Shown here piece by piece: positions 1-55,553 of a stretch of DNA of 55,553 nt; position 1 is the first letter of the stretch; each line of letters begins with the position of its first letter. The notes beneath the pieces were generated by a model. That model worked only from the letters and a program-made list of their open reading frames with translations. It was not told the DNA's origin and did not search any database. This DNA comes from a virus (lineage: Duplodnaviria > Caudoviricetes): IMG/VR virus record IMGVR_UViG_3300023265_000002, positions 1 to 55,553 of that record; one strand, written 5' to 3'. The translations under genes were made by a program, and so were the position numbers.

Positions 1-127
1 CCCGGTCATGGAACACCCCGCGCCAGCGCGCAGGAGTGCGGTCGTTCAAGCAGGACGCCTCCGGGTTGAACTCGGGTAACCGAGTTCACGAGGTGGGGAA
101 ATCCGGGTATCGAATCCCGGTCGCACA
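1..127. repeat. 127-bp direct terminal repeat (copy 1); circular assembly overlap
   Basis: 1-127 is identical to 55427-55553; 127 nt is a common assembler k-mer length. Confidence 0.95.
36..127 (+). ncRNA. tRNA-like domain 1 (acceptor, D and T arms; anticodon arm replaced by a long GTAA-capped helix)
   Basis: GTGCGG/TCGCAC acceptor; CGTTC/GGACG D-like arm; CCGGG-TATCGAAT-CCCGG T-like arm; TGAACTCGG-GTAA-CCGAGTTCA helix. Confidence 0.6.
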
Positions 128-173
128 CGCAGTAGGTGAACGTGGCCCGTGAAGCCCTAGTAGCCGGCAAGCA

Positions 174-268
174 GGGCGACTGACATTGGACGTCGGCGCG
201 CTTAGTAGCGGGTAGTCACGCCCCCGCGAACCGCGCGCTGTTGCGGGGTTCGAGCCCCTGCTCGCTCG
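174..268 (+). ncRNA. tRNA-like domain 2 (no anticodon loop)
   Basis: GGGCGA/TCGCTC acceptor; TGAC-ATTGGAC-GTCG D arm with GG; GCGGGG-TTCGAGC-CCCTGC T arm; GCGCGC/GCGCGC extended central helix. Confidence 0.6.
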
Positions 269-623
269 CTGGTCGCAGACGATCGCGACCACGGAATCCA
301 TAACCTGCCACGTCAAGCGGGGGGCCGAGCACCGAAGGGCGCTCGCATCGAACCGCTAGGTGCAGGGGCGGATGGTTTGGGAACCGCTGGGTTGGGCCTG
401 ACGCAGATGGCCAGCGGCAGCACCGGGGGACGGAGTTGGCCCGGTGCACGGTGTGGCTTCGCCGTCAGCCTGTTCGCGGGCTCGCCGCGTTAGGTCACAC
501 CAGCTCGGCCGCCCGCCAAGCAGCGAGGGCCCTTGAGGCTCATCAAGCAACGGGGGCGGCCGAGCACCACAGGTTCCCCGCCCGCCAGCGGGACGACCTG
601 CCGCTGCATCGGCTGGTCGAGCA

Positions 624-656
624 GGGCCCCCTCGTTCGCTGCGACCGAGGGGGCCC
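624..656 (+). terminator. GC-rich hairpin terminator
   Basis: GGGCCCCCTCG...CGAGGGGGCCC. Confidence 0.7.
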
Positions 657-662
657 AACTAT

Positions 663-692
663 TTGACACCCCCCACGGTGGGGGGTTAAGGT
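663..692 (+). promoter_or_regulatory. Palindrome-spacer promoter/operator, leaderless
   Basis: TTGACA-CCCCCCACGGTGGGGGGT-TAAGGT, ATG 6 nt downstream. Confidence 0.85.
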
Positions 693-698
693 GAGCGC

Positions 699-947
699 AT
701 GACGAACGCAGACGACTTCCCCACCTTCTCCGGCGACCTGACCGAGGAGTACGCGCTCGCGCTGCTCATCGACCCGAACGGCCCGCAGGTCTACGCCGCG
801 GCCCGCGCAGCGCTCGCCCGTCCGGTGACCTACGCCGCCCCGCGCCAGTCCACCCGCCCCGCGGCCTCCCCGGTCGGCGGCCTCCGCTTCACCGGCATGA
901 CGCACGACGGCCTGGCCTGCTACTCCGGCCCGGTCGTGGGAATCTGA
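699..947 (+). CDS. hypothetical protein (leaderless, MTN start)
   Basis: ORF with GC3-biased codons directly after the promoter. Confidence 0.8.
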   Translation: MTNADDFPTFSGDLTEEYALALLIDPNGPQVYAAARAALARPVTYAAPRQSTRPAASPVGGLRFTGMTHDGLACYSGPVVGI

Positions 948-1126
948 TGTTCACCCCGCGAGCAGGCGCTGACCTGCCTTACGTGATGATCGCCGACGAC
1001 GGCAGCGAGTGGGTCAACCACAACGACCCGGACCAGACGGTCGACTTGATCGGCGGCGACCCGGAAGACACGTCGACCCTGGGCATCCTCGAGGCGCACG
1101 GCTACCTGTTCCGGAACGCGTCGTGA
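947..1126 (+). CDS. hypothetical protein (59 aa, not in ORF track)
   Basis: TGATG overlap with the upstream gene; MFTPRAGADLPYVMIADDGSEW... Confidence 0.7.
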   Translation: MFTPRAGADLPYVMIADDGSEWVNHNDPDQTVDLIGGDPEDTSTLGILEAHGYLFRNAS

Positions 1127-1329
1127 CCAGCTCGCCGGTCGTCCGGCACTTCCCGCTGCGCGACGGCGGGACCGACATGACCGTGACGCTGCACGGGGAC
1201 GGCACGGTCTGGGTGGGGGACTCATGGGACAACTTGGTCCAGCTCGAGGGGGACCGCCTGCACGCGCTGGCGGACGCGCTGCTCGCGGTGCACGTGTTCC
1301 GCGGGCGTCAAGCGGGCACGAAGCGGTGA
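1123..1329 (+). CDS. hypothetical protein
   Basis: GTGA overlap; typical codon usage. Confidence 0.7.
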   Translation: MTSSPVVRHFPLRDGGTDMTVTLHGDGTVWVGDSWDNLVQLEGDRLHALADALLAVHVFRGRQAGTKR

Positions 1330-1433
1330 GGGAGTTCCTCAAGGCCGTGGCCGTCGTCTGTGCCGCGGTGACCTGTGCGCTGGTGGTGGGTGTCGCGCTG
1401 CTCGTGATCCTGCTGCAGCTCCGATGGATCTAG
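1326..1433 (+). CDS. small membrane protein
   Basis: GTGA overlap; single hydrophobic helix. Confidence 0.6.
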   Translation: MREFLKAVAVVCAAVTCALVVGVALLVILLQLRWI

Positions 1434-1447
1434 CGGTCCGGTGCGCC

Positions 1448-1888
1448 GTGCGGGTGACCCGCTTCCTGCACGCGCTGCTGTACGGCGTCGGCCTGACGAT
1501 GATGTTCGCGCGGCTGTGGGCGCAGGTGGCGGCCTCGCGGTACTGGCTTCCCGAGTGGCACGCGCCCGTCATGGTGGCGTTCTGCTCGGTCGTGCTGGTG
1601 GCGTGCCTGGCCTACGCCAGTTGCGTACCCCCCACGATGGGGGGTACAGTCCGCGGTAGCAAGACACCCGCAACCCAGGAGGCACCCCGTGGACACGCTC
1701 GTCGGCTGGCTCATGATCGGCGGAACACTCTGGCTGTCGTGGCCCGGCTTCACTACCGGACGCCAGCGCGTCGCGCTCGTCGCCCTGGTGCTGCTCGTCC
1801 CGCTCGTCTCCTGGGTGTGGACCATTACGCGGGGCGTTCGCGCACGTCGCGCACAAGCCGCAGACCGGCGGCTCGCCCAGCTCCGTGA
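1448..1888 (+). CDS. membrane protein (2 TM); 3' end runs through the next promoter cassette
   Basis: Hydrophobic N-terminus with good codon usage; C-terminus overlaps the operator and the next gene. Confidence 0.45.
   Translation: MRVTRFLHALLYGVGLTMMFARLWAQVAASRYWLPEWHAPVMVAFCSVVLVACLAYASCVPPTMGGTVRGSKTPATQEAPRGHARRLAHDRRNTLAVVARLHYRTPARRARRPGAARPARLLGVDHYAGRSRTSRTSRRPAARPAP
1621..1650 (+). promoter_or_regulatory. Palindrome-spacer promoter/operator
   Basis: TTGCGT-ACCCCCCACGATGGGGGG-TACAGT. Confidence 0.8.
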
Positions 1889-2054
1889 GCAGTCCGTGCA
1901 GCGAGCGCGGGACATCACCTACTGGCGCGAGCAGCGCGCCGTCGCCATCACCCTCGGCGCAGCGCGAGACCAGGCCGTCGCCGAGGACGTGCTCGACGCG
2001 CTCGGCGCAACCTACCGTCAACCCAGTAGCCCTACCCCCCATCATGGGTGGTAG
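1689..2054 (+). CDS. membrane protein
   Basis: RBS AGGAGG, GTG start, two TM segments. Confidence 0.8.
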   Translation: MDTLVGWLMIGGTLWLSWPGFTTGRQRVALVALVLLVPLVSWVWTITRGVRARRAQAADRRLAQLREQSVQRARDITYWREQRAVAITLGAARDQAVAEDVLDALGATYRQPSSPTPHHGW

Positions 2055-2057
2055 GGT
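2030..2057 (+). promoter_or_regulatory. Degenerate palindrome operator/promoter
   Basis: CCCTACCCCCCATCATGGGTGGTAGGGT; -10 TAGGGT, weak -35. Confidence 0.55.
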
Positions 2058-2081
2058 GTCGCTACCCCGAAAGGACCCGAC

Positions 2082-2186
2082 GTGTTGCAGCACGCAGCCC
2101 CGAGGAAGGGCTGCTTCGGCTCCATCGCGACCGCCCTCGCCGCCGTCCTCGTGACGTTCGGCCTCATCCGGAAGGCACTCCGGTGA
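2082..2186 (+). CDS. small membrane protein (34 aa, not in ORF track)
   Basis: RBS GAAAGGA, GTG; MLQHAAPRKGCFGSIATALAAVLVTFGLIRKALR; stop overlaps the next start. Confidence 0.6.
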   Translation: MLQHAAPRKGCFGSIATALAAVLVTFGLIRKALR

Positions 2187-2368
2187 CCACCAAACCGATC
2201 AAGCGCAGCACCGTTGCGGAGCCGCTCGCCGTGCTCGTGCTGCTGGGCGGGCTCAGCGCCTCGCTCATCCTGTCCGGCTGGCTTCCGCTGTGGGGCAGCG
2301 TCGCCGTCGCGAGCTTCCCGCTGGCGCTGGCCGTCGCCGGGTTCCGCACCGTGGCGCGTGTCCGGTGA
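2183..2368 (+). CDS. small membrane protein
   Basis: GTGA overlap; two hydrophobic helices. Confidence 0.7.
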   Translation: MTTKPIKRSTVAEPLAVLVLLGGLSASLILSGWLPLWGSVAVASFPLALAVAGFRTVARVR

Positions 2369-3321
2369 GCATCCACGACAAGATCCTCCGCGCGCTCGAC
2401 GTGCTGACGTTCCTCTTCCTGGCCTTCCTGATGGTCACGGGCGCTCGCCGCCTGTGGATCGAGGACGGCCCGATCAGCCTGTTCGTGCTGCTCGTCGTGT
2501 CCGTGGTGCTGTACCTGCTGGCGGACTACACCGTCCTGCAGTACCGGCGCTGGCAGCACGGCCGGAGCCGCGACCGGTGCGAGCACGAGCGCGCGCTGCA
2601 GGAGGCGCTCTACCTGCTCGAGTGCCACATCGACACCGACCTCGGCGAGTGCCGCGTCGACCTGTTCGGCGAGTGCTCCGCGCACTGGCCGAGGGACGCG
2701 CACGGCAACTGCGCCTACCCGCAGGCGAAAGCCCTGCTCGACCGATACCCCGTGGAGGCCACGCCCGATGTCCAATCCGCCGACTCCCCCGAACGACCCG
2801 CCCCCGCCGGACCTGATGGACAAGGTCCAGAAGCGCCTGCGCGAGGAGCTGGACAAGCCGAAGCCGCCGAAGCGGTAGAGCGCAAGTTCGTCCGCTGGTC
2901 GGGGACGCTCGGCATGGTGGAGCAGCCCAGCGTCGACCGGCGCAAGCTGGTGCGTCCGGAGATGTTCCTCGGCTACCGCGAAACCCCTCTGCCGATCACG
3001 GTGCGCGACAGCGAGGGGATGACGCAGGTCGGCGGCACCATCCTGGGTGTCGGCCTCCTCGAGGAGCACATCGTCGCGCACGGGGTGCTGCGCGTGGACT
3101 ACCTGACCGAGCACTGCCCGGAACTCCTCGAGCGCCTACTGCGCGGCGAGGCCGCCGCGGTCGGCCTCGAGGTGACGGCGGTCGACGGCGACTACACCTA
3201 CGGCGACGACGCGAGCCTGACGTTCCACACGTGGACCATCCGCGGTGCGCTGCTCGGCGTGGACAAGGCCGCATGGCCGGAGGCACAGATCCGACTCGAT
3301 GCAGAGGAGATCCGTTCATGA
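2365..3321 (+). CDS. membrane-anchored protein with C-terminal prohead-protease-like domain
   Basis: 2 TM at the N-terminus; C-terminal motifs resemble the N-domain of 16449-18860. Confidence 0.7.
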   Translation: MSIHDKILRALDVLTFLFLAFLMVTGARRLWIEDGPISLFVLLVVSVVLYLLADYTVLQYRRWQHGRSRDRCEHERALQEALYLLECHIDTDLGECRVDLFGECSAHWPRDAHGNCAYPQAKALLDRYPVEATPDVQSADSPERPAPAGPDGQGPEAPARGAGQAEAAEAVERKFVRWSGTLGMVEQPSVDRRKLVRPEMFLGYRETPLPITVRDSEGMTQVGGTILGVGLLEEHIVAHGVLRVDYLTEHCPELLERLLRGEAAAVGLEVTAVDGDYTYGDDASLTFHTWTIRGALLGVDKAAWPEAQIRLDAEEIRS

Positions 3322-3722
3322 TCGACTACCACAAGGGTGACACGCTCACCGTGTCCACACCCGACGGCACGAAGCAGGTCTTTCAGGTGATGGCCGTCCA
3401 GCGTGACGACGTCCGCCCCGACGCCCTGACGGTTGCGCTGCAGCGCGTTCAGGACACGCCCGTCGTCGGGGTGCCGACCACGCTCGCCGAAGCGCTCACG
3501 GCGGCCTCAGTCCCATCCGTGGCCGTCGCACCGCTGGCGGAGAAGCTCGCCGCCTACCGCGTGCACCCCTCCCCCGCCGAGAGCCCCAGCGCCGTCAGCG
3601 TGGAGCACGAGCCGTGCACCTGGTATTCGACGGTCGACGGCTACCCCGAAGGCTGCTCGCTGCCGCACCTGCTGGCGCTCGCCCTCGAGCACCACCTGAC
3701 CGGATGCAAGGTGCCGCGATGA
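3318..3722 (+). CDS. hypothetical protein
   Basis: RBS GAGGAG, ATGA overlap. Confidence 0.75.
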   Translation: MIDYHKGDTLTVSTPDGTKQVFQVMAVQRDDVRPDALTVALQRVQDTPVVGVPTTLAEALTAASVPSVAVAPLAEKLAAYRVHPSPAESPSAVSVEHEPCTWYSTVDGYPEGCSLPHLLALALEHHLTGCKVPR

Positions 3723-4351
3723 GGGAGGGCGTCCGGCTCGCCGACGTGCGTCACCCGATCAAGGTCGCCGCCGAGCTGCCGACCGAACCGGCCATGCCAC
3801 CGACGGGGGTCGCCGACCACCGGCCCCACCAGATCGGCACCCATGACGCCGAGGGGTTCCGCACCCACTCCATCCCCGGAGACGTTTGCCTGGGCTGCTC
3901 GGACCCCGGCGCTGGACGGTGGGTGCCGATCTCCCAGTGTCCTCGAGCGCTGGCCGTGCTGGACGGCGAGGGCACCCTGTCCATCCCGGAGTCCCTCGCC
4001 ATCCCAGCACGGTTCGCCGAGCCGGACGTGACCGATTTCGACACCGACGCCCGCCCGCCTGGCGTACCCCTGCCGGAGTCGCTGGGCGGGGTGCCCGACT
4101 GGATCGAGGAGCACGGGCGGGAGATCGACGACCACCTGCGCGACATGCGGCAGGGGCTGGTCACCGTGCTCGCCGAGCTGGACCAGATCGGCGAGTCGAC
4201 GCAGGCGCTACTGTCCTCGCGCCTGTACTGGGTGGAGTTCACCGAGACGGCGGACGGCCCCGACTTCGCGACCGAGTTGGCGAATGTGGCCACGAAGGCG
4301 CGGCACCTGCAGCGCATCCTCGCCGCGGCCGAGGGGCGGTCGTCCTCGTGA
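3719..4351 (+). CDS. hypothetical protein
   Basis: ATGA overlap; CxxC...C motif. Confidence 0.75.
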   Translation: MREGVRLADVRHPIKVAAELPTEPAMPPTGVADHRPHQIGTHDAEGFRTHSIPGDVCLGCSDPGAGRWVPISQCPRALAVLDGEGTLSIPESLAIPARFAEPDVTDFDTDARPPGVPLPESLGGVPDWIEEHGREIDDHLRDMRQGLVTVLAELDQIGESTQALLSSRLYWVEFTETADGPDFATELANVATKARHLQRILAAAEGRSSS

Positions 4352-4923
4352 GCTGGTCGCGCCGGGACCGGGCGAAGTTCGACCGGTGGACGGACGCGGT
4401 GTTCCGGGCGGCGGAGGCGCGCGAGCGCACTGCCACCTGGTCGCGTCACGTGGTCACCCGCGACGGCAACGTCCGACCGCTGCTGCACGCGGACTTCGTC
4501 CCGGTGGACGGGCAGGTCTTCTGGGTGGGCGACTACCCCAGGCAGCGCGTCAACAACTGGATGACGTGGTCGCCCCCGTCGGTCGGCATCCGCGAGGACA
4601 GGTTCGTCCATCCGAGCTGGGCTCGTCCGGGCCCGGCACCACTCACGAAGAGGGCGAAGCGAGGTCGGCCCGTGCCCAGTACCCAGCTCAAGCGAGCGGC
4701 GCGCCGGTATCAGCAGGAGCACGGCGTGCCCTACACGGCTGCTCTGCGCGCCGTGCGCGAGCGAGGCCAGGTTCAGCAGGAGACGAGAGGAGCAGCACCG
4801 ATGAAGATCAACACCCCGCTCCGGATGTCCGGCGGCAAAGAGGACGAGGGAACCGCGGACGCCCGCAAGGAACTCGAGAAGATGGTCGACGCCGAGGAGA
4901 AGAAACAGGGGGGCGGCAAGTGA
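4348..4923 (+). CDS. hypothetical protein (possible internal start at 4801)
   Basis: GTGA overlap; basic helical motif LKRAARRYQQEHGVPYTAALRAV; second RBS GAGAGGAG before ATG 4801. Confidence 0.65.
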   Translation: MSWSRRDRAKFDRWTDAVFRAAEARERTATWSRHVVTRDGNVRPLLHADFVPVDGQVFWVGDYPRQRVNNWMTWSPPSVGIREDRFVHPSWARPGPAPLTKRAKRGRPVPSTQLKRAARRYQQEHGVPYTAALRAVRERGQVQQETRGAAPMKINTPLRMSGGKEDEGTADARKELEKMVDAEEKKQGGGK

Positions 4924-5570
4924 ACGACGCGCAGCGCACCATCGAGCACATCAGCGGCACGCGAGGCCAGCACGAGCACCTGGACGACCTGCTCGGCGAG
5001 CTGTGGCCCGACCACGACGGCACGGGCTCCGCAGTCCCGGAGCTGCTCTCCGAGTACCGGGGTGCCGCGGGACGGTGGGAGGTCCGCGTGCACCAGGTCT
5101 ACCGGTTCCCCGACGACAGCCTCGCCGACCTCGCCCAGTCCGTGCCGCTCGGCCCCGACGGCAACGACGTGCAGCCCCAGTGCGCCGGCACCGTGGTCTA
5201 CGCCGTCGCCCGCCAGGTCGTCGAGTACCTGACCGGCGACCAGCGCAACGCCCTCGGCCTCCTCGAGCGCAAGGACTACCGCCAGCCCGTCGACCACGCC
5301 ACCGAGTGGGCCCTCGGCTACTGGCGCGCCGGGCAGCGCGTCACCCTCGAGAGCATCGGCAGTGGCGACCACGCCGAGAGGCTCGCCCGCGGCTACCACG
5401 CCAAGCAGGCCGACCCGACACAGCTCGCCCTCACCACCTGGGAGCGAGTCACCCTCGAGGCACGCGACGTCTACCTCGCCCCGTGGCACACCATCGACAC
5501 CCCCACCACGGGGACCAGCACCGACCAGCCCAGCACCAGCAGCACCCCTCAAACCACGGGGCAAAAGTAG
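4920..5570 (+). CDS. hypothetical protein
   Basis: GTGA overlap; GC3 bias. Confidence 0.75.
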   Translation: MNDAQRTIEHISGTRGQHEHLDDLLGELWPDHDGTGSAVPELLSEYRGAAGRWEVRVHQVYRFPDDSLADLAQSVPLGPDGNDVQPQCAGTVVYAVARQVVEYLTGDQRNALGLLERKDYRQPVDHATEWALGYWRAGQRVTLESIGSGDHAERLARGYHAKQADPTQLALTTWERVTLEARDVYLAPWHTIDTPTTGTSTDQPSTSSTPQTTGQK

Positions 5571-5660
5571 ACGACCACCAGTGGGAACGCCCGCTGACCT
5601 GCGGCCGAGGTGTTGGGGGCTGGACCCCTGACCCCTCGGCCGTTTGGTTGGGCCCCAGAT

Positions 5661-5689
5661 TTGACACCCCCCATCATGGGGGGTAAGGT
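5661..5689 (+). promoter_or_regulatory. Palindrome-spacer promoter/operator, leaderless
   Basis: TTGACA-CCCCCCATCATGGGGGG-TAAGGT; ATG at 5697. Confidence 0.85.
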
Positions 5690-5696
5690 CACTCCC

Positions 5697-7172
5697 ATGA
5701 CGAACAAGGGAGCAACGGTGAAGCTGACCGAGAAGCAGCGCGAGACCATCGACCGCCTGGCGGGCACCCACGGGCAGGGCTACGTCGGGCTGACCTTCGT
5801 CCGACCGAACACGTGGCGTTCGCTCGTCGGCGCTGGCCTCGTGCAGGAATCCAGCAGCGTGCCCGGCATGTTCAAGCTGACCGAGCAGGGCTACGCGGCC
5901 GCCGGTATCAAGCCCACCTACGACGGCAACATCCGCTCCGCCGAGGGTTCCGCCCGGCTCGAGCACCTGCGTCGCGGCAACGACTCGGCCATGCGCACCG
6001 CGGAGGCCGCGCACCTCCGCGACTCGCAGGTGCTGACGGACTCCCACGGCACGCGCATCGGCGTACTGGGCACGGAGCTGGTGAACGGGCGCACGCGGCT
6101 CTGGACCGTCGACCTCGCCCAGCCGACCATGTCGCCCCTGTGGGTGGACGCGACCCCAGAGATGATGGACATCCTGTTCGTCGCCGAGGGGTGGGCCCGA
6201 CCGCTGTTCATGCGACGCAGCGACTCAGCCCTGCTGTTCCGTGTGCTCGGCAGCGACAGCGAGGGCGTGAACCTGGTGGCTGTGAACGACGAGCGCTACG
6301 AGCTGCACCGCGAGCTGAGCGCGCTGGTCGAGGACGGCTGGATCGCGACCGACCACAACGGCAACGCGCAGGCGCGTCCGGCCGAGACGGACGTCGCCGA
6401 CATCCTGCACCTGATCGACAACCCGCCCACCGTCCGCGAGCTGGACCAGCGCCGGACCGACGAAGCGCTAGAGGGTGTGGTCGAGTCGGACGACGGCCAC
6501 GTGCTGATCGGTGAAGTGCCCCGCGGGCTCGACACGTTCTACTGGGTGGTGCCGGTCGCAGGCGAGCGGCTGACCGACCGGCACGACGTGCTGGGGCCGT
6601 ACGCCACGCTGGACATGGCCGAGTGGAAGCGGGACCAGTACGTCGCCGCGGGCTACCCCTGCAGGGCTCTCGCGTCCGTGACCCGCCCGACCCTGGTCGC
6701 GGTCCCCGCGCAGCCTGCACCGCCGTTCGCCCAGGGCGACACGGTGCTGCAGCTCGACGGGACTCCGGCCGAGGTGTTCGAGGTCGTCGGCGAAACCACG
6801 GTCACCGTGCGCACCGCCGACGGCGAGCTGTGGGAGCACGAGGCCGACGAGCTGTCGCCGCTCGACCCGGACGACCCGCGCGGCCGACCGAAGACGCCCG
6901 CCGAGCTGGCCGAAGACGCCCGCGGCCTCGAGCAGCAGCGCCTCGAGGCCGCCCGGAACTCGACCGACCCGACCGTCCGCGCGTTCTACGGGGTCGACCA
7001 GCCGCGGTGCAGCGAGCACGATGCCTCGTGCGCCGACGGCTGCACCCACCAGCACCGACCGGCGGAACACCGTGTGGTCACGATGACGCTGGCCGAGTAC
7101 ATCGCCAGCGTCGCCGCCACCGTGTCCGCCGTCCGTCGCGCGGCCATGCTGCAGGAGCGCGCCGGATGCTGA
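5697..7172 (+). CDS. multidomain hypothetical protein (N-terminal winged-helix-like, SH3-like segment)
   Basis: MTN start; KLTEKQRET...LVGAGLV...KLTEQG wHTH-like pattern; PFAQGDTV...DELSPL SH3-like pattern. Confidence 0.8.
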   Translation: MTNKGATVKLTEKQRETIDRLAGTHGQGYVGLTFVRPNTWRSLVGAGLVQESSSVPGMFKLTEQGYAAAGIKPTYDGNIRSAEGSARLEHLRRGNDSAMRTAEAAHLRDSQVLTDSHGTRIGVLGTELVNGRTRLWTVDLAQPTMSPLWVDATPEMMDILFVAEGWARPLFMRRSDSALLFRVLGSDSEGVNLVAVNDERYELHRELSALVEDGWIATDHNGNAQARPAETDVADILHLIDNPPTVRELDQRRTDEALEGVVESDDGHVLIGEVPRGLDTFYWVVPVAGERLTDRHDVLGPYATLDMAEWKRDQYVAAGYPCRALASVTRPTLVAVPAQPAPPFAQGDTVLQLDGTPAEVFEVVGETTVTVRTADGELWEHEADELSPLDPDDPRGRPKTPAELAEDARGLEQQRLEAARNSTDPTVRAFYGVDQPRCSEHDASCADGCTHQHRPAEHRVVTMTLAEYIASVAATVSAVRRAAMLQERAGC

Positions 7173-7267
7173 CCGTGCTGCTCGGCCTCGTCGCCCCCGT
7201 CCTGTCGGGGGCGACGCTCGGCCGCGAACTCCGTCTGTGGTGGAAGACCCGAAGGGACTGGACATGA
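7166..7267 (+). CDS. small membrane protein
   Basis: RBS GGAG; hydrophobic N-terminus; overlaps both neighbours. Confidence 0.5.
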   Translation: MLTVLLGLVAPVLSGATLGRELRLWWKTRRDWT

Positions 7268-7533
7268 CGCAGGTCAGCGCGACGTTCTCGATCGCGGGCA
7301 GTGGCTACGCCGAGGGCGAGCTGAACGTCGACCCGGCGCGCATGTCGCCCGCGTACGTGGCCGAGGTGATCGCTAACCGCCTGTGGCCTGGGGTGACCTT
7401 GTGCCACCAGTGCGACGGCGAGATCAGCGACCCGGAGATGACCGAGGTCACGAGCTTCACCATCGGCGACAAGACCTGGTCATCGCGCACCGACCCGGCG
7501 ACGGGCGTCACCGACTGGTTCCTCGAGCCGTGA
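7264..7533 (+). CDS. hypothetical protein
   Basis: ATGA overlap; CHQC motif. Confidence 0.75.
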   Translation: MTQVSATFSIAGSGYAEGELNVDPARMSPAYVAEVIANRLWPGVTLCHQCDGEISDPEMTEVTSFTIGDKTWSSRTDPATGVTDWFLEP

Positions 7534-7904
7534 GCGGCTACTTCGACCCGCTGGGCGACGTGCTGCCGGACTGGCTGATTGCCCAGATGAACGAGGCGCT
7601 CACGGGCGCGACGTTCCACAGCAAGGGGCACGAGGGCGAGCCCGTGTTCCTCGCTGGCGTGCGGGCCCTGGTGCAGCGGGTGGTGCTCCGGCAGGACGCT
7701 GGTCAGCGTGAGGCCGAACTCGTCGAGCGCCAGCGTGCGGAGTTCGCGCGGCACCAGGAGGAGATGCGGGAGGTCACGCGCAGGGCCCGCGAGGAGGTCG
7801 CCGCGGAGCTGGTGGCGCTCGCCCGCGCACGCTCTCTGCTGGACGTCCGGCGCAAGACGGTCCGGATGGAAGACCTGCGGGAGGCTCTCGACCCCCAGGG
7901 ATAG
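7530..7904 (+). CDS. hypothetical coiled-coil protein
   Basis: GTGA overlap. Confidence 0.75.
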   Translation: MSGYFDPLGDVLPDWLIAQMNEALTGATFHSKGHEGEPVFLAGVRALVQRVVLRQDAGQREAELVERQRAEFARHQEEMREVTRRAREEVAAELVALARARSLLDVRRKTVRMEDLREALDPQG

Positions 7905-7910
7905 GGGGTG

Positions 7911-7953
7911 TGGTCGGGGCGCTGCCCACTGGAGATGCGCAGCGCCCCGACCA
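7911..7953 (+). terminator. hairpin terminator
   Basis: TGGTCGGGGCGCTGC...GCAGCGCCCCGACCA. Confidence 0.7.
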
Positions 7954-8004
7954 GGTAGAAGTCTCGACCTCTCACCGACCGGAGAACCGCCAGTGCCTAC
8001 CGAT

Positions 8005-8033
8005 TTGACACCCCCCACCGTGGGGGGTACGGT
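8005..8033 (+). promoter_or_regulatory. Palindrome-spacer promoter/operator, leaderless
   Basis: TTGACA-CCCCCCACCGTGGGGGG-TACGGT; ATG at 8041. Confidence 0.85.
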
Positions 8034-8040
8034 TACCCAC

Positions 8041-8325
8041 ATGACGCACACCGAGAGCATCTACACCGCCGACGACCACGACTACCTGATCGTTCCCGGC
8101 GTCCTGCTGGACACCGAAGAGGGCCTCGAGTGGGGCATCGACTGGGACCAGCAGCTCGCCGAGCAGGGGCAGATCGCCCTCATCGACTCGAGCGGCGAGT
8201 TCGGCGAGATCGTCAGCATCGACGACCTGCGCACCTCCGACCGCTGGACCGCCGTCCGCCGCGACGACGCTGCGCGCGTCTCGCTCGCTACGGCGGCCGA
8301 GCGGCTGCGCCGGTCCGGCCAGTGA
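8041..8325 (+). CDS. hypothetical protein (leaderless)
   Basis: ATGACG start directly after the promoter. Confidence 0.8.
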   Translation: MTHTESIYTADDHDYLIVPGVLLDTEEGLEWGIDWDQQLAEQGQIALIDSSGEFGEIVSIDDLRTSDRWTAVRRDDAARVSLATAAERLRRSGQ

Positions 8326-8924
8326 CGGCGCGCCTTCGCGTGCTCGCGGCCTGCGAGTTCAGCGCCGCGGTCCGGGACGCGTTCCTCGCGCTCGGCCACG
8401 ACGCGTGGTCGTGCGACCTCGAGCCGACCGACGGCGACCCGGCACGGCACCTGCAGGGCGACGTGCTCGAGGTGCTCGACAACGGCGGGCAGTGGGACCT
8501 GGTGCTCGGCTTCCCGCCGTGCACCGACCTCGCCGCGAGCGGGGCGCGCTGGTGGCCGGCGAAGCGGGAAAGCGGGGCGCAGCAGCGCGCGGTCGACTTC
8601 GTGCTCGCCATCGCGAACCACCCGAACGCGGACCGGGTCGCGATCGAGAACCCGGTCGGCTACCTGTCGACCGCGTGGCGCAGGCCGGACCAGATCATCC
8701 AGCCGTGGCAGTTCGGTCACGGCGAGGTCAAGACGACGTGCCTGTGGTTGCGCGGCCTGCCGCTACTCGAGCCGACGGACGTCGTCGAGGGAAGGGACCA
8801 GACGGTATGGCGAATGGCGGACAGCAAGGGGCGGGCGAAGCGCCGCTCGATGACGTACCGGGGGGTCGCGCTCGCAATGGCCTCCCAGTGGGGAGGCCGC
8901 GTGCAGACGGCAGCCACAACGTGA
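8322..8924 (+). CDS. DNA cytosine methyltransferase-like protein
   Basis: VLAACEFSAAVRDAF, SCDL, catalytic FPPCT, IENP motifs. Confidence 0.8.
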   Translation: MTARLRVLAACEFSAAVRDAFLALGHDAWSCDLEPTDGDPARHLQGDVLEVLDNGGQWDLVLGFPPCTDLAASGARWWPAKRESGAQQRAVDFVLAIANHPNADRVAIENPVGYLSTAWRRPDQIIQPWQFGHGEVKTTCLWLRGLPLLEPTDVVEGRDQTVWRMADSKGRAKRRSMTYRGVALAMASQWGGRVQTAATT

Positions 8925-9280
8925 TGTGGCCTAGCCCGGTCGAGATGGGCGACCTCCGCGCGTTCGCCATCCGGATGAACGCGCTGTTCGAGGAAGCGGG
9001 CCGCCAGCTCGCCGCGCTGAAAGCTCCGGCGCTCCGGGCGTCCTCCGCGTGGTCGACGCTCGAGGACGGGCTCAAGCTGCGCCAGCTCAAGTCGGCGGGG
9101 CACCTCGGCCCCGACCTCATGGCCGCGTGCGCTGACCGCGCGTGGCGGATGCAGAACACGGTTCCGCTCGGCCTGCTCGACGTCGAGACCGGAGTCCCGT
9201 GGGTGGTGCTCGCCGCTCGCCGAGCGACGGACCCCCGTCAAGCAGTGATCACCGTTCAAGATCAGGAAGGGCCCCGATGA
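8924..9280 (+). CDS. hypothetical protein
   Basis: Start overlaps the upstream stop. Confidence 0.7.
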   Translation: MWPSPVEMGDLRAFAIRMNALFEEAGRQLAALKAPALRASSAWSTLEDGLKLRQLKSAGHLGPDLMAACADRAWRMQNTVPLGLLDVETGVPWVVLAARRATDPRQAVITVQDQEGPR

Positions 9281-9711
9281 AGATCGAACTCCCGCTGTCC
9301 GACGCGAGCGACGAGGCGTCGTTCCCCGCGGACTTCCACAACCTGCACACCACGGTCGAGGCGTTCCGTCGCGACCTGCTGCCCGCGGACAGCCTCAACG
9401 AGCCGTACGGCTGGGGCTACGAGACCGCCACCACGGACACGCCCGGTCTCGACCCGGCGGACCTGCCTCTCGGCGGCTCCGTGCTGTGGATCTACTACGT
9501 GATGCCGCGCAAGGGGCGCACGCGGGCGACCGGCATCCTGCTGGACGGCAGCGAACGGGCGCTCACGCAGGCGATGGACGCCGTCGCCGCGACCGTGCTG
9601 CCCAGACTGGCGAAGGCCTGGGGTCCGCTGCTCTCGGCCGCGATGACGCGGCTCGCGAACGCGGTCGACGCGCTCGGCATCGCGGACGCGGCAGAGGACG
9701 CAGAGCGGTGA
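9277..9711 (+). CDS. hypothetical protein
   Basis: RBS, ATGA overlap. Confidence 0.75.
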   Translation: MKIELPLSDASDEASFPADFHNLHTTVEAFRRDLLPADSLNEPYGWGYETATTDTPGLDPADLPLGGSVLWIYYVMPRKGRTRATGILLDGSERALTQAMDAVAATVLPRLAKAWGPLLSAAMTRLANAVDALGIADAAEDAER

Positions 9712-9806
9712 CGGTCTTCTACCTGTTCCGCGCGTACGTGGGGCTGCACCAGCTCCGGGAGAGGCTGCGCCAGGCGTCCGTCAGGCGGGCCCGGAGGAGG
9801 CGCTAG
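9708..9806 (+). CDS. small basic hypothetical protein
   Basis: GTGA overlap, 32 aa. Confidence 0.45.
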   Translation: MTVFYLFRAYVGLHQLRERLRQASVRRARRRR

Positions 9807-9814
9807 CCCAGGTG

Positions 9815-9844
9815 TTGACACCCCCCACCGTGGGGGGTTACTCT
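9815..9844 (+). promoter_or_regulatory. Palindrome-spacer promoter/operator, leaderless
   Basis: TTGACA-CCCCCCACCGTGGGGGGT-TACTCT; ATG at 9851. Confidence 0.85.
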
Positions 9845-9850
9845 ACTGCC

Positions 9851-10081
9851 ATGACGAACACGAGCGGTACCCAGGCCATCGCCCCCACCACGCCCGCCAA
9901 CGCGGTCACCGAAGAGCAGGCCTTCCGGATGCTCGGCGGCATGGGCATCACCGAGGACCTGATCGCGGGTGCCTTCTACCGCCTGCGGAACCGGCCGATC
10001 ACCGTTCTCGAGCAGGGCGACCGCACGTTCAGCTTCGAGCGTCTGGGCACCGACGTGTACGTGATCACCGCGGACGCCTGA
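9851..10081 (+). CDS. hypothetical protein (leaderless, MTN)
   Basis: ATGACGAAC start. Confidence 0.8.
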   Translation: MTNTSGTQAIAPTTPANAVTEEQAFRMLGGMGITEDLIAGAFYRLRNRPITVLEQGDRTFSFERLGTDVYVITADA

Positions 10082-10095
10082 CCGCACCCCCCACC

Positions 10096-10130
10096 GCGGG
10101 CCCTGCTCCCTTCCCCGGAGCAGGGCCCGC
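10096..10130 (+). terminator. hairpin
   Basis: GCGGGCCCTGCTCC...GGAGCAGGGCCCGC. Confidence 0.6.
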
Positions 10131-10150
10131 ACCCAGTTGAAGGGACCCCG

Positions 10151-10579
10151 ATGGAGAACAACCGCCGGCGACACCTCGTGATCGCCCTGCCGGAAGACGC
10201 CACGGACGAGGACGTCCAGCGCCTTACCCGCACCTACGAGCTGTACCTGTACCCGTCGCGGGACGCGGTCCAGCGCGACGAGGAGCGCCTCGCGGTCGAG
10301 CTGGTCGACGCCCCCGGCGACGCCCTCGAGGACGCGCTCAACCGTCCAGAGCTGCACCCCACGGCGGACCCGTCCGGCTCGTTCAGCGTGAGGCCGAAGG
10401 GCGGCAGGCCGGACGACTGGGCAGGCCTGGTGCGTCAGCTCGCCGACGGCACCTGGGAAGCAGAGGTGCGAGTCGTCGGGCGACCGGACGGCATGGCCTC
10501 CGAGGTGCTGCCGTGCTCGCCACCCAACCGGCGCGCGGCCGCCCGTCTCGTCATGGCCGCATGGAACGAGGGGCGCTGA
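10151..10579 (+). CDS. hypothetical protein
   Basis: RBS GAAGGGA, ATG. Confidence 0.75.
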   Translation: MENNRRRHLVIALPEDATDEDVQRLTRTYELYLYPSRDAVQRDEERLAVELVDAPGDALEDALNRPELHPTADPSGSFSVRPKGGRPDDWAGLVRQLADGTWEAEVRVVGRPDGMASEVLPCSPPNRRAAARLVMAAWNEGR

Positions 10580-11154
10580 TGGACTTCGACGCCGAGCGGG
10601 TGATCGAGTTGAAGGGTCAGCTCGAGGGGGTGGAGAACCGCGCCCTCGAGCTGTTCGACGCCTTCGCCGAGCTGGCGGTCCGGGCGAACGCGAGCCCGTC
10701 GCTGCTCCGCGAGATTGGACAGCGGGCGAACGGCTCGATCGAGTGGGTGGCGTCGATCAGGGACCGCCGTCTCGGCGAGCTGCGCCAGCGGCTGTCGCTG
10801 GTGGACTCGCCGGTCGAGATGGTTGCTTCCCTGCCCGGCGAGGGGCTGGTCGACTTGAGCCCTAAAGCCGACCTTCCCGCAGGGCTGTCCGCGCGCTGGC
10901 ACGACCGCGAGGTGCGCCCCTCCGACCACGTGCTGCGCCTCGAGGACGAGGAGGGCGACCAGGCCTCGCGCCTGCCCGACGGGCGCTGGTGGTGGTCGCT
11001 CATCAACGGCCAGCGCCTGCAGCTTGTCGACGAGGGTGCGCAGGCGCTCGACTGGGAAGGGCTGCACCTGCGAACGCGCTGGCGGTCCGTCCTGCTGGCG
11101 ACCGTGCAGGAGGACGAGGCCGACCGGCAGAACCCGATCAAGTTCGAACGGTAG
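10579..11154 (+). CDS. hypothetical protein
   Basis: TGATG overlap. Confidence 0.75.
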   Translation: MDFDAERVIELKGQLEGVENRALELFDAFAELAVRANASPSLLREIGQRANGSIEWVASIRDRRLGELRQRLSLVDSPVEMVASLPGEGLVDLSPKADLPAGLSARWHDREVRPSDHVLRLEDEEGDQASRLPDGRWWWSLINGQRLQLVDEGAQALDWEGLHLRTRWRSVLLATVQEDEADRQNPIKFER

Positions 11155-11158
11155 ATGT

Positions 11159-11175
11159 ATTCATAGACGATGAAT
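11159..11175. promoter_or_regulatory. ATTCAT-N5-ATGAAT palindrome, copy 1
   Basis: Same motif at 11832-11848 with shared GATG flank. Confidence 0.55.
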
Positions 11176-11197
11176 GCACCTGCCTCGAGCACGACAA

Positions 11198-11229
11198 AGG
11201 GCCCCCTTCCCTTGAGGGTTGGGGGCCCT
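11198..11229. terminator. bidirectional hairpin between convergent genes
   Basis: AGGGCCCCC...GGGGGCCCT. Confidence 0.65.
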
Positions 11230-11241
11230 GGTGTGCCGGGG

Positions 11242-11418
11242 TCAGAGTGAGCGGATGGCGTTCTCGATCAGGGCGGCCGCGTGGATGGGGGCGAGCATCC
11301 TCGCCTGGCGGCGACGGGCGTCGCGGGCGTGCTCGGTGAACCCGAGTGCCTCGCACTTGCGGGCGATGCGGGCGTTGTAGTCGGCGAGGAGGTTCTCGGC
11401 GTGCATCGTGTTCGTCAT
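11242..11418 (-). CDS. hypothetical protein (leaderless, MTN)
   Basis: ATGACGAAC 6 nt after a minus-strand -10. Confidence 0.75.
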   Translation of the reverse strand: MTNTMHAENLLADYNARIARKCEALGFTEHARDARRRQARMLAPIHAAALIENAIRSL

Positions 11419-11424
11419 GACACG

Positions 11425-11454
11425 AGCGTACCCCCCACGGTGGGGGGTACGCAA
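11425..11454 (-). promoter_or_regulatory. Palindrome-spacer promoter/operator, leaderless
   Basis: TTGCGT-ACCCCCCACCGTGGGGGG-TACGCT on the minus strand. Confidence 0.85.
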
Positions 11455-11491
11455 CTCCTAGTGAAGCAGGTCACATGGTTGAGATTCCGTG

Positions 11492-11521
11492 TTGACACCC
11501 CCCACGGTGGGGGGTTAAGCT
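11492..11521 (+). promoter_or_regulatory. Palindrome-spacer promoter/operator, leaderless
   Basis: TTGACA-CCCCCCACGGTGGGGGGT-TAAGCT; ATG at 11528. Confidence 0.85.
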
Positions 11522-11527
11522 ACTCCC

Positions 11528-11758
11528 ATGACGAACAACGGAAGCCACACCATCACCACCACGGTCACCGACAACGCCACCCCGGAGCAGTGCACGCACC
11601 TCCTGCGCACCATCAAGGACGTGCGCGGCACGGGCACCCGGCTCGCCGTGAAGATGATCGACCAGTTCATGCGCATCACCGAGACGGACACCGACGGCGA
11701 GAAGCTGGCCATCGACGTCTACCCGAACGGCACCGTGACGGACCCCTTCCACGTCTGA
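11528..11758 (+). CDS. hypothetical protein (leaderless, MTN)
   Basis: ATGACGAAC start. Confidence 0.8.
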   Translation: MTNNGSHTITTTVTDNATPEQCTHLLRTIKDVRGTGTRLAVKMIDQFMRITETDTDGEKLAIDVYPNGTVTDPFHV

Positions 11759-11770
11759 CCGCCGGCCACC

Positions 11771-11806
11771 AGCGCCCCGCCCCCCAGCTCGAGGGAGCGG
11801 GGCGCT
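11771..11806 (+). terminator. hairpin terminator
   Basis: AGCGCCCCGC...GCGGGGCGCT. Confidence 0.65.
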
Positions 11807-11831
11807 CTGCTGTGCACGGCCAGGCCGATGG

Positions 11832-11848
11832 ATTCATTGGCTATGAAT
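11832..11848. promoter_or_regulatory. ATTCAT-N5-ATGAAT palindrome, copy 2
   Basis: Matches 11159-11175. Confidence 0.55.
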
Positions 11849-11864
11849 GTTTCCGCCCCTCGGT

Positions 11865-11893
11865 TTGACACCCCCCACCGTGGGGGGTACGCT
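11865..11893 (+). promoter_or_regulatory. Palindrome-spacer promoter/operator, leaderless
   Basis: TTGACA-CCCCCCACCGTGGGGGG-TACGCT; ATG at 11900. Confidence 0.85.
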
Positions 11894-11899
11894 ACCCAT

Positions 11900-12361
11900 A
11901 TGACGAACACGACGCCCGCCCTTCACGTCCGCCCCTACGACAGCAAGACCGTCTACCGCTTCGCCGCGGTCGACACCATCGAGGAGGCCGGAGGCCACCC
12001 CGCCGACCGGAGCGTCTACCTGGTCGACGTCGCCAGCGGCCGCGAGATGATGGTCTTCCTCGGCGACTTCTGCGCCTACTTCGTCGCCGTGTGCGAGCAC
12101 GGGCACAAGCAGGACTGCTGCCTCGAGGCGCAGTGCCAGACGGCCGAGGACTTCGCGCTCGACCTCCGGGTCCGGGCGGACGACCCGCGCCCCGGCGACA
12201 TCGTTCAGGTGGTCGCCACGGGCGAGGAGGACGGCGACCTCGCCGCCGAGCTGCCCCTCGGCACCATCGTGATGAAGGCGGGCCCCGGCGCGATGGTGGC
12301 GTTCGAGGGTCGCGACCGCCCGATGTGGCTGGCCTGGGAGCAGCTCCACTTCTGCGACTAG
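11900..12361 (+). CDS. hypothetical protein (leaderless, MTN; SH3-like C-terminus)
   Basis: ATGACGAAC start; PRPGDIVQV...WEQL. Confidence 0.8.
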   Translation: MTNTTPALHVRPYDSKTVYRFAAVDTIEEAGGHPADRSVYLVDVASGREMMVFLGDFCAYFVAVCEHGHKQDCCLEAQCQTAEDFALDLRVRADDPRPGDIVQVVATGEEDGDLAAELPLGTIVMKAGPGAMVAFEGRDRPMWLAWEQLHFCD

Positions 12362-12368
12362 AAGGGGC

Positions 12369-12398
12369 TTGCGTACCCCCCACGATGGGGGGTACGCT
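12369..12398 (+). promoter_or_regulatory. Palindrome-spacer promoter/operator, leaderless
   Basis: TTGCGT-ACCCCCCACGATGGGGGG-TACGCT; ATG at 12405. Confidence 0.85.
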
Positions 12399-12404
12399 AT
12401 CCAC

Positions 12405-12713
12405 ATGACGAACACGGCGAACGCCCCCCAGGCCAGCTACGACCGCACCGCGGCCGCCCGCACCTACACCCGGCGAGTGCAGATCACCTTCGCCTACGGC
12501 ATGAAGCTCGCCTGCGAGATGGACCTGTCCATCGCCGACATGGAGAACCTGCGCCGGGACGGCGACATCGAGCCGGACGCCTCGTGCGTCGACTGCGGTG
12601 CGCACGTCACCGAGTGCCCGGAGATCGCCCCTCTGCTGCTGGACTGGCCGGAGCGCACCTACTCGACCACGTGGGGCCCGGACCTCGTCAGGGGCGAGCT
12701 GAACCCCGTCTGA
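12405..12713 (+). CDS. hypothetical protein (leaderless, MTN; CxxC...H...C)
   Basis: ATGACGAAC start. Confidence 0.8.
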   Translation: MTNTANAPQASYDRTAAARTYTRRVQITFAYGMKLACEMDLSIADMENLRRDGDIEPDASCVDCGAHVTECPEIAPLLLDWPERTYSTTWGPDLVRGELNPV

Positions 12714-12729
12714 CCCTGCACCCCCACTG

Positions 12730-12761
12730 CACCCCCGACCCCCACAGGGTCGGGGGTGTTT
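12730..12761 (+). terminator. intrinsic terminator
   Basis: CACCCCCGACCC...GGGTCGGGGGTG followed by TTT. Confidence 0.75.
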
Positions 12762-12801
12762 GCCGTTACGATCACCGGACCCCCGACTCGAGGAGTTCCG
12801 A

Positions 12802-13251
12802 ATGCCGCAACGCGTGCCCCGCCCGACCCCCCGCCGTGGAAGCGCTCTCACGGACCCGCCCCGCCCGCCCGCCCCGATGCCGAACCACATCTACGCATCG
12901 TGGTTCCCCGCCATCGTGACGCTGCCCGGCGGCGAGGTCGTCCGCAAGGCCAAGGTCTTCGCCGCCGACACCGGGCTCTACGTGTACGGCCACGCCCCGG
13001 ACAACCCGCGCGACCCGAACAACGAGCCCACCTGGTACGCGCCCGTCGCTTACGACAAGACGCCCCGCCCGCCGTCCGGCACGATTGCGGCGAGCGGGTT
13101 CACCATCGAGACCGAGAACGGCACGCCGAGCATCCTGCCGCAGGCCATCTGCGCACCCTGCTCGGCGCACCGGATGAAGTCGTGGGCCCCCCCGTGGGCG
13201 AGCGTCATCCAGGCGTGGCCGGACCAGGTGGAGCAGGAGGCGCAGGCGTGA
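12802..13251 (+). CDS. hypothetical protein
   Basis: RBS GAGGAG, ATG. Confidence 0.75.
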   Translation: MPQRVPRPTPRRGSALTDPPRPPAPMPNHIYASWFPAIVTLPGGEVVRKAKVFAADTGLYVYGHAPDNPRDPNNEPTWYAPVAYDKTPRPPSGTIAASGFTIETENGTPSILPQAICAPCSAHRMKSWAPPWASVIQAWPDQVEQEAQA

Positions 13252-13577
13252 ACCTCAAATGGACCCGCGACGCGCTCACCGTCGCCGTGACGGCGGCCGC
13301 GGCCTTCCGGCTCACCCGTCTGTGGCTGCGCGACAGCCTGCCCGGAGTGGTCCACGCCCGCGAGGCCGCCGTCCGCGCGCTCGAGGAGCGCGCCCCCGAC
13401 GGCGAGGAGCACCCGCTGCTGCCGCTCACCTACTGCGCCTGGTGCGCTGGCTTCTGGATCTCGGCCGCCGTGGTCGCCGTCGCCAGCACTCCTGAGCTGG
13501 CTCCCCTGTGGAGGCCGCTGTCCACCGTGCTCGCCGTGAGCGCCGTGGTCGGTGTGGCATCCGCGCACGACGAATAG
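13248..13577 (+). CDS. DUF1360-like membrane protein
   Basis: AFRLTRLW.RD and CAWCAGFW motifs; usual position before the portal. Confidence 0.75.
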   Translation: MNLKWTRDALTVAVTAAAAFRLTRLWLRDSLPGVVHAREAAVRALEERAPDGEEHPLLPLTYCAWCAGFWISAAVVAVASTPELAPLWRPLSTVLAVSAVVGVASAHDE

Positions 13578-13587
13578 GAGCGACGAC

Positions 13588-16452
13588 GTGCCCGTGACCG
13601 AACGGGGCCGAGTAGCCGCCCAGGCCTTCCGCCAGGCGGCTACCGCGGCCGCCCCCCCGCCCAGGGAGCCTGCAGCCGCGGCCTTCGCCGCGCGCCCAGG
13701 TGAGCCACGGCGCACGGCTCCGAAGGTGATGCGGGCGTCCGGGGCCCGCATCGACAGCAGCAACCCGGACGCCGTGCGCTCGCTGATCGCGGGCAGGCGC
13801 AGCCAGCAGTGGCAGGCGCTGGCCTGGGGCTACCGGGACATGATCGGCGAACTCCGCTACGGCCTGCAGTACCGGGCGCGTGCGATCAGCCGCGTGCGGT
13901 TCTTCGTCGCGCAGATCGTCGGCGACGACGACGAGCCCATCCCGCTGTCCCTGCGCAACGACGAGGACGCCGAGAAGCGGGCCCGCATCACCCTGCCGCC
14001 CGCGCTCTGCCAGGCCGCCGAGGAGGAACTCGCCCGCCTGCCGCTGGACGCGGGTTACCAGTTTCTCGGAGTCTGGTCGGAGAACTTCGACGTCGCGGGC
14101 GAGTGCTACCTGCACGGGTTCTACGACGAGTGGACCGGTGAGGAGCAGTGGAAGATCCGCTCGGTCGACGAGGTCGAGTTCGGCACCGACGGCCGGACCG
14201 TGCACCTGATCGACGAGACCGTGCCCGGTGGAATCGGCCGGCGGATCGACCTGTCCGACGAGGGCGGCGAGGAGCTGTACCGGCTGTGGGTGCCGCACCC
14301 GCGACGCAGTCACCTCGCCGACTCGGCGCTGCACGCGATGATCGGCACGATGGAGGACATCTGCCTCATCGGCCGCGAGATGCGCGCAGTGATGCGGTCC
14401 CGGATCATGGCCAACGGCGTGATCTTGATGCCCGATGGCATGACGATGATGCGCAACGTGCGCGAGGACGCGGACGGCGACGAGGAGGACTCGCCGTTCA
14501 TGGCCGAGTTCACCGAAGCGATCAACGCGCCGATCGCGAACGAGGGCGACCCCGGCGGCACGGTGCCCGTGGTGCTGACCGGCAGCATCGAGGACATTCA
14601 GGCGTGGCGTCACGAGCGCCTCGAGCGCGAGGACTCGGAGGAGCTGAACGACAAGCTCGCCGCGTGTCTCGGCCGCCTGGCCGCTGGGATGGACATCCCC
14701 CCGGAGATCCTCAAGGGGATGGGGGACGCGAACCACTGGACCGCGTGGCAGATCGACGCGTCAACCGCGCGCCACCACATCGAGCCCGGCGTCCGGCTCA
14801 TGGCGGACAGCCTGACCGGGGCGCTGCTGCGCGCGGCTCTGCTCAAGCGCGGTTTCCCCATCGACCAGGTGCGGCAGGTCCGGACCTGGTACGACCTCGG
14901 CACCCTGACCGAGAACCCGAACCGGCGGCAGGACGCGCTCGACGCACGCCGCGAGGGCGCGATCGGCAACGCCTCGTTCCGGCGCGCGCTCGGCTTCAAC
15001 GACGGCGACGCGCCGACGCCGCAGGAGGTCGTCGAGATGGTCGCCCTCAAGGCCGGTTTCGATCAGGCCACGGCGACCGCGCTGCTGCGCTACCTGGTGG
15101 CCAACGACCCGGACCAGCCGTTCGAGTTCCCCGCGGCCGCCGAGCAGGGGGCCCCCGCTCCGGCGCTGCCCGCGGGCACTCCGCCGCGCGGTCCGGCCGG
15201 TCCGGCGGATGGGCCCGGCACGGTGCCGAGCACGGCCCCACCTGCCATCGCGGCAAGTGCTCATGAGAGCGCTCTCATGAGGGTCACTGCACCTCAAGTG
15301 CCCTACCTCGGTTTGTCCGGACAGGCTTTCGCGACCGTCCCAAGTGGACGCCAGCATCAGGCCGACGAGCAGTACCGCATCGCGCTCGACGAGTCCCGAC
15401 GCCTCATGGAGGTAGACCGCACCCTGCGCGACACCCTCCTCGCCGCGTGCGACGCGGCCATGACCCGCGCGCTCGAGGTCGCCGGGGCCCGCCTGCGCGG
15501 CAAGGCGACCGCCGACGCCACCCTGCACGCCGAGCTGCGCGGCATGAGCGTGCTCGTCCTCGGCCGTCACGTCGGCCGCGAGCGCGCCCTCGCCCTCAAC
15601 GCTGACGACGACCACCTGCTGCGCGAGGCCTTCGCCCAGCTCGGCACCCTGTTCACGAAGTGGGTGCTCGCCGCGATCGAGAACGTCGTCGAGCGCGTGC
15701 TGCAGCTCCTCGGCCTCGACGCCGAGTCGCGCGCCGGACGGGCCGCGGCGAAGCGGATGCGCGACGACATGGGCAGCAGGGTCGACGACGGCTGGTCGCG
15801 GCTGCACGACGGCCTGCGCGACCGGGCGTCGAAGCTGCTCTTCGAGGGCGAGGACGACGAGGAGTTGCCCGGCGAGATTCCCCCCGGCGCGGTCCCGCCG
15901 TACCTGCTGCGCACCGCGCTCGCCATCGTCGGCGGCCTCCCGGAGACCTCCGGCGGCCTCGACGAGTACGGCCGGTCGGTCACCGGGGAGCCGGTCGGCG
16001 GCCTCGCCAACGGCGACACGGTCCGGCGCGAGATGGAGCAGCACGGCGCGGTCGAGCTGGGCTACCTGTGGGTGTACGGCATCACCCTGGACCCGCGGAA
16101 GTTCGACCCTCACTGGGACCTCGAGGGCGCGAAGTTCGCCGACTGGTCCGACCCGAAGCTCGAGACGGCGGGCGTGTACGGCGGCAAGTTCGCGTGGGTC
16201 GGCACCCACTTCCGGCCCGGCGATCACCGCGGCTGCATGTGCGACTACGTCCCCGCCTACGCGGTCCCCGCCTACGCCGAGCAGGTGCGGGAGCGCCTGG
16301 CGGTTCCCACTCGCCAAATGGCGGACCTGATCAAGCTCGCCGAGAGCGACGACGCGGCAGGCCGCACCGGCACCACGGCGCAGATCATGCGCGACCAGCA
16401 CGAGCAGATTCAGACCCTGCAGGCACGATTCCTCGGAGGTAAGCGGCCATGA
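13588..16452 (+). CDS. portal protein fused to MuF-like minor head domain
   Basis: WQALAWGY..IGEL.Y, W.PHPRR...ADS and D.NHW.AW motifs of actinophage portals; C-terminal PGDHRGCMC. Confidence 0.85.
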   Translation: MPVTERGRVAAQAFRQAATAAAPPPREPAAAAFAARPGEPRRTAPKVMRASGARIDSSNPDAVRSLIAGRRSQQWQALAWGYRDMIGELRYGLQYRARAISRVRFFVAQIVGDDDEPIPLSLRNDEDAEKRARITLPPALCQAAEEELARLPLDAGYQFLGVWSENFDVAGECYLHGFYDEWTGEEQWKIRSVDEVEFGTDGRTVHLIDETVPGGIGRRIDLSDEGGEELYRLWVPHPRRSHLADSALHAMIGTMEDICLIGREMRAVMRSRIMANGVILMPDGMTMMRNVREDADGDEEDSPFMAEFTEAINAPIANEGDPGGTVPVVLTGSIEDIQAWRHERLEREDSEELNDKLAACLGRLAAGMDIPPEILKGMGDANHWTAWQIDASTARHHIEPGVRLMADSLTGALLRAALLKRGFPIDQVRQVRTWYDLGTLTENPNRRQDALDARREGAIGNASFRRALGFNDGDAPTPQEVVEMVALKAGFDQATATALLRYLVANDPDQPFEFPAAAEQGAPAPALPAGTPPRGPAGPADGPGTVPSTAPPAIAASAHESALMRVTAPQVPYLGLSGQAFATVPSGRQHQADEQYRIALDESRRLMEVDRTLRDTLLAACDAAMTRALEVAGARLRGKATADATLHAELRGMSVLVLGRHVGRERALALNADDDHLLREAFAQLGTLFTKWVLAAIENVVERVLQLLGLDAESRAGRAAAKRMRDDMGSRVDDGWSRLHDGLRDRASKLLFEGEDDEELPGEIPPGAVPPYLLRTALAIVGGLPETSGGLDEYGRSVTGEPVGGLANGDTVRREMEQHGAVELGYLWVYGITLDPRKFDPHWDLEGAKFADWSDPKLETAGVYGGKFAWVGTHFRPGDHRGCMCDYVPAYAVPAYAEQVRERLAVPTRQMADLIKLAESDDAAGRTGTTAQIMRDQHEQIQTLQARFLGGKRP
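15260..15281. promoter_or_regulatory. perfect 22-bp LacI-family-operator-like palindrome inside the portal gene
   Basis: CTCATGAGAGCGCTCTCATGAG. Confidence 0.4.
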
Positions 16453-18860
16453 CGGCACCTACGATCGAAGCGCCCGAAGTCGACGAGGAGCTGCCCGTCG
16501 AGGACGTCCCGGCCGAGGAGCTGCCCGCGGCTCCGACCACGATGCCGGAGGGCGCGAAGCCGATCAGCCTTCCCGTGATGGCGATCGAGGGGATGGACAC
16601 CGCCGACGGCCGTTGGCTCGAGCCCGGAGGCATCAGCCACCGAGCACTGCCCCTGTCCCTGCTCGCGCAGGTGCGCACCCCGGACGGCGGGGGCGGAGGC
16701 CACGACAACGCCTACATCGTCGGCGCGATCACCGAGATGGTGCGTCGACCGGGCCCGGAGGTCGTGCAGAAGACGACCGGCCAGCCGTTCCCCGAAGGCA
16801 CGTTCGTCTGGTCCGGGAAGGGCTGGATGTACCCGGACGTGCCGGAGGGCAAGAGCGCTTACCAGATGGTGATGGACCGGGCGCTCTCCGGGAACTCCGT
16901 CGACCTGTCGGACCTGGTCGTCGAACTCGAGTACCCGGAGGACTCCAACCCGGACGACCCGAACGAGCGCCCCTCGCGGATGCGCATGATGCAGGCCGTC
17001 ATCGCGGCGAGCACCCTGGTCGCGCAGCCCGCGTTCGCGGACGCGTACGTCGAGGTCGACGGCGAGCTGATGGTCCCGGACGGCGGGCAGGTGATCACGG
17101 CCTCCGCCGTGTCGTTCCGCGCGATCGGTCTGGACTCGCACTGCGCCCCGTGCGCGCTCGGCCTGGGCCTGGCGGACGGCGAGGAGGACATCGTGCCGGG
17201 CAGCGAGGCCGACCCGGACGTGCAGGTCGAGCCGGACGAGAAGCCTGCCCACACGGGCGGCATGGTCGCGCTCGTGCCAGCCGACCCGACGCTGCTGGCC
17301 GTGCCCGGCGGCGACCCGGCCGAAGAGCTGCACATGACGCTGGCCTACCTCGGCGACGACGTCACCGGCTGGGATGGCGAGATCGTCGCCGCGGTGCATC
17401 AGCGAGCGCTGAGCATCACGGACCACTCGCTCGAGGGCGCGCCCGGCGGGCCCGTCGAGGAGGTCGCCGTCGGCGACTACCGCGGCCCCGGTCAGATGGG
17501 GCCGGTCACGTTGAACGTGTTCGCGCACGCCCTGTTCAACCCGAACGGCGGCGCGGACGGGCAGGAGCCTGCGACGGTCTACCTCTTCGACGGGTCGGAG
17601 CAGCGTGGCACGGCGGAAGCGATTCAGTCGGAGGTCGTTTACCGGTTGCGCGAGCTGCTCGGCGAGCTGCGATTCCCGGAGCAGCACGAGCGCTGGGAGC
17701 CCCACGTCACCGCGGGCTACGGAGTTGAGCCGAGCGCGCTCAACTTTACCGGTCCCGTGACCTTCGACCGGCTGCGCGTCGCACTCGGCGGGAACGTCAC
17801 CGACTACCCGCTCGGCGGAGGCGAGCCGATGGTCGCCGCCATCGCCCCCCCGCCCCTACCGGCGGAGGCCTTCCACATCCCGGAGCCCGACGGTCCGCAG
17901 GCGCTGGCCATCACCGAGGGGCCCGACGGCAGGCACTACCTCTCCGGCCACATCGCGGCCTGGGGGGTGTGCCACATCGGGTTTCCGGGGCAGTGCCGCA
18001 CCGCCCCCCGGTCGCCGTCCGGATACGCCTACTTCCACACGGGCGCAGTGCTCACCGACGCGGGCGAGCTGGCGGTCGGGCAGATCACGCTCGACGCCAG
18101 CCACGCCGAGCTGACCAGCAACGCGCAGATGGCCGCGCGGCACTACGACCACACCGGCACGGCGGCCGCCGACGTCCGGCTCACCGACGGCGAACACGGC
18201 ATCTGGGCATCGGGGGTGGTGCGCGGCACGCTCACGGCCGAGCAGCTCCACCGGTTCCGGGCGTCCGCCGCGTCCGGCGACTGGCGGGCGGTGCGCGGGC
18301 AGCTCGAGATGGTGGCCGTGCTCAGCGTCAACGTGCCCGGCTTCCCCGTGCCGCGGGCCCGCGTGGCGTCCGGCGCACCCATCTCGCTCGTCGCCGCCGG
18401 CGCTCTGCCCGCGAACGTGCCGGACGGGCAGCTCGGCCTCAACCGGGCCGACCGCGAGCTGCTCGCGTGGGCCCGCGAGAAGATGCTTGCCGAGCGCCAG
18501 GCGACCGCCCTCGCCGAGCTGGACGCGCTCGTCGACGTGGGCGCGCTGCACGAGGGCGCGCTCGCCGAGCTGGACGAGGTGTTCGCCGACTGGCCTCCGC
18601 TGGTCGACGACCTCGCCAACTGGGTGGAGAAGGCGGGCGGCCTGCCGAAGTACATCAAGCGCATCGCGAAGCACCTGCAGGAAAAGGGGATGGACCAGTC
18701 GCAGGCCATCGCCACGGCGGTGAACGCAGCCAAGAAAATGTGCTCGACTGGCGACACCAACTGGCCCGGTAGCCAGGAGGTGAACGCGGGGAGCCGCGCG
18801 GAGGCGTGTGCCGCGGTCGAGGAGTGGGAAGCCAAAAAGGCAAAGGCTACGGAGGAGTAA
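16449..18860 (+). CDS. capsid maturation protease with inserted 2H phosphoesterase domain
   Basis: EG..T.DGR, LPL, GHD, SVDL and PAF motifs; two HxT motifs (LHMTLAY, PHVTAGY); second domain GHIAAW...SGDWR...VNVPGFP. Confidence 0.8.
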   Translation: MTAPTIEAPEVDEELPVEDVPAEELPAAPTTMPEGAKPISLPVMAIEGMDTADGRWLEPGGISHRALPLSLLAQVRTPDGGGGGHDNAYIVGAITEMVRRPGPEVVQKTTGQPFPEGTFVWSGKGWMYPDVPEGKSAYQMVMDRALSGNSVDLSDLVVELEYPEDSNPDDPNERPSRMRMMQAVIAASTLVAQPAFADAYVEVDGELMVPDGGQVITASAVSFRAIGLDSHCAPCALGLGLADGEEDIVPGSEADPDVQVEPDEKPAHTGGMVALVPADPTLLAVPGGDPAEELHMTLAYLGDDVTGWDGEIVAAVHQRALSITDHSLEGAPGGPVEEVAVGDYRGPGQMGPVTLNVFAHALFNPNGGADGQEPATVYLFDGSEQRGTAEAIQSEVVYRLRELLGELRFPEQHERWEPHVTAGYGVEPSALNFTGPVTFDRLRVALGGNVTDYPLGGGEPMVAAIAPPPLPAEAFHIPEPDGPQALAITEGPDGRHYLSGHIAAWGVCHIGFPGQCRTAPRSPSGYAYFHTGAVLTDAGELAVGQITLDASHAELTSNAQMAARHYDHTGTAAADVRLTDGEHGIWASGVVRGTLTAEQLHRFRASAASGDWRAVRGQLEMVAVLSVNVPGFPVPRARVASGAPISLVAAGALPANVPDGQLGLNRADRELLAWAREKMLAERQATALAELDALVDVGALHEGALAELDEVFADWPPLVDDLANWVEKAGGLPKYIKRIAKHLQEKGMDQSQAIATAVNAAKKMCSTGDTNWPGSQEVNAGSRAEACAAVEEWEAKKAKATEE

Positions 18861-18862
18861 CC

Positions 18863-19078
18863 ATGTCGAAGAGGTTCACGGCGAAGGTGGTCGTCGAGTC
18901 GAGGGTCGAGCACGGGGACCAGGTCAGCCTGCAGTTCCGGCCCGACTACGAGCAGGGTCGTAACGCCGAGTGGGCGGAGGCGACCCCGGCGCTCAGTCTG
19001 GGCATGACGGTCAAGGGCGAAGTCGCCGAAGAGGTCGAGGTCGGCGACGCCTGGACGCTGACCTTCTCGAGGGGCTGA
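18863..19078 (+). CDS. hypothetical protein
   Basis: RBS GGAGGAG; N.EWA.ATP motif. Confidence 0.75.
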   Translation: MSKRFTAKVVVESRVEHGDQVSLQFRPDYEQGRNAEWAEATPALSLGMTVKGEVAEEVEVGDAWTLTFSRG

Positions 19079-19091
19079 CCCTCGGCACGAC

Positions 19092-19128
19092 GAAGGGCCC
19101 GCGCCTCTCCCCAGGGCGCGGGCCCTTC
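19092..19128 (+). terminator. hairpin terminator
   Basis: GAAGGGCCCGCGCC...GGCGCGGGCCCTTC. Confidence 0.7.
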
Positions 19129-19187
19129 TGCACCGCCGCAGTGAACCACTTCCGCGCGTCGACTCTAGCGGTCGTGATCATGCCCAT

Positions 19188-19216
19188 TTGACACCCCCCA
19201 CGATGGGGGGTACTGT
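19188..19216 (+). promoter_or_regulatory. Palindrome-spacer promoter/operator
   Basis: TTGACA-CCCCCCACGATGGGGGG-TACTGT. Confidence 0.85.
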
Positions 19217-19248
19217 TCGCGCTACCGACACCGAGAGGGGTAGCCCGG

Positions 19249-19515
19249 ATGAGCGCCTTCCCGAAGACCATGCGAGCCGCGGCCAGCGGCATCGCGCGCC
19301 ACCTGCTCGCCGAGAAGGTCGAGGCACCGGGCGCGACCCTGAACGCCATCGCGATGAAGGACTACGTCGCCGTCACCAGCACGACCCGCACCGTCGTCGA
19401 GGCCGACTGGATGGCCGCGCTGCAGACGCTGCCCTACCGCACCAGCTTCACCCTCAAGCGCAACGGCGACGGCACCCTGACCGCGATCGTCCGACGACTG
19501 GACGAGGCGGCCTGA
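19249..19515 (+). CDS. hypothetical protein
   Basis: RBS GAGAGGGG, ATG. Confidence 0.75.
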   Translation: MSAFPKTMRAAASGIARHLLAEKVEAPGATLNAIAMKDYVAVTSTTRTVVEADWMAALQTLPYRTSFTLKRNGDGTLTAIVRRLDEAA

Positions 19516-19516
19516 C

Positions 19517-19792
19517 GTGCGCGTCCCCACCTACGACCAGCAGCGCTGCCCGAAGTGCAAGGGGCGCGTCGTCAACGCGAAGACTGGCCGCATGTCGAGG
19601 GGCGCGCCCGTCATCGTCGCGCTGGTGCCCGAAGAGGACACCGTCAACGACAAGCCCAACGACTCCTACCTGCTCACCGTGACCGGCGACACCTACACGG
19701 CAGGTCTGCCGACGAGCAGGCTGCAGCGTGAGGCGCTCCGCCGCGCAGGCCACGTGTTCCACCTACCCCACAAGTGCCCGCCCCTGCGCTGA
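19517..19792 (+). CDS. hypothetical Zn-binding protein
   Basis: CPKC...H.PH.C motif. Confidence 0.7.
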   Translation: MRVPTYDQQRCPKCKGRVVNAKTGRMSRGAPVIVALVPEEDTVNDKPNDSYLLTVTGDTYTAGLPTSRLQREALRRAGHVFHLPHKCPPLR

Positions 19793-19821
19793 CCAGCGCC
19801 AACCCGAAAGGCACGTCCGAC

Positions 19822-20292
19822 ATGGAAGCCCTGTTCCGACGGCACGGCGCGCTGGCTGTCGCAGCCATTGCCGTCGTTGCCCTGCTCCTGCTGGTGTTCG
19901 CGGTCCCCGCGTTCGGCCAGCGCCCCGCCGACGCTCCCGCGGTCGAGGTCGCCGACACGCACCAGCTCGGCACCGACGCGCCGTCGGTGAACCTCACCCC
20001 AGACGACCCCGGCGTGATGCTGACCTCGCCCAGCGCGACGCCCGAACCGATGAGCAGCTCCGCCACCCAGGGGACGACCGGCACGCCCGCCGGACAGGCC
20101 GCGCCCGTCGCGGTGAACTCCGACGACCCGGCACCCGTGCCGGACCCGACCACCACCCCGGAGCCGACCCCGACCGACCCGTACAACGGCGCTCAGCCCA
20201 ACGGGCCGAACGGCGAACTCGGCCCGACCACCCCGCCCCCGCTGCCCAACCCGGCGGAGGCCACCAACCCGACCATCAACCCGACCCCGTAG
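19822..20292 (+). CDS. secreted/membrane-anchored Pro/Thr-rich protein
   Basis: RBS GAAAGG; signal/TM helix followed by a PT-rich tail. Confidence 0.75.
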   Translation: MEALFRRHGALAVAAIAVVALLLLVFAVPAFGQRPADAPAVEVADTHQLGTDAPSVNLTPDDPGVMLTSPSATPEPMSSSATQGTTGTPAGQAAPVAVNSDDPAPVPDPTTTPEPTPTDPYNGAQPNGPNGELGPTTPPPLPNPAEATNPTINPTP

Positions 20293-20305
20293 GAGACCGG
20301 CCCCG

Positions 20306-20806
20306 ATGACCACCATCCCCGCGAAGCGCCAACCGAACCCGATCGACGAGCAGGCCGGAGAGCACATCTATGCCGTGCTGCTCGGTGTCGTGCGGTCGGG
20401 GGCGCTCGCCGTCCACATCGAGCCCTACCTCGTGATGCAGTACACCGCGGCCGTGACCTCCTCGGTCGTGCGAAACCTGAAGATGCTTCGCGTCCTGGCC
20501 TGGGAGATGCACAACCTGCTGGCCGGTCTGCACGTCCGCGGCCTCGAGCTGAGCGAGTACAACACGAAGAACAACCCCTGCAAGTGCCCCTACGAGCACG
20601 ACTGGGACCGGGACACCTGCGACGCGGTCCGGAGGGCAGCGCTGCAGGGCGACTTCAACCCCGGTATGCAGGCGCTCGACAGGCTGATCGAGGCCCCGCC
20701 CACGGAGGCCAGCATCCTCGACGTGGGCGTTCAGGTGTTCGCGCCCTACCTCTGCGAGATCATGCGCGACGTCGTCAAGGGTGGGCAGAAGGCCAGCCAG
20801 AACTAG
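20306..20806 (+). CDS. hypothetical protein
   Basis: RBS AGGAG, ATG. Confidence 0.75.
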   Translation: MTTIPAKRQPNPIDEQAGEHIYAVLLGVVRSGALAVHIEPYLVMQYTAAVTSSVVRNLKMLRVLAWEMHNLLAGLHVRGLELSEYNTKNNPCKCPYEHDWDRDTCDAVRRAALQGDFNPGMQALDRLIEAPPTEASILDVGVQVFAPYLCEIMRDVVKGGQKASQN

Positions 20807-20843
20807 ACAAAAGCAGGACAGAAACCGGTCAATCCCGCACCGC

Positions 20844-20879
20844 GAGCGCCCCCCGTAGTGGCACCTACGGGGGGCGCTC
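20844..20879 (+). terminator. hairpin
   Basis: GAGCGCCCCCCGTAG...CTACGGGGGGCGCTC. Confidence 0.6.
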
Positions 20880-21037
20880 TGCGCGCAACCACGCAAGTTC
20901 GCGACCCTCTTCCGCGACCTCACCTACGATCACGCTCGAACGGGGCAAGACCCGCACGGACGTCGGCCTAGCTGCACGATCGTGTTTCCGGCCTAGCTGG
21001 AGCCGCCCTACCGAATCGAACGGAGAGGACGGGAACC

Positions 21038-22735
21038 GTGGACATCGCGGAAATCCTGACTCGGCTCCAGGATGCAACCCCCCAGGAGCTGAACGCGGCA
21101 CTCGCCGCCATTCGCACGGCCAGCGCCCAGTACACCGGCACCCCGACCGCGGAGTCCGCGGCCGCCGTGACCGAGCTGGCGACGCAGGCGCGGCAGGTGT
21201 CGGGCGAGCTGTCCCGGCGCGCCGAGCTGGCCAACACCCAGGCCGCGCAGCTCGCCGAGCTGCAGGCGCTGACGGAGACGCCCGCCCCGGAGCCCGAAGT
21301 GGTCCCGGAGCCGCAGGCCGACCCGCCCGCGGCCGACCCGGCACCCGAGGGCGACCCGGCTCCGGTCGAGCCCGCGGCCGACCCGCAGGCCGTCACGGCT
21401 GCAGGGCGTCGACTGGGAGGCACCCAGCCGCAGACGCCGATCGCGCCCATCGCGCGCCCGCGGGCGACCGCGACCACGGTGGCGCTGCCCGGCTCGAGCC
21501 TCGAGGGCGAGCAGCAGCTCACCCGGCGCGGCATCGCGGAGGCCTTCGCCCGCCGGAACGACCAGCTCCGACGCGCGCCGTCCAGCGTGCGCGCCGACAT
21601 GGTCCGCATCGTCACGCGGTACCCGGAGGAGCGGCACCTCGGCGCGAACGCGGACGCCTTCACGAACATCGAGAAGGTGGAGCGCGTCCAGAACGACGTG
21701 CTCAGCCGGAGCGCTCAGCAGAACGCGCTCGTCGCGGCTGGCCTGTGCGCCCCGCTCGAGGTGCTCTACGACATCCCCGTGCTGGGCGACGAGGACCGTC
21801 CGGTCCGCGACGCGCTGACCCGCTTCGGCGCTGACCGGGGCGGCATCACCTACCGCCCGGCGCTGGACGGCGTCACCCAGACGGGCGGCATCGGCACGTG
21901 GACGAAGGCGAACGACGTCGCCGACCCGCTGGTGCCGAAGACCTGCGTCGAGATCGCGTGCCCCGGCATCCTGACCGCCGAGGTCGAGGCCACGTACATG
22001 TGCCTCACGTTCTCGAACATGTCCTCGCGGTTCGACCCGGAACAGATGGACGCGAGCATCCGCGCGCAGCGGATCGCGCACGCCCGGTTCTCCGAGAACA
22101 AGCTCCTCACCCAGCTTCGCGCGGGCAGCAAGCCGCTCTACACGAACCGCCTGCTCGGCGCGGTGCGCGACATCCTGGCCACCCTGGACAAGGTGACGGC
22201 GTACTTCCGCAACGTGCACCGTCTGGCGCAGAGCGCTTCGCTGCGCGCCATCCTGCCCGCGTGGGCGCAGAACCTGATGCGCGCCGACATGGTCCGGCAG
22301 ATGGTCGGCGACGGCCCGACCGTGCTGGCCATCGCGGACGCGATGATCGACGAGTGGTTCCGGGTGCGGAACGTCAACATCACGTGGCACCTGGACGGCA
22401 TCGCCGGTCGCACGCTGGCCACGCCGACCCCGGACGTCGTCATCCCGGACCAGTTCTACGCGCTCGCCGCGGCGCAGGCCGAGGTGCCCGGCTTCCCGGA
22501 CGTCGTCGAGATGATGCTGTTCCAGGAGGGCTCCTGGCTCTACCTGGACGGCGGCGAGCTGAACCTCGGCCTGGTCCGGGACAGCACGCTCAACGCCGAC
22601 AACCGGTTCCAGACGTTCTCGGAGTCCTTCGAGATCGCGGCGAACCGCGGCATCGAGTCCATGTCGGTGAACATGGCCGTGCAGCCGACCGGCCAGTCCG
22701 CGGCTACGGTCACGACCGCATCGGCCGCCGACTAG
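21038..22735 (+). CDS. major capsid hexamer protein (N-terminal scaffold-like region)
   Basis: Coiled-coil/Pro-rich N-terminus; LVAAGLCAP.E..YD and LNLG.VRDSTLN..N.FQTFSE motifs. Confidence 0.85.
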   Translation: MDIAEILTRLQDATPQELNAALAAIRTASAQYTGTPTAESAAAVTELATQARQVSGELSRRAELANTQAAQLAELQALTETPAPEPEVVPEPQADPPAADPAPEGDPAPVEPAADPQAVTAAGRRLGGTQPQTPIAPIARPRATATTVALPGSSLEGEQQLTRRGIAEAFARRNDQLRRAPSSVRADMVRIVTRYPEERHLGANADAFTNIEKVERVQNDVLSRSAQQNALVAAGLCAPLEVLYDIPVLGDEDRPVRDALTRFGADRGGITYRPALDGVTQTGGIGTWTKANDVADPLVPKTCVEIACPGILTAEVEATYMCLTFSNMSSRFDPEQMDASIRAQRIAHARFSENKLLTQLRAGSKPLYTNRLLGAVRDILATLDKVTAYFRNVHRLAQSASLRAILPAWAQNLMRADMVRQMVGDGPTVLAIADAMIDEWFRVRNVNITWHLDGIAGRTLATPTPDVVIPDQFYALAAAQAEVPGFPDVVEMMLFQEGSWLYLDGGELNLGLVRDSTLNADNRFQTFSESFEIAANRGIESMSVNMAVQPTGQSAATVTTASAAD

Positions 22736-22746
22736 CAGACGACCGC

Positions 22747-22779
22747 CGTCCCGCCCTGACACCCACGGGGCGGGACGGC
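22747..22779 (+). terminator. hairpin after capsid gene
   Basis: CCGTCCCGCCC...GGGCGGGACGG. Confidence 0.55.
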
Positions 22780-22799
22780 GCTCCTGAAAGGAGACTGGG

Positions 22800-23966
22800 A
22801 TGCAGTTCGCACCAGTGTCGGCACCCGCGCCCGCGCAGGCTCCGGCACGGAGCTTGGTCTCGTCAGCGCTCACCCCGAACGACGAGGCGCGCTGGGAAAA
22901 CGGCATCGCCTGGCGTCCGGAGCGCTGCCCGCAGGGGCGGCTCTTCGACCCCTGCGACGACGCGACCGGCTTCGGTCCGCTCGTCGGCGAAGGGGACGAG
23001 GGCGTCGTCTACTACGTGCCGTCGCCCCTGCGCGTCGAAGATCGCTGCAGCACCCGCTACGGCGACACCACCGACGACCAGGCGCGCGTGCGCCGTCAGC
23101 TCGAGGGCTCGACGTCCTGGTTCCTCGCCCGCGAACTCTGGTCGGGCGACTGGACGAGGACGCACTCCTACACCGACCCGGAGGGCACGGCAGGCGTGGT
23201 GAACGCCTACCTCGCCGACGAGTCGCGGGTGACCGTGCACGCGGGCTCCCGCACCCCGGCCGAAGCGCTGGGGTTCCTCGAGGAGGCCACGCGCGACGCG
23301 GCGCTCGGCATGGACGTCGTGCTGCACGTGCCGATCGAGGTCGTTCCGCACATCGCGCACGCCCTGGTGGTCGAGGGCAACCTGCTCAAGACCATGACCG
23401 GCGCGCGCGTCATCGCCGACGCTGGTTACCCCGGCACCGGCCCGTTCGACACAGGCACGGCCGAGGTGCAGAGCGTCGCGCTGACGGGCGTCCCCACGGG
23501 CGGAACGTTCACGCTCACCTACTCCGGCCAGACGACCGCGGCCATCGCCTACAACGCGGCCGCCAGCGCGGTGCAGGCGGCGCTCATCGCGCTGTCGAAC
23601 ATCGCCCCCGGCGACCTGGTGGTGACCGGGGGGCCCGCTCCGGGCGCGGCCTACACGGTGACGTGGAACGTGGCGCTCGGCAACGTCGCCCAGATGACCG
23701 GGTCCGGCGCAGGGCTCACGGGCGGCACGGCTCCGGCCGTCGCCGTCACGACCACCACGGCAGGGGTTGCCCCCTCCGTCGCGGCTGGCCTGTGGATGTA
23801 CGGGACCGGTCCGGTCGCCGTGCGCCTCTCGCCCGTCGTGACCGAGGAGCTGATCGACCACCGGGAGAACCTGCGCCTGGTCACGGCAGAGCGGATGGGC
23901 GCTGCCTACTTCGACCCCTGCATCGTTCACGGCCTGACCGTGACGCTGCCCGAACCCACCCCGTAA
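22800..23966 (+). CDS. major capsid pentamer protein with inserted EVQ..TGGTFTLT domain
   Basis: RWENGI, GY.GTGP, WMYGTGPV and AER....FDPC motifs; follows the hexamer gene. Confidence 0.75.
   Translation: MQFAPVSAPAPAQAPARSLVSSALTPNDEARWENGIAWRPERCPQGRLFDPCDDATGFGPLVGEGDEGVVYYVPSPLRVEDRCSTRYGDTTDDQARVRRQLEGSTSWFLARELWSGDWTRTHSYTDPEGTAGVVNAYLADESRVTVHAGSRTPAEALGFLEEATRDAALGMDVVLHVPIEVVPHIAHALVVEGNLLKTMTGARVIADAGYPGTGPFDTGTAEVQSVALTGVPTGGTFTLTYSGQTTAAIAYNAAASAVQAALIALSNIAPGDLVVTGGPAPGAAYTVTWNVALGNVAQMTGSGAGLTGGTAPAVAVTTTTAGVAPSVAAGLWMYGTGPVAVRLSPVVTEELIDHRENLRLVTAERMGAAYFDPCIVHGLTVTLPEPTP
23463..23765 (+). repeat. 101-codon domain duplicated in pentamer and major tail genes (copy 1)
   Basis: 73/101 identical residues by manual ungapped alignment to 24296-24598. 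Confidence 0.9.
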
Positions 23967-23977
23967 GGAGAACCGCT

Positions 23978-24949
23978 GTGGCGGACTACGACGGCGCAGG
24001 GTCTCTCTTTGCGCTCGGCCTCCGGGCCACCCTCCTCGACGCGACCGGCGCGCCCCTCGCGGGCGATGACACCTGCTACACGACGGACGCCTTGGTCGCG
24101 GCGACCATCGGCCTCGAGTACAACGAGGCCGAGGAGATCAGCCAGACGAACGGTTCGGGCGTGGTGTGCCTCGCCTACCGCGCGCCGGACACCCTCAAGC
24201 AGGGCACGATTTCCGACCTGCAGCTCTGCACCCCTGACCCGAACGTGCAGTCGTTCTTCATCGGCGGCGACACGATCGAGCGGGCGGCAGTGCAGGAGGT
24301 CCAGAACATCACGATCACGGGCACGCCGACCGGCGGTACTTTCACCCTGACCTACGCAGGTCAGACGACGACCGCCATCGCCTACAACGCGGCCGCGGCC
24401 GCGGTGACGGCGGCCCTCGAGGCGCTGTCGAACGTCGCCCCTGCCGACGTGGTGGTGACCGGCGGCCCCGGTCCCGGCACGCCGTACGTGGCCACGTGGA
24501 AGGCCACCCTCGGCAACGTCGCCCAGATGACGGCGGACGGCGCGCTGCTGACCGGCGGAGCGTCGCCCGCGGTGGCCGTCACCACCGTGACGCCCGGCGT
24601 GCTGGCGTCGACCATCGGCTACCGCGCCCCGCAGGTGGGCGTCACGGCCAACCCGAACGGCATCTCGCTCGAGCTGTGGACGCGCGCCGTGGTCGACTCC
24701 GCCTACGCGGCCGACCTGCCGTACTTCCACTGGGTCCTGCCGCGGGTGTTCCTCAAGCCCTCCGAGGGGTGGACCGCGTCGGGCTCCGACCCGATGCTGC
24801 CCGGCTTCGAGGGGTTCTCGAACCAGAACGCGAACTGGGGTGACGGCCCGCTGCCCGGCGGTTGGGCCTTCCCCTCCGACCGCGTCTGGCAGTACGCGCG
24901 CGTCGCCGACGTCCCGGACCTGTCGCCGGGTTTCGTGACGGTCGCGTAA
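23978..24949 (+). CDS. major tail protein with the same inserted domain
   Basis: RBS AAGGAG, GTG; NG.G.VC, C.PDP, SLELW, Y.HWV.P and N.NWG.GP motifs. Confidence 0.8.
   Translation: MADYDGAGSLFALGLRATLLDATGAPLAGDDTCYTTDALVAATIGLEYNEAEEISQTNGSGVVCLAYRAPDTLKQGTISDLQLCTPDPNVQSFFIGGDTIERAAVQEVQNITITGTPTGGTFTLTYAGQTTTAIAYNAAAAAVTAALEALSNVAPADVVVTGGPGPGTPYVATWKATLGNVAQMTADGALLTGGASPAVAVTTVTPGVLASTIGYRAPQVGVTANPNGISLELWTRAVVDSAYAADLPYFHWVLPRVFLKPSEGWTASGSDPMLPGFEGFSNQNANWGDGPLPGGWAFPSDRVWQYARVADVPDLSPGFVTVA
24296..24598 (+). repeat. 101-codon duplicated domain (copy 2)
   Basis: See copy 1. Confidence 0.9.
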
Positions 24950-25051
24950 GGCCTGGTCTCGCGCCACGGTGCGAGACAGGATGGGTGAGAAGAGGGGGCG
25001 ACGGTTCATGGGCCGTCGCCCCCTTCCCAGCAGCACAGGAAGGCTCCGACG

Positions 25052-25390
25052 ATGTCCCACTCCGTAGCCGCCCGCAACGCGGCTGTTGCCGCGGTGACGG
25101 CGCTCGGCAACTGGTGCAGCCTGAACACGGGCGACCCCGGCACGACCGGCGCGAACGAGGGCGCAGGGGTGACGCGCACGCAGACCACCTGGGCGGCCCC
25201 CTCCGGCGGCAGCTCGGTCGGCTCGCAAGCCCTCATCCCCGTACCCGCGGGGGGCCCTTACACCCACTACAGCGTCTGGTCGCTGGCGTCGGGGGGCAGC
25301 TTCGTCACGGGCGGGGCACTGCCCGCGCCGGAGACCTACGGCGCGCCGGGCACCTACGGCCTGACCCCGACCGAGACCGCGACGGGCTGA
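25052..25390 (+). CDS. small virion/tail-associated protein
   Basis: SL.TGDPGTTGANE...R..T.W.A motif common in actinophage virion genes. Confidence 0.7.
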   Translation: MSHSVAARNAAVAAVTALGNWCSLNTGDPGTTGANEGAGVTRTQTTWAAPSGGSSVGSQALIPVPAGGPYTHYSVWSLASGGSFVTGGALPAPETYGAPGTYGLTPTETATG

Positions 25391-25393
25391 CCT

Positions 25394-26935
25394 GTGGCCG
25401 AGCTGCTGCTGTGGCCGGCGACATCGGGCCCCGGCGCGTCCGCCGCTGACTCGCCGGTCAACCTGGGTGTGCAGGTGCGCGTCTCCGCGCAGGCCTGGCT
25501 GGTCGGGTTCCGGTTCTGGCGTCCCGATACCGGCATCACAGGTGCGGTGAAGGCCGTGCTCTACGAGCTGGGTGGGGCAGAGGTGCCCGGCACGCGCGTG
25601 ACGTTCGCCGTCAGCGGAACCGGGTGGCTGCGCGCCGATCTGGACACCCCGGTCGAGCTGACCGCGGGCGTGCAGTACGTGGCGACCATCCACTTTCCGA
25701 GCGGCCTGGTCGCCACCGGCCTCTACTGGCGGTCGGGCCCCGGCTCCGCTGGCATCGTGAACGGCCTGCTCTCCGCCCCGTCGGAGGCCGCGGCCGCCAG
25801 CAACGCGCAGGGCAGGTTCTTCTACGCCGCCGACTACGCGTACCCCGCCAACGGGTCCGGCTCCGCGGCGAACTACTGGGTAGACGTGGTGGTCACCGAC
25901 GAGGAGCCTGCCGCCGGACCCGTCGGCGACGTGGTGTCGACGGTCGCCCTGGCCACCACCGTCGCGGGCAGCAAGGCGACGGCCGGAGTCACGGGCACCA
26001 GCGTCGCCCTGTCGACCATGATCGACGGAGGCAAGTCGGCGGCCTCCGCCAGGACGTCACCCCTTACGCTGGGGGGTGCCGCGCTCGGCGAGACGATCCG
26101 CGGTTCCGCACGGACGAGCACGCTCGCGCTCGTCAGCTCATCGACAGGGGGACCCGTGACCGGACCGATTCCCGCCGTGGTGTCGCCGGTCTTGTGCGCC
26201 CCCTGGGCCACGCCCGCCGACGTTCCCGCGGCCATCCGCACCGAACTCGGCCTCACCGACGACCAGCTCGCCGTGCAGCTCATGCGGGCGAGCGAACTGC
26301 TGTGGATGCTGACCGGTCGCGTCTGGTACGGCATCGGCTGCCACGAAGAGGTCACGCTGCGCTCGCTGCCGACCTCGGCACCGTGGCGCGGCGACTGGAT
26401 CACCCACTCGTCATGGGGGGAGTGCCCGTGCTGGATGACGTCCGGTTCGGTCGTCGACCACATCGCCCAGCCGCGCCGGGTGAAGCTGCCCCGTTCGCCC
26501 GTTCAGGCCATCACCTCCGTGACGGTCGAGGGCGTCCTGCTCGACCCGACCGCCTACCGGCTGAACCACGCTGGCGTGCTCGAGCGCACGGACGGCGGCC
26601 TCTGGCAGGTGTGCGCAGGCGAGACCGTCATCGTCTACACCTACGGCGAAGCGCCCCCCGCGGGAGGCCGCGACGCCGCGGTGACCCTGGGGGTCGAGTT
26701 CGCCCGCGACTTCCACGGCATCGCCGGGTGTCGCCTGCCGAGCAACGTCACCAGCCTGACCCGCCAAGAGGTCACCACCACCTACGCGGACCCGAACGAG
26801 TTCCTCGAGAAGGGGCTCACCGGCCTGCGCTCCGTCGACCTGTGGGTGAAGGCCATCAACCCGCAGGGTCGCCCGCAGAGGGCCCGCGTCTACAGCCCCG
26901 ATGTCCCGCGCACCAACCGGAGGAACCTGTCGTGA
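25394..26935 (+). CDS. head-to-tail adaptor with N-terminal DUF4082-like domain
   Basis: N-terminal LGV......GFRFW...NYWVDV; C-terminal CRLP..VTS..RQ.V...TGL..VDLW...NP. Confidence 0.75.
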   Translation: MAELLLWPATSGPGASAADSPVNLGVQVRVSAQAWLVGFRFWRPDTGITGAVKAVLYELGGAEVPGTRVTFAVSGTGWLRADLDTPVELTAGVQYVATIHFPSGLVATGLYWRSGPGSAGIVNGLLSAPSEAAAASNAQGRFFYAADYAYPANGSGSAANYWVDVVVTDEEPAAGPVGDVVSTVALATTVAGSKATAGVTGTSVALSTMIDGGKSAASARTSPLTLGGAALGETIRGSARTSTLALVSSSTGGPVTGPIPAVVSPVLCAPWATPADVPAAIRTELGLTDDQLAVQLMRASELLWMLTGRVWYGIGCHEEVTLRSLPTSAPWRGDWITHSSWGECPCWMTSGSVVDHIAQPRRVKLPRSPVQAITSVTVEGVLLDPTAYRLNHAGVLERTDGGLWQVCAGETVIVYTYGEAPPAGGRDAAVTLGVEFARDFHGIAGCRLPSNVTSLTRQEVTTTYADPNEFLEKGLTGLRSVDLWVKAINPQGRPQRARVYSPDVPRTNRRNLS

Positions 26936-27525
26936 CGTTCGTCGACCCATTCGCCCCGTACGACTCGCCGCACCACCCCGTCAACGCGGGCAAGCAGGTG
27001 CGGCCGCGCGGCGAGATTCCCGCGCCGGACCTGACCGACGACGAGCTGCAGAGCCTGCTCGAGCTGTGGCCGTTCATGCTGACCACGTTCGGCCTCGAGG
27101 AGGAGCAGGCGCGCGAGTTCGACCCGTGGCTCGCCGAGGAGCTGATCGGTCGACGCGCCGAGTACCTCGACCTCCTGCAGCGGTACGGCACCACCGAGGA
27201 ACTCGACGAGACGAGCCTCGCCGAGGACGAAGAGGACGAGGACGAGTACGGCGACAACGCGCCCACGCTGCGCGACCTGCGCGCCCGCCAGGCGGAGCGC
27301 CAGGCGGACGAGCACGTCGACGTGGAAGGGGACGGGACGCTCGCCGCCGACCTCGACGCGATCTCGGCGGAGGCGCTCGTGCGTCCCGCGGCGAGCGCGC
27401 CTAAGGCAGCGTGGAAGGCGCACCTCCGCGCGCTGGACCCGGAGGTCAGCGACGAGGACGCGGAGGCCATGACGGTCGACGTGCTCAAGGCGCGTACCCG
27501 CGAGCTGGCAGCGGCACGCTCGTGA
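26932..27525 (+). CDS. hypothetical acidic protein
   Basis: RBS GGAGG, GTGA overlap. Confidence 0.75.
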   Translation: MTFVDPFAPYDSPHHPVNAGKQVRPRGEIPAPDLTDDELQSLLELWPFMLTTFGLEEEQAREFDPWLAEELIGRRAEYLDLLQRYGTTEELDETSLAEDEEDEDEYGDNAPTLRDLRARQAERQADEHVDVEGDGTLAADLDAISAEALVRPAASAPKAAWKAHLRALDPEVSDEDAEAMTVDVLKARTRELAAARS

Positions 27526-28061
27526 GCGCCGGTCAGGGGCTGGACGTGCACGCGATGGGGACGAAGATCCTCGCCGCCGTGGTCGCCCACTTCGCCGCGT
27601 CGACCAACCCGAACGACGTCGACCTGCCCGCCCGGCGCTACGTCGGCGCGGGCGACCCGCTCGCTGTGGCCTGGGACTGCGAGCAGCTCACGATCACCAT
27701 GCAGGGGGTGACAACGGGCGCGGCTGTCGACGCGCGCCCGTTGTCGCCCCGTTCAGGCACGCCCGCGGGCGTCTCGCTCGTGCGCAGCGTGACCTACGTG
27801 GTCTCGCTGGTGCGCTGCCACCCCGTGCAGGACGACTCCGGCAACCCGCCCCCGGTCGCCGCGCTCGAGGCCGCGGGCGTCGTGTTCGCCCGCGACATGG
27901 GCCTGCTGTCGCAGGCGCTCGTCGAGCTGGTCTCGCAGCTCCGCGAGAATCTCCCGGTAGGCCAGACCGTTCAGGCGGGCGAGGTCGCGCCGGTCGGGCC
28001 GGACGGGCAGTTCGTCGCGCTGGTCGCGCCGATCGCGTTCACGGTCGGGGCGCTGGTGTAG
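27522..28061 (+). CDS. tail terminator-like protein
   Basis: AWDCEQL and RC.P motifs; position in the head-tail module. Confidence 0.6.
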   Translation: MSAGQGLDVHAMGTKILAAVVAHFAASTNPNDVDLPARRYVGAGDPLAVAWDCEQLTITMQGVTTGAAVDARPLSPRSGTPAGVSLVRSVTYVVSLVRCHPVQDDSGNPPPVAALEAAGVVFARDMGLLSQALVELVSQLRENLPVGQTVQAGEVAPVGPDGQFVALVAPIAFTVGALV

Positions 28062-28063
28062 CC

Positions 28064-28474
28064 GTGAGCCTCAAGCTGACTCCGGAGCGCGTGACGCTCG
28101 ACCCCGGCCAGCCCTACATCTGGGTGCGGACCGAGGGCAGCGTCGGGCGCGAACTCGAGCTGCGCATGACCCGCGCGCAGCTCGCCGCCCGCGGCCTCGT
28201 GCGGGTCCGGACCGGCTCGCTGCTCTCGACCATCCGGAAGAACAACGGCCTGAACTCGCAGGGCATCTACACGGACGTCATCGCGGGGGGCGGACGCGTC
28301 CGCTACACGATGTTCGAGCACGACGGCACGGTGCCGCACCGGATCACGGCGCGAAGACGAAAGAGCCTGCGCTACATCAAAAACGGGCAGGTCGTCTTTC
28401 GACGCTCGGTGTGGCACCCCGGCACGCGAGGGACTCACTTCCTCATCAACGCCCTGCCAGCCGCGGGCGGCTAG
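28064..28474 (+). CDS. HK97 gp10-like neck protein
   Basis: VRTG.L..TI, H.GT..H.I and V.HPGT motifs. Confidence 0.7.
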   Translation: MSLKLTPERVTLDPGQPYIWVRTEGSVGRELELRMTRAQLAARGLVRVRTGSLLSTIRKNNGLNSQGIYTDVIAGGGRVRYTMFEHDGTVPHRITARRRKSLRYIKNGQVVFRRSVWHPGTRGTHFLINALPAAGG

Positions 28475-28521
28475 GCTCCACCCATTCTCACCCATCCCAT
28501 GAAAACGAAAGGCCACACCAC

Positions 28522-29124
28522 GTGAAGCGTTTCGGTGCGACCAAGAGGAATGCGCCCCCCGCCCGGCGCGAGGATTTCGAATTCGCCGTCCAGCGCGACG
28601 GACTGGACGAGGTGCACACGTTCACCGCCGTGGTGAACCTCGATTTCGTCGGCCTCGTCCAGATGCTGTGGAACTCGAAGAACGATCCCAGCATGGCCGG
28701 TCAGGGAATGCTCGTCACCATCGCGAAGATGCTCGACAACACCGACGGCACCCCGAACAAGTGGGAGCCCGAAGTCGTCAAGCCCCCGAAGCGCGAGCGC
28801 CCCCCGCAGGTGGTCGAGGTCGAACTCGGCCCCGGACGGAGCACCTCGCACTGGCCCAGCGAGGTCGGCACGCTGCCGGTCGAGCAGGAGGTCGACGAGG
28901 ACGAGGAGCTGCCCCCCGTCTTCCGCGCGCCGTGCGGCCCGGAGAAGGGCGAACTCCTGCCCCTCGAGCGCGCCGAGGAGTTCCTCGTGCACGAGGCTGG
29001 ATCGTCGCGTCGCCGCTGGCGCGAGGTGCTCCTCGACGACGACGAGGTGAGCGTGAAGCAGGAGGCGATTACCGAGCTGTTCGAGTGGCTCATGGGGCTG
29101 GCTGCAGAGCGCCCTACGCGGTAG
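28522..29124 (+). CDS. tail assembly chaperone
   Basis: RBS GAAAGG; ends WL......RPT; lies upstream of the tape measure gene. Confidence 0.7.
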   Translation: MKRFGATKRNAPPARREDFEFAVQRDGLDEVHTFTAVVNLDFVGLVQMLWNSKNDPSMAGQGMLVTIAKMLDNTDGTPNKWEPEVVKPPKRERPPQVVEVELGPGRSTSHWPSEVGTLPVEQEVDEDEELPPVFRAPCGPEKGELLPLERAEEFLVHEAGSSRRRWREVLLDDDEVSVKQEAITELFEWLMGLAAERPTR

Positions 29125-29471
29125 TCATCCTCCTGCACGGGATGACAACGGACCCGATCTCCGGGCCGTACTTCAGGGGCAGACTGGCACTTGCAGGCAT
29201 CGGGTTGCACACCCCGCTCCGGCAGTGGCTAGATGCGGTCTACGCCATCTGGCTCGACGCCCCGTCGGAGAAGTTCGAGAAGGCCTCGCGCACGATGGTG
29301 ATCAGCAGCGCGAAGCTTCGACCGAACCGCGACACGTGGGGCATCACGCCAGAGCAGCAGGCGCTCGGCGGCAGGCTGCAGGCGGGACCGGGGTTGGAAG
29401 CGGCAGGGCATGGTGCGCCCGGCTCGCCGCTGCCGCCCGCGATTCAACGGACGGTGCGTCAGCACCGGTAG
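29112..29471 (+). CDS. tail assembly chaperone extension (-1 frame)
   Basis: Overlapping -1 frame ORF with no clear RBS between the chaperone and tape measure genes. Confidence 0.6.
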   Translation, partial: PYAVVILLHGMTTDPISGPYFRGRLALAGIGLHTPLRQWLDAVYAIWLDAPSEKFEKASRTMVISSAKLRPNRDTWGITPEQQALGGRLQAGPGLEAAGHGAPGSPLPPAIQRTVRQHR

Positions 29472-29480
29472 ACGAAGGGG

Positions 29481-32378
29481 GTGGCGAGCATCGCGAAGAT
29501 CATCGGCACGGCGGCCATCCGGCTCACGGCCAGTGAACGCGGGCTCGCCCTCTCGTTCCGCAACACGATCCGCAAGGCGCTCGCGGAGGCGACCGTCGGG
29601 CTGGGCGAGGACAGTACGGCGGGCGTCGAAAAGGACGCGGACAAGACGAGTCGACGCGTAAAGCAAATCTTCTCGTCGATGTTCCAGTCCGTCGGCAAGC
29701 TCGGCTCGAGCCTGCTCGGCGCAGCGCTGTCCGGCGGGAAGCTGCTCCTCCTGGCGTCCGCCGCGGGCACAGCCCTGTCTGCGGTCGGCGCGCTCTCGGC
29801 TGGGGTGATCGCCCTCGTCGGGGCGGCCGCGCAGGCAGCGGGGGCGATAGGCATCTTGCCTGCCGCGCTCGCCGGGGTGGTCGCCGTGGCGGCGACCCTC
29901 AAGCTGGGCATGAAGGGCGTCGGTGATGCGCTCAAGGCGGTTGGCTCCGGCGACGCGGAGGCGCTGAACAAGGCGCTCGAGAAGCTGTCGCCGAACGCCC
30001 GCGACTTCGTGCGGTCGATCCAGGGGATAAAGCCCGAATTCGACCGGATGCAGCTCGGCGTGCAGGACGCGCTGTTCGATGGACTGGGCGGGACCGTGCA
30101 GGCGTTGGCCGCGCGGTACCTGCCGCTGGCGAGCGCCGGGTTCAAGCTGCTGGCGGGCGAGATCAACTCGACGGTGAAGAACGTCGGCGCGATCCTCGAC
30201 AGCCCGGAGGCCTTCGACCGGATCAAGGCCAGCACAGAGGGCATCGTCGTCGGGTTCTCCAACGCCCGCCAGGCCGCGCTGCCGCTGACGCAGGCCGTGC
30301 TCGACATCGTCAAGGCGGGCTCGAGCCAACTGCCCCGCCTGGGCGACGCGGTGAACACCCTCGCCACCCGGTTCGCGAACTTCATCCGCGCGGGTGCCGA
30401 GTCCGGCTCGCTCGAGGCGTTCTTCTCGAAGTCGCTGGACGTGGCCTCCCAGCTCGGCCGCATCCTGGGCAACCTGGGTGGCGCGATCGGTGCCGTGTTC
30501 AGCGCCGGACAGGCCGCGGGCGGTGGCCTGCTCAACTCACTGGAGAAGCTGACCGGCGCGGCCGAGACGTTCTTCAAGAGCGCCCAGGGGCAGGACGCGC
30601 TCGCCGCGTTCTTCGGCTCGATCGCCACTGTGGGCGAGGCCGCGTTCCCCGTGCTGCGCGAGCTGGCGCTGCTCATCGGCGGCGACATCGCCCCGCTGCT
30701 GTCCAACATCGCGGCAGGCGTCGGGCCCGGAGTGGTCGCCGTCATCGGCCAGCTACGCGAGACCGTGACGGCGCTGACCCCCGGCATGTCGGCGCTCGGC
30801 GAGGCCTTCGGTCGGGTGCTGACCGCCGTCGCCCCGATCCTGCCCGCGATCGGCGACCTGATCGGCAAGATCGCGACCGGCCTGGCGTCGGCGCTGAACG
30901 CTGCCGTCGGTCCGCTGACGACCTTCATCAACTTCCTGGTCGCCAACCCAGGTGCGCTCGCCGGGTTCGCCGCGGCCGCAGGCGCGATCGGCCTGGCCAT
31001 CGGTCCGCTTGCCCCCGTGCTGTCCTCGGTCGGCGGCATCATCGGCGACCTGATCACGAAGGTGGGCGGCTTCAGCAGGGTGTTCAGCCTGCTGACCGGT
31101 CCGGTCGGCCTGGTCATCGGCCTGCTGGTCGCGCTGTTCGCTGGCTCCGAGGACTTCCGGAACGCCGTGCTCGGCCTCGTCTCGGTGATCGGCGGCCTGG
31201 TCGGTCAGCTCGTCTCGGCCTTGATGCCTGCGTTCGACGCGATCATCGGCGCTATCGGTCCGCTGATTTCCCAGCTCGGAACCGCGCTAGCTCCGATCAT
31301 TACGACGGTGGCGAATTTGCTTTCCGCCGTGCTGCCTCCGGTAATTGCAGCGCTGGTTCCGATCATTAATTCGCTGATTCCGATCGTCATGCAGGCCGCT
31401 GACGTGCTCGGCCTTATCGTCTCCGCGGTCGCGCCAATCATCGAGATCATCGCAAATGCGTTGATTCCGATCATTACCAATTTGCTACCCGTGGTGACCA
31501 CGGTCTTTAACGCGATTGCGTCCGTGATTACTGCCGCCATGCAAATCGTGCAGGGCGTTATCGACGTCGTCCTAGGATTGATTTCCGGCGATTTCGATCG
31601 GGTTTGGACCGGCATTCAAAACATCGTGCGCGGCGCGGTAAACCTGATTGTTTCCGTCGTTTCCGGCGCGCTGAACATCGTCGTATCGGTCGTCTCGAGC
31701 ACATTCAACGCGGCCGTTTCGCTGGTGAAATCGGCGTGGAACGCGATCTCGTCCGCCGTCTCGTCGGGCGTCGACAGCGTCCTGTCGTTCTTCCGCAACC
31801 TGCCCGGCAACATCTCCTCCGCGCTCGGCTCGCTGGGCAGCCTGCTCGCGTCCGCTGGTCGGGACCTGATCAACGGCCTGATCAACGGCGTGAAGGCCGC
31901 GGCCGCCGGTATCGCCGACGCCGTGCTCGCCCCGATCAAAAACGCCGTCGCCGGGGTGAAGTCGTTCCTCGGCATCAACTCGCCGTCGAAGCTCTTCGCC
32001 GAGATCGGCGTCGACACCGGGCGCGGCCTGGTGGTCGGCCTCGAGCGCATTACCCCGGCCGTGGTGGCGGCGACGACGGACGTCGCGGCGAGCATGGCCG
32101 GAGCGCTCGCGACGCCCGCGGCGAACCTGTCGCTCACCAGCCTGGCCAACGGGGCGGGCTCGACCGGCGCGAGCACCGGGGCGGACGGTCGCCCGCTGGT
32201 GCTGCAGCAGACGAACGTCATGCAGCCCGGCTCCGACCTCGAGCGCTTCGCCGACGCGGTCTACCGCAACGGGCTCTACGACCTGCAGTCGGCAGGCTCC
32301 CTGTCCGCGGTCAGCCTGGGCAACGTCCAGTCGGGCATGTCCTCCCCCGACGCCATTTTCGGAGTAAGGGGAGTCTGA
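29481..32378 (+). CDS. tape measure protein
   Basis: 965 aa Ala/Gly/Leu-rich helical repeats; LSPNAR.FV and GI.SPSK.F motifs. Confidence 0.9.
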   Translation: MASIAKIIGTAAIRLTASERGLALSFRNTIRKALAEATVGLGEDSTAGVEKDADKTSRRVKQIFSSMFQSVGKLGSSLLGAALSGGKLLLLASAAGTALSAVGALSAGVIALVGAAAQAAGAIGILPAALAGVVAVAATLKLGMKGVGDALKAVGSGDAEALNKALEKLSPNARDFVRSIQGIKPEFDRMQLGVQDALFDGLGGTVQALAARYLPLASAGFKLLAGEINSTVKNVGAILDSPEAFDRIKASTEGIVVGFSNARQAALPLTQAVLDIVKAGSSQLPRLGDAVNTLATRFANFIRAGAESGSLEAFFSKSLDVASQLGRILGNLGGAIGAVFSAGQAAGGGLLNSLEKLTGAAETFFKSAQGQDALAAFFGSIATVGEAAFPVLRELALLIGGDIAPLLSNIAAGVGPGVVAVIGQLRETVTALTPGMSALGEAFGRVLTAVAPILPAIGDLIGKIATGLASALNAAVGPLTTFINFLVANPGALAGFAAAAGAIGLAIGPLAPVLSSVGGIIGDLITKVGGFSRVFSLLTGPVGLVIGLLVALFAGSEDFRNAVLGLVSVIGGLVGQLVSALMPAFDAIIGAIGPLISQLGTALAPIITTVANLLSAVLPPVIAALVPIINSLIPIVMQAADVLGLIVSAVAPIIEIIANALIPIITNLLPVVTTVFNAIASVITAAMQIVQGVIDVVLGLISGDFDRVWTGIQNIVRGAVNLIVSVVSGALNIVVSVVSSTFNAAVSLVKSAWNAISSAVSSGVDSVLSFFRNLPGNISSALGSLGSLLASAGRDLINGLINGVKAAAAGIADAVLAPIKNAVAGVKSFLGINSPSKLFAEIGVDTGRGLVVGLERITPAVVAATTDVAASMAGALATPAANLSLTSLANGAGSTGASTGADGRPLVLQQTNVMQPGSDLERFADAVYRNGLYDLQSAGSLSAVSLGNVQSGMSSPDAIFGVRGV

Positions 32379-32384
32379 CCAGCC

Positions 32385-33326
32385 ATGACCGTGCCGAACC
32401 CGATGGCCACGTTCGCCGTCCCCAGCCAAGACGTGCAGTACCGGATGGGCCCGCTGTACGTGCCGAACGACGTCGACATCTGGTGGAACACCCAGCTACC
32501 CGACGGCACCTACACGGTGTGCGCGGAACCGCGCGGCTGGGAAGGGCTCGACTACATCACGCCCCTGGACCAGGTGGGCGGCCGCGACGGCGCGCTCACC
32601 GGACCGCCCTCCATCGGGCCCCGTGTGCTCGACTGTGTGGCGATGATGGTCGCCCCCGACCCGCACACCCTCCGGATGAACATCGCCCGCGTGAGGCGCA
32701 TCCTGGGCCCGCAGAGCCTGACTGGCGTCCGCGGCCTCATCGTCTGGGAGCAGTACGACTTCGGCGCAGACCGACGGCTCGCGCTGCTGACCCGGCCGTC
32801 CGGCAAGTTCGACCCCTCGCCGCCCTTCGGTCACGAGGAGGGCGGAGTCGCGTGCACGATGTCCTTCACCCTCGTGGCCGCGAACCCCCCGTGGAAGTAC
32901 AGCAGCGGGCTCGTCGACTCCGCCGAGGTCGGCCTGCTGAACCCGGCGCTGCTCGGCGGCCGCACCTACGACAAGACGTACAACTTCACCTACGGGGTGT
33001 CGACCAACCCCGGCGGGGAGATGGTCGTCAACAACACCGGGACCATCGACGCCTACCCCGTCTTTCGGGTGACCGGGCCGGTCCCGTACCCGGTGATCGG
33101 CAACGTGACCACCGGGCGCGAGTTCACGATCAACCGGAACATGCCTGCGGGCGACGTGGTCACCGTGGACTCGCGTACCGGCGTGGTCACCCCCGGCACC
33201 GTCCGGATCATCGGCCGCCCGTTCACGCTCGCCCCCGGCCTGAACACGATCAAGTGGCGCAGCGCCTTCGACAGCTACGATCCAGCCGCCCGCCTGCGCC
33301 TCGAGTGGCGCTCGACCTACAGCTAG
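32385..33326 (+). CDS. distal tail protein (Dit-like)
   Basis: Follows TMP; N.G..DAYP...V.GP and L.PG.N motifs. Confidence 0.75.
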   Translation: MTVPNPMATFAVPSQDVQYRMGPLYVPNDVDIWWNTQLPDGTYTVCAEPRGWEGLDYITPLDQVGGRDGALTGPPSIGPRVLDCVAMMVAPDPHTLRMNIARVRRILGPQSLTGVRGLIVWEQYDFGADRRLALLTRPSGKFDPSPPFGHEEGGVACTMSFTLVAANPPWKYSSGLVDSAEVGLLNPALLGGRTYDKTYNFTYGVSTNPGGEMVVNNTGTIDAYPVFRVTGPVPYPVIGNVTTGREFTINRNMPAGDVVTVDSRTGVVTPGTVRIIGRPFTLAPGLNTIKWRSAFDSYDPAARLRLEWRSTYS

Positions 33327-33337
33327 GAGCAGCCCCG

Positions 33338-34555
33338 ATGACCGTCCTCACCCCACCGGGCTACGTGCAGGCAGGCACCTACTCGGCGAAGCTCGACCGG
33401 CAGTACATCACCTCGGCCCACTCGATCGCGAACATGGCGACCGTCTCGACCGCGCGCCAAGGGTTCTACGCGGGGCGCGTCCCTGCGTTCATCGTGTCCA
33501 GCGGCATGGACTGCATCATCAGCCAGACCGCCGGCATCATCCAGAACACCTTTGCCACGGGCGCGGGCGACTACAAGTTCGTCAACGACAACAACATCAT
33601 CGTCAGCCACGCGGCGAGCAGCCCGACCCTGAACCGGCACGACATCGTGGGGTTTCAGGTCAAGGACAATTTCTACGACTCGTCCGGCCTGAACACTGTC
33701 GTTCCCGCCATCATCCAGGGGGCGAACTCCGCGGGCACCCCCGTCGACCCGGCGCTGCCCGCGTCGTTCATCCCGGTTTACCGCGGCTTGGTGAGCGCTG
33801 CCTCGACGTCGCCCGTGCTGACCTCGCTGGTCAAGCGCACCACGAACGACGGCGGCCTGCTCCCGGTCGACGACGTGACCGAGCGGAACGCGTTCGTCGC
33901 CCCGTGGGACGGCCTGTCCGTCTACCGGCGCGACCGGGACTGGACGGAGATTTACGACGGCACCGCCTGGCGGGTCCAGGGGACCGCCATCGCCACCACC
34001 TTCGCCGACCTGACGGGGGCCGTGACGAACCCGGCGCTCGGCCAGCAGGGCTACTGCTCGTCGACCGGCCTGCGCTACGCGTGGGACGGTGCCGTCTGGG
34101 TGCCGGACAACATCGTTGCCCTGCGGGTCGCCACGACGACCGGGTTCATGGCCTCGACGTCGGGCACCACGGAGCTGAACCTGCCGAAGCTCGCGATCGA
34201 GAACTACCGGGTGACGTCCGGGTTCTTCTACACGTTCGCGCTCAGCCTGTTCTACAACTTCACCACCGTGGCCGCGGGCGACTCCTACTCGGTGCGCATC
34301 CGCAAGGACACCGCCGTATCGGGTCCCGTGGTCGGCCTGTTCGTCATCCGGCCCGCCAGCCCGGACACCTTCGACGACTCGAAGACGTTCTACCTGCCGT
34401 GGCGCGCGACGGCCACCGACGTCGATGCGGACTTCTACGTCAGCATCCAGCGCGCGGCAGGGACCGGCACGCTGGGCATCAACGGTGACCGGCTGTCCGC
34501 GTTCGAGATCACCCCGCGCGGCGGCGACACGGCGCTCGCCCTCGAGGTCGCCTGA
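33338..34555 (+). CDS. minor tail protein
   Basis: RBS AGGAG; PPGY.Q.GTY...DR and R.D.V motifs; beta-rich C-terminus. Confidence 0.8.
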   Translation: MTVLTPPGYVQAGTYSAKLDRQYITSAHSIANMATVSTARQGFYAGRVPAFIVSSGMDCIISQTAGIIQNTFATGAGDYKFVNDNNIIVSHAASSPTLNRHDIVGFQVKDNFYDSSGLNTVVPAIIQGANSAGTPVDPALPASFIPVYRGLVSAASTSPVLTSLVKRTTNDGGLLPVDDVTERNAFVAPWDGLSVYRRDRDWTEIYDGTAWRVQGTAIATTFADLTGAVTNPALGQQGYCSSTGLRYAWDGAVWVPDNIVALRVATTTGFMASTSGTTELNLPKLAIENYRVTSGFFYTFALSLFYNFTTVAAGDSYSVRIRKDTAVSGPVVGLFVIRPASPDTFDDSKTFYLPWRATATDVDADFYVSIQRAAGTGTLGINGDRLSAFEITPRGGDTALALEVA

Positions 34556-35826
34556 TGTCGTACCCGCTGCTGGTCGACGCCACGACCGGCGCGCAGCAGC
34601 AGGTGCGCTGGACGTATTGGCCGGTCAACTTCGCTTTCGGGAATCTGACCGTCATCGCGAACACACCACTGCCGCTGTCGGGCGTGAAGATGTCGAAGGT
34701 CATGCGGGGCGTCGGCATGATGCGGGCGACCCTGCAGCTCTCCGACGAGGAGGTGCGCGCACAGGACCCGTGGTCCACGGTGGTCGCGCGCAAGACCGGC
34801 ATCGTCGCGGTGCGCACGGTCACCGACCCGCAGACGGGCGCGGTGAACAGCACGATTCCCTGGTACGGCACGGTGTGGGCTGCGCCCCGCAACCCTGCTG
34901 ACGGGCGCATGAACATCACCGCGATGACGATCGAGTCCCACTGGGCCCGACGCCTCATCACGAAGGGGAAGCGCTGGGTAGGCGTCGATCAGACCACGCT
35001 CGCCGCGGACCTGCTGAACCCGGCCATCTGGTCGCTACTGCCCGCGGGCTCCCCGATGTGGCCAGGCTGGGTGACCGTCGACCCGCCGACCAACTTCACC
35101 GGAGTGCCGCGCACCTTCGAGTACGACGACCACCAGGAGACGAACCTCCTCGAGGCCATCCAGAAGCGCTCGCAGCTCAGCACCAACAGCTACGAGTGGA
35201 CGACGAACATCCGCGTGCTGTCCGGCGCGGACCCGTTGAGCGCTGCCGCGTTCCGGCCCGTGTTCGAACTCGGCTTCCCCCAGCTCGGCCGAACGCTGGG
35301 CTCGACGTTCCCCGCGCCCCGCTTCCGGTTCGACACGTCCGGTTCCGGCAACGTGACCACCTTCGATTACGCCTACGACGGTTCGGACGTCCCGAACGTG
35401 GTGTGGGGAACCGGCAAGGGCTACGAGGATCTGCAGACCCGTGTGCAGATCCAGAACGTCGACAGCTACGGCAATGACGAATGGGACTACGGGTTCCTGA
35501 TCACCGAGCAGCGATTCTCCGATCCGGACGTCAGCGTCGAATCGACATTGATCGACTACTGCTACCGGTTCATGTGGGACCGGTTGGGCAGTGAGCAATT
35601 CCTCGCGTCGCTCACGGTGCGCGGAGACCTGCTCCCCTACTTCGACACCTACACCATCGGCGACGCGCTCATCCTCGAGACGAACGACCGCACCTGGCCT
35701 CCGAGCTGGTACAACGCCGAGGGCTGGCTCGAGCTTTCGACGCGCATCTTCGGGTGGACGATCACCCCTCCACAGGGCGAGACGAGCGAAACGGTCGAAT
35801 TGCTGATCAGTGGAGGGCAGCTCTGA
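34555..35826 (+). CDS. minor tail protein (baseplate hub/Tal-like)
   Basis: Position; LPL.GV, W.G and LG.P.LG motifs. Confidence 0.75.
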   Translation: MSYPLLVDATTGAQQQVRWTYWPVNFAFGNLTVIANTPLPLSGVKMSKVMRGVGMMRATLQLSDEEVRAQDPWSTVVARKTGIVAVRTVTDPQTGAVNSTIPWYGTVWAAPRNPADGRMNITAMTIESHWARRLITKGKRWVGVDQTTLAADLLNPAIWSLLPAGSPMWPGWVTVDPPTNFTGVPRTFEYDDHQETNLLEAIQKRSQLSTNSYEWTTNIRVLSGADPLSAAAFRPVFELGFPQLGRTLGSTFPAPRFRFDTSGSGNVTTFDYAYDGSDVPNVVWGTGKGYEDLQTRVQIQNVDSYGNDEWDYGFLITEQRFSDPDVSVESTLIDYCYRFMWDRLGSEQFLASLTVRGDLLPYFDTYTIGDALILETNDRTWPPSWYNAEGWLELSTRIFGWTITPPQGETSETVELLISGGQL

Positions 35827-36602
35827 TGACGGCACCACAGGATAGCTACGCGCCGAAGAGCCCCTCTGTTGTCGACAACATTGGCTACACCCAGCGGGTG
35901 ACGGAGTCGATTCTGCGAAACAATCCACTTACCGACGCCACGGTTTCGCGTGGGTTGATTCGCTGGATCGGCAACTACGTTTCCGGTGGCGGGCCCGACA
36001 AGATTAATTACCTGTGGATCGGCGAGTTCTTCCCTGCGGACCCGAACCTCGGCGGAGTCGCGCAGCGCGGCTTCTCGCTCGTGCGCGACGACTCGCGCGG
36101 GGGCGTGTCCGCCATCGCCATGTTCGACCCGGACCCGACCGCGTCCCCAGGGTTGAAGCAGATCCTCTTCATCACCTCCGGCGACAACAAGCGGATCTTC
36201 TCCGAGCACCGCGACGGCGGGCAGCAGTGGCCGCAGTTCCCGGTCACGGTCAACCCGACCGGCGGGAACGTCGCGCTCTGGCCGACCACCACGGCGGCGA
36301 CGTACTCGACGCTGGCCGAGGGGAAGGCGAACATCCTCGGCAACAAGCTCCACTACCGGGTGTGGGCGGCGACCGACACTGGCGCGACAGGCGACTTTCA
36401 GGTCCGCGTGGTCACCTCCGGCGGCGACCTGGTGAGCGTGACGCACTCGCTGCTGGCCAACACGAACAACGTGTTCGACGGTTTCGTTGATGTGGCCAGC
36501 GCGCGCGGGCAGACGTGCCAGGTGTTCTACGAGGGCAAGCGCTCCAACGCCGTCGGCAACGTCCGGGGCACCCCGATTGCCTTCACCTGCTACACCCCTT
36601 GA
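35826..36602 (+). CDS. minor tail protein
   Basis: TGATG overlap; R.NPL..A motif. Confidence 0.75.
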   Translation: MTAPQDSYAPKSPSVVDNIGYTQRVTESILRNNPLTDATVSRGLIRWIGNYVSGGGPDKINYLWIGEFFPADPNLGGVAQRGFSLVRDDSRGGVSAIAMFDPDPTASPGLKQILFITSGDNKRIFSEHRDGGQQWPQFPVTVNPTGGNVALWPTTTAATYSTLAEGKANILGNKLHYRVWAATDTGATGDFQVRVVTSGGDLVSVTHSLLANTNNVFDGFVDVASARGQTCQVFYEGKRSNAVGNVRGTPIAFTCYTP

Positions 36603-36610
36603 TGGGGGGT
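36592..36610. promoter_or_regulatory. degenerate palindrome operator upstream of the membrane/lysis genes
   Basis: ACACCCCTTGATGGGGGGT; TACGGT -10 at 36626. Confidence 0.4.
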
Positions 36611-36690
36611 AGTGCAACAGTCGACTACGGTGCCAGGTCCCGCGTGCGAGACTCCGGGAGAGATACGTCCGACCATCCCAGGGAGCGCCC

Positions 36691-37116
36691 GTGAACTTGC
36701 CGGACCTCGCTGGTCAGCCGCCGTGGGTGGTGGTGGTGGTGTTCTTCCTGTTCGTCGCGGGAACCCTCGGCGTGACGTGGATTCGCCGCGGCCGCCCGGA
36801 GGTCGCAGACGGCGAAGAGGCGCAGAGCGCGAGCCAGCTCGAGCCCGGCGCGGTACCGTCAGCCCTGACCAGCACCGACAACAGTGCCAACACCGTCGCA
36901 CAGACGGCGTTGATGCACCTGGCCGCAGTAGCGGAGCGGGAAGCGGCAGAGTCCGCGGCCGCCCGCATCGAGGCCGACCGGCTGCGAGAGCGGCTCGAGG
37001 TCTGCAGCGAGGAGCGTCAGCGCCTGGCGCACCTGCTCGAGGCCAACGAGCGGGAACGCCAGCGGCTCACGTGGCAACTGGAGACCTGCCAACGGCACAC
37101 CGAGGGACGAGCATGA
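36691..37116 (+). CDS. membrane protein with coiled coil (lysis-module associated)
   Basis: N-terminal TM, C-terminal coiled coil. Confidence 0.7.
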   Translation: MNLPDLAGQPPWVVVVVFFLFVAGTLGVTWIRRGRPEVADGEEAQSASQLEPGAVPSALTSTDNSANTVAQTALMHLAAVAEREAAESAAARIEADRLRERLEVCSEERQRLAHLLEANERERQRLTWQLETCQRHTEGRA

Positions 37117-37940
37117 CGGATACCGAGCGCCAGCCGAACGAGGTACGCGACACGCTCAGCGTCGGGCTCGCGGCATCCCGAACCGTTGGGGGTGCGTTGA
37201 GCCGGAAGGCCGACCGCACCGACGTGTGGAAGATGGTCACGGTCGGCGGCCTGTTCGCCGCGGCTGTGGCTATCGCGATCTCCGTGCCTGCCGCCATCTC
37301 GGCGGCCAACACGCGCGCTGTGGCCTCCGCTGCCCAGCAGGCGGGTAACGAGTCCCGCCAGCGTGCCGAGCAGGCGTACGCGGCCGCTCAGCTTGCGAAC
37401 GAGGAACTCAAGCGGCGTGGGCAGGAGCCGGTCGCGCTGCCCGCGCCGTCGGAGGACAACGCGCCGGAGACGCTCGTCGCCGCGGCGACGGCCCGCGTGC
37501 TGGCCTCGCTGTCGGAGGACTCGACCCGCGACGCGCAGGCGCTCGGCCGCGCCGTCGCCTCCTACTTCCTGGCCAACCCGGTGACCGTGCCCCCGGAGCT
37601 GGTGTCCGCGCGGGTCGCCGACTACCTGCAGCGCAACCCTCCGCCCTCCGGCGAGGACGGCATCGACGGGCGGGACGGCACCGACGGCAAGGACGGAGCG
37701 GACGGGAAGAACGGCGACCCCGGCGCGAAGGGCGACAAGGGCGACACCGGCCCGCCCCCCACGGGCGCGGAGATCATGGCCGCGTTCAGCCAGGCCGCGC
37801 AGGAGAACCCCTCCCTGCTGTGCGCGGGGAAAGGCTCGTTCACGCTGGTGCGCGGAGTGCTCACCAGGCCCAACCCGGACAACCCGGCCGAGCAGATTCC
37901 GCAGGACATCTGGACGTGCGTACCGACGCCGTCCGGCTGA
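37113..37940 (+). CDS. collagen-like membrane protein
   Basis: TM helix, coiled coil, G-X-Y repeats, terminal Cys pair. Confidence 0.75.
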   Translation: MTDTERQPNEVRDTLSVGLAASRTVGGALSRKADRTDVWKMVTVGGLFAAAVAIAISVPAAISAANTRAVASAAQQAGNESRQRAEQAYAAAQLANEELKRRGQEPVALPAPSEDNAPETLVAAATARVLASLSEDSTRDAQALGRAVASYFLANPVTVPPELVSARVADYLQRNPPPSGEDGIDGRDGTDGKDGADGKNGDPGAKGDKGDTGPPPTGAEIMAAFSQAAQENPSLLCAGKGSFTLVRGVLTRPNPDNPAEQIPQDIWTCVPTPSG

Positions 37941-37958
37941 CGACAGGAGCAACCACCC

Positions 37959-38360
37959 ATGAACCAGTTCCCCGCTGACGACCCGTTCGGCCGGATCGAG
38001 TCCGGCGGCCCGACCGCGGTCCCGTCGCCCTCCATCCGGAGCACGGTGCTCGTCGACCGCGTCCGCGACTACGGCGTCTCGCTGCTGCGCACGGGCGTGC
38101 CGATCGCCTGGGGCTACGTGCTGACCTGGCTCGTCGGCCTCATCCCCGCGCTGCAGCCCGTCCTCGAGCGCCCGGAAGTGGTCGGCCTGTCGAACGCGAT
38201 CACGTTCGGCCTGGCGCTGGGCTGGTACGCCGTAATGCGGTGGATCGAGCCGCGCCTGCCCGCGTGGCTGACGCGCATCGTGCTCGGCGCGAACGCGGCC
38301 CCCGTGTACGTCGAGGGCACGGCCACAGCCGTGGTGCGCGAACTGCCGAACCCGAGGTAG
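37959..38360 (+). CDS. putative holin
   Basis: S..RT.VP..WG...W and Y...R..E....W...LG...P.Y membrane pattern of actinophage holins. Confidence 0.65.
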   Translation: MNQFPADDPFGRIESGGPTAVPSPSIRSTVLVDRVRDYGVSLLRTGVPIAWGYVLTWLVGLIPALQPVLERPEVVGLSNAITFGLALGWYAVMRWIEPRLPAWLTRIVLGANAAPVYVEGTATAVVRELPNPR

Positions 38361-38391
38361 TGTCTGGCCTGGCGGTCATTCGGGGCCCCTG

Positions 38392-38431
38392 GCAGACCCC
38401 CCACTCGAGTCGGTTCGGGTGGGGGGTCTGC
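38392..38431 (+). terminator. hairpin terminator (arms contain operator half-sites)
   Basis: GCAGACCCCCCAC...GTGGGGGGTCTGC. Confidence 0.65.
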
Positions 38432-38448
38432 TGCTGTACGGTGCACGG

Positions 38449-38560
38449 GTGCCCGGTCCGGGTGACGCGGTAGGCGCGAGCTGGAACGTCACGGCAAGCG
38501 GGGGCCGTCGCGCGGCTGGTGAGGCCGCAGGCGCAGGTTCGAGTCCTGACGGGTACGCCA
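38449..38560 (+). ncRNA. 112-nt tRNA-like RNA ending G-CCA, aberrant anticodon region
   Basis: GTGCCCG/CGGGTAC acceptor, discriminator G, CCA; CAGG-TTCGAGT-CCTG T arm; -10 TACGGT at 38437; terminator downstream. Confidence 0.7.
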
Positions 38561-38564
38561 ACGC

Positions 38565-38602
38565 GGAAGGGCCCCCAGTTCCTAGCAACTGGGGGCCCTT
38601 CC
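38565..38602. terminator. bidirectional terminator between convergent arms
   Basis: GGAAGGGCCCCCAGTT...AACTGGGGGCCCTTCC. Confidence 0.8.
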
Positions 38603-38628
38603 GATGTCACCTCTTGGCAGCAGCCAAC

Positions 38629-39126
38629 CTACAACAAGGTGATCTGCTCGCCTGCACCGATCCGCTTGAGCGCGTCGCGACCCTCGTCGGTCACCTGCCA
38701 CACCGTCCAGGGTGAGGAGTTGTGCACGCGAGTGAGCGCGCCCTCGTCCGCCATCGCGGCCTGCACGTAGCCAGCGTCGACCAGCTCGCCGCGGCGACGG
38801 CGCTCCGAGCTGATGCCGATCGCGAGGTCGGCCTGCAGCTCGAAGTCGGTCGCCCCGTAGTCCCCCATGTGGGCGAGCTGCTCGAGCACGCGGGAACGCT
38901 GGGTGCCCGTGGCCAGCACGACCGGGCGAGGCGTGCCCGGCATCGTGTGCGGCTCCTCGACGCTCAACCACTGCACCAGCCCGGCGGCCGCGAGCTGCAG
39001 CTCGTGCCCCAGGGCGGCCGCCACCTGGGCGACGTCGGCGGGTCGACGCGACCGGTCGAGGTCGACGAGCAGGGCGCGGGCCCGCTGCACGGCGTGCAGG
39101 CTCATGCCGGGCCCGGACAGGGTCAC
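38629..39126 (-). CDS. winged-helix DNA-binding protein
   Basis: GATDFEL...RRRGELVDAGYV...VW.VT.EG. Confidence 0.65.
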   Translation of the reverse strand: MTLSGPGMSLHAVQRARALLVDLDRSRRPADVAQVAAALGHELQLAAAGLVQWLSVEEPHTMPGTPRPVVLATGTQRSRVLEQLAHMGDYGATDFELQADLAIGISSERRRRGELVDAGYVQAAMADEGALTRVHNSSPWTVWQVTDEGRDALKRIGAGEQITLL

Positions 39127-39749
39127 GTCGGCCGACCGGCTGCAGGAGTGCGTGCGACCAGGGCGGCCGCGTCGGCGAAGCTGATGCCGAGGGCGTTCGC
39201 GACCCCCTGGACCTGCTCGTCGCTGGCCACGGGCTCCTCCTCCTGCTGGACCGTTCCGGCCGAGTGCTGCTCGGCGGTCGGGTTGACCTCGCCGGTCCAC
39301 CACTCGCACGGCCACGGCATCCCGTCCTGCCCGCACACCTCGCGGCCTTCGACGTTGAGGATGAAGTGCGGGCGGTTGGAGTAGTCGACGTTCGACGGGG
39401 GGCGGCTCATCTCCTGGTCGAACCAGGCCTGCCGCTCGCGCTGGGCGGCCTCGACGTAGGCGGCGAACTCGGCGGCCTTGACCTCGCGGGACATCTTGCG
39501 GACCGGGTCCTCGTAGGGCGCTGCCGGTCCGGCCGGGCCCTCGTCACGGAACCGGCGCAGGTCGGTGACGCGCCAGCCGTCCATGCCTTCCGGCGCGCCG
39601 TCGGGCACGTCGTAGTCGACGGGCTCGAGGCTGTCCGGGTCGATCCAGCGACCCTGCTCGTCCCGCCAAGCGGGCGTGTTCAGGCTGTAGCTGGCGCGCG
39701 GGTCGAGGCTCTCGACGACCTCGGCGCTGGTCTCTTCGGGTGCCGTCAC
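39123..39749 (-). CDS. hypothetical protein
   Basis: GTGA overlap; H...C.QDG..WPC motif. Confidence 0.7.
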   Translation of the reverse strand: MTAPEETSAEVVESLDPRASYSLNTPAWRDEQGRWIDPDSLEPVDYDVPDGAPEGMDGWRVTDLRRFRDEGPAGPAAPYEDPVRKMSREVKAAEFAAYVEAAQRERQAWFDQEMSRPPSNVDYSNRPHFILNVEGREVCGQDGMPWPCEWWTGEVNPTAEQHSAGTVQQEEEPVASDEQVQGVANALGISFADAAALVARTPAAGRPT

Positions 39750-40483
39750 GGCTTGGTTCCCTTCCGCGTGATCTTCACGCCCTTGTGCTCCGTGGTCTTC
39801 GTGATGGCCGCGGAGACGACTGCCGCCAGCGGGTCGGACCCCTGCCGCGCGATCTCGGCAGCGTAAGCCCTGACTTTGCTCACCTGCGGGTCGAACTTGC
39901 CGCACGTGGTGAGCTTGCGCTGCGCGTCGATCATGGCCTGCGCGAGGACGTCCGGGAGGTCGCCGGGCCCGCGGGCGTGGTCGCCCTCGACGATCGCCGT
40001 CACCTCGGCGGCGAGGTCGTGGCCAGCGTTGTCGACGCTCGGCGTGGACACGGTCGCGGCGACGGCGGCGAACAGGGTCTCGACGTCGATGTCGTAGGTG
40101 TGCTTCTGGTCCAGGGTGATGGACACGTCACCCTGCGCGTCGGGGACCTTGAGCGGCCCGACCGGCAGGCCGTCCTGTTCGCCGACGGCGAGGATGAGTT
40201 CCTCCTCGACGTACTGCTTGAGCAGCTTGCTCGCCGCGGTGAAGGCTGCACCGAACGCGGTGCACTTCTCGAGGGAGTTGGCGAGCCTGCGCTGCACGTC
40301 GTAGGTGTCCTCGCGCGACACGACCTCGCCGCGCGTCGCGGTCAGCTCGGCGTAGCCCTCGTTGATCGCACGGAGCAGGGTGTCTTTGAACTGCGCTGGC
40401 TCCGGCATCCCGGACAGCACGGTCGGGACCGGCTCGAGCTGGAAACCCGGCTCGTCGGGGGCGGCTTCGGGGGTGGTGCTCAT
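39746..40483 (-). CDS. hypothetical protein
   Basis: ATGA overlap; GC3 bias. Confidence 0.75.
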   Translation of the reverse strand: MSTTPEAAPDEPGFQLEPVPTVLSGMPEPAQFKDTLLRAINEGYAELTATRGEVVSREDTYDVQRRLANSLEKCTAFGAAFTAASKLLKQYVEEELILAVGEQDGLPVGPLKVPDAQGDVSITLDQKHTYDIDVETLFAAVAATVSTPSVDNAGHDLAAEVTAIVEGDHARGPGDLPDVLAQAMIDAQRKLTTCGKFDPQVSKVRAYAAEIARQGSDPLAAVVSAAITKTTEHKGVKITRKGTKP

Positions 40484-40776
40484 CGTGCGAGTGCCTCTCG
40501 GATTGCGTGGCTGGCCTCGTCGAGGCTCGAGCCGAACTCGTTCAGCGTGAGGGCGCGCTCGACGTGGCCGAGCGCGAAGAGGTCGAGTGCCTGCTCGTAG
40601 GCGTCGTCGGAGATGTCGGCGAGCAGGTCGGCGCGGATGAGCGGGTCGGCCGCGTGCAGGGCGGCGAAGACGAGCTGCTCGGCCGCGTCGGGGGTGAGCA
40701 GCACACCCCCGACGTACTGCACCGCGTCGAGCGCGGGCAGCGCGCCGGGGATGTGCGCGAGGACGACCTGCCTCAC
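40480..40776 (-). CDS. hypothetical protein
   Basis: GTGA overlap. Confidence 0.65.
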   Translation of the reverse strand: MRQVVLAHIPGALPALDAVQYVGGVLLTPDAAEQLVFAALHAADPLIRADLLADISDDAYEQALDLFALGHVERALTLNEFGSSLDEASHAIREALAR

Positions 40777-41249
40777 CAGCGCCCCCGTCGACTGGGGAAC
40801 GGGTCGATCCGCGGCCGCTCGGAGAAGCGTCGACGCTCGCGGGCGTGGTGGTCCAGCTCTTCGGCGCGCCGGGCGGGGGGCTCCTCCGGGGCGGTCCACG
40901 TGCCGAAGCGCTCCTGCTGCCAGCGTGTGCGGGTGACCTGCCGCGAGAGGTAGCCAGCGCTCGAGGGGCAGTCGCCCGACTTGCACTCGCAGCACGTGCC
41001 GCCCGCCTGCCAGCAGGAGCAGTGCGCGGGCAGCTCGGCGTACCGGTTGACCGATTGGGCTGGCTGGGTGGCGGGCCCCTGCAGGTCGTGCATCACGTGC
41101 CAGGGGGCGCGCCCGATGACACTGGCCAGCAGGTAGGCGCGCTGCTCCGCGGTCGAGCTGTCCTCGCGCGCTTCGCGGGGCAGGGCGGCGATGAACCAGC
41201 TCGGCGTGCGCCGGGACCAGCGCCGGCGGATCGCGTGAATCCAGTTCAC
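40773..41249 (-). CDS. hypothetical Cys-rich protein
   Basis: GTGA overlap; HCSCW....CCEC...C. Confidence 0.65.
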   Translation of the reverse strand: MNWIHAIRRRWSRRTPSWFIAALPREAREDSSTAEQRAYLLASVIGRAPWHVMHDLQGPATQPAQSVNRYAELPAHCSCWQAGGTCCECKSGDCPSSAGYLSRQVTRTRWQQERFGTWTAPEEPPARRAEELDHHARERRRFSERPRIDPFPSRRGRW

Positions 41250-41719
41250 GACGCCCTCCCGACGCGCTGGTTCAGCTCGGCCCACAGGGCGGCCGCGGGG
41301 TGCTCGACCCACGCGGACGAGTCCATCGGGCCCGCCGCGCCGATGGTGCCGGTCAGCCACGCGAGCGTGCTCTGCATCTGCGGCATGGTCAGCACGAGGA
41401 CGCCGAAGTCGCCCTTCGGCCAGCGCAACGGGGGCGGCAGGATGAGCGGCTCGAGGGCGCGCTCCGAGAGCTGGTCGAGCGGCTCCGGCGGCGGGGGCGC
41501 GGGGTAGGCAGCCTCCGGGTCGGTGACCACCTCGGCGGGCGGGTCGCAGTAGTCCTGGTGGTGGATGCAGTACTCGGTACCGGGGACGGTGTCGACGTCG
41601 CAGTGCTCGCCGTCCTCCGGGTCGGACGAGGCCTGCACGCTGGCGATGCAGCCGCCGACCAGGCCGAGCGGGTCGAGCACCTCCGTCGTCTGCTCCTCGT
41701 AGTGGTGTTCGCCGGTCAC
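41246..41719 (-). CDS. hypothetical protein
   Basis: RBS AAGGAG; C...C...YCIHH. Confidence 0.7.
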   Translation of the reverse strand: MTGEHHYEEQTTEVLDPLGLVGGCIASVQASSDPEDGEHCDVDTVPGTEYCIHHQDYCDPPAEVVTDPEAAYPAPPPPEPLDQLSERALEPLILPPPLRWPKGDFGVLVLTMPQMQSTLAWLTGTIGAAGPMDSSAWVEHPAAALWAELNQRVGRAS

Positions 41720-42204
41720 GGGGCCACACTCCTTTCGACGATGACTTTCCTCGACGGGTCGGTGTCGTGCTCGCCGTCGATCACCTGCAGGACGCAGGCG
41801 CTGCAGCAGTCGTCCTCGAGGGGGCGACCGTCCATGTCGTATGCGTACACCGTGCAGTCGCGCAGGGCGGCCGCGCGCCCGCTGGTGCCGCCGAAACCGT
41901 CGCGCGGGATGGTGACACCGGGGCAGTTCGTCTTGTCGCACCAGTCCCAGGATGGGACCTCGCGCTCGACGATTCGGTACTCGATGAGGTAGGTCCGGAG
42001 CGCGTCGCCGATGGCGTAGCCGCCGACGATCAGGTTCCGGCGGGCGACGTAGGAGCGCTCGAGTTCGGAGCGCTGCACCTTGACGGTGAGGTTCCCGTCG
42101 GTGATTTCGTACCAGTCGCCGCGGAAACCGGGCGGGGCGGGACACGCGCCGAGCATGGTCCACTCCGTGCGGTCCCACGGTCGGAGGAGCTTTCGGTTCG
42201 TCAT
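41716..42204 (-). CDS. hypothetical protein (leaderless, MTN; Cys-rich)
   Basis: ATGACGAAC 7 nt after a minus-strand -10. Confidence 0.75.
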   Translation of the reverse strand: MTNRKLLRPWDRTEWTMLGACPAPPGFRGDWYEITDGNLTVKVQRSELERSYVARRNLIVGGYAIGDALRTYLIEYRIVEREVPSWDWCDKTNCPGVTIPRDGFGGTSGRAAALRDCTVYAYDMDGRPLEDDCCSACVLQVIDGEHDTDPSRKVIVERSVAP

Positions 42205-42211
42205 GTCAGTG

Positions 42212-42241
42212 ACACTACCCCCCCACCGTGGGGGGTGTCAA
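42212..42241 (-). promoter_or_regulatory. Palindrome-spacer promoter/operator, leaderless
   Basis: TTGACA-CCCCCCACGGTGGGGGGG-TAGTGT on the minus strand. Confidence 0.85.
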
Positions 42242-42337
42242 ACGATCTGTAGACCGAAGGCCCAATCCCACAGTTCGACCAGCCTGGACGGCCTCGCCAG
42301 GCGGTGACGCCCGCGCGCCGGGGTGCTGGCACGCACC

Positions 42338-42375
42338 CCCCACCGCCCACGGCGGGCGTGCCGTGGGCGGTGGGG
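42338..42375 (-). terminator. hairpin terminator after ssb
   Basis: CCCCACCGCCCACGGC...GCCGTGGGCGGTGGGG. Confidence 0.7.
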
Positions 42376-42386
42376 CAGTACGGCCA

Positions 42387-42902
42387 CTAGAACGGGGGCT
42401 CGTCGGCGAAGCCGCCACGACCGGCCGGAGCGGGTGAGGATGCCCACGGGTCGTCAGCGGGTGCAGACGATCGCGTTCCCGACCCGGATGCAGCCGCGCC
42501 CCCGAACCCTCCCCCCTGGGCACCACCGCCCCCGGAGCGGGAGACCTTCTGCACCTTCGCCGTGGCGTACTTGAGCGACGGGCCGATCTCCTCGACGTCC
42601 AGCTCGACGACGGTGCGCTTCTCGCCGTCCTTCGTCTCGAAGCTGCGCTGCTTGAGCCAGCCCGTGACGAGCACGCGCGAGCCGCGGGTGAGGGACTCCG
42701 CCACGTTCTCGGCCACCTGCCGCCACACGTTGCAGCGCATGAACAGCGCCTCGCCGTCCTTCCACTGCCCCGACGCCTTGTCGTAGGTGCGCGGCGTGCT
42801 GGCGACGGTGAAGCTCGCGACGGCGGCACCCGACTGGGTGAACCGCAGTTCGGGGTCCGCGGTCAGGTTCCCCGCGATGGTGATGGTCGTTTCGCCTGCC
42901 AC
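42387..42902 (-). CDS. ssb: single-stranded DNA-binding protein (actinobacterial type)
   Basis: [26 protein letters not shown]...[10 protein letters not shown]; acidic DEPPF tail. Confidence 0.97.
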
Positions 42903-42905
42903 TGG

Positions 42906-43286
42906 TCAGCCCTTCATCTGCAGAACGTGAAGTCGGTCGGTGTACTTCGCCGCCTTGAGCGGGTCGTCGGCGATCTGCTCCGTGAGCCACTGTGCGTACT
43001 CGGTGTCGGTCCACCCGGTCAGCTCCTGCGGGAACCGGTCGAAGTAGTCCGAGTCCTGCTCGCAGTCCCAGTCCTCGCCGCGGAGCTTCGTGGCGATCTT
43101 GACCACGAACGGCCGGAGGACGTCGTCGATCTTGGCGCGAAGCGCCGGGTCCGCGTTGAGGGCGTTCGCGAACTCCGGCGTGCGGGCGTCCTCGTTGCCG
43201 CTGGCGATCTGCCACGCGGCCGCGACGGCGCGCTCGGCGGCCTCGAGGGCGTTGTCGATGATCTCGGTTGCGCTGCACCAGCCCAT
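42906..43286 (-). CDS. hypothetical protein
   Basis: RBS GGAGG; MGW.SA..I and DWD...DS.Y motifs. Confidence 0.75.
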   Translation of the reverse strand: MGWCSATEIIDNALEAAERAVAAAWQIASGNEDARTPEFANALNADPALRAKIDDVLRPFVVKIATKLRGEDWDCEQDSDYFDRFPQELTGWTDTEYAQWLTEQIADDPLKAAKYTDRLHVLQMKG

Positions 43287-43329
43287 CGGCTGTGCACCTC
43301 CTGTGGGTAAACCTGTGGATGGACGGCGG

Positions 43330-43773
43330 TCAGGTCCGGATGGTGTTCGGCGCGAGCTTGTCGACGACCTGGCGGAGGGCGGAGCGGCTGATGCCGATCT
43401 CCTGCAGGGAGGCCGACGAGACCTGGTCGTCGACCACGGTGCCCAGCAGGCGGATGAGCGAGGTCAGCTCGCGCGAGGGCTCGTAGTCGGCGAGCGGCTT
43501 CGGGGTGGCGACGTCGAACGTCGCGGTGCGCCGGTAGCCGTGACGGTTCCCGTCGGCGGGCAGGTCGGACTCGCGGATCGGCACGCCCGCGCGGAGCTGC
43601 TTGCGCAGGCGGGTCAGCGTCTCGAGCCAGGCCTCGCCGTGCGCGGCCATCCACTGCACCTTCGCCTGCGCGAACTCGTCCGCCTGGTCGGTCACCTTGC
43701 GGACGTGGTGCGCCTTCTCCTCGGAAAGCGCCTGCTCGGCGGCCTTGATGAGGGCGCGTCGGTCGTACTTCAT
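43330..43773 (-). CDS. hypothetical protein
   Basis: RBS GAAAGG, ATG. Confidence 0.75.
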   Translation of the reverse strand: MKYDRRALIKAAEQALSEEKAHHVRKVTDQADEFAQAKVQWMAAHGEAWLETLTRLRKQLRAGVPIRESDLPADGNRHGYRRTATFDVATPKPLADYEPSRELTSLIRLLGTVVDDQVSSASLQEIGISRSALRQVVDKLAPNTIRT

Positions 43774-43808
43774 GCCGTGCCTTTCGTGATCATTCGGGGG
43801 ATGGACGG

Positions 43809-44069
43809 TCAGCCGACCCCGACCAGCTCCTCGTGCTGCTGGTGCTGGACGGCGGCCGAGGACGTGAGGCCTCCGCCGACGTGCGGGGGGTCGGCGCGGT
43901 GGATGTTGTTCAGCGTGTCCACCAGCTTCCAACCGGCGACGGCGAGGAGCGCGACCTTCAACCCGGCGAACGGGGTGTAGTACGCGATCGTCGACCACAG
44001 GCCGGTCATGAGCAGGCCGGTCACGGTGCCGGAGGAACGGCGCTGGGCGCGCCGAAGGGTGTCGAGCAT
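43809..44069 (-). CDS. membrane protein
   Basis: Two hydrophobic segments. Confidence 0.6.
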   Translation of the reverse strand: MLDTLRRAQRRSSGTVTGLLMTGLWSTIAYYTPFAGLKVALLAVAGWKLVDTLNNIHRADPPHVGGGLTSSAAVQHQQHEELVGVG

Positions 44070-44071
44070 GG

Positions 44072-44926
44072 TCAGGTTCGTCCCGTGTGTGATGCGCCGT
44101 AGGTGTTCGCGATCGACTTGCCTACCGACTGGTAACCGGAGAGCACCGATCGCAGGTTGTGCATCGTGGACTGGATGGCCTTGCGCACCATGCGCGCCTG
44201 CACGAACGCGTCGTGCAGCTCGCGGGTCGTGACCATCGCGTCCGCCTTGCGGGTGTCGGCCGCGCCGAGCTTCGAGTTCAGCACGGCCAGGTCGAAGGCG
44301 TTGGACCACTCGAGTTCGGTGCGCCCCTCCTCCTCGATCGCGGCCCGCTCGAAGTGGGCTCCGCGCTCAAGGCGGGCGTTGCAGTCGAGGATCTGCTGCT
44401 CGATCTGCTCCGGGGTGTAGACCTTCGTCGGGTCGATCAGGGCGATGGTCGCCGCGATCGGGTCGTCCGGGTGGTAGCTCCGTCGACCCGCGACGGCGGC
44501 CTCGCCGTTGACCATCGCGGGAACGAGGTCGGCTTCGCCCTGCACGCCGATCGGCTTGCCGTGCTTCACGAGCACCTTGCACCCGCACTGCGCGGTCTCC
44601 GGGTACTTCGCGTCGGCGGGCAGGTACTGCACCCGCTTGATCTGCGCGCACCCGACGTGCCCGTGCAGGGCGAGCAGCTCCTCGCCGCGGCCGCTGTACT
44701 TCGTGGCCACCTTCTCCGCGAGGTCGCGCGCCGTGGTGTTGGGCTCGATCCGGAACGGGTCGTCCTCGGCCACCGTGGCGAGCGTGTCGTCGGGCAGGTC
44801 CCACGGCGGCTCATCCGGCATGGGCGGGGGCGGGGTGCTTGACGAGCGTCGGTAGAACCGCTCGCCGAGTCCGCCCATCTCCGGGTCGGACAGGCGCGCG
44901 ACCTCGGCATCGGCGTAGTCGCCCAC
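44072..44926 (-). CDS. hypothetical protein in recombination module (coiled-coil C-terminus)
   Basis: RBS GGAGG; lies between ERF and ssb. Confidence 0.75.
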   Translation of the reverse strand: MGDYADAEVARLSDPEMGGLGERFYRRSSSTPPPPMPDEPPWDLPDDTLATVAEDDPFRIEPNTTARDLAEKVATKYSGRGEELLALHGHVGCAQIKRVQYLPADAKYPETAQCGCKVLVKHGKPIGVQGEADLVPAMVNGEAAVAGRRSYHPDDPIAATIALIDPTKVYTPEQIEQQILDCNARLERGAHFERAAIEEEGRTELEWSNAFDLAVLNSKLGAADTRKADAMVTTRELHDAFVQARMVRKAIQSTMHNLRSVLSGYQSVGKSIANTYGASHTGRT

Positions 44927-44927
44927 G

Positions 44928-46193
44928 TCACCAGCCTCCGTCAGGAGTCGGCAGGGTGGCCCGTGCGCCGAGCACGTGCTGCGCGACGGTGCTGCCCCGG
45001 ATCACGATGTGCCCGATGCCGAGTTTGCGGCACTGCTTCTCGATGGCCTGCAGCCGCGGGGGCTGGTCGTGCGGGAAGAGCTGACCGAGTGCGTCGATGG
45101 CCTGCACCGCGCGCAGCGCCTGCGCGTTCAGCTCGTCGTCGACCGACGCGGCCAGCTCCTCGCGCGAGGGCGTGTCGTCGGGCGGCTCCGGCGCGGACTC
45201 CTGCCGCTGCTGCTGGGCGGGACGCTGCTCCTGCTGGCGCGGGTCCTCGCGCTCGATCGGCGGAGTGGTCTCGCCGTCGGACTCCGGGGCGTTGAACGGG
45301 ATGCAGAGCGACTGCAGGAGGCCGTACTTGAGCGCCATGCTGACGGCCTTGCTGGTGGCCTTGTCGCCGAGGTCGCGACCCTCGCCCACCATCTCGATGG
45401 CGTGCTCGGAGCCGTCGTCCGGGTCGACGAACACGTACCGCATTTCTGCGGAAACGCTGGTCCAGACGCGACCGTTGACGACGGTCTTCACCTCGTCGCG
45501 CTTGATCACCTCGGAGCGCATGATCAGGCCGACGTGCCGCATCCCGTGGCCGACCGCGTCCATCGCCGAGTCGATCGAACGGAACGTGTAGCCGCCCATC
45601 TCCGGCGACGCCTGCTTGTCCTTGCCCAGGCTGTCGACGACGTTCATCAGCGCGAGGAACTTGCGCAGCGCACCGCGGGGCGTGCCGTCGGACAGGGTCA
45701 CGACCTCGCCCGCAACGGCGACCGGCCTGCGCTCGACCTCGGCCAGCCTCTTCGTCAGCGCGTCCAGCGCCCGGCCGTAGCTGCCGTGCTCCTCGCGCAG
45801 GTGCTGGACGTCCTTGTCGAGTTCGCCCTGCTCGCGGTTGAGCTTCTCGACGTCGCCGCCGACGGCCTCGGCCGTGGTGGCGCGCAGCTCGGCCAGCGTC
45901 TTCGCGATGTCCTCGCGCAGCTTCTCGGTCTCGCCGGGCTGCAGCGCGTCGACCTTCGACGCCAGCGCGTTGAAAGCGTCAGCGAGCGCGGTCAGGTCCG
46001 TGTCGAGCGCCTTCACCTGCTCGACCATCTCCGGGGTGCCAGCGGGCATCGGCTCGCCGGACGGAACGCCTGCGGCGAGGGTGCGCTCGAGTTCGTCGAG
46101 CCGGTCGAGCGCGAGATCCGCTTTCTGGGTGGCGGTCGTCGGGCGGGCGTTGGGCGGGGGCACGTCCGGCGCGCCGGAAGTGGGGGCAGTCAT
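44928..46193 (-). CDS. ERF-family ssDNA annealing protein with long N-terminal coiled coil
   Basis: K....GY.FR.ID and GEG.D.GDKATSKA.SMA.KY.LLQ..CIP motifs. Confidence 0.85.
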   Translation of the reverse strand: MTAPTSGAPDVPPPNARPTTATQKADLALDRLDELERTLAAGVPSGEPMPAGTPEMVEQVKALDTDLTALADAFNALASKVDALQPGETEKLREDIAKTLAELRATTAEAVGGDVEKLNREQGELDKDVQHLREEHGSYGRALDALTKRLAEVERRPVAVAGEVVTLSDGTPRGALRKFLALMNVVDSLGKDKQASPEMGGYTFRSIDSAMDAVGHGMRHVGLIMRSEVIKRDEVKTVVNGRVWTSVSAEMRYVFVDPDDGSEHAIEMVGEGRDLGDKATSKAVSMALKYGLLQSLCIPFNAPESDGETTPPIEREDPRQQEQRPAQQQRQESAPEPPDDTPSREELAASVDDELNAQALRAVQAIDALGQLFPHDQPPRLQAIEKQCRKLGIGHIVIRGSTVAQHVLGARATLPTPDGGW

Positions 46194-46228
46194 CGGGGTT
46201 CCCTTGCTGGTCGGGGATTGGGTGACGG

Positions 46229-46582
46229 TCAGACCTTGCCCGGCTTGTCCGGGTCCGCGTAGCGCTCGAGGTTGTACTCGATCCACCGGGCGACACTCTG
46301 CCCGGCACCACCGACAGCGGCCTTCATCTCGGCGTACTTGTCGCGCGGCATCCCGAAGCGGAACTTCCTCCGGGTGTCGGTTGCCGTGCGGTCGGCCGCG
46401 GGCAGGTGCTTCAACATGAACGCGTACTCGGGCTCGACGGCGCGGTTCATGATCTGCCGCGCGACCGCCGAGAGCTGGTCGCCTTCCCTGACCGCCACAG
46501 CTAGTGCTGACTTGTAGACCCGGTCCAGGATCTCGACCTCCACCCGCTGCAGCGCGGGGGCGTCCGGGGGCTTTTGGGCCAC
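46229..46582 (-). CDS. tandem ribbon-helix-helix DNA-binding protein (candidate regulator)
   Basis: RBS GAGGAGG, GTG; two beta-alpha-alpha units: RVEVEI-DRVYKSALAVAVREG-LSAVARQIM and RKFRFGM-RDKYAEMKAAV-SVARWIEYNL. Confidence 0.7.
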   Translation of the reverse strand: MAQKPPDAPALQRVEVEILDRVYKSALAVAVREGDQLSAVARQIMNRAVEPEYAFMLKHLPAADRTATDTRRKFRFGMPRDKYAEMKAAVGGAGQSVARWIEYNLERYADPDKPGKV

Positions 46583-46617
46583 GGTGTCGTGACCTCCTCT
46601 CGTGCTCGACTGCACCG

Positions 46618-46646
46618 ACCATACCCCCTATGATGGGGGGGCACAA
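46618..46646 (-). promoter_or_regulatory. Palindrome-spacer promoter/operator at the left/right divergence point
   Basis: TTGTGC-CCCCCCATCATAGGGGG-TATGGT on the minus strand. Confidence 0.75.
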
Positions 46647-46665
46647 GTCGAGAGGAGCAACGCAG

Positions 46666-47025
46666 ATGACACCCCGCGTCGACTGGACCGACCTGCGCGA
46701 GAAACTATGGACCCGGTGCGCCGGACGCTGCGAGGCGTCCGGCCGTCGGCTGGACCCGGAGACCTTCGACGCCCACCACAGGCGGAACAAGGGAATGGGT
46801 GGGACGACCCGTCCCGACCGCGACTGGCTGACGAACCTGCTGGCACTCGACCCGCAGGTGCACAACGGCGGCCCCCGGTCCGTGCACGGCCAGCGCGTCT
46901 GGAGCGAGAGCCGCGGCCTGCTCGTGCCGAAGCACGTCGACGTGGCGGGCTCCTGGCCGTTCCGCCGGTACGACCTGGCCTGGCTCATGCTCGACGACGA
47001 GGGCGGGTACCGCGTGCTGGGCTGA
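46666..47025 (+). CDS. HNH-like endonuclease
   Basis: RCE.SG, HHR...MGG and N.L.L...H motifs. Confidence 0.75.
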   Translation: MTPRVDWTDLREKLWTRCAGRCEASGRRLDPETFDAHHRRNKGMGGTTRPDRDWLTNLLALDPQVHNGGPRSVHGQRVWSESRGLLVPKHVDVAGSWPFRRYDLAWLMLDDEGGYRVLG

Positions 47026-47026
47026 A

Positions 47027-47054
47027 CAATCCCCCCTGCGACGGGGGGTATTGG
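47027..47054. promoter_or_regulatory. variant palindrome site
   Basis: CAATCCCCCCTGCGACGGGGGGTATTG. Confidence 0.4.
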
Positions 47055-47322
47055 TGAAATCGTCGCAGGTCAGAGACGGAACAGGCGCTCGAGGTGATCC
47101 ACCCTCGAGCGCCTGCCGCCCGCGGGGACGGGCTCCGACCTTCGTGCCGCAGTTCCAGCCAGCGCACCCCCTATCCGAGGGGGTACAGGCGGAGCGTACA
47201 TCGGCGGTCCGGAGCGCGGTAGATCGACCGTGATAAGTTCGGCAGGCAAAGTAAAGGGCCCGCGACGTGGCAAGCGTCCGGGCCCTCGGAGACACCCTGA
47301 ACGAAGGAAGGGGGTGTGCTCG

Positions 47323-48060
47323 TTGAGCACCCTACCTGATGTACGGCGTAGCCACGAAACCGGCTCGCCCTTCGACGCCCTCCGGCAGTATCGGCCCGAC
47401 GGCACCGAGTTCTGGTCAGGCCGTGACCTCTGCCCGCTGATGGGCTACGGGCGCTGGGAGCGCTTCGCCGACGCGATCGACCGGGCGAAGATCGCAGCGC
47501 GGAACACCGGCATGGACGTGACCAGCCACTTTCGCGCCTCCGCGAAAATGGTCGCACGCTCGCAGGGGGGCGGCACTCCGCAGGAGGACGTCCAGCTCAC
47601 CCGCCAGGCGGCCTACCTGGTGGCCATGAACGGCGACCCGCGCAAGCGGGAGATCGCCGACGCGCAGGCCTACTTCGTGGTGCGCACCATGCAGGCCGAG
47701 GTCGCTGTCCCTGTGCAGCCGACGATGTCCTCCATCGACGTGCTGCGCCACGCCCTCGACCGGATCGAAGAGGCGCAGCAGGAGGCCGCGAACGCAACCC
47801 TGCTGGCGCGCACGGTGACGGCGAGGGTCGACGCGATCGAAGGGCACTACGACGAGTTCGCCGCGCTCGGCTACGCGAAGCTGCACAAGCTTCGGACCGA
47901 CCGGCCGTACCTCATCCGGCTGGGCAAGGCGGCGACCGCGGCCATGCGCACCGAGGGGCAGGAGCCGCGCAAGCGACAGGATGCGACGTTCGGGCAGATC
48001 AACGTCTACCCGACGTGGGCCCTCGACGAGGCGCTGCTGCAGCTCGAGGGCAACGCGTGA
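47323..48060 (+). CDS. DinD/Bro-N-like phage antirepressor
   Basis: SPFD.LR....G.EFWS.RDL..LMGY..W..F..AIDRA and AYLVAMNGDPRK.EIA.AQ.YF motifs; start codon uncertain. Confidence 0.85.
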   Translation: MSTLPDVRRSHETGSPFDALRQYRPDGTEFWSGRDLCPLMGYGRWERFADAIDRAKIAARNTGMDVTSHFRASAKMVARSQGGGTPQEDVQLTRQAAYLVAMNGDPRKREIADAQAYFVVRTMQAEVAVPVQPTMSSIDVLRHALDRIEEAQQEAANATLLARTVTARVDAIEGHYDEFAALGYAKLHKLRTDRPYLIRLGKAATAAMRTEGQEPRKRQDATFGQINVYPTWALDEALLQLEGNA

Positions 48061-48977
48061 GCACGGTTCGCCGCGTGAACCGGCCGGACGCCGAGTTCAC
48101 CATGATCCGGAACGCGTTTCTCCGGGACGGCTCGCTCAGCTTCCACGCCCGCGGACTCGGCGGTTGGCTGCTCTCCCACTCGGAAGGCTGGGAGTGCAGC
48201 ACGGTCAGCATCGCGAAGCAGGCAGGCATCGGCAGGGACCAGGTTCGGCGTGCGCTGCGCGAGCTTGAGGCCGCGCGCTACTTGCGCCGGACGAGGGTCC
48301 GCACGCAGTCTGGGACGCTCGGCGACGCCGTGTACGAAATCCAGTGCGAGCCCTTCCCGGAGGAGGAAAAGCCCAGCTCAAACCTGCGACTGGAAAATCA
48401 GGCGCTGGTTCCCCCGCCCCTGGTGAGGCCACAGCATAAGAAGACCATTCCTCAGAAGACCAACCCAGAAGACCAACCCTCCGGGGGAGACGGCGCTTCG
48501 CCGCCGCTCGCGGAGACGGTCGTCGATCTCTCCCAGGAGGACCCCGTGCCGCAGGAAGCGTTGTTCGAAGTCGCCCGCCCGCCGAAGCCTCCTCGCCCTC
48601 AAGGCGCTGGGGACGTGGTCGCTGCCTACGTCGTCGCCTACCGCGAGCACCACGCGGACCGCGAGCCGCTCAAGGCCGACCGGGGGCGGGTCGGCCGTGA
48701 CGCGGCACAGATCCTGAACTCCGGGCAGGCGACGGTCGACGAGCTGCTCGCTGCCGCGGCGACGCTGGGCACGACGCAGTGGGCGAACCTCGGCCAGCAG
48801 CTCAAGTTCGAGCGGGACGGCAACCGCGGGGGGCAGCGTGCGGGGCGGGCCCCTGGCATGGCCCCGGCGCTGCCGAACGAGGCACCGGTCTGGGGTGAGC
48901 TGGCGGAGACGCACCGCTTCGACGGGTTCGACGACGCCCTCGAGCAGGCGTTCCTCGAGCGGGTCGCCGATGTCTGA
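48057..48977 (+). CDS. HTH replication initiator (replisome organizer-like)
   Basis: FT.I.N...RD..LS..ARG....LLS...GW and .LREL....YL.R motifs; adjacent to the DnaC-like gene. Confidence 0.8.
   Translation: MSTVRRVNRPDAEFTMIRNAFLRDGSLSFHARGLGGWLLSHSEGWECSTVSIAKQAGIGRDQVRRALRELEAARYLRRTRVRTQSGTLGDAVYEIQCEPFPEEEKPSSNLRLENQALVPPPLVRPQHKKTIPQKTNPEDQPSGGDGASPPLAETVVDLSQEDPVPQEALFEVARPPKPPRPQGAGDVVAAYVVAYREHHADREPLKADRGRVGRDAAQILNSGQATVDELLAAAATLGTTQWANLGQQLKFERDGNRGGQRAGRAPGMAPALPNEAPVWGELAETHRFDGFDDALEQAFLERVADV
48439..48479 (+). repeat. three AGAAGACCA direct repeats (candidate origin iterons)
   Basis: Copies at 48439, 48454 and 48467 in an A-rich patch of the initiator gene. Confidence 0.5.
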
Positions 48978-48982
48978 CCTAG

Positions 48983-49011
48983 TTGCACCCCCTAACGGTT
49001 GGGGGTACGGT
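48983..49011 (+). promoter_or_regulatory. variant palindrome-spacer promoter, leaderless
   Basis: TTGCAC-CCCCTAACGGTTGGGGG-TACGGT; ATG at 49018. Confidence 0.7.
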
Positions 49012-49017
49012 TGGCGC

Positions 49018-49755
49018 ATGGAGGACAGCGACCGCCTGGACGACCGGGTCGGCAAGCTCGCGCACGGCCTGATGGCGCAGGGCTTCCGGGCCCGCGGCCT
49101 CGACCCGCGCCGGATGCCGCGCCTCACCGAGGAGGAGAAGCGCAACGAGGAAGCGCGCGCCTTCGGCGAGTGGCAGCGGGCGAAGGCCGAGATCATGCTC
49201 TCGACGCTGCCCGCCCTCTACCGGGACGCGACGTTCCCGAACACGGCCGAGGGGCGCAAGGCCTTCGGCTGGTGCGACGAGTACCGGCGCGGCATCCGCC
49301 GACCCCTCGCGATCATGGGCCCGGTCGGCACCGGCAAGACGTGGATCGCTGCCGCCGTCGCCCGCGAACTCCTGCTGCGCGGAGCCCCCGCCCCGCACGA
49401 CCCGACCGGGCCCGGCACGCTGCCGGTCCCCGTGCGGTTCATCGCGGTGAACGAGATGCTGCAGTCGCTGCGCCCTGGTAACGAGTCCGTCGACCTGGTG
49501 GCCTACTCGGTGCCGCCCGTGCTGGTGCTCGACGACCTCGGCACCGAGCGGCTGACGGAGTGGGAGTCCGACCAGTTGTTCATGCTGGCCAACGCCCGCG
49601 TGAACGCGCAGCTCCCGATCGTCCTGACGACGAACCTCGAGCCCGCCCAGCTCAAGGCGCGTTACGAGCAGCGCACCGTTCAGCGCCTCTTCGCCGGGGC
49701 CGAGGTCGTGGCCACCCACGGGCAGAGCATCCGCAAGATGCCCGAAGGGTTCTGA
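49018..49755 (+). CDS. DnaC/IstB-like AAA+ helicase loader
   Basis: GPVGTGKT Walker A; LVLDDLG Walker B; TTNL. Confidence 0.9.
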   Translation: MEDSDRLDDRVGKLAHGLMAQGFRARGLDPRRMPRLTEEEKRNEEARAFGEWQRAKAEIMLSTLPALYRDATFPNTAEGRKAFGWCDEYRRGIRRPLAIMGPVGTGKTWIAAAVARELLLRGAPAPHDPTGPGTLPVPVRFIAVNEMLQSLRPGNESVDLVAYSVPPVLVLDDLGTERLTEWESDQLFMLANARVNAQLPIVLTTNLEPAQLKARYEQRTVQRLFAGAEVVATHGQSIRKMPEGF

Positions 49756-49845
49756 CCAGCACGCCCCCGCGGGACGGCATCCTCCCCTGGTGCCACCCCC
49801 CAGCCCGCGGGGGCCGTGCGCCCCCGATCGCAGAGAGGAACCCGC

Positions 49846-50883
49846 ATGGACGTCGACCACTTGATCGACATCGCCGTTTACAACAAGGTCACCGACTGGC
49901 AGAAGGTCGCGAACGACGGCATCAAGGGCGCGAGCATCAAGGTCAGCCAGCAGGTCAACTACCTGAACCCGCTCGCCGCCAGCCAGTTCGCCGGGGCCAG
50001 GTCGGTCGGCATCGCCGGGGGCGGCTACCACTTCGGCGACCCGCGCGTCTCGGCCGCTCGGCAGGCCAGCTACTTCGTCGCCAACGCCCGCCCACTCGGC
50101 GCGTTCGAACAGGGCGCGCTCGCGCCGATGTACGACGCCGAGAACTGGGAGGGTGGCGGCCTGGTCTGGCCCGACCCGAAGACCCTGAACGACCACATCG
50201 CGGAGCACATCCGCGTGGTGCGTGAGGAGACGGGCGTCCTCGAGCACTTGGTCTACGGCTCGCTGTCCTGGTGGCAGACCGGCTGGATCGACCCGGACCG
50301 CTGGGCTGACGAGCACGTCCTGCTGTGGATCGCGGTCTACAACGGACGGCCCGGCGACCTGCAGGGCTGGGACCACCCGAACGACGCGCTGCACCAGCAC
50401 ACGTCGAAGGGCATCGTCCCCGGAGTCGCTGGGGACGTCGACAAGAACACGACCCTGCGCGGTCGGAAGATCGCGGACCTGACCATCGGCAACACGAAGG
50501 ACGACGACATGAAGCTCACGGACCGGATGGAAAACGCGTGGGGCGGCACCCCGACGATGGAAGAGGTCTTCCGCTACATCGACTGGCGTACCGCGCAGGC
50601 CGCGGAAGGGGTCGAGCAGATCCAGCTCACCCTGAAGGCGCAGGCCGACACCCTCGCGGCCATCTCCGAGGACGCCAACATCGACGCCGAGCGCCTGACC
50701 GCGATCATCAACACGTCGGTGAACGAGGGGCTCGCCCGCGTGCAGGAGGGGCTCGTCGAGATCGTCCGCTCCGCGGTGCACCAGGAGCTGGGCTCCGACA
50801 ACGAAGAGCAGGCCGACCGCATCCTCGACGCCATCGCGCGCCAGCTCGCGAAGAAGGTGCAGCCGCCGAGCCAGTCGCAGTAG
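49846..50883 (+). CDS. endolysin, GH25 muramidase-like
   Basis: ID...Y, GGYHF, YDAE and LWIA.Y motifs; HQHTS.G.VPGV.G.VD.N. Confidence 0.85.
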   Translation: MDVDHLIDIAVYNKVTDWQKVANDGIKGASIKVSQQVNYLNPLAASQFAGARSVGIAGGGYHFGDPRVSAARQASYFVANARPLGAFEQGALAPMYDAENWEGGGLVWPDPKTLNDHIAEHIRVVREETGVLEHLVYGSLSWWQTGWIDPDRWADEHVLLWIAVYNGRPGDLQGWDHPNDALHQHTSKGIVPGVAGDVDKNTTLRGRKIADLTIGNTKDDDMKLTDRMENAWGGTPTMEEVFRYIDWRTAQAAEGVEQIQLTLKAQADTLAAISEDANIDAERLTAIINTSVNEGLARVQEGLVEIVRSAVHQELGSDNEEQADRILDAIARQLAKKVQPPSQSQ

Positions 50884-50897
50884 CCCGACGTCCACCC

Positions 50898-50937
50898 GGT
50901 CAGCCCCCCGTCACCCAGCGTGCACGGGGGGCTGACC
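50898..50937 (+). terminator. hairpin terminator
   Basis: GGTCAGCCCCCCGT...ACGGGGGGCTGACC. Confidence 0.6.
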
Positions 50938-50956
50938 CCTCTCCGAAGGGGGTGCC

Positions 50957-51439
50957 GTGCACCTCGCCCCGCGACCGACCGACTGGGCAATCCAGATGCC
51001 GTGGCCTCGCCCGCCCATCACCCTCAACGACCGGCACCACATGCGCGAGCGCGCCAGCCTGACCAGGCTCATTCGCAACGACACGAACGTGCTCGCCCTC
51101 GCCGCCCGCCTACCTCAGCTCGACCGCGTCACGCTCGGCCTGATCTGGTACCCCGGCGACAACAAGGTGACCGACGCGGACAACATCGCCCCCACGTTGA
51201 AGGCCGCGATCGACGGACTCCGCGACGCGCACGTCCTGGTCGACGACAACGGTCGCCACGTGCTCACCACCTGGCAGCGGGTGGTGGCCCGCCGCGACGA
51301 CCCGTTCAAGAGCAACCGCCCGCGCGTGCTGCTGGTGGTGCACGACGCCACGGGCGACAATCCGTTGCAGCACTACCCGCCCGCCCACACGGGAAGCCTG
51401 GTCTCCGGCAGCTTTGGACCGGGCTGCGATGGGGGGTAA
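50957..51439 (+). CDS. RusA-like Holliday junction resolvase
   Basis: DADN..PTLKA.IDGL..A.VL.DD motif. Confidence 0.85.
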   Translation: MHLAPRPTDWAIQMPWPRPPITLNDRHHMRERASLTRLIRNDTNVLALAARLPQLDRVTLGLIWYPGDNKVTDADNIAPTLKAAIDGLRDAHVLVDDNGRHVLTTWQRVVARRDDPFKSNRPRVLLVVHDATGDNPLQHYPPAHTGSLVSGSFGPGCDGG

Positions 51440-51442
51440 TCT
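51414..51442 (+). promoter_or_regulatory. promoter with operator right half-site, upstream of terminase
   Basis: TTGGAC-17 nt ending CGATGGGGGG-TAATCT. Confidence 0.5.
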
Positions 51443-51482
51443 CGACGCATCAAGATCCGTTCGACCGAGGAGCGTGCCAACG

Positions 51483-52055
51483 ATGAGTGATCGGCTCGTG
51501 CCACGGAAGAAATGCGGAGCCAAGACCCGCACCGAGGACAAGCACCCGTGCGGGCAGTGGCCGGAGAAGGGCACCAACCGCTGCCGCTTCCACGGCGGAC
51601 GCTCGCCGCAGGTGAAGGCGAAGGCCGCGGCGAACCTCGAGGAGGAGCGCGTCGAGGAGGGCGCGCTCCGCCTGCTCCGGAAGATGAAGATCGAGCCCGT
51701 CGACAACCCGCTGCAGGCGCTGCACGACCTGGCAGGCACCGTGCTCGCCTGGCAGAAGGTCATGCAGAAGATGGTCAACGACCTGGCCGAGGTGCGTTAC
51801 CGCGGCCTCGACAGCGAGCAGATTCGCGGCGAGGTGCTCCTGTTCGAACGCTCGATGGACCGTGCCGCGAGCGTGCTCACGTCGATGGCCCGGCTCGACA
51901 TCGACGCGCGCCTCGTGCGCATCAGCGAGCGGCAGGCCGAGCTGGTCGAGCAGGCGCTCATGGCCGGAATGTACGACGCCCACCTGCCGCCGGCGCTGAT
52001 GGAGAAGACCATCGGCGCAACCGTCGTCCACCTGCGCGCGCTGGCTGCGAGCTGA
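51483..52055 (+). CDS. terminase small subunit (HGGxSTG-domain)
   Basis: CGAKTR...PC...G..RCRFHGG.SP; directly upstream of TerL. Confidence 0.75.
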   Translation: MSDRLVPRKKCGAKTRTEDKHPCGQWPEKGTNRCRFHGGRSPQVKAKAAANLEEERVEEGALRLLRKMKIEPVDNPLQALHDLAGTVLAWQKVMQKMVNDLAEVRYRGLDSEQIRGEVLLFERSMDRAASVLTSMARLDIDARLVRISERQAELVEQALMAGMYDAHLPPALMEKTIGATVVHLRALAAS

Positions 52056-52056
52056 C

Positions 52057-53856
52057 GTGACGTCCGCGCTGTTCTCGCGCCTCGCGGACCGGTTCGAACA
52101 ACGGGTGAACCCGAAGCCGAACGAGACCCTGCTCCGCTTCCCCACCCCCGGCGAGCTGGCGCGCTTCGTCCGCAACGACACGGTTCAGACCCCGATGCTG
52201 GACAAGTTCGACGAGGCCATCGTCCTCGCCGACAAGGGCGAGCAGCGACGTTGGATCATCAACTGCCCCCCGCAGGAGGGCAAGAGCACCCGCGCGCAGG
52301 CGGCCGCCCTGTGGCTACTGCTGCGCGACCCGACCAGGCGCATCGCGTTCGCCTCCTACGAGCAGTCCCTCGCCCGCGTGTCCGGCCTCGCCGTGCGCCA
52401 GTACCTCGAGACGCACGGCTCCGGCTACCTCGGCGCTCGCCGCGACGCGGACCGGAAGGACGTCCTCGGCCTCGCGCTGGACCCGGTCCGCGGCGAGGCG
52501 ACGAAGTGGGCGCTCGCGAAGACCCCTACCCTCCCGCTGCCCGGAGGCGTGATCAGCGTCGGTGTGGGCTCCGGCTTCACCGGCCGTCCGGCGGACGTCC
52601 TGTTCATCGACGACCCGATCAAGGACGCGCAGGCCGCGGACTCGCCGAAGATCCGGCAGAACGTGATCGACTGGTACCTCGCCGTCGCGTCGACCCGCCT
52701 GTCCTCCGACGCGATCGTGATCGTGGTCCAGACCAGGTGGCACGAGCAGGATCTCGCGGGGTGGCTCGAGGCCGAGGACGACCCGGACGAGCCCGCCTGG
52801 CGGAAGGTGGCCGTCGCCGCGCAGGCGATGAAGCCCGACCCGGAGGCGCAGCCCCCGATCGGCGAGGACCCCCTCGGCCGCAAGCCCGGCGAGTTCATGA
52901 TCTCGGCTCGAGGCCGGACCGCCGAGGACTGGGAGAAGATCAAGAAAGCCCAGGGTCGCGGCACCTCGCGCTGGTGGTTCGCGATGTACCAGCAGCGCCC
53001 CGCCCCGCCCGCGGGCGGCGTGTTCCAGCGCGAGTGGTTCCGGCGCGACCGGCTCACCGAGCGGCCGCCGATGAAGCGCACCCTCGTGATGGTGGACCCT
53101 GCGGACAACGAGGGCGACGGCGACGAGGCGGGCATCATCGTCGGCGGCGTGTCGACCGACGGCCGGTATGCCGTGCTCGCCGACTGGTCCGGGCACTACA
53201 CGATCGACCAGTGGTTCCGGCGCGCCTACCTCGCGTGCTTCGAGTTCGACGCCTCCGCCGTGTGCTGGGAGGCCAGCCTCTCCGGCCTTCGTCGCTCGGC
53301 GGCCTCGACGTGGAAGCGCGTCCGCGAGGAGGCGCGCGTCCTGGTCGCCGCGTGGAAGCACGTGCACGGGGAAGACGCCGTGTTCCCGGAGCGCGACCAG
53401 CACCCGCGTGCCGCCGTGCTGGTGGTCGCCTGCGAGATGCTCGCCCGCGAGGAGGACGACAAGCAGGACGCGATGGCGCAGCGGCAGAAACTGGTCCAGC
53501 TCTGGCCGTACGTGCGCGCCATCCGCTCCGCCCCGCGCACCGGGCCCCCGCTCAAGTCGGTCACGGCGAAGGGCAGCAAGACGCAGCGCGCCGAGTTCAT
53601 CGCCCCGCTGTACGACAACCGCGAGGTGTCCCACGTCGGGCACCTCGCCCAGCTCGAACACGAGATGTCCACATGGCAGGTCACCCAGAAGTCGCCCAAC
53701 CGGATGGACGCGAACGTCCACCTGCTCACGGAGCTGTCGCGCTCCGACGGCGGCTCGCTGCAGCGGGCGTCCGGCCCGGACCTGCAGCGTCACGGGGGCG
53801 TGCGCCAGGCGCAGCAGGTGCCCACGACCAGCGTCGGTAGCAGGGGGTGGCGATGA
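52057..53856 (+). CDS. terminase large subunit
   Basis: PPQEGKS Walker A; LFIDDP.K Walker B; TRWH..DL and YQQ.P motifs; VDPA and SPNRMDA nuclease motifs. Confidence 0.95.
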   Translation: MTSALFSRLADRFEQRVNPKPNETLLRFPTPGELARFVRNDTVQTPMLDKFDEAIVLADKGEQRRWIINCPPQEGKSTRAQAAALWLLLRDPTRRIAFASYEQSLARVSGLAVRQYLETHGSGYLGARRDADRKDVLGLALDPVRGEATKWALAKTPTLPLPGGVISVGVGSGFTGRPADVLFIDDPIKDAQAADSPKIRQNVIDWYLAVASTRLSSDAIVIVVQTRWHEQDLAGWLEAEDDPDEPAWRKVAVAAQAMKPDPEAQPPIGEDPLGRKPGEFMISARGRTAEDWEKIKKAQGRGTSRWWFAMYQQRPAPPAGGVFQREWFRRDRLTERPPMKRTLVMVDPADNEGDGDEAGIIVGGVSTDGRYAVLADWSGHYTIDQWFRRAYLACFEFDASAVCWEASLSGLRRSAASTWKRVREEARVLVAAWKHVHGEDAVFPERDQHPRAAVLVVACEMLAREEDDKQDAMAQRQKLVQLWPYVRAIRSAPRTGPPLKSVTAKGSKTQRAEFIAPLYDNREVSHVGHLAQLEHEMSTWQVTQKSPNRMDANVHLLTELSRSDGGSLQRASGPDLQRHGGVRQAQQVPTTSVGSRGWR

Positions 53857-54296
53857 CCCGCCGAGTTCCGCACCAGCCGTCCGCGATCATGCTGCAGGTC
53901 GAGACCCTGCCGTCCGGCGGCTACCGGTTCAGCAGCCCGCAGGCGCGCGGCTGGGCTGCTGTGGCGGCAAACCCTGGGGACGTCCTGCGCAGCCTGCACA
54001 CGGCCTTTCAGGAGGTGCAGATCGCGTCCTACGCGCGGGCCCGCGCGGAGGTCTACGACCTGGACGCGCTCACGGCGCACGTGCCCGGCGACCCTCTGGC
54101 GGCCGCGCCACAGCAGCGCATCCGCCGGCCGCGCAACCCGAACACCCGGCGCACCCACTCGCCCGCGGACTGGTCGAAGATGACCGACCAGTCCGGCACC
54201 CGCTGGCGCTCGCCGTCGGGGCGCATGTACCGCGAGGACACGGCGACAGTGCGCAACATGGTCGCCAAGAGGACGGCGCTCGGCCTCCCCATCTAG
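53853..54296 (+). CDS. hypothetical protein
   Basis: ATGA overlap; W.SP.GR motif. Confidence 0.75.
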   Translation: MTRRVPHQPSAIMLQVETLPSGGYRFSSPQARGWAAVAANPGDVLRSLHTAFQEVQIASYARARAEVYDLDALTAHVPGDPLAAAPQQRIRRPRNPNTRRTHSPADWSKMTDQSGTRWRSPSGRMYREDTATVRNMVAKRTALGLPI

Positions 54297-54323
54297 ACCC
54301 CCCACGGTGGGGGGTGCTAACGT
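54294..54323 (+). promoter_or_regulatory. Palindrome-spacer promoter/operator, leaderless, extended -10
   Basis: TAGACC-CCCCACGGTGGGGGG-TGC-TAACGT; ATG at 54330. Confidence 0.75.
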
Positions 54324-54329
54324 GGTGAC

Positions 54330-54656
54330 ATGAAAACTGCAGCAGTCGCCCTCCCGCGCAGGGGAGCCATCGCGGCACTCGAGGACTACGGGTTCGGGCA
54401 CAAGGTCCGGAGCGGCCGATCCACGTACACGCTGACGACCGGGTTATTCCGAATCCGGGCGTCCTGGTCGGCGGCATCCGGGGATAACGCCGTGCTCACC
54501 ATTGCCATGCGGGACGGCAAGGGCGCCTACGTGGACATCAGCCGATCCGAGCTTGCCGTCCCGTTCGACGACCCGCGCACCAGCGGCGAGGTCGCTCGCG
54601 CAGCGCTGGCTTTCGCTCGCAACGTCGAGGCCTACTGGGGTTACGGCGGCGACTAG
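54330..54656 (+). CDS. hypothetical protein (leaderless)
   Basis: ATG 6 nt after the -10. Confidence 0.75.
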   Translation: MKTAAVALPRRGAIAALEDYGFGHKVRSGRSTYTLTTGLFRIRASWSAASGDNAVLTIAMRDGKGAYVDISRSELAVPFDDPRTSGEVARAALAFARNVEAYWGYGGD

Positions 54657-54663
54657 TTCCGAC

Positions 54664-54693
54664 TTGACACCCCCCAATGATGGGGGGTACGGT
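54664..54693 (+). promoter_or_regulatory. Palindrome-spacer promoter/operator
   Basis: TTGACA-CCCCCCAATGATGGGGGG-TACGGT. Confidence 0.8.
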
Positions 54694-54730
54694 TGCGGAG
54701 CACGGCAAGCAACCGAGAGGAACACCCCGA

Positions 54731-55006
54731 ATGATCACCCGCAAGAGGATCGCCCTCGCGCTGGCACTCGCCGCACCGCTGCTCATGGCGGCGAAGTGCG
54801 GCGAGGCCGCCAACGACGACGGCCCGGAGAAGCTGACCGGGTCCATCGGCCTCAAGTTCGGTCCCGACGTCCCCGCCACCCTCGACGGCCGGAAGTGCAC
54901 CTACGGTGGCTTCTGGGTGACCAGCACTGAGGGCAAGTGGTACGTCTGCGCACCCAGCCAGAAGGTCTGGGACGCAGCCAAAGAGGGCGACACCTTCACC
55001 CGCTGA
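54731..55006 (+). CDS. putative lipoprotein
   Basis: RBS GAGAGGA; basic N-terminus, hydrophobic core, LMAAKC lipobox-like motif. Confidence 0.7.
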   Translation: MITRKRIALALALAAPLLMAAKCGEAANDDGPEKLTGSIGLKFGPDVPATLDGRKCTYGGFWVTSTEGKWYVCAPSQKVWDAAKEGDTFTR

Positions 55007-55052
55007 CCCGATTCGCGATTCGCGAATCACCCGACGAACAGGAGGGAACCGA

Positions 55053-55151
55053 GTGCGCAAGCGCAGGCGCAAGCGGTCGAACATCCAGCTCGAGCCGCCG
55101 ACGTGCCCGTACTGCTGGCGCGTGGCCGGGCACATGGGGCCATGCAGGTGA
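55053..55151 (+). CDS. 32-aa basic Zn-finger-like microprotein (not in ORF track)
   Basis: RBS GGAGGG, GTG; MRKRRRKRSNIQLEPPTCPYCWRVAGHMGPCR. Confidence 0.55.
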   Translation: MRKRRRKRSNIQLEPPTCPYCWRVAGHMGPCR

Positions 55152-55324
55152 GCCGTCGGCGAGAGCGCGCAGTCAGCCTGCCGCCGAACTCGATCGGCCC
55201 CCGTGAGGCCCCGGAGTACCGGGGCGGTGCGTCCCGCGCCAGCCACGCCGAGCTGACCGAGCTGGCGGACGTGCGGGACAACGAGCGCCCGCCGGGCTGG
55301 GTGCCGCCGGAGATCCCGGAGTAG
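55148..55324 (+). CDS. hypothetical protein
   Basis: GTGA overlap. Confidence 0.55.
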   Translation: MSRRRERAVSLPPNSIGPREAPEYRGGASRASHAELTELADVRDNERPPGWVPPEIPE

Positions 55325-55332
55325 ACCCCGAC

Positions 55333-55361
55333 TTGCACCCCCCCACGGGGGCGGGTATGGT
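55333..55361 (+). promoter_or_regulatory. variant palindrome-spacer promoter driving the large ncRNA
   Basis: TTGCAC-CCCCCCACGGGGGCGGG-TATGGT. Confidence 0.7.
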
Positions 55362-55366
55362 CGGCG

Positions 55367-55553
55367 ATGTTGCAGCGCGGCACGGGGCATGGGGTCGGAG
55401 GAGAACTCCGGACGAAGGGCGCTCGTCCCGGTCATGGAACACCCCGCGCCAGCGCGCAGGAGTGCGGTCGTTCAAGCAGGACGCCTCCGGGTTGAACTCG
55501 GGTAACCGAGTTCACGAGGTGGGGAAATCCGGGTATCGAATCCCGGTCGCACA
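55367..55553 (+). ncRNA. 5' part of the large structured ncRNA (continues through the overlap to about 656)
   Basis: TGCAGCG (55371-55377) complements CGCTGCA (602-608); hairpins CGGAG/CTCCG and GACGA/TCGTC. Confidence 0.65.
55427..55553. repeat. 127-bp direct terminal repeat (copy 2)
   Basis: Identical to 1-127. Confidence 0.95.

Follow-up and report, generated by a model that had tools for sequence, protein, structure and literature searches.

A candidate gene for a large structured RNA across the assembly junction of an actinophage genome

Introduction

What does a phage keep in the longest stretch of its genome that holds no gene? The question is raised by the two ends of the window, meaning the whole stretch of 55,553 nucleotides analysed here, whose source is an uncultured, high-GC and probably lytic actinophage of soil and leaf litter. 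A sequence-only reading of this DNA had proposed that the ends, once joined, encode a large structured RNA. To our knowledge, large structured phage RNAs such as GOLLD and ROOL rank with the most poorly understood classes of RNA, with few families described, and a search of Rfam 15 and the literature returned no large structured RNA for this actinophage lineage. If the locus does encode a new family, it would provide a second, independent system in which to ask what role such RNAs play in infection and whether tRNA mimicry recurs among them.

Results

The joined ends form a non-coding stretch

Bases 1-127 of the window are identical to bases 55427-55553 and the record is therefore circular at 55,426 bp, the 127-nt terminal repeat (55427-55553) being the mark of a circular assembly closure. 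The genome of a sister phage (contig G001) runs uninterrupted over the junction. Since the contig ends of both assemblies are arbitrary and differ from each other, they are uninformative on the genome termini. The comparison set used throughout consists of these two full-length sequences and the fragmentary variants X3, X5 and X8, few and near-identical relatives, with the changes in the variants read among the differences listed, beyond which lie a further 59 substitutions and 12 indels.

Joining the ends yields an 800-nt stretch (55325-698) in which GC3 filtering leaves no gene. Codon-position GC periodicity is absent from it, and its stop-to-stop frames of at least 40 codons reach a GC3 of at most 0.81, versus 0.93-0.95 in four real genes. 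The claim that this is the only long gene-free stretch holds in part: it is the longest low-periodicity stretch of the genome and contains no coding-type open reading frame, but shorter low-periodicity runs exist at three other places (around 38.3-38.6, 42.2-42.5 and 47.0-47.4 kb). Single-nucleotide indels at positions 156, 569 and 609 separate the two phages, and any reading frame would therefore be shifted. A small leaderless frame starting at ATG 55367, the sole promoter-proximal ATG, was considered and discarded; by our own count it has a low GC3, and the ATG is gone in the sister. The stretch from 55333 to 660 is non-coding.

The large terminase gene occupies 52057-53856, and the element lies 1.5 kb downstream of it in the largest intergenic gap. 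Among ten flanking proteins the terminase is the only one with a Pfam match, and nine of the ten have no PHROG match.

A promoter-like cassette and a terminator-like hairpin bracket the stretch

Promoters of leaderless transcripts in Actinobacteria combine a TTGACA-like -35 element with a TAnnnT -10 element placed 6-7 nt ahead of the first transcribed base. The phage carries a repeated cassette with a 23-nt motif that has 10 matches (up to 3 mismatches), versus 0 in shuffled sequences; in seven of the eight copies bearing TTGACA, an ATGACG start follows 6-7 nt past TAnnnT, so that, as at leaderless promoters of Actinobacteria, the neighbouring cassettes begin directly with ATG. Compared with these eight copies, the element at 55333-55361 (plus strand) is a recognisable diverged copy composed of TTGCAC, a 17-nt spacer with a palindrome of a C-run and a G-run, and TATGGT (TTGCGC...TAGGGT in the sister). 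What sets this copy, ahead of the candidate RNA, apart from the leaderless promoters is the divergence of its -35 and spacer and the lack of a conserved start codon. A promoter had been proposed at exactly this place, and a promoter-like element that matches the cassette is there, but a generic consensus scan does not call it: with a sigma-70-type promoter defined as two hexamers near TTGACA and TATAAT, 16-18 nt apart, the scan of the sister region returned 0 promoters, and likewise 0 U-tailed terminators. By analogy with the spacing in the leaderless cassettes, transcription would start at about 55367-55369, 6-8 nt past the -10 element.

At the opposite end, the proposed terminator corresponds to a hairpin at 624-656 (plus strand) with a perfect 11-bp GC-rich stem and inner pairs, for which no change appears among the listed differences in the sister, X3, X5 or X8. 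The hairpin is there as proposed, but its tail, AACUAUUU, has no proper U-tract and fails the U-tail rule of the terminator scan. The next full cassette starts 7 nt past this hairpin, and the transcription unit to which it belongs (663-707, plus strand), in which a canonical cassette leads into a leaderless start (ATGACGAAC, at 699), bounds the non-coding unit on its 3' side.

Architecture of the proposed RNA: the 5' part

Between these brackets the proposed RNA would span about 720 nt on the plus strand, with a 5' end segment at 55367-55426 and the remainder at 1-660. The 5' segment contains predicted hairpins at about 55396-55409 and from 55410 across the junction to 2, as well as the 5' strand of a candidate closing helix (55379-87/16-24) in which the pair G55387-C16 becomes C-G in the sister, as read by hand. 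A second helix, proposed to close the 5' and 3' ends (55371-77/602-608), is complementary in the window but keeps only five of its seven pairs in the sister, where three of the seven bases have changed on the 3' side and none on the 5' side.

Further along, fold prediction places a hairpin with an 8-bp stem and a GUAA tetraloop at 68-87 (plus strand); the sister has a GCAA loop here, still of the GNRA type, and G.U in place of the pair A69-U86. It is followed by a T-arm-like hairpin at 103-120 (plus strand), whose stem has 5 bp and whose 8-nt loop, UAUCGAAU, is non-canonical; G112 in this loop is an A in the sister.

The window-only fold further predicts a cloverleaf-like four-way junction at 171-270 (plus strand), in which the stem 171-180/262-270 closes a junction that holds a small hairpin, the long arm 196-201/233-238 and a T-arm. 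Its folding z score is -0.12, and the region is therefore not more stable than its shuffles. Sister changes at 175, 179 and 236 leave the pairs of this fold intact as G.U or A-U, and the pair affected by the change at 245 is kept in the alignment fold only. The T-arm itself (243-261, plus strand), found by a scan for a pattern in which a 5-bp stem carries a 7-nt loop of the form U-U/A-C-R-A, has a 6-bp stem and the loop UUCGAGC, and is the sole strict T-arm pattern on either strand of the 55.5-kb window. X3 and X8 present a 5-bp stem, with one base lost per side, and the loop UUCGAUC; the same two-base shortening is seen in X5.

Two tRNA-like domains had been claimed for this region. One canonical T-arm stands, but no tRNA is recognised around it: with default and -ps settings, ARAGORN called no tRNA or tmRNA gene in either the window or the contiguous sister locus, giving weak cloverleaves at lowered 80% thresholds (-ps80) only, and the Rfam scan listed no tRNA match with E of 10 or below. 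A tmRNA, that is, a tRNA-like domain joined to a tag reading frame, was recognised by neither ARAGORN nor Rfam.

An invariant core and exchangeable 3' hairpins

Aligned over 52,151 columns, the sister and window genomes are 91.3% identical; the longest run that they share without a difference is 281-568 (288 nt), ahead of one of 209 nt. Within the proposed RNA, the differences from the sister number 27 in 55362-280, 0 in 281-568 and 15 in 569-622. At the centre lies a near-invariant core of about 140 nt (281-419, plus strand), identical in G000 and G001 and kept almost unchanged in the soil-metagenome variants; in X8 it shows 4 listed differences per 139 nt, versus 63 plus 12 gaps in the whole 624-nt piece. 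The core folds with a z score of only -0.2 to -1.1, which is no improvement on its shuffles. Inside it, a hairpin at 323-350 (plus strand) is swappable: difference tables allowed us to rebuild the X3 and X5 sequences, which have another, perfectly paired hairpin in its place.

Downstream, a hairpin cluster (420-573, plus strand) comprises hairpins at 420-447, at 450-501 with a UUCG loop (473-476), and at 503-565 with a perfect 12-bp stem. It is very stable, the segment 418-567 folding with a z score of -5.15 and as well as none of 200 shuffles, and it behaves as a swappable module. X3 and X5 have 118 unrelated letters in place of 420-573, and X8 has 84 in place of 445-564. In the 587-nt contig of X3, changes at 467, 497 and 528 preserve pairs and one at 553 breaks a pair. 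The last hairpin before the terminator-like one (594-619, plus strand) is built from another sequence in the sister, with 596-617 going from A-U to G-C and 601-612 from C-G to U-A; its remaining sister pairs, read by hand, require a register shift. In all, three hairpins (323-350, 243-261 and 594-619) have had their two strands rebuilt or shortened in concert. The best-conserved DNA of the whole genome lies within the element, which is modular.

As to the individual helices of the sequence-only reading, 55371-77/602-608, 140-146/307-313, 420-427/440-447 and 503-514/554-565 are exact complements, and two repeated words do occur twice each (at 55413 and 333, and at 323 and 558). The strands of 366-385/572-583 are not exact complements, and those of 450-458/493-501 pair only if G.U is allowed. 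The hairpins at 420-573 assigned to a second multibranch domain give way to unrelated sequence in relatives. The global architecture as a whole (closing helix, long-range helix and second multibranch domain) is putative.

Statistical support for the fold

Statistical support for an RNA fold is weak. The whole element has a folding z score of -2.9 in the window, compared with +0.5 to -2.3 in ten coding windows of the same genome, and in the sister the z score is -4.9 on the plus strand (20 shuffles) versus -2.5 on the minus strand. The window value is barely past that of the most negative coding window. The element has four perfect stems of at least 8 bp, whereas 300 shuffles average 1.56 and only 19 of them reach four; a stem of at least 12 bp occurs in 4 of the 300. 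In full-length single-sequence folds, sister substitutions are not significantly biased to unpaired or pair-keeping sites (P 0.09-0.96).

Search for relatives

Sequence searches recovered little beyond the sister. A blastn search of window positions 1-700 against 50,697 phage records gave no match; three exact DNA patterns of the element hit only the sister contig in IMG/VR, and one pattern had 0 matches in 185,579 species genomes. Searches anchored on the terminase located 14 IMG/VR loci, 13 JGI metagenome loci and 3 genome loci, the only close ones being the sister and a 4-kb contig (L036) that ends at the terminase. They also give a hint of hosts within the Streptosporangiales, Microbispora or Spirillospora. 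Across 13 and 15 loci, nhmmer with a two-sequence profile reached a best E of 0.6, and blastn against three prophage-bearing genomes and 401 genomes of their order returned short GC-rich chance matches only. A repeat check established that none of three chance-match loci is a CRISPR array, and another chance match, L051, was rejected as a tRNA. A comparable non-coding stretch in the phages of L012 and L013 turned out to be covered by a 593-aa open reading frame and had no Rfam match.

A covariance model of the core (271-420) found itself and the sister only among 23 sources, with a best E of 0.18 in 151 genomes. Among the 17 sequencing runs listed as carrying the element, none is an RNA run. 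In everything searched, the family is confined to one narrow phage lineage.

Discussion

A probable separate gene for a structured RNA

The explanation to which we give moderate credence is that 55333-660 constitutes a gene of its own in an actinophage, its product being a structured non-coding RNA some 720 nt long that belongs to no described family. The central idea of the sequence-only reading, a long non-coding unit for a structured RNA across the junction, fits the non-coding status, the brackets, the conservation, the rebuilt hairpins and the RNA-type loop motifs, namely the canonical T-arm, the GNRA loop kept as GUAA/GCAA and the UUCG loop.

According to this explanation, the element would behave like the leaderless early genes beside it: host RNA polymerase would transcribe it early, starting at about 55367 and stopping at about 660. 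The working part would be the invariant core, either binding a host or phage partner or forming a tertiary fold invisible to energy models, and the T-loop modules may imitate the tRNA elbow. Only tentatively, and with far more doubt than belief, do we suggest that the RNA is a tRNA-mimicking decoy or scaffold; it would engage host factors that handle or target tRNA, for instance RNase P, modification enzymes or anticodon nucleases, while the stable 3' hairpins would shield it from decay. The evidence justifies a collection of variants and a transcript test and is insufficient for any claim of function.

Alternative explanations

A DNA-level cis element would also account for several of these observations. 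The region would then be a cos/pac packaging site, a terminase recognition region or a replication origin, with the core as protein-binding DNA and the hairpins as palindromes or incidental features. The location 1.5 kb downstream of the terminase gene, in the largest gap between genes, agrees with such a role, as do the exceptional DNA conservation, a core folding energy unremarkable for RNA and a structure conservation index that is equal on the two strands (0.94 and 0.94). However, a promoter cassette and a strong hairpin bracket the region in the manner of a gene, its T-loop, retained GNRA loop and UUCG loop are RNA-specific, and the assembly ends, being arbitrary, say nothing about termini. 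In addition, changes at paired sites of the window-only fold helices keep pairing in 13 of 23 cases on the plus strand (10 broken) versus 7 of 21 on the minus strand (14 broken), an asymmetry that is small and involves several helices judged post hoc. We regard a DNA element as unlikely.

To a similar degree we doubt that the region is a decayed tRNA cluster with a hairpin-rich spacer, conserved through recent exchange among close relatives. The T-arms could be relics, cloverleaves emerge from ARAGORN at 80% thresholds alone, and no tRNA gene is called in the phage. The two sisters also disagree in the putative anticodon of cloverleaf 1 (A69G), and the segment 420-573 is freely replaced in relatives. 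Decay does not readily explain why 281-419, which is not tRNA-like, stays near-invariant in variants about 10% different elsewhere, nor why the T-arm remains canonical through two-sided shortening, nor the region's own promoter cassette and closing hairpin.

Far less probable is a long cis-regulatory leader in which the hairpin 624-656 would act as a conditional terminator gating read-through to the early genes from 699. The hairpin does sit directly upstream of the early gene block, and the C-run in the terminator stem might, in principle, be contested by a G-run at 319-325. Against this, the gene that follows is served by a full cassette and a leaderless start of its own, the Rfam scans match no riboswitch, T-box or leader family, and 720 nt is far longer than known leaders.

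The disfavoured and least probable alternative is a highly divergent GOLLD or ROOL, which the comparable size, the phage-borne setting, the conserved part beside a variable one and the embedded tRNA-like modules would suit, given how those families are described (Kretsch et al. 2025, PMC12286853), but this phage has no tRNA island and neither RF02032 nor RF03087 matches at E up to 10, the ROOL search being of unproven sensitivity.

Several narrower candidates were also set aside. A tRNA-gene relic serving as attP is unlikely because no integrase domain was found. Positions 571-597 resemble what we take to be a CRISPR repeat type; an RNA anti-CRISPR that mimics a repeat was rejected, as the Rfam scans gave no CRISPR-DR family and the sister lacks the C-run at 16-19. 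An antisense role against phage mRNAs was dropped as well, the best complementary match elsewhere in the genome being 18 of 19 nt (E 0.03). A bacterial Y RNA (YrlA-like) had no Rfam match, and the TROVE (Ro) domain PF05731 had 0 matches in the phage.

Comparison with known RNA families

All-Rfam scans of the window and the sister (4227 families) gave nothing relevant, GOLLD and ROOL included. Searched on their own against G001, the GOLLD model RF02032 (416 positions, gathering score 150 bits) and the ROOL model RF03087 (574 positions, gathering score 99.1 bits; control, 0 of 14 genomes) each had 0 matches at E up to 10. The proposal of a divergent GOLLD or ROOL accordingly finds no backing from either model, and that of a new class, consistent with the all-Rfam scans, is a possibility only, with two full-length sequences and fragments at hand. 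Its fullest form is that the element founds a new class of large modular actinophage RNAs, with an invariant core of about 140 nt, T-loop modules that mimic the tRNA elbow, exchangeable hyper-stable hairpins and a host-type early promoter, working as an RNA-only or RNA-protein machine. We consider this conceivable, with the balance somewhat against it; the machine could be, for example, a decoy for tRNA-directed host defences or a GOLLD/ROOL-like assembly.

GOLLD reportedly occurs in tRNA arrays of Mycobacterium. Kretsch et al. 2025 describe GOLLD as a large RNA of phages and prophages with a conserved 3' region, a variable 5' region and, at times, tRNAs in the linker, and ROOL as an ornate phage and prophage RNA of about 580 nt that is often near tRNA islands (PMC12286853). 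Like GOLLD as portrayed there, our candidate RNA is hundreds of nucleotides long, phage-borne and composed of a conserved part beside a less conserved one. Unlike GOLLD, its conserved part is central and not 3'-terminal, the phage carries no tRNA genes and the model does not match; the location typical of GOLLD, next to tRNA genes, is therefore shared as to the phage and not as to the tRNA genes (0 by ARAGORN in the whole window). From ROOL it differs in its hosts, in having no tRNA island here and in lacking a model match.

Among tRNA-like comparators are the tRNA mimics of the bacterial Y RNA/YrlA type and the small stable RNAs of the phage T4 tRNA cluster. Unlike a tRNA, the candidate has no CCA end, is about ten times longer and is recognised by neither ARAGORN nor Infernal. 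Like a tRNA, it presents a canonical T-arm with a UUCGA-type loop beside an acceptor-like stem, and a second T-arm-like hairpin at 103-120.

A gene-free stretch across the assembly junction

Once the ends of the record (G000) are joined, positions 55325 to 698 form an 800-nt stretch in which no gene is left after the GC3 filter. Codon-position GC periodicity is absent across it, and GC3 is at most 0.81 in all 18 stop-to-stop frames of at least 40 codons, against 0.93–0.95 in four real genes. The stretch is the longest of its kind in the genome; the sequence-only reading had called it the only long one, which is too strong, because three shorter stretches without codon periodicity (about 300–500 nt) lie at approximately 38326–38626, 42166–42526 and 47026–47386. 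That near 42.2 kb contains a minus-strand promoter cassette. The join across which the candidate ncRNA (hereafter the element) would lie is confirmed: the related phage contig G001 (55,701 nt) has the region uninterrupted. G001 is linear, with ends that differ from those of G000, and is contiguous across the G000 junction.

The first 127 bases of G000 equal its last 127 (1–127 = 55427–55553), so the genome is a 55,426-bp circle as assembled. This "direct terminal repeat" shows where the circular assembly closes and is thus uninformative on the true genome termini. With a G+C content of 70.4%, the genome encodes a T4-type large terminase (52057–53856), portal, major head and tail proteins, a tape measure, an Erf-like annealing protein and an endolysin; a search for an integrase domain found none. 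The major head protein reaches at most about 37% identity with those of cultured Gordonia, Arthrobacter, Microbacterium and Streptomyces phages, and the nearest terminase relatives in genomes (45–48% identity) are those of Microbispora corallina, Spirillospora sp. and Microbispora oryzae, where no homologue of the element is present. From these matches we take G000 to be an uncultured actinophage, possibly a Streptosporangiales phage, the terminase relatives hinting at that order as the host group.

Around 13 kb of small ORFs without family match (699–13251 and 53847–55324) lie between the terminase and ncRNA and the portal gene at 13726. A PHROG match is missing for nine of the ten proteins flanking the ncRNA, and only the terminase among them matches Pfam. 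Elsewhere, an 803-aa protein (16449–18860) matches PHROGs for portal or MuF-like, head-protease and virion proteins; its residues 349–457 also match phrog_2659, annotated as RNA ligase, which could matter if the phage handles RNA ends. Codon periodicity is also low over 900 nt of L013 (2705–4486), a terminase-related phage contig. This stretch is probably no analogue of the element: it has no Rfam match and is covered by a 593-aa ORF, probably for a low-complexity protein.

Conservation and modular organisation

Aligned over 52,151 columns, G000 and G001 share 91.3% identity, and their longest identical run is 281–568 (288 nt; the runner-up is 209 nt). The proposed RNA spans 726 of the columns, and 42 of these differ; 27 lie before 281 and 15 in 569–622, which leaves 281–568 without any. 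Variants were read from contigs of 4 of the 17 sequencing runs holding parts of the element, aligned to the sister locus (G001); the differences given here are those listed, and 59 further substitutions, 12 indels and contig-end changes lie outside them. A 151-nt fragment from run X4 is identical to the core (281–419), and a 587-nt contig from X3 carries four transitions within 420–595. More distant forms occur in X3/X5, with 118 other letters in place of 420–573, and in X8, with 84 other letters in place of 445–564. The listed X8 differences within 281–419 are four (308, 346, 350, 381), its 624-nt piece having 63 differences and 12 gaps overall. As far as its variants indicate, the element is therefore modular. 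A variable 5' part leads into a core that hardly changes; next come a hairpin cluster open to exchange and a hairpin that evolves fast, and an invariant hairpin closes the element. Its distribution is narrow.

All 17 runs are DNA runs and none is an RNA run. The structure conservation index (0.94) is alike on the + and − strands. For helices from segment folds of the window only, paired-site changes on the + strand number 13 kept and 10 broken, and on the − strand 7 kept and 14 broken, a point in favour of an RNA structure. A DNA-level packaging or origin element is an unlikely reading.

Folding and local structure

The whole element has a z score of −2.9 in the window (+0.5 to −2.3 in ten coding windows of the same genome) and, in the sister, of −4.9 (+ strand) and −2.5 (− strand). 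Strong signal is limited to 418–567 (z −5.15), 590–660 (z −4.5) and 30–135 (z −2.6); the cloverleaf-like part (z −0.12) is no more stable than shuffles, nor is the invariant core (z −0.2 and −1.1). Perfect stems of at least 8 bp are somewhat more frequent than by chance (four observed; at least four in 19 of 300 shuffles), and a 12-bp stem arises in 4 of 300. In full-length single-sequence folds, the 39 substitutions of the sister are without significant bias. This result, the equal conservation index on both strands and the shuffle-like folding of core and cloverleaf weigh against an RNA structure.

Several local hairpins speak in its favour. Hairpin 68–87 retains its GNRA loop in the sister (GUAA to GCAA), with A69-U86 becoming G·U. 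Hairpin 594–619 is rebuilt there, with double compensatory pairs in register at 596–617 and 601–612 and the others forming after a one-base shift; G55387-C16 becomes C-G (both read by hand). In the hairpin cluster of the 587-nt X3 contig, pairing survives three of four changes (as G·U or A-U) and is lost at the fourth, and X3/X5 have a different perfect hairpin in place of 323–350. Both words reported as repeated were found twice. One, of 13 nt, forms a hairpin top at both its sites (55410–55428, wrapping to base 2, and 323–345), making loop-loop contacts or a common protein site possible; its 5' copy has the loop AGGGCGC, which includes the self-complementary GCGC, and G55414A in the sister weakens that stem.

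The global architecture first proposed fared less well. Four of its six helices are exact complements, whereas 366–385/572–583 and 450–458/493–501 are not. The 5'/3' helix 55371–77/602–608, exact in the window, loses two pairs and gains a wobble in the sister, uncompensated; each phage has an alternative end-to-end pairing, which competes with hairpin 594–619. The long-range helix 140–146/307–313 is the same in both sisters, and in the three variants with C308U a G·U pair would remain, but this change equally fits the alternative partner G362. The hairpins of the "second multibranch domain" are real and very stable, yet are not a conserved core, because relatives replace them.

As for two tRNA-like domains, one canonical T-arm stands (243–261), the sole strict match on either strand of the window; across twelve other loci the same pattern matched twice, once in a real tRNA. 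Its stem shortens from 6 to 5 bp in X3 and X8, losing one base per side (loop UUCGAUC), with the same two-base shortening in X5. ARAGORN called no tRNA or tmRNA gene, and at 80% thresholds only poor cloverleaves at 34–130 and 195–267. An 8-bp GNRA hairpin far stronger than the former competes with it, and the two sisters differ in this cloverleaf's "anticodon". That the element is a decayed tRNA cluster with spacer seems improbable to us.

Promoter cassette and closing hairpin

A 23-nt motif recurs in the phage: TTGACA and, after it, a C6-ACSGT-G6 palindrome. Allowing up to 3 mismatches, it matches 10 times, and 100 shuffles give no match. Eight cassette copies have TTGACA; seven of these continue with a TAnnnT hexamer and, 6–7 nt on, ATGACGAAC (six copies) or ATGACGCAC (one copy). 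Cassettes lie at 663–707, 5661–5705, 8005–8050, 9815–9860, 11492–11536, 11865–11910, 42241–42197 (− strand) and 19188, where a leader follows; 54292–54320 has the palindrome only. With the start codon 6–7 nt past the −10 within the conserved ATGACGAAC or ATGACGCAC, these seven early genes appear leaderless and have their first three codons in common. Promoters of leaderless mRNAs are common in Actinobacteria, and the cassette layout is as expected for such promoters. The palindrome in the spacer could be an operator.

Positions 55333–55361 are a diverged cassette copy (TTGCAC, 17 nt, TATGGT; TTGCGC...TAGGGT in the sister). The stretch is closed by hairpin 624–656, whose 11-bp stem is perfect; the sister has the identical hairpin, and no differences are listed in three further variants. 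A generic scan detected no promoter here and no terminator with a U-tail, so both assignments, made at these positions by the sequence-only reading, depend on the strength of the hairpin and on the pattern that the phage itself repeats. An ATG at 55367 follows the promoter-like element and is absent in the sister; the full cassette of the next gene begins 7 nt past the hairpin. We regard a conditional leader as very unlikely.

Known families and interpretation

No Rfam 15 model (4227) matched the window at gathering thresholds, and at E≤10 the segments 1–750 and 55250–55553 and the contiguous sister locus gave hairpin-level noise only. A divergent GOLLD or ROOL member is the least credible reading, neither GOLLD (RF02032) nor ROOL (RF03087) matching the sister genome at E≤10, the latter in a weaker search whose control matched nowhere. 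A TROVE/Ro gene was not found in the phage, and the parts of the literature searched, including parts of PMC12286853, report no such RNA for actinophages.

We lean towards reading the element as a candidate gene for a structured ncRNA of a new family, transcribed early by the host polymerase. An invariant core of unremarkable energy is typical of a partner-binding site or tertiary contacts, the T-loop modules suggest mimicry of the tRNA elbow, and the stable hairpins on the 3' side resemble stabilisers that can be exchanged. Tentatively, the RNA might act as a decoy or scaffold toward host tRNA-handling or tRNA-targeting factors. If real, the element would be a new family within a known kind, the large structured RNAs of phages whose function is unknown.

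Follow-up and report, generated by a model that had tools for sequence, protein, structure and literature searches.

Two tRNA-shaped modules with other helices in place of the anticodon arm lie in tandem in a non-coding stretch of an uncultured soil phage

The DNA of an uncultured soil phage (here the window, meaning the whole stretch analysed, 55,553 nucleotides) contains a non-coding stretch of about 0.8 kb with two tRNA-like modules that have no anticodon, TL1 (36..127) and TL2 (174..268); all features of the window given below are on the + strand. This stretch crosses a 127-nt overlap between the ends of the window (1-127 is identical to 55427-55553), and TL1, whose 3' end is also the end of the repeat, is accordingly printed twice (36-127 and 55462-55553). 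The contig junction is internal both in a close relative (L009) and in sequencing run X2. Assembly of a circular or permuted genome most likely produced the repeat as an overlap, which would leave TL1 as a single copy. The terminal overlap was not part of the original prediction made for this DNA. The non-coding stretch is unbroken in the relative (L009:4051-4898), and a search of it for an ORF with coding-type GC3 found none.

A promoter-like motif (55333..55361; TTGCAC, a 17-nt spacer with a C/G-run palindrome, and TATGGT) is located 5' of the stretch. Its assignment is based on the phage's own repeated motif, a pattern with 17 matches (about 12 sites) in the whole genome versus 0.05 expected from shuffles, at sites oriented as the local genes; generic sigma-70 promoter and terminator scans gave nothing at either end of the stretch. 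The presumed transcript would begin with a leader whose first part (55362..55426) resumes at position 1 over the circular junction and whose remainder (1..35) is complementary at 15-31 to 233-249 within TL2 (inverted repeat I1, 17 nt, 88% complementary). The spacer between the modules (128..173) tolerates insertions and deletions: L009 differs from the window there by one inserted base and one substitution, and the differences listed for soil variants include insertions behind 143 and 154. The modules are followed by a structured non-coding RNA (269..623; the fold of 269-662 has z -4.5), of which 281-568 is identical in L009 with flanks 89-95% identical, and in which a soil variant has 420-573 swapped for 118 other letters, among the differences listed. 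Searches of 269..623 with Rfam and with covariance models built from TL1 (R1) and TL2 (R2) gave no match, and an 18-mer of the conserved 3' domain was found in two stretches, the relative and a chance match (L037). At the end of the stretch is a terminator-like G+C-rich hairpin (624..656; inverted repeat I2, 16 nt, 94% complementary) followed by AACTATTT, on which the terminator scan was silent because the U tract is weak, and then the next copy of the promoter motif (663..691), which serves the gene starting at 699. No RNA run was found among the 17 listed sequencing runs with this DNA.

Searches for close relatives of the phage found few. Positions 1-3000 and 1-700 had no match among cultured phages (megablast, blastn), the best cultured-phage match of its TerL is 35% identical, and among 14 loci collected by TerL only L009 is close; in two others with 53% TerL identity (L010 and L011), the sequence downstream of TerL is coding and contains no module. 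Ten larger ORFs of the window include a DnaC-like loader, a GH25 lysin and a Bro-N protein, with nothing RNA-related among them, and the Pfam or PHROGs scans, which covered 25 window ORFs, brought up no RNA-related enzyme. The search of the whole record for a PolyA_pol-type CCA-adding enzyme and the ARAGORN search of the phage for tRNA genes were both negative.

The minimum-energy fold of each isolated module is a four-way cloverleaf. TL1 has an acceptor-like stem of 6 bp (36-41 with 121-126), a D-like arm (43-57) with the loop AAGCA, in which there is a single G and not GG, a long irregular arm of 41 nt (58-98) that includes a 9-bp hairpin with a GUAA cap (67-75/80-88), and a T-like arm (103-120) of 5 bp with the 8-nt loop UAUCGAAU (UAUCRAAU). 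TL2 has an acceptor of 6 bp (174-179 with 262-267), a D arm (182-194) of 3 bp with the loop AUUGGAC, in which GG is present, a third arm of 43 nt (196-238) consisting of an outer GCGCGC/GCGCGC helix, an inner GCGGG/CCCGC helix and a 10-nt loop, and a T arm (243/244-260/261) whose 7-nt loop, UUCGAGC, is canonical. The acceptor/T stack is thus 6+5 bp in TL1 and 6+6 bp in TL2. Set against the 7-bp acceptor, 5-bp T stem, 7-nt UUCRANY loop and GG D loop of tRNA (RF00005), TL2 comes close and TL1 departs. Neither module encodes CCA, since A127 is followed by CGC and G268 by CUG. Every structural detail of the original prediction is present, including the acceptor-like, D-like and T arms at 36-127 and 174-268, the GUAA-capped and nested GCGCGC/GCGGG helices in place of the anticodon arm, and the missing CCA. 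Its description of both modules as mimics of the tRNA elbow is well grounded for TL2 alone, with a GG D loop and a UUCGA T loop; the elbow of TL1 is putative, the T-like loop being 8 nt and the D-like loop having a single G. The fold of TL1 is more stable than expected (z = -3.1, with 1 of 200 shuffles equally good), whereas TL2 is not above shuffles (z = -0.47, 58 of 200 as good), so that the case against chance folding depends on comparison with other sequences.

The modules do not conform to the tRNA, tmRNA or YrlA class. As had been foreseen, ARAGORN made no call on either of them (default, -i or -ps), and Rfam, including the tRNA model RF00005, the tmRNA models and Y-RNA-type models, gave nothing at the gathering threshold or at E values up to 10; the 5-bp anticodon stem and 7-nt loop of RF00005 are absent from both. 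ARAGORN does report tRNA-Ser at 34-130 and at 195-267 once its thresholds are relaxed to 80%. These labels were dismissed because the same setting makes three further calls in the same 700 nt (424-514, 500-594 and 575-657), which are taken as spurious. The G3.U70 mark of tmRNA is absent, the third pair being G-C in TL1, in TL2 and in all five rows of the alignments A5 and A7 (below); both modules have D-like and third arms, which the tRNA-like domain of tmRNA does not; and the tmRNA mode of ARAGORN made no call even at 80% thresholds. The order of elements (5' acceptor strand, D arm, substitute arm, T arm, 3' acceptor strand) is not the permuted order described for YrlA, and the Ro60/TROVE profile (PF05731) had no match in the complete 55.5-kb record, with control genomes positive. 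A class feature that is present is that of mascRNA, a cloverleaf without a functional anticodon in what is probably a longer non-coding transcript.

Sequences of the same design were found with both covariance models. R1 matched elements in L039 (E 4.7e-12) and L040 (1.5e-8) and a second element in L040 (6e-4), and R2 matched a second element in L039 (L039:1599-1667, minus strand, E 6.7e-4), such that L039 and L040, both unrelated metagenome contigs, each carry a tandem pair; L038 has a weak match to the anticodon-less architecture. Isolated modules of all three contigs fold as cloverleaves like those of the window. In a control of 79 unrelated viral loci (607,861 bases), drawn from 95 IMG/VR stretches that match a D-arm pattern, the best R1 match had E 0.14 and none was better than E 0.1, and the genuine tRNA-Met of L014 was matched by neither R1 nor R2. 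The alignment to R1 (A5) has 98.3% of 118 cells paired, compared with 33-48% in slid controls, with 8 of 30 pairs changed on both sides, and the alignment to R2 (A7) has 97.3% of 112 cells paired, with 11 of 26 pairs changed on both sides and a score reached by none of 500 shuffles; the paired-cell counts are inflated by fitting each alignment to its model, and the comparative set amounts to three or four lineages, the window and L009 being close kin. These two differ by 12 substitutions within the modules, of which all six in stems preserve pairing (four of four in TL2) and the remainder retain the GNRA cap and the T-loop purine (in TL1, GUAA becomes GCAA and G112 of the loop becomes A). Stem substitutions in runs X3 and X5 are those of L009, among the differences listed, and are therefore non-independent. 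The middle arm ranges from 15 to 43 nt across modules, with loops of 4-8 nt in the homologues, but the T arm and the 3' acceptor strand are near-invariant, with 24-29 identical bases across unrelated contigs. Dimerisation of the modules by kissing of palindromic UCGA in their T loops was rejected as an idea because L009 and several other elements have UCAA.

These comparisons bear on whether the modules are tRNA genes whose anticodon arms were destroyed by insertion, which we regard as very improbable. The U8-like, GG D-loop and UUCGA T-loop marks retained by TL2 might be read as relics of a tRNA, as might the two low-threshold tRNA-Ser calls, but the spurious calls beside these and the silence of the Rfam tRNA model devalue the labels. 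Furthermore, the anticodon-less design is conserved with compensatory changes over unrelated contigs, and the substitute arms are closed by short, stable loops, of the GNRA type in the window, with substitutions that preserve pairing. ARAGORN called none of the homologues, and none has a 5-bp stem with a 7-nt anticodon loop, except possibly a degenerate module of L038. The original prediction was to be abandoned if homologues turned out to be normal tRNAs in decay through insertion; what was found is the reverse, in that tRNA-shaped modules with substitute helices recur and their acceptor, D-like and T-like parts covary. As judged from the comparison of sequences, TL1 and TL2 are genuine RNA modules under selection, neither chance folds nor decaying tRNAs.

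The surroundings of the modules differ greatly among the contigs. The window shares nothing outside the modules with L039, L040 or L038, and comparison of stretches from the window, L039 and L040 detected no common protein at E < 1e-4. The 10 flanking ORFs of these three, compared with Pfam and PHROGs, yielded only a weak RusA and one exonuclease, an RNase T-type gene that adjoins the modules of L040. Every module is on the strand of its flanking genes, and T-arm-like hairpins are confined to that strand. The family would usually occur as a tandem pair inside a non-coding stretch, in the sense orientation. The inter-module spacer was also considered as the real product of the locus and was rejected generally, as it is indel-tolerant and is just 2 nt in L038.

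One alternative is that the modules are purely cis-acting, marks or end caps at which RNase P and RNase Z cut the transcript, the product being another part of it, such as an RNA of about 390 nt (269-660); by analogy with mascRNA and MALAT1, the excised tRNA-like pieces would then have no role of their own. That the modules have a leader on one side and a 3' domain of strong structure on the other is consistent with this, as is the identity of that domain in L009 where its flanks differ by 5-11%. However, conservation does not extend to the partner RNA: outside the modules, nothing in L039, L040 or L038 is shared with the window. The modules are 2 nt apart in L038, while in L040 they are separated by an 85-nt spacer and a U run directly abuts the 3' end of the second, and 420-573 of the window's own 3' domain is replaced in a soil variant. 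The identity of 24-29 nt in the T arm and 3' acceptor strand, needless for enzymes that read shape, also argues against generic signals for RNase P and RNase Z only. A purely cis-acting role is considered unlikely.

Another alternative concerns the leader. A partition function was computed for the modelled transcript over its first 359 nt. It gives pairing of 15-31 with 233-249 a probability of about 0.95 and leaves the TL2 helices with about 0 and the TL1 acceptor with 0.01; the leader:TL2 duplex is also used in the global minimum-energy fold. The cloverleaves might accordingly be absent in the cell, and the transcript might be a long-range-paired RNA such as a riboregulator or a replication primer, like the RNA at prophage origins in cluster A mycobacteriophages. 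As described (PMC7157519), integrase-less actinophages can use a non-coding RNA adjacent to parABS as an origin, and this phage lacks an integrase; but ParA and ParB are absent as well (the ParB_N and AAA_31 profiles had no match in the phage), and the locus is thus not a parABS-adjacent one. Two substitutions of L009 in the leader (C16G and C19A) and one in TL2 (G245A) disrupt the duplex, whereas the last of these keeps the T stem of TL2 by changing G.U to A-U; pairing of the leader with TL2 falls to at most 0.36 in L009, where the cloverleaf stems reach only 0.06-0.28. Energy-based folding of an RNA with 70% G+C is unreliable, and the cloverleaf recurs amid unrelated flanks. Replacement of the cloverleaves by a long-range fold is on balance decidedly doubtful.

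A function at the level of DNA, whether as an attP core that duplicates a host tRNA gene in its 3' half or as a packaging or origin site, is scarcely credible, even though the T arm and 3' acceptor strand, the most conserved part of the modules, are what tRNA-targeting integrases duplicate, and in L033 roughly 830 nt separate a group-B element from a gene for a tyrosine integrase. The phage has no match to tyrosine or serine recombinase profiles (PF00589 and PF00239), and the conserved element is the full cloverleaf, covarying 5' strand included, and not merely a 3' half. The 20-nt T-arm/acceptor motif was found in only three stretches of the genomes of 185,579 prokaryote species (one genome each), and these, none of which has the T stem or cloverleaf, were judged chance matches.

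Tentatively, and with somewhat less than even confidence, TL1 and TL2 are interpreted as anticodon-less tRNA mimics of a rare, undescribed phage family, which would be excised and would bind a factor specific for the acceptor/T-arm half of tRNA. An RNA of about 0.72 kb would be transcribed from the promoter motif at 55333-55361, and each module would assume an L shape with an acceptor/T stack of 11-12 bp. Host enzymes of tRNA end processing would read this stack, with RNase P cutting at G36 and G174, and RNase Z or exonucleases making the 3' ends after A127 and G268, possibly followed by CCA addition. The two RNAs released would be stable and of tRNA size, one of about 92 nt and the other of about 95 nt, and the cutting of the long transcript into pieces would be a by-product. 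Because the conserved part appears to be read as sequence and not as shape alone, the released modules are themselves the likeliest product; unable to decode, they would tie up a factor of host or phage that has the acceptor/T-arm half of tRNA as its ligand. RNase P and TruB-type enzymes may fail to recognise the modules, given the 6-bp acceptors, the 8-nt T-like loop of TL1 and its D-like loop without GG.

A broader grouping may be proposed, although we consider it distinctly unlikely: TL1 and TL2 would be the high-G+C branch of an undescribed superfamily of phage tRNA mimics, with a near-invariant T-like arm (5-bp stem, 8-nt loop UAUCRAAY) on a covarying 6-bp closing stem, in phages of 32% to 71% G+C, and its excised members, working as tandem pairs, would be sequence-specific decoys or sponges. 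The target would be a host factor for which the acceptor/T-arm half of tRNA is the recognised part, one candidate being a toxin of abortive infection that alters the 3' ends of tRNA (MenT/AbiEii type). If this is true, such a decoy would be a counter-defence immune to anticodon nucleases.

The family was found neither in Rfam 15 nor in 50,697 cultured phage genomes, nor in the literature covered (bioRxiv, and PubMed Central in its Creative Commons part). Real tRNAs are known from phages, and a stripped tmRNA from one; conserved tandem tRNA look-alikes that cannot decode are apparently undescribed. Should they prove to be excised and to bind a host factor, they would represent a new kind of RNA effector in phages and a natural counterpart of the 'tRNA scaffold' of RNA engineering. 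The near-invariant 8-nt T-like loop provides a handle, in the form of a covariance model or an 18-mer, with which further members could be sought and their partner pulled down.

Several known systems resemble the modules in part. MALAT1 and NEAT1 carry mascRNA and menRNA at their 3' ends; these are cloverleaves without a working anticodon that serve as cutting marks for RNase P and RNase Z, and like TL1 and TL2 they are tRNA-like structures embedded in a long non-coding transcript; unlike TL1 and TL2, for which processing is putative, they are eukaryotic single modules at a 3' end, with no sequence relation to the phage modules. Engineered tRNA scaffolds, in which a foreign hairpin takes the place of the anticodon arm and bacteria process and stabilise the resulting RNA, likewise retain the acceptor, D and T parts with a hairpin at the anticodon-arm position, but are artificial. 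The insert of the phage modules is unlikely to be the functional part, since the middle hairpins of some homologues are only 15-18 nt.

RNAC and RNAD of phage T4 also fold like tRNAs. They are two small RNAs of the tRNA region with unknown roles (PMC3014915, PMC9697503) and, as described there, are like TL1 and TL2 in being phage small RNAs of no known function, but they sit beside real tRNAs, of which the phage with TL1 and TL2 has none. In Mycobacterium smegmatis, two Y RNAs (YrlA and YrlB) come from one precursor, YrlA is cleaved by RNase P and has CCA added, and phage homologues have been reported (PMC4201824). YrlA is a non-coding RNA with a tRNA-like domain, as are the phage modules, but by its published description it is set apart from them: it is permuted (T arm, closed 'acceptor' stem-loop, D arm), has its RNA termini within the Ro-binding helix and its gene next to Ro60 (PMC4201824), whereas TL1 and TL2 have the normal tRNA order in a phage without TROVE. 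Mycobacteriophage DS6A is described as encoding little beyond the tRNA-like domain of a tmRNA (tmID 11587), thought to titrate SmpB, a host protein that binds tRNA mimics (PMC4131195). According to that account, the DS6A RNA is, like TL1 and TL2, small, encoded by an actinophage and without an anticodon, the acceptor/T-arm half being what it retains of a tRNA; TL1 and TL2 differ from it in having G3-C70 instead of G3.U70, a D-like arm and a real third arm, and in forming a tandem pair inside a longer RNA.

The window is the complete IMG/VR virus record (55,553 bp, 70% G+C) and encodes a siphovirus gene set (large terminase, portal, tape measure and tail proteins), the closest cultured relatives being actinophages with TerL identity of at most 35%. 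An exact copy of bases 1-127 stands at 55427-55553. Because the junction sequence is continuous and mid-record in the close relative L009 (55,701 bp, TerL 99%), and likewise internal and unbroken in a 55,592-nt contig of sequencing run X2, this 127-nt repeat is taken to be the overlapping ends of a circular or permuted assembly; assemblers commonly use a word length of 127. On that reading, the two tRNA-like modules TL1 (36-127) and TL2 (174-268) would therefore sit in a single non-coding stretch of ~0.8 kb, from 55325 across the junction to 698, which contains no ORF with the GC3 signature common to every accepted gene of the genome. Across the junction, ~15 kb lie between the large terminase (52057-53856) and portal (13552-16452) genes, taken up by the non-coding stretch and numerous small ORFs, a layout unusual for a siphovirus.

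A promoter-like motif (TTGACA, a spacer with the palindrome CCCCCCA..TGGGGGG, and TAnGGT) occurs at ~12 sites in the genome versus 0.05 expected, in the orientation of the local genes at every site; its copies include 5661-5689, 8005-8033, 9815-9843, 11492-11520, 11865-11893, 19188-19216, 42213-42241(-), 48983-49011 and 54664-54692, together with one upstream of the non-coding stretch (55333-55361) and one serving the gene after it (663-691). This palindrome may serve a single regulator as its operator, or may form a hairpin by which transcription of the upstream gene is also terminated. The stretch is closed by a 16-bp G+C-rich hairpin (624-656). Generic promoter and terminator scans made no call on these two motif copies or on the hairpin, so that transcription of a ~0.72-kb plus-strand RNA is inferred from the phage's own motif. 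Within the stretch, 288 nt (281-568) are identical in L009, the flanks differing by 5-11%, and fold at z -4.5; one soil variant has 118 other letters in place of 420-573. Either copy of an internal repeat, GGCCGAGCACC (319-338 and 554-573), can pair with 503-516.

The two tandem modules of the original prediction were confirmed: four-way cloverleaves are the minimum-energy folds of 36-127 and 174-268, each folded alone, and all of its listed details are present in sequence or fold. Stability is significant for TL1 (z -3.1) and at chance level for TL2 (z -0.47). As had been expected, ARAGORN called no tRNA or tmRNA on either module. Rfam gave no match at gathering thresholds, its tRNA, tmRNA and Y-RNA families none at E up to 10 in window 1-800, and RF00005 none in the full record at that same limit. 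With ARAGORN thresholds lowered to 80%, both modules were labeled tRNA-Ser, to which no weight was given because the same setting adds calls elsewhere in 700 nt that are taken as spurious. A true tRNA elbow, as proposed, is uncertain in TL1, given its 8-nt T-like loop and a D-like loop lacking GG.

In the window, but not in L009, the cloverleaf of TL2 is predicted to lose out to a duplex with the leader, the 5' part of the presumed transcript (55362-55426, then 1-35), which may be either a switch or a folding artefact. Leader positions 15-31 (17 nt) are 88% complementary to 233-249 on the 3' side of TL2, and when the first 359 nt of the modelled transcript are folded by partition function, this pairing reaches p ~0.95 and the cloverleaf stems all but disappear. 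The changes C16G, C19A and G245A of L009, however, lower the duplex to 0.36 or less, and G245A keeps the T stem of TL2, which favors the cloverleaf; by the same method the cloverleaf stems in L009 still reach only 0.06-0.28.

Over the non-coding stretch L009 is 93% identical to the window, with 12 substitutions in the two modules. All six of those in stems (T46C, A69G, G175A, A179G, C236T and G245A) keep a standard pair, which lends only modest support to the fold because, by our estimate, about half of random stem transitions keep pairing. The six others comprise GUAA to GCAA, a GNRA loop being kept, G112A in the T-like loop of TL1, purine to purine, and changes in internal loops. Leaf-litter and soil metagenome runs contain further variants; among the differences listed, their stem changes are those of L009 and are not independent, and indels are absent from TL1, paired in TL2, and single insertions in the spacer (128-173).

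More distant homologues were found by scanning metagenome contigs with the T arm and acceptor strand of TL1, which gave five stretches, one being the L009 contig. TL1 homologues are clear in L039 (66% G+C) and L040 (60% G+C) and weak in L038 (57% G+C), whereas L041 has only the T arm in common. The TL1 covariance model matched L039 (E 4.7e-12), L040 (1.5e-8) and a second L040 element (6e-4), and the TL2 model matched a second L039 element (E 6.7e-4) and the TL1-type elements (0.003-0.005). Neither matched a genuine tRNA-Met in L014, and the TL1 model scored no better than E 0.14 across 607,861 bases of unrelated viral sequence (79 loci). Folded alone, the modules of L039, L040 and L038 each form the same cloverleaf. 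A sense-strand tandem pair in a non-coding stretch is found in the window/L009 lineage, L039 and L040, and weakly in L038, with no protein similarity at E < 1e-4 among the window, L039, L040 and L038 in the stretches compared.

In an alignment of five sequences, standard pairing is seen in 98.3% of 118 cells (33-48% in slid controls), and both partners have changed in 8 of 30 pairs; with both module classes aligned, 97.3% of 112 cells are paired, 11 of 26 pairs show two-sided changes, and none of 500 shuffles reached the covariation score, all these figures being biased towards structure by fitting to the models and by two rows of close kin. The T arm and 3' acceptor strand are identical over 24 nt between the window and L040, and over 29 nt between L039 and L040. 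TL1-type 3' ends have A then C, with full ACCA in L040; TL2-type ends have G then C. The replacement of the anticodon arm by other helices, as originally described, recurs in the homologues as a hairpin of variable length (41 nt in TL1 and 43 nt in TL2, but 15-18 nt with loops of 4-8 nt in L039 and L040); on this comparison the arm is a variable predicted hairpin, not a degraded anticodon arm. The comparisons show a conserved, covarying predicted cloverleaf that lacks an anticodon, mostly occurs as a tandem pair and lies in sense orientation in non-coding DNA behind a phage promoter motif. The original reading of tRNA-shaped, anticodon-less RNAs is supported and is widened to a small family, the comparative support for which comes from a small sequence set.

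The second L040 module resembles a terminator, with a U run directly after its G+C-rich acceptor stem; 24 nt past it starts a gene for an RNase T/oligoribonuclease-type 3'-5' exonuclease (L040:173-691(-), PF00929, E 1.9e-14). The second L038 module (L038:1451-1512(-), reverse-complement 565-626) combines a 5-bp arm, capped by the 7-nt loop CUUGUUA, with a T-like hairpin of only 3 bp and 4 nt, and may be a form between tRNAs and the modules without an anticodon.

The 18-nt T arm of TL1 is present in 14 IMG/VR stretches, one of them the relative. Four (L030, L032, L033 and L036; 32-49% G+C) have a further common design of tRNA-like RNA: five of the six pairs in the 6-bp closing stem covary, UGGC(G/A)GAAG is invariant, the middle varies in length (40-110 nt), and the T-like arm is invariant and has the 8-nt loop of TL1 (L030:8772-8861(-), L032:7854-7991, L033:10868-11019, L036:10968-11097 and L036:12990-13142). 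The closing stem was not found in five near-identical contigs, and four of the 14 stretches were assigned to no design. These elements had no ARAGORN or Rfam call and were absent from the cultured phages searched. Some 165 nt upstream of an element with the 8-nt loop, L036 and L039 each have one whose T loop is canonical. The group is a lead that the 8-nt T-like arm may be the mark of a broader family, not proof of common descent. L032, a viral contig of 36% G+C, also has an ARAGORN tRNA with a four-base anticodon (atca; 6435-6512), 1.4 kb upstream of its element.

Each module would fold into an L shape with an 11-12-bp acceptor/T stack and would be cut out by the RNase P and 3'-end processing enzymes of the host; CCA may then be added, as it is to YrlA of M. 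smegmatis (PMC4201824). The excised RNAs would be the product, predicted to engage some factor by which the acceptor/T half of tRNA is recognized. The modules could instead be mere cutting marks. We rank this below the module as product for three reasons: conservation does not extend to the partner sequences, as little as 2 nt can remain of the spacer, and the invariance of the T arm and acceptor strand implies that recognition depends on sequence. That the excised modules would act as decoys for toxins modifying the acceptor end is speculation.

Several known classes were ruled out. The modules are not tRNAs, having no anticodon loop and escaping tRNA finders, nor the tRNA-like domain of tmRNA, from which they differ in possessing a D stem and a third arm, the third acceptor pair being G-C in every row. 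Nor are they YrlA, which is defined by an arm permutation (PMC4201824), whereas the modules keep normal tRNA order; no TROVE protein was found in the phage record. An attP core is rejected given the full cloverleaf, a phage without integrase, and no module copy in 185,579 prokaryote species (one genome each), and an RNA-based prophage origin (PMC7157519) given a phage without ParA and ParB. The part of the literature searched yielded no description of tandem anticodon-less tRNA mimics in phages. The modules are placed among the non-coding RNAs with which bacteria and phages mimic tRNA.

Follow-up and report, generated by a model that had tools for sequence, protein, structure and literature searches.

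Based on sequence analysis, nearly all transcription units of the analyzed phage appear to be started by one near-identical promoter type, in which a GC palindrome lies in the spacer between the -35 and -10 boxes; the palindrome is best read, tentatively, as the operator of a dimeric regulator. The window, i.e. the whole stretch of 55,553 nucleotides that was analyzed, is a complete 55.5-kb metagenomic siphovirus for which no close cultured relative was found, an uncultivated soil phage with high-GC bacteria as hosts.

Twelve exact copies of CCCCCCANNNTGGGGGG were found in the window. At ≤2 mismatches, CCCCCCA-N3-TGGGGGG gave 21 matches vs. 0.69 expected (maximum of 4 in 100 shuffles), and a control pattern, the motif read backwards, gave 0 matches in the window. 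The dyad measures 17 bp, with two 7-bp arms, half-site centres 10 bp apart and a free centre, and is located between TTGACA/TTGCGT and TAnnnT, at 17-18 nt spacing. When both strands of the window were scanned with a relaxed sigma-70-like pattern (TTGACN, TTGNCA or TTGC(A/G)(A/C/T), followed by N16-19 and TAnnnT), the dyad was present in 14/14 matches, and all nine TTGACA occurrences in the genome were within dyad promoters (9/9). The sequence-only reading had proposed a palindrome-spacer promoter family with 14 clear copies and six variants. The family is real, the element being present at 14/14 of the clear coordinates, and the sequences indicate a genome-wide family of sigma-70-type promoters. 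Thirteen of the 14 clear copies are full promoters with a -35 box, a 17-18 nt spacer and TAnnnT (-35 boxes: nine TTGACA, three TTGCGT and one TTGTGC), the exception (54294) being a perfect palindrome without a -35. Among the variants, 48983, 55333 and 2030 resemble promoters in which the arms are degenerate, 51414 retains the G arm only, and 36592 and 47027 turned out to be C-run/G-run hairpins without a usable -35 or -10. The individual elements were as follows (leaderless starts are predicted):

663..701 (+), promoter: TTGACA 663-668, dyad 669-685, TAAGGT 687-692, leaderless ATG 699, gene 699-947
1621..1650 (+), promoter: TTGCGT-A, dyad 1628-1644, TACAGT; inside the 3' end of ORF 1441-1659
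2035..2057 (+), variant listed earlier as 2030: TAGGGT, no -35, one arm change (GGGTGG) that is the same in the close relative G001; overlaps the stop of ORF 1689-2054
5661..5699 (+), promoter: TTGACA, dyad 5667-5683, TAAGGT, leaderless ATG 5697
8005..8043 (+), promoter: TTGACA, dyad 8011-8027, TACGGT, leaderless ATG 8041
9815..9853 (+), promoter: TTGACA, dyad 9821-9837, T+TACTCT, leaderless ATG 9851
11416..11454 (-), promoter: TTGCGT-A, dyad 11431-11447, TACGCT, leaderless ATG, gene 11242-11418; cassette absent or rearranged in G001
11492..11530 (+), promoter, back to back with 11454(-): TTGACA, dyad 11498-11514, T+TAAGCT, leaderless ATG 11528
11865..11902 (+), promoter: TTGACA, dyad 11871-11887, TACGCT, leaderless ATG 11900
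12369..12407 (+), promoter: TTGCGT-A, dyad 12376-12392, TACGCT, leaderless ATG 12405
19188..19216 (+), promoter: TTGACA, dyad 19194-19210, TACTGT, then a 38-nt gap with GAGAGGGG and gene 19249; heads the block running into the major capsid gene
38393..38430 (no strand assigned), terminator-like hairpin closing the structural operon, without promoter: arms CAGACCCCCCAC-N14-GTGGGGGGTCTG, the same as the promoter dyad arms
42202..42241 (-), promoter downstream of the SSB gene: TTGACA, dyad 42219-42235, G+TAGTGT, leaderless ATG, gene 41716-42204
46618..46646 (-), promoter heading the Erf operon: TTGTGC, dyad 46624-46640 with AGGGGG, TATGGT; on the + strand the dyad centre is TATGAT, a -10-like box for the divergent HNH gene, an Erf/HNH arrangement conserved across lineages
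47031..47048 (no strand assigned; earlier 47027), hairpin C6-TGCGAC-G6 immediately past the HNH stop codon, unlike a promoter
48983..49020 (+), variant promoter, identical in G001: TTGCAC, CCCCTAACGGTTGGGGG, TACGGT, leaderless ATG 49018 (DnaC-like loader)
51414..51442 (+), variant: TTGGAC, G arm only in the spacer (ATGGGGGG), TAATCT; upstream of gene 51498
54298..54332 (+), element listed earlier as 54294: perfect dyad 54298-54314, 1 base past the stop of gene 53847-54296; TCTAGA, overlapping the stop codon, in place of a -35; TAACGT 3 nt further downstream; ATG 54330
54664..54693 (+), promoter: TTGACA, 18-bp dyad 54670-54687 with a 4-nt centre (also in G001), TACGGT; gene 54731 is preceded by a leader with RBS
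55333..55361 (+), variant promoter: TTGCAC, degenerate dyad, TATGGT

An ATG was located 5-7 nt past the -10 box in 10/14 promoters of the window, and the transcripts of most dyad promoters therefore look leaderless. ATG or GTG codons opening an ORF of ≥30 codons at this distance were counted in 10/14 promoters of the window, 9/13 of G001 and 11/14 of the relative G007, and a codon-usage gene caller independently picked the same ATGs as starts. The dyad promoters head ~15-20 separate transcription units. Most of these consist of small, functionally unassigned genes and lie in a variable block of ~15 kb that separates the terminase and portal genes; others are recombination/replication operons and the capsid block. 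The early regulon originally proposed, with an ncRNA and the DnaC-like gene among its members, was thus only partly recovered: the set is not only early, as promoter 19188 of the capsid block is included, along with the operons for replication/recombination and ~13 functionally unassigned cassettes. The DnaC-like gene does belong to it, through variant promoter 48983. As for the ncRNA, promoter 1621 precedes not an ncRNA but ORF 1689-2054, which it would drive via a ~40-nt leader with a Shine-Dalgarno sequence (AGGAGG), and 55333 is the sole promoter with an ORF-poor stretch (from 55362 to the record end and on through 1-660) downstream of it.

The same promoter architecture was detected in at least 14 other IMG/VR contigs, with capsids only ~40% identical, and the arms are shared with phages of 39-42% capsid identity that have none of the downstream small genes in common. 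Within the genome, the arms are constant, whereas the -10 interior and the dyad centre vary, as the sequence-only reading had observed. Read along transcription, the centre occurs both as CGG and as CCG, so that its orientation does not matter. Between the window and G001 (13 orthologous pairs), the arms changed at 4/182 positions vs. 15/41 for the centre, 48/286 for the upstream flank, with 17-20% for the flanks. Among 109 sites from nine genomes, 49 were perfect, 59 had one-sided changes and 1 was compensated, and thus the arm sequence, not pairing, is selected. The dyad is 17 bp long in 54/67 promoters of the eight genomes with C6A/TG6 arms, and in promoters with 18-19 nt spacers 21/32 keep this length, the extra base lying outside the dyad. 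These comparisons bear out the claim of selection, which by sequence acts on the dyad arms. The dyad does not depend on exact promoter geometry, the perfect copy at 54298 being conserved in G001 although it lacks a -35 and is offset by 3 nt from the -10. The pattern of 22 specified bases had a single match in 185,579 species genomes, and therefore the dyad promoter is not a host feature. In some relatives the motif changes: in G006 the C-run/G-run element spans 15-17 bp around a centre of 3-7 nt, G011 and G012 have only CCCG...CGGG or GTACCCCG...CGGGGTAC around an unconserved centre of 8-10 nt, and G013 has TGTG before CATAAT at the spacer position, resembling an extended -10.

The symmetry and rigid 17-bp length of the dyad fit a dimeric binder, and its conservation across distant relatives suggests that it is probably the docking site of a shared regulator. 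The L5 stoperators and the phiC31 conserved inverted repeats are possible analogies for such repeated phage operators. A MerR-type mechanism, also suggested earlier, does not fit, because the spacers have the optimal 17-18 nt, not 19-20. As half-site spacing differs in G006 and G011/G012, one rigid dimer cannot, judging from these motifs, be the explanation across the whole clade. It is conceivable, if rather unlikely, that the host RNA polymerase holoenzyme itself recognizes the C run after the -35 and the G run before the -10, with no separate regulator, either through an extended -10/-35-like contact or through an A-form-like stiff spacer that shapes the DNA. All lineages have in common only these two runs and a total spacer of 17-18 nt, with tract and centre lengths that vary by lineage (C6/G6; C5-6/G5-6 in G006; the short tracts of G011 and G012); the C run precedes the G run in 120 cases vs. 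5 in the opposite order (G000-G008), the 51414 variant has only its G arm left, and in G013 the extended -10-like TGTG takes the corresponding position. According to the review PMC12809767, strong Streptomyces promoters commonly carry TGG directly upstream of the -10, where the G run of the dyad lies and, by analogy, could have another role. Such an intrinsic element leaves unexplained the exact two-fold symmetry, inner A and T of the arms included, the constant dyad with the extra spacer base outside, and the 54298 dyad; moreover, the composite is essentially absent from the host-type genomes, in a scan that required the whole 22-base pattern. Quite improbable is the reading of the ~45-bp promoter as a portable cassette head, spread and homogenised by recombination, with the dyad mainly a shared homology, like the PeSL promoter/terminator motifs of T4-type phages. 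PeSLs are described as composite terminator/promoter motifs mediating shuffling (PMC4122927), and Cluster O 17-bp repeats as flanking indels (PMC4351075). Most dyad copies do lie in the variable block; a promoter+gene cassette (~12360-12716, promoter 12369) is specific to the window and lacking in G001, and an inverted, rearranged segment (11.2-11.9 kb), by which the window also differs from G001, is bounded by promoter copies. The first codons downstream are also alike (ATGACGAAC), and within one genome the centre triplets resemble each other, whereas lineages have different ones (CCG/TCA/CGA in the window, AAA in G002-G005 and G008, AAG in G007, CAA in G006). Copying alone, however, does not explain fixed arms next to diverging centres and flanks at orthologous positions, nor the same arms in phages with ~40% capsid identity, and promoter copies do not border two other insertions specific to the window (7273-7533 and 43809-44069).

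That the dyad folds in read-through RNA and serves there as terminator, insulator or 3'-end stabiliser, or that it disrupts the promoter as a cruciform under supercoiling, is very improbable, since the variants break pairing and separate long terminator-like hairpins lie upstream; the hairpin/cruciform extrusion envisaged by the sequence-only reading is disfavored accordingly. The 7-bp GC stem with a 3-nt loop reaches -12.7 kcal/mol as RNA but only -7.1 kcal/mol as DNA. Promoterless C-run/G-run hairpins do occur in the phage (38393-38430, 47031-47048, 7891 and 47167), some dyad copies lie 1-14 nt past a stop codon, and loop length is variable in G006. Against this, compensatory changes are limited to 1/109 sites, no U tract follows the dyads, and a generic terminator scan gave none at dyad sites. 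The ~100-nt gaps upstream of six folded promoters (669, 5667, 8011, 9821, 11871 and 19194) and the 145-nt gap upstream of 42219 each hold their own much longer GC hairpin, so that read-through RNA should mostly end before the dyad. For two dyad copies, no gene of matching orientation lies upstream, and a hairpin function needs no exact location between -35 and -10. There is scarcely any likelihood that the dyad is an imitation of G/C-tract operators recognized by host repressors of the CsoR/RcnR family or of a similar kind, by which a host sensor would gate the phage promoters. According to PMC3902906, type-2 CsoR operators are G tracts flanked by a TAC/GTA dyad (S. lividans consensus ATATACCCCTNAGGGGTATAT) with A-form-like G-tract readout, to which (G)TA-C6-A-N3-T-G6-TA(C) and the G012 motif bear a resemblance, and CsoR-type operators lie within promoters. 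The spacing differs (TAC-X9-GTA in S. lividans in that source vs. TAC-X15-GTA in the phage dyad), the left flank of the dyad is mostly ACA, not GTA, a six-frame search for the CsoR family (PF02583) found no gene in the phage, and it is hard to rationalise why a phage would place all its promoters under a host repressor.

Returning to the dimeric regulator, two conserved proteins were considered:

38629..39126 (-), winged-helix (PadR/MarR-like) protein, a weak candidate dyad binder
53847..54296 (+), 149-aa protein downstream of the large terminase gene and directly upstream of the first dyad

Of the conserved non-structural genes, only that of the winged-helix protein encodes a clear DNA-binding fold; the model of this protein (pLDDT 90.7) best matched PadR and MarR repressors, and hence a symmetric binder may be available. 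The recognition-helix motif RPRRGELVD of the protein is unchanged in G011, G012 and G013, which have other promoter motifs, and no co-variation of this protein with the promoter motif was detected across relatives. The N-terminal part of the 149-aa protein is HicB/DUF1902-like, a lead only; a dyad promoter directly follows the homologue of its gene in G001, G004, G006, G007 and G008. The five conserved candidate genes are mostly present in the relatives with other motifs (5/5 in G011 and G012, 4/5 in G013), and therefore presence or absence does not discriminate. No regulator could be tied to the dyad among these five genes.

In a phage that shows no lysogeny module, and in which no repressor, integrase or CsoR-like gene was found, it is not obvious what timing would be gained from sharing an operator between early-looking promoters and those of the capsid block. 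As we infer it, the elements would be the phage's own promoters for the host RNA polymerase, of the principal sigma type (TTGACA, 17-18 nt, TAnnnT), most of them starting transcription at or next to the A of the ATG to yield leaderless mRNAs. A two-fold symmetric DNA-binding protein, probably encoded by the phage, would sit between -35 and -10 and would switch all dyad promoters together, most simply by blocking RNA polymerase.

The 17-bp palindrome C6A-N3-TG6 (hereafter the dyad), composed of two 7-nt arms and a free 3-nt centre, was searched over the whole window as CCCCCCANNNTGGGGGG, which gave 12 exact copies and 21 copies with at most two mismatches vs. 0.69 expected; the control pattern read backwards had no match in the window. 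Every exact copy was identical on both strands and lay within a promoter: TTGACA or TTGCGT(A) stood directly before 11 of the 12, in one orientation, and TAnnnT followed within 0-3 nt in all of them, so that the dyad filled the -35/-10 spacer in 11 of 12 cases and overlapped the core promoter elements. A relaxed promoter scan of both strands returned 14 matches, all of which contained the dyad. Their -35 hexamers (9 TTGACA, 3 TTGCGT and 2 TTGCAC, plus TTGTGC at 46646 on the minus strand) were close to the TTGACA of sigma-70 and actinobacterial principal-sigma (SigA/HrdB) promoters, and all 14 had TAnnnT and a spacer of 17 or 18 nt, within the 17 ± 1 nt typical of sigma-70. Among 67 promoters of eight related genomes, spacers measured 17 nt (n = 35), 18 nt (n = 23) or 19 nt (n = 9). 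The hexamer TTGACA occurred nine times on the two strands of the window, each time in a dyad promoter; since about seven chance copies were estimated from base composition, it is seemingly avoided outside promoters. The element was present at all the positions listed by the sequence-only reading of this DNA, with reservations for some copies. The family is real, and its assignment to promoters is very likely.

An ATG located 5-7 nt past the -10 opened an ORF of at least 30 codons in ten of the 14 window promoters (GC3 > 0.8 in nine of these), and the identical ATGs were independently picked by the codon-usage gene caller. From the position of the ATG only, we infer that transcription starts at this codon; these ten genes would then be leaderless, with the start codon at the predicted +1 and no Shine-Dalgarno sequence. 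Their opening codons were alike (ATGACGAAC). In the four other promoters, 38-44 nt separated the dyad from the start codon, and a ribosome-binding site was found. The promoter at 1621 belongs to this second type, and would drive the ORF at 1689-2054, not a non-coding RNA, through a leader of such length.

The window (55,553 bp) corresponded to a whole IMG/VR virus record, rated 100% complete, with a GC content of 70% and identical ends of 127 bp, most simply explained if the genome is circular or permuted and its assembly overlapped itself. Genes were called from codon usage and annotated with Pfam and PHROGs, which resulted in the following layout:

52057-53853, large terminase
53847 to 13577, across the record ends, block (about 15 kb) of small genes of unknown function
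13726-16449, portal
between portal and capsid, MuF/protease-like gene
21038-22732, capsid
after the capsid, tail genes and tape measure
38629-46579, minus strand, block with SSB and Erf
plus strand, block with HNH, HTH replication initiator, DnaC-like loader, GH25 endolysin and RusA

Positions 20000-26000 of the window had no megablast match among 50,697 GenBank phage records. The major capsid protein was at most about 37% identical to capsids of Gordonia, Arthrobacter and Microbacterium phages, and the large terminase was 35% identical to a Rhodococcus phage terminase and about 32% to mycobacteriophage terminases. Integrase or repressor families were not found in the window with Pfam or PHROGs, nor were tRNA or tmRNA genes in the corresponding search. 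No known RNA family reached its gathering score anywhere in the window, weak matches to microRNA precursors (hairpin-like, E ≤ 1) being restricted to 1-700 and 38340-38640. A 50-nt promoter query, meant to reveal cultured relatives, gave a single match at chance level (E = 4), and no RNA runs holding phage sequence were listed in a search with positions 5000-13500.

Within the block of small genes (53847-55553 plus 1-13577), most genes came with a dyad promoter and a terminator-like hairpin of their own. The unusual placement of this variable cassette block, between large terminase and portal, was also observed in the related contig G006. At the end of each transcription unit stood a long GC-rich hairpin with a stem of 11-16 bp (approximately 624-656, 5600-5640, 7911-7953, 11775-11810, 19092-19130 and 42290-42340); these hairpins mostly had no T run, were mutually dissimilar in sequence, and probably act as terminators of a type found in high-GC bacteria. 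Compared with the close relative G001, the segment 11179-11822 was inverted and rearranged, with promoter copies at its bounds, and a promoter-plus-gene cassette (12360-12716) differed; G001 itself held two inverted copies of the promoter together with the 5' end of the homologue of the 11900 gene (G001 positions 39187, minus, and 39966, plus). A small DNA methyltransferase gene at 8340-8921 (PHROG 757, E = 3e-64; no Pfam match) was shared only with G001, and no connection with the dyad was seen. Downstream of the variant promoter at 55333, some 850 nt (55362-55553 plus 1-660) were poor in ORFs; this stretch was 89-95% identical in G001 and contained T-arm-like strings (GGTTCGAGCCCC; GGGTATCGAATCCC); it returned nothing with ARAGORN or Rfam, and could be a non-coding RNA, an origin or a packaging site. 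The region 38440-38560, between convergent operons, ended in GCAGGTTCGAGTCCTGACGGGTACGCCA, resembling the T arm and 3' end of a tRNA, yet ARAGORN detected no tRNA there and Rfam gave hairpin-type matches only. After the HNH gene, 400 nt with no called gene (47026-47439) included C6-TGCGAC-G6 and a second C5/G5 hairpin at 47167; alternatively, CCTGCGAC could pair with GTCGCAGG, which lies 20 nt downstream.

A 24-nt composite pattern was matched by 20 stretches in 11 other IMG/VR contigs and by one among 185,579 prokaryote species (one genome per species), and further contigs were obtained by a wider pattern scan and gene-based searches. The close relative G001, 78-97% identical to the window in blocks of DNA, carried 16 dyad copies at no more than one mismatch. 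Contigs G002-G005, G007 and G008 had core genes alone in common with the window (capsid identity 39-42%), the small genes being all unshared; arms and promoter layout were nonetheless as in the window, with lineage-typical centres (AAA/TTT; AAG in G007). In G006, C5-6/G5-6 runs surrounded a centre of 3-7 nt, none of the 13 dyad promoters had a leaderless start, and a conserved GGAACGAC string was observed about 15 nt downstream of the dyad promoters (loci L083-L085). The promoters of G011 and G012, which have the same core genes as the window, read TTGTGT-CCCG-N9-10-CGGG-TAACAT and TTGTAC-CCCG-N8-10-GGGG-TACATT and were mostly leaderless, the 9-bp dyad arms of G012 extending into both hexamers. 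The conserved spacer of G013 was different and non-palindromic: this contig (73% GC, same core genes; loci L121-L123) held seven copies of another promoter-like repeat, consisting of TAGACA, a short variable stretch and then GTTAGGTGTGTGCATAAT, extended -10-like. Across these genomes, then, a C run after the -35 and a G run before the -10 are the clade-wide theme, and the exact 17-bp palindrome is the form that it takes in one lineage group. Over G000-G008, with hairpins outside promoters included, the C run preceded the G run in 120 cases vs. 5 reversed; C-run-first hairpins with no promoter were seen, for example, at 7891, 38393-38430, 47031, 47167 and 49796.

In 13 orthologous promoter pairs from the window and G001, the arms differed at 4 of 182 positions and the centre at 15 of 41, while differences amounted to 48 of 286 in the 22 nt further upstream and 59 of 299 in the 23 nt downstream, these flank figures being inflated by a few indels since the counts were ungapped. 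Among 109 sites from nine genomes (at most two arm mismatches, a few of them probably chance sites), 49 were perfect, 59 had one-sided changes and one was compensated; therefore the sequence, and not the pairing, is conserved. The 17-bp dyad was found in 54 of the 67 promoters of the eight C6A/TG6 genomes, and in 21 of the 32 with spacers of 18-19 nt it was kept with the extra base outside. Selection on the dyad is well supported.

The dyad promoters belong to the genome-wide regulatory repeat and promoter families of phages, a known sort of system. In mycobacteriophage L5 (stoperators) and phiC31 (conserved inverted repeats, CIRs), both temperate phages with known repressor and integrase, many operator copies are distributed over the genome and one repressor silences it as a whole; stoperators are asymmetric, orientation-dependent, and for the most part lie inside transcription units, not in the spacers of promoters. 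The window resembles both in its many genome-wide copies of one short site, and differs from the L5 type in that the dyad is symmetric and its centre occurs in both orientations; unlike either system, it yielded no repressor, integrase or homologue of these. Lambda-type operators measure 17 bp, show two-fold symmetry around a centre under little constraint, and overlap the core elements of promoters; they are present in few copies at one switch region with an identified repressor, whereas in the window one type of site stands at nearly every promoter. A similar geometry appears at 46618-46646, where a single dyad is common to two promoter-like sites that overlap and point in opposite directions. 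In this intergenic region between the divergent HNH and Erf genes (46606-46646), the centre of the dyad reads TATGAT or TATAAT, that is, -10-like, on the HNH strand, hence the two opposite sites on a single dyad. The arrangement was kept across lineages (G001-G005, G008) and looks like a switch region; the conserved "defective" arm at 46624, considered as a case of tuned operator affinity, is better explained by the divergent -10-like box (TATGAT/TATAAT).

Regarding the role of the dyad, we tentatively favour, with confidence somewhat short of even, an operator for a symmetric regulator. The element has the two-fold symmetry and, as 7-3-7, the fixed half-site spacing of operators for dimeric repressors; this spacing is variable in G006 (dyad of 15-17 bp) and across G011 and G012. 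An intrinsic polymerase or DNA-shape element is a possible but rather unlikely alternative. Doubtful to a similar extent, or slightly more so, is the bolder proposal that the C-run/G-run dyad would be an undescribed core-promoter element marking the "self" promoters of a whole uncultivated high-GC phage clade, which the actinobacterial RNA polymerase holoenzyme would recognize by itself or with the help of a conserved phage factor riding on it; 15-20 leaderless units would then be kept running, or jointly off, independently of host promoters, and the lineage forms C6/G6, C4/G4 and C3/G3 would track the specificity of host or factor. A hairpin with a terminator, insulator or cruciform role appears quite improbable. 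The stem is predicted to fold with -12.7 kcal/mol as RNA and -7.1 as DNA, but the gaps of about 100 nt upstream of 669, 5667, 8011, 9821, 11871 and 19194, and likewise the 145-nt gap upstream of 42219, each hold a separate and much longer GC hairpin, no T run follows the dyads, no dyad site appeared in scans for Rho-independent terminators, and one compensated vs. 59 one-sided changes in 109 sites is not the pattern of selected pairing. These separate hairpins, the missing T run and the lack of compensation make all three roles unlikely, including the hairpin or cruciform extrusion suggested by the sequence-only reading. The MerR-type spacer operator mentioned there fares no better, since it relies on an over-long spacer of 19-20 bp that an activator has to distort, and those of the window are already of optimal length (17-18 nt); no MerR-family protein was found in the window by Pfam or PHROGs.

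Among described elements, the closest is a 7-3-7 repeat of 17 bp in Cluster O mycobacteriophages (TGTTCGGNNNCCGAACA), with tens of copies in each genome (34 for Corndog), invariant arms and a free centre, mostly AAA/TTT, whose orientation is meaningless; host genomes do not contain it, its copies border indels and recombine with each other, and the authors propose a dimeric binding protein (PMC4351075). The architecture is thus shared and the arm sequence is not, the AAA/TTT centre recurring in G002-G005. The Cluster O copies are mostly not near promoters and a transcriptional role is deemed unlikely by the authors (PMC4351075), whereas every exact window copy lies in a promoter. Cluster O phages are not related to the window phage, which gave no DNA match and a terminase about 32% identical to those of mycobacteriophages. 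A copy-and-recombine repeat with no role of its own is, for the dyad, an improbable reading. When the window was compared with G001, the one close pair, about five differences were seen: two involved promoter copies (the cassette 12360-12716 and the inverted segment at 11.2-11.9 kb), and two other indels did not. PeSLs of T4-type phages are conserved short motifs containing a promoter; placed ahead of small genes of unknown function in hyperplastic regions, they serve as recombination points between otherwise unrelated cassettes (PMC4122927). A repeated promoter motif heading such cassettes is common to both systems; the PeSL stem-loop is a terminator beside the promoter, while the window dyad is within the spacer and the separate upstream terminator hairpins are mutually dissimilar. 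A site for a host CsoR-like repressor is very improbable. Type-2 operators of CsoR/RcnR are interrupted G/C-tract palindromes with TA-containing flanking dyads, located in promoters and recognized partly through G-tract shape (PMC3902906), a look that the window dyad shares. The Streptomyces lividans operator is TAC-X9-GTA (PMC3902906), compared with TAC-X15-GTA in the TTGCGTA copies of the window, most copies have ACA on the left instead, and the 15-20 copies per 55 kb contrast with 1-3 CsoR operators per genome. A CsoR-family gene in the phage itself was rejected (PF02583, no match at E ≤ 10 in a six-frame search of the window). In full-text literature, with a coverage that leaves out most subscription journals, dyad strings were not found, only TGGGGGGTA and, once, TTGACACCCCCC in unrelated papers; keyword and phiC31 CIR searches of the same coverage gave nothing relevant.

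As to possible binders under the favoured operator reading, five non-structural genes of unknown function were common to the whole clade. Conserved small phage proteins are encoded at 12877-13251, 38629-39126, 39746-40483, 44072-44926 and 53847-54296. The product of 38629-39126 (minus strand; 165 aa) gave a confident structural model (pLDDT 90.7), whose 90 C-terminal residues had PadR and MarR winged-helix repressors as best structural matches (Foldseek E = 4e-3 to 3e-2, probability about 1; none at E ≤ 0.001), suggesting a PadR/MarR-like winged-helix protein that may be considered a candidate binder only. At E ≤ 0.001 its family comprised 2,834 representative clusters, almost all of them metagenomic, and had no Pfam model; the 55 close homologues were all unnamed metagenome proteins, apart from one that is encoded by an Amycolatopsis genome. 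Characteristic of the family were an N-terminal helical hairpin and an invariant RPRRGELV motif. The family was not restricted to motif-bearing phages, and the helix motif RPRRGELVD was identical in G011, G012 and G013, and also in phages at a greater distance, whose promoter motifs are likewise different; unchanged across promoter-motif types, it gives no co-variation signal for this protein. Presence or absence of the conserved genes was not associated with motif type. Further leads were the product of 53847-54296 (149 aa), with a HicB/DUF1902-like N-terminus, whose gene was always directly upstream of the first dyad promoter, and 39746-40483, with matches to phage DUFs. Pfam at E ≤ 0.5 revealed no clear HTH or RHH domain in the 44 unannotated window proteins, with a TacA-like hint for 42906-43283 (E = 0.028), and nothing significant came from PDB profile searches with the queries A1, A2 and A4.

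If the dyad is an operator, it would represent a compact global switch placed on nearly every promoter of these phages, and offer a new, tractable model of how phages of Actinobacteria control their genes across the genome; if it is read by RNA polymerase, it would constitute a new spacer element for actinobacterial promoters. Being near-consensus, about 45 bp long, leaderless and available as a natural allelic series, the promoters could serve as expression parts for high-GC hosts. Either way, the motif is a sharp signature of an uncultivated clade of soil and leaf-litter phages and of their variable gene cassettes.
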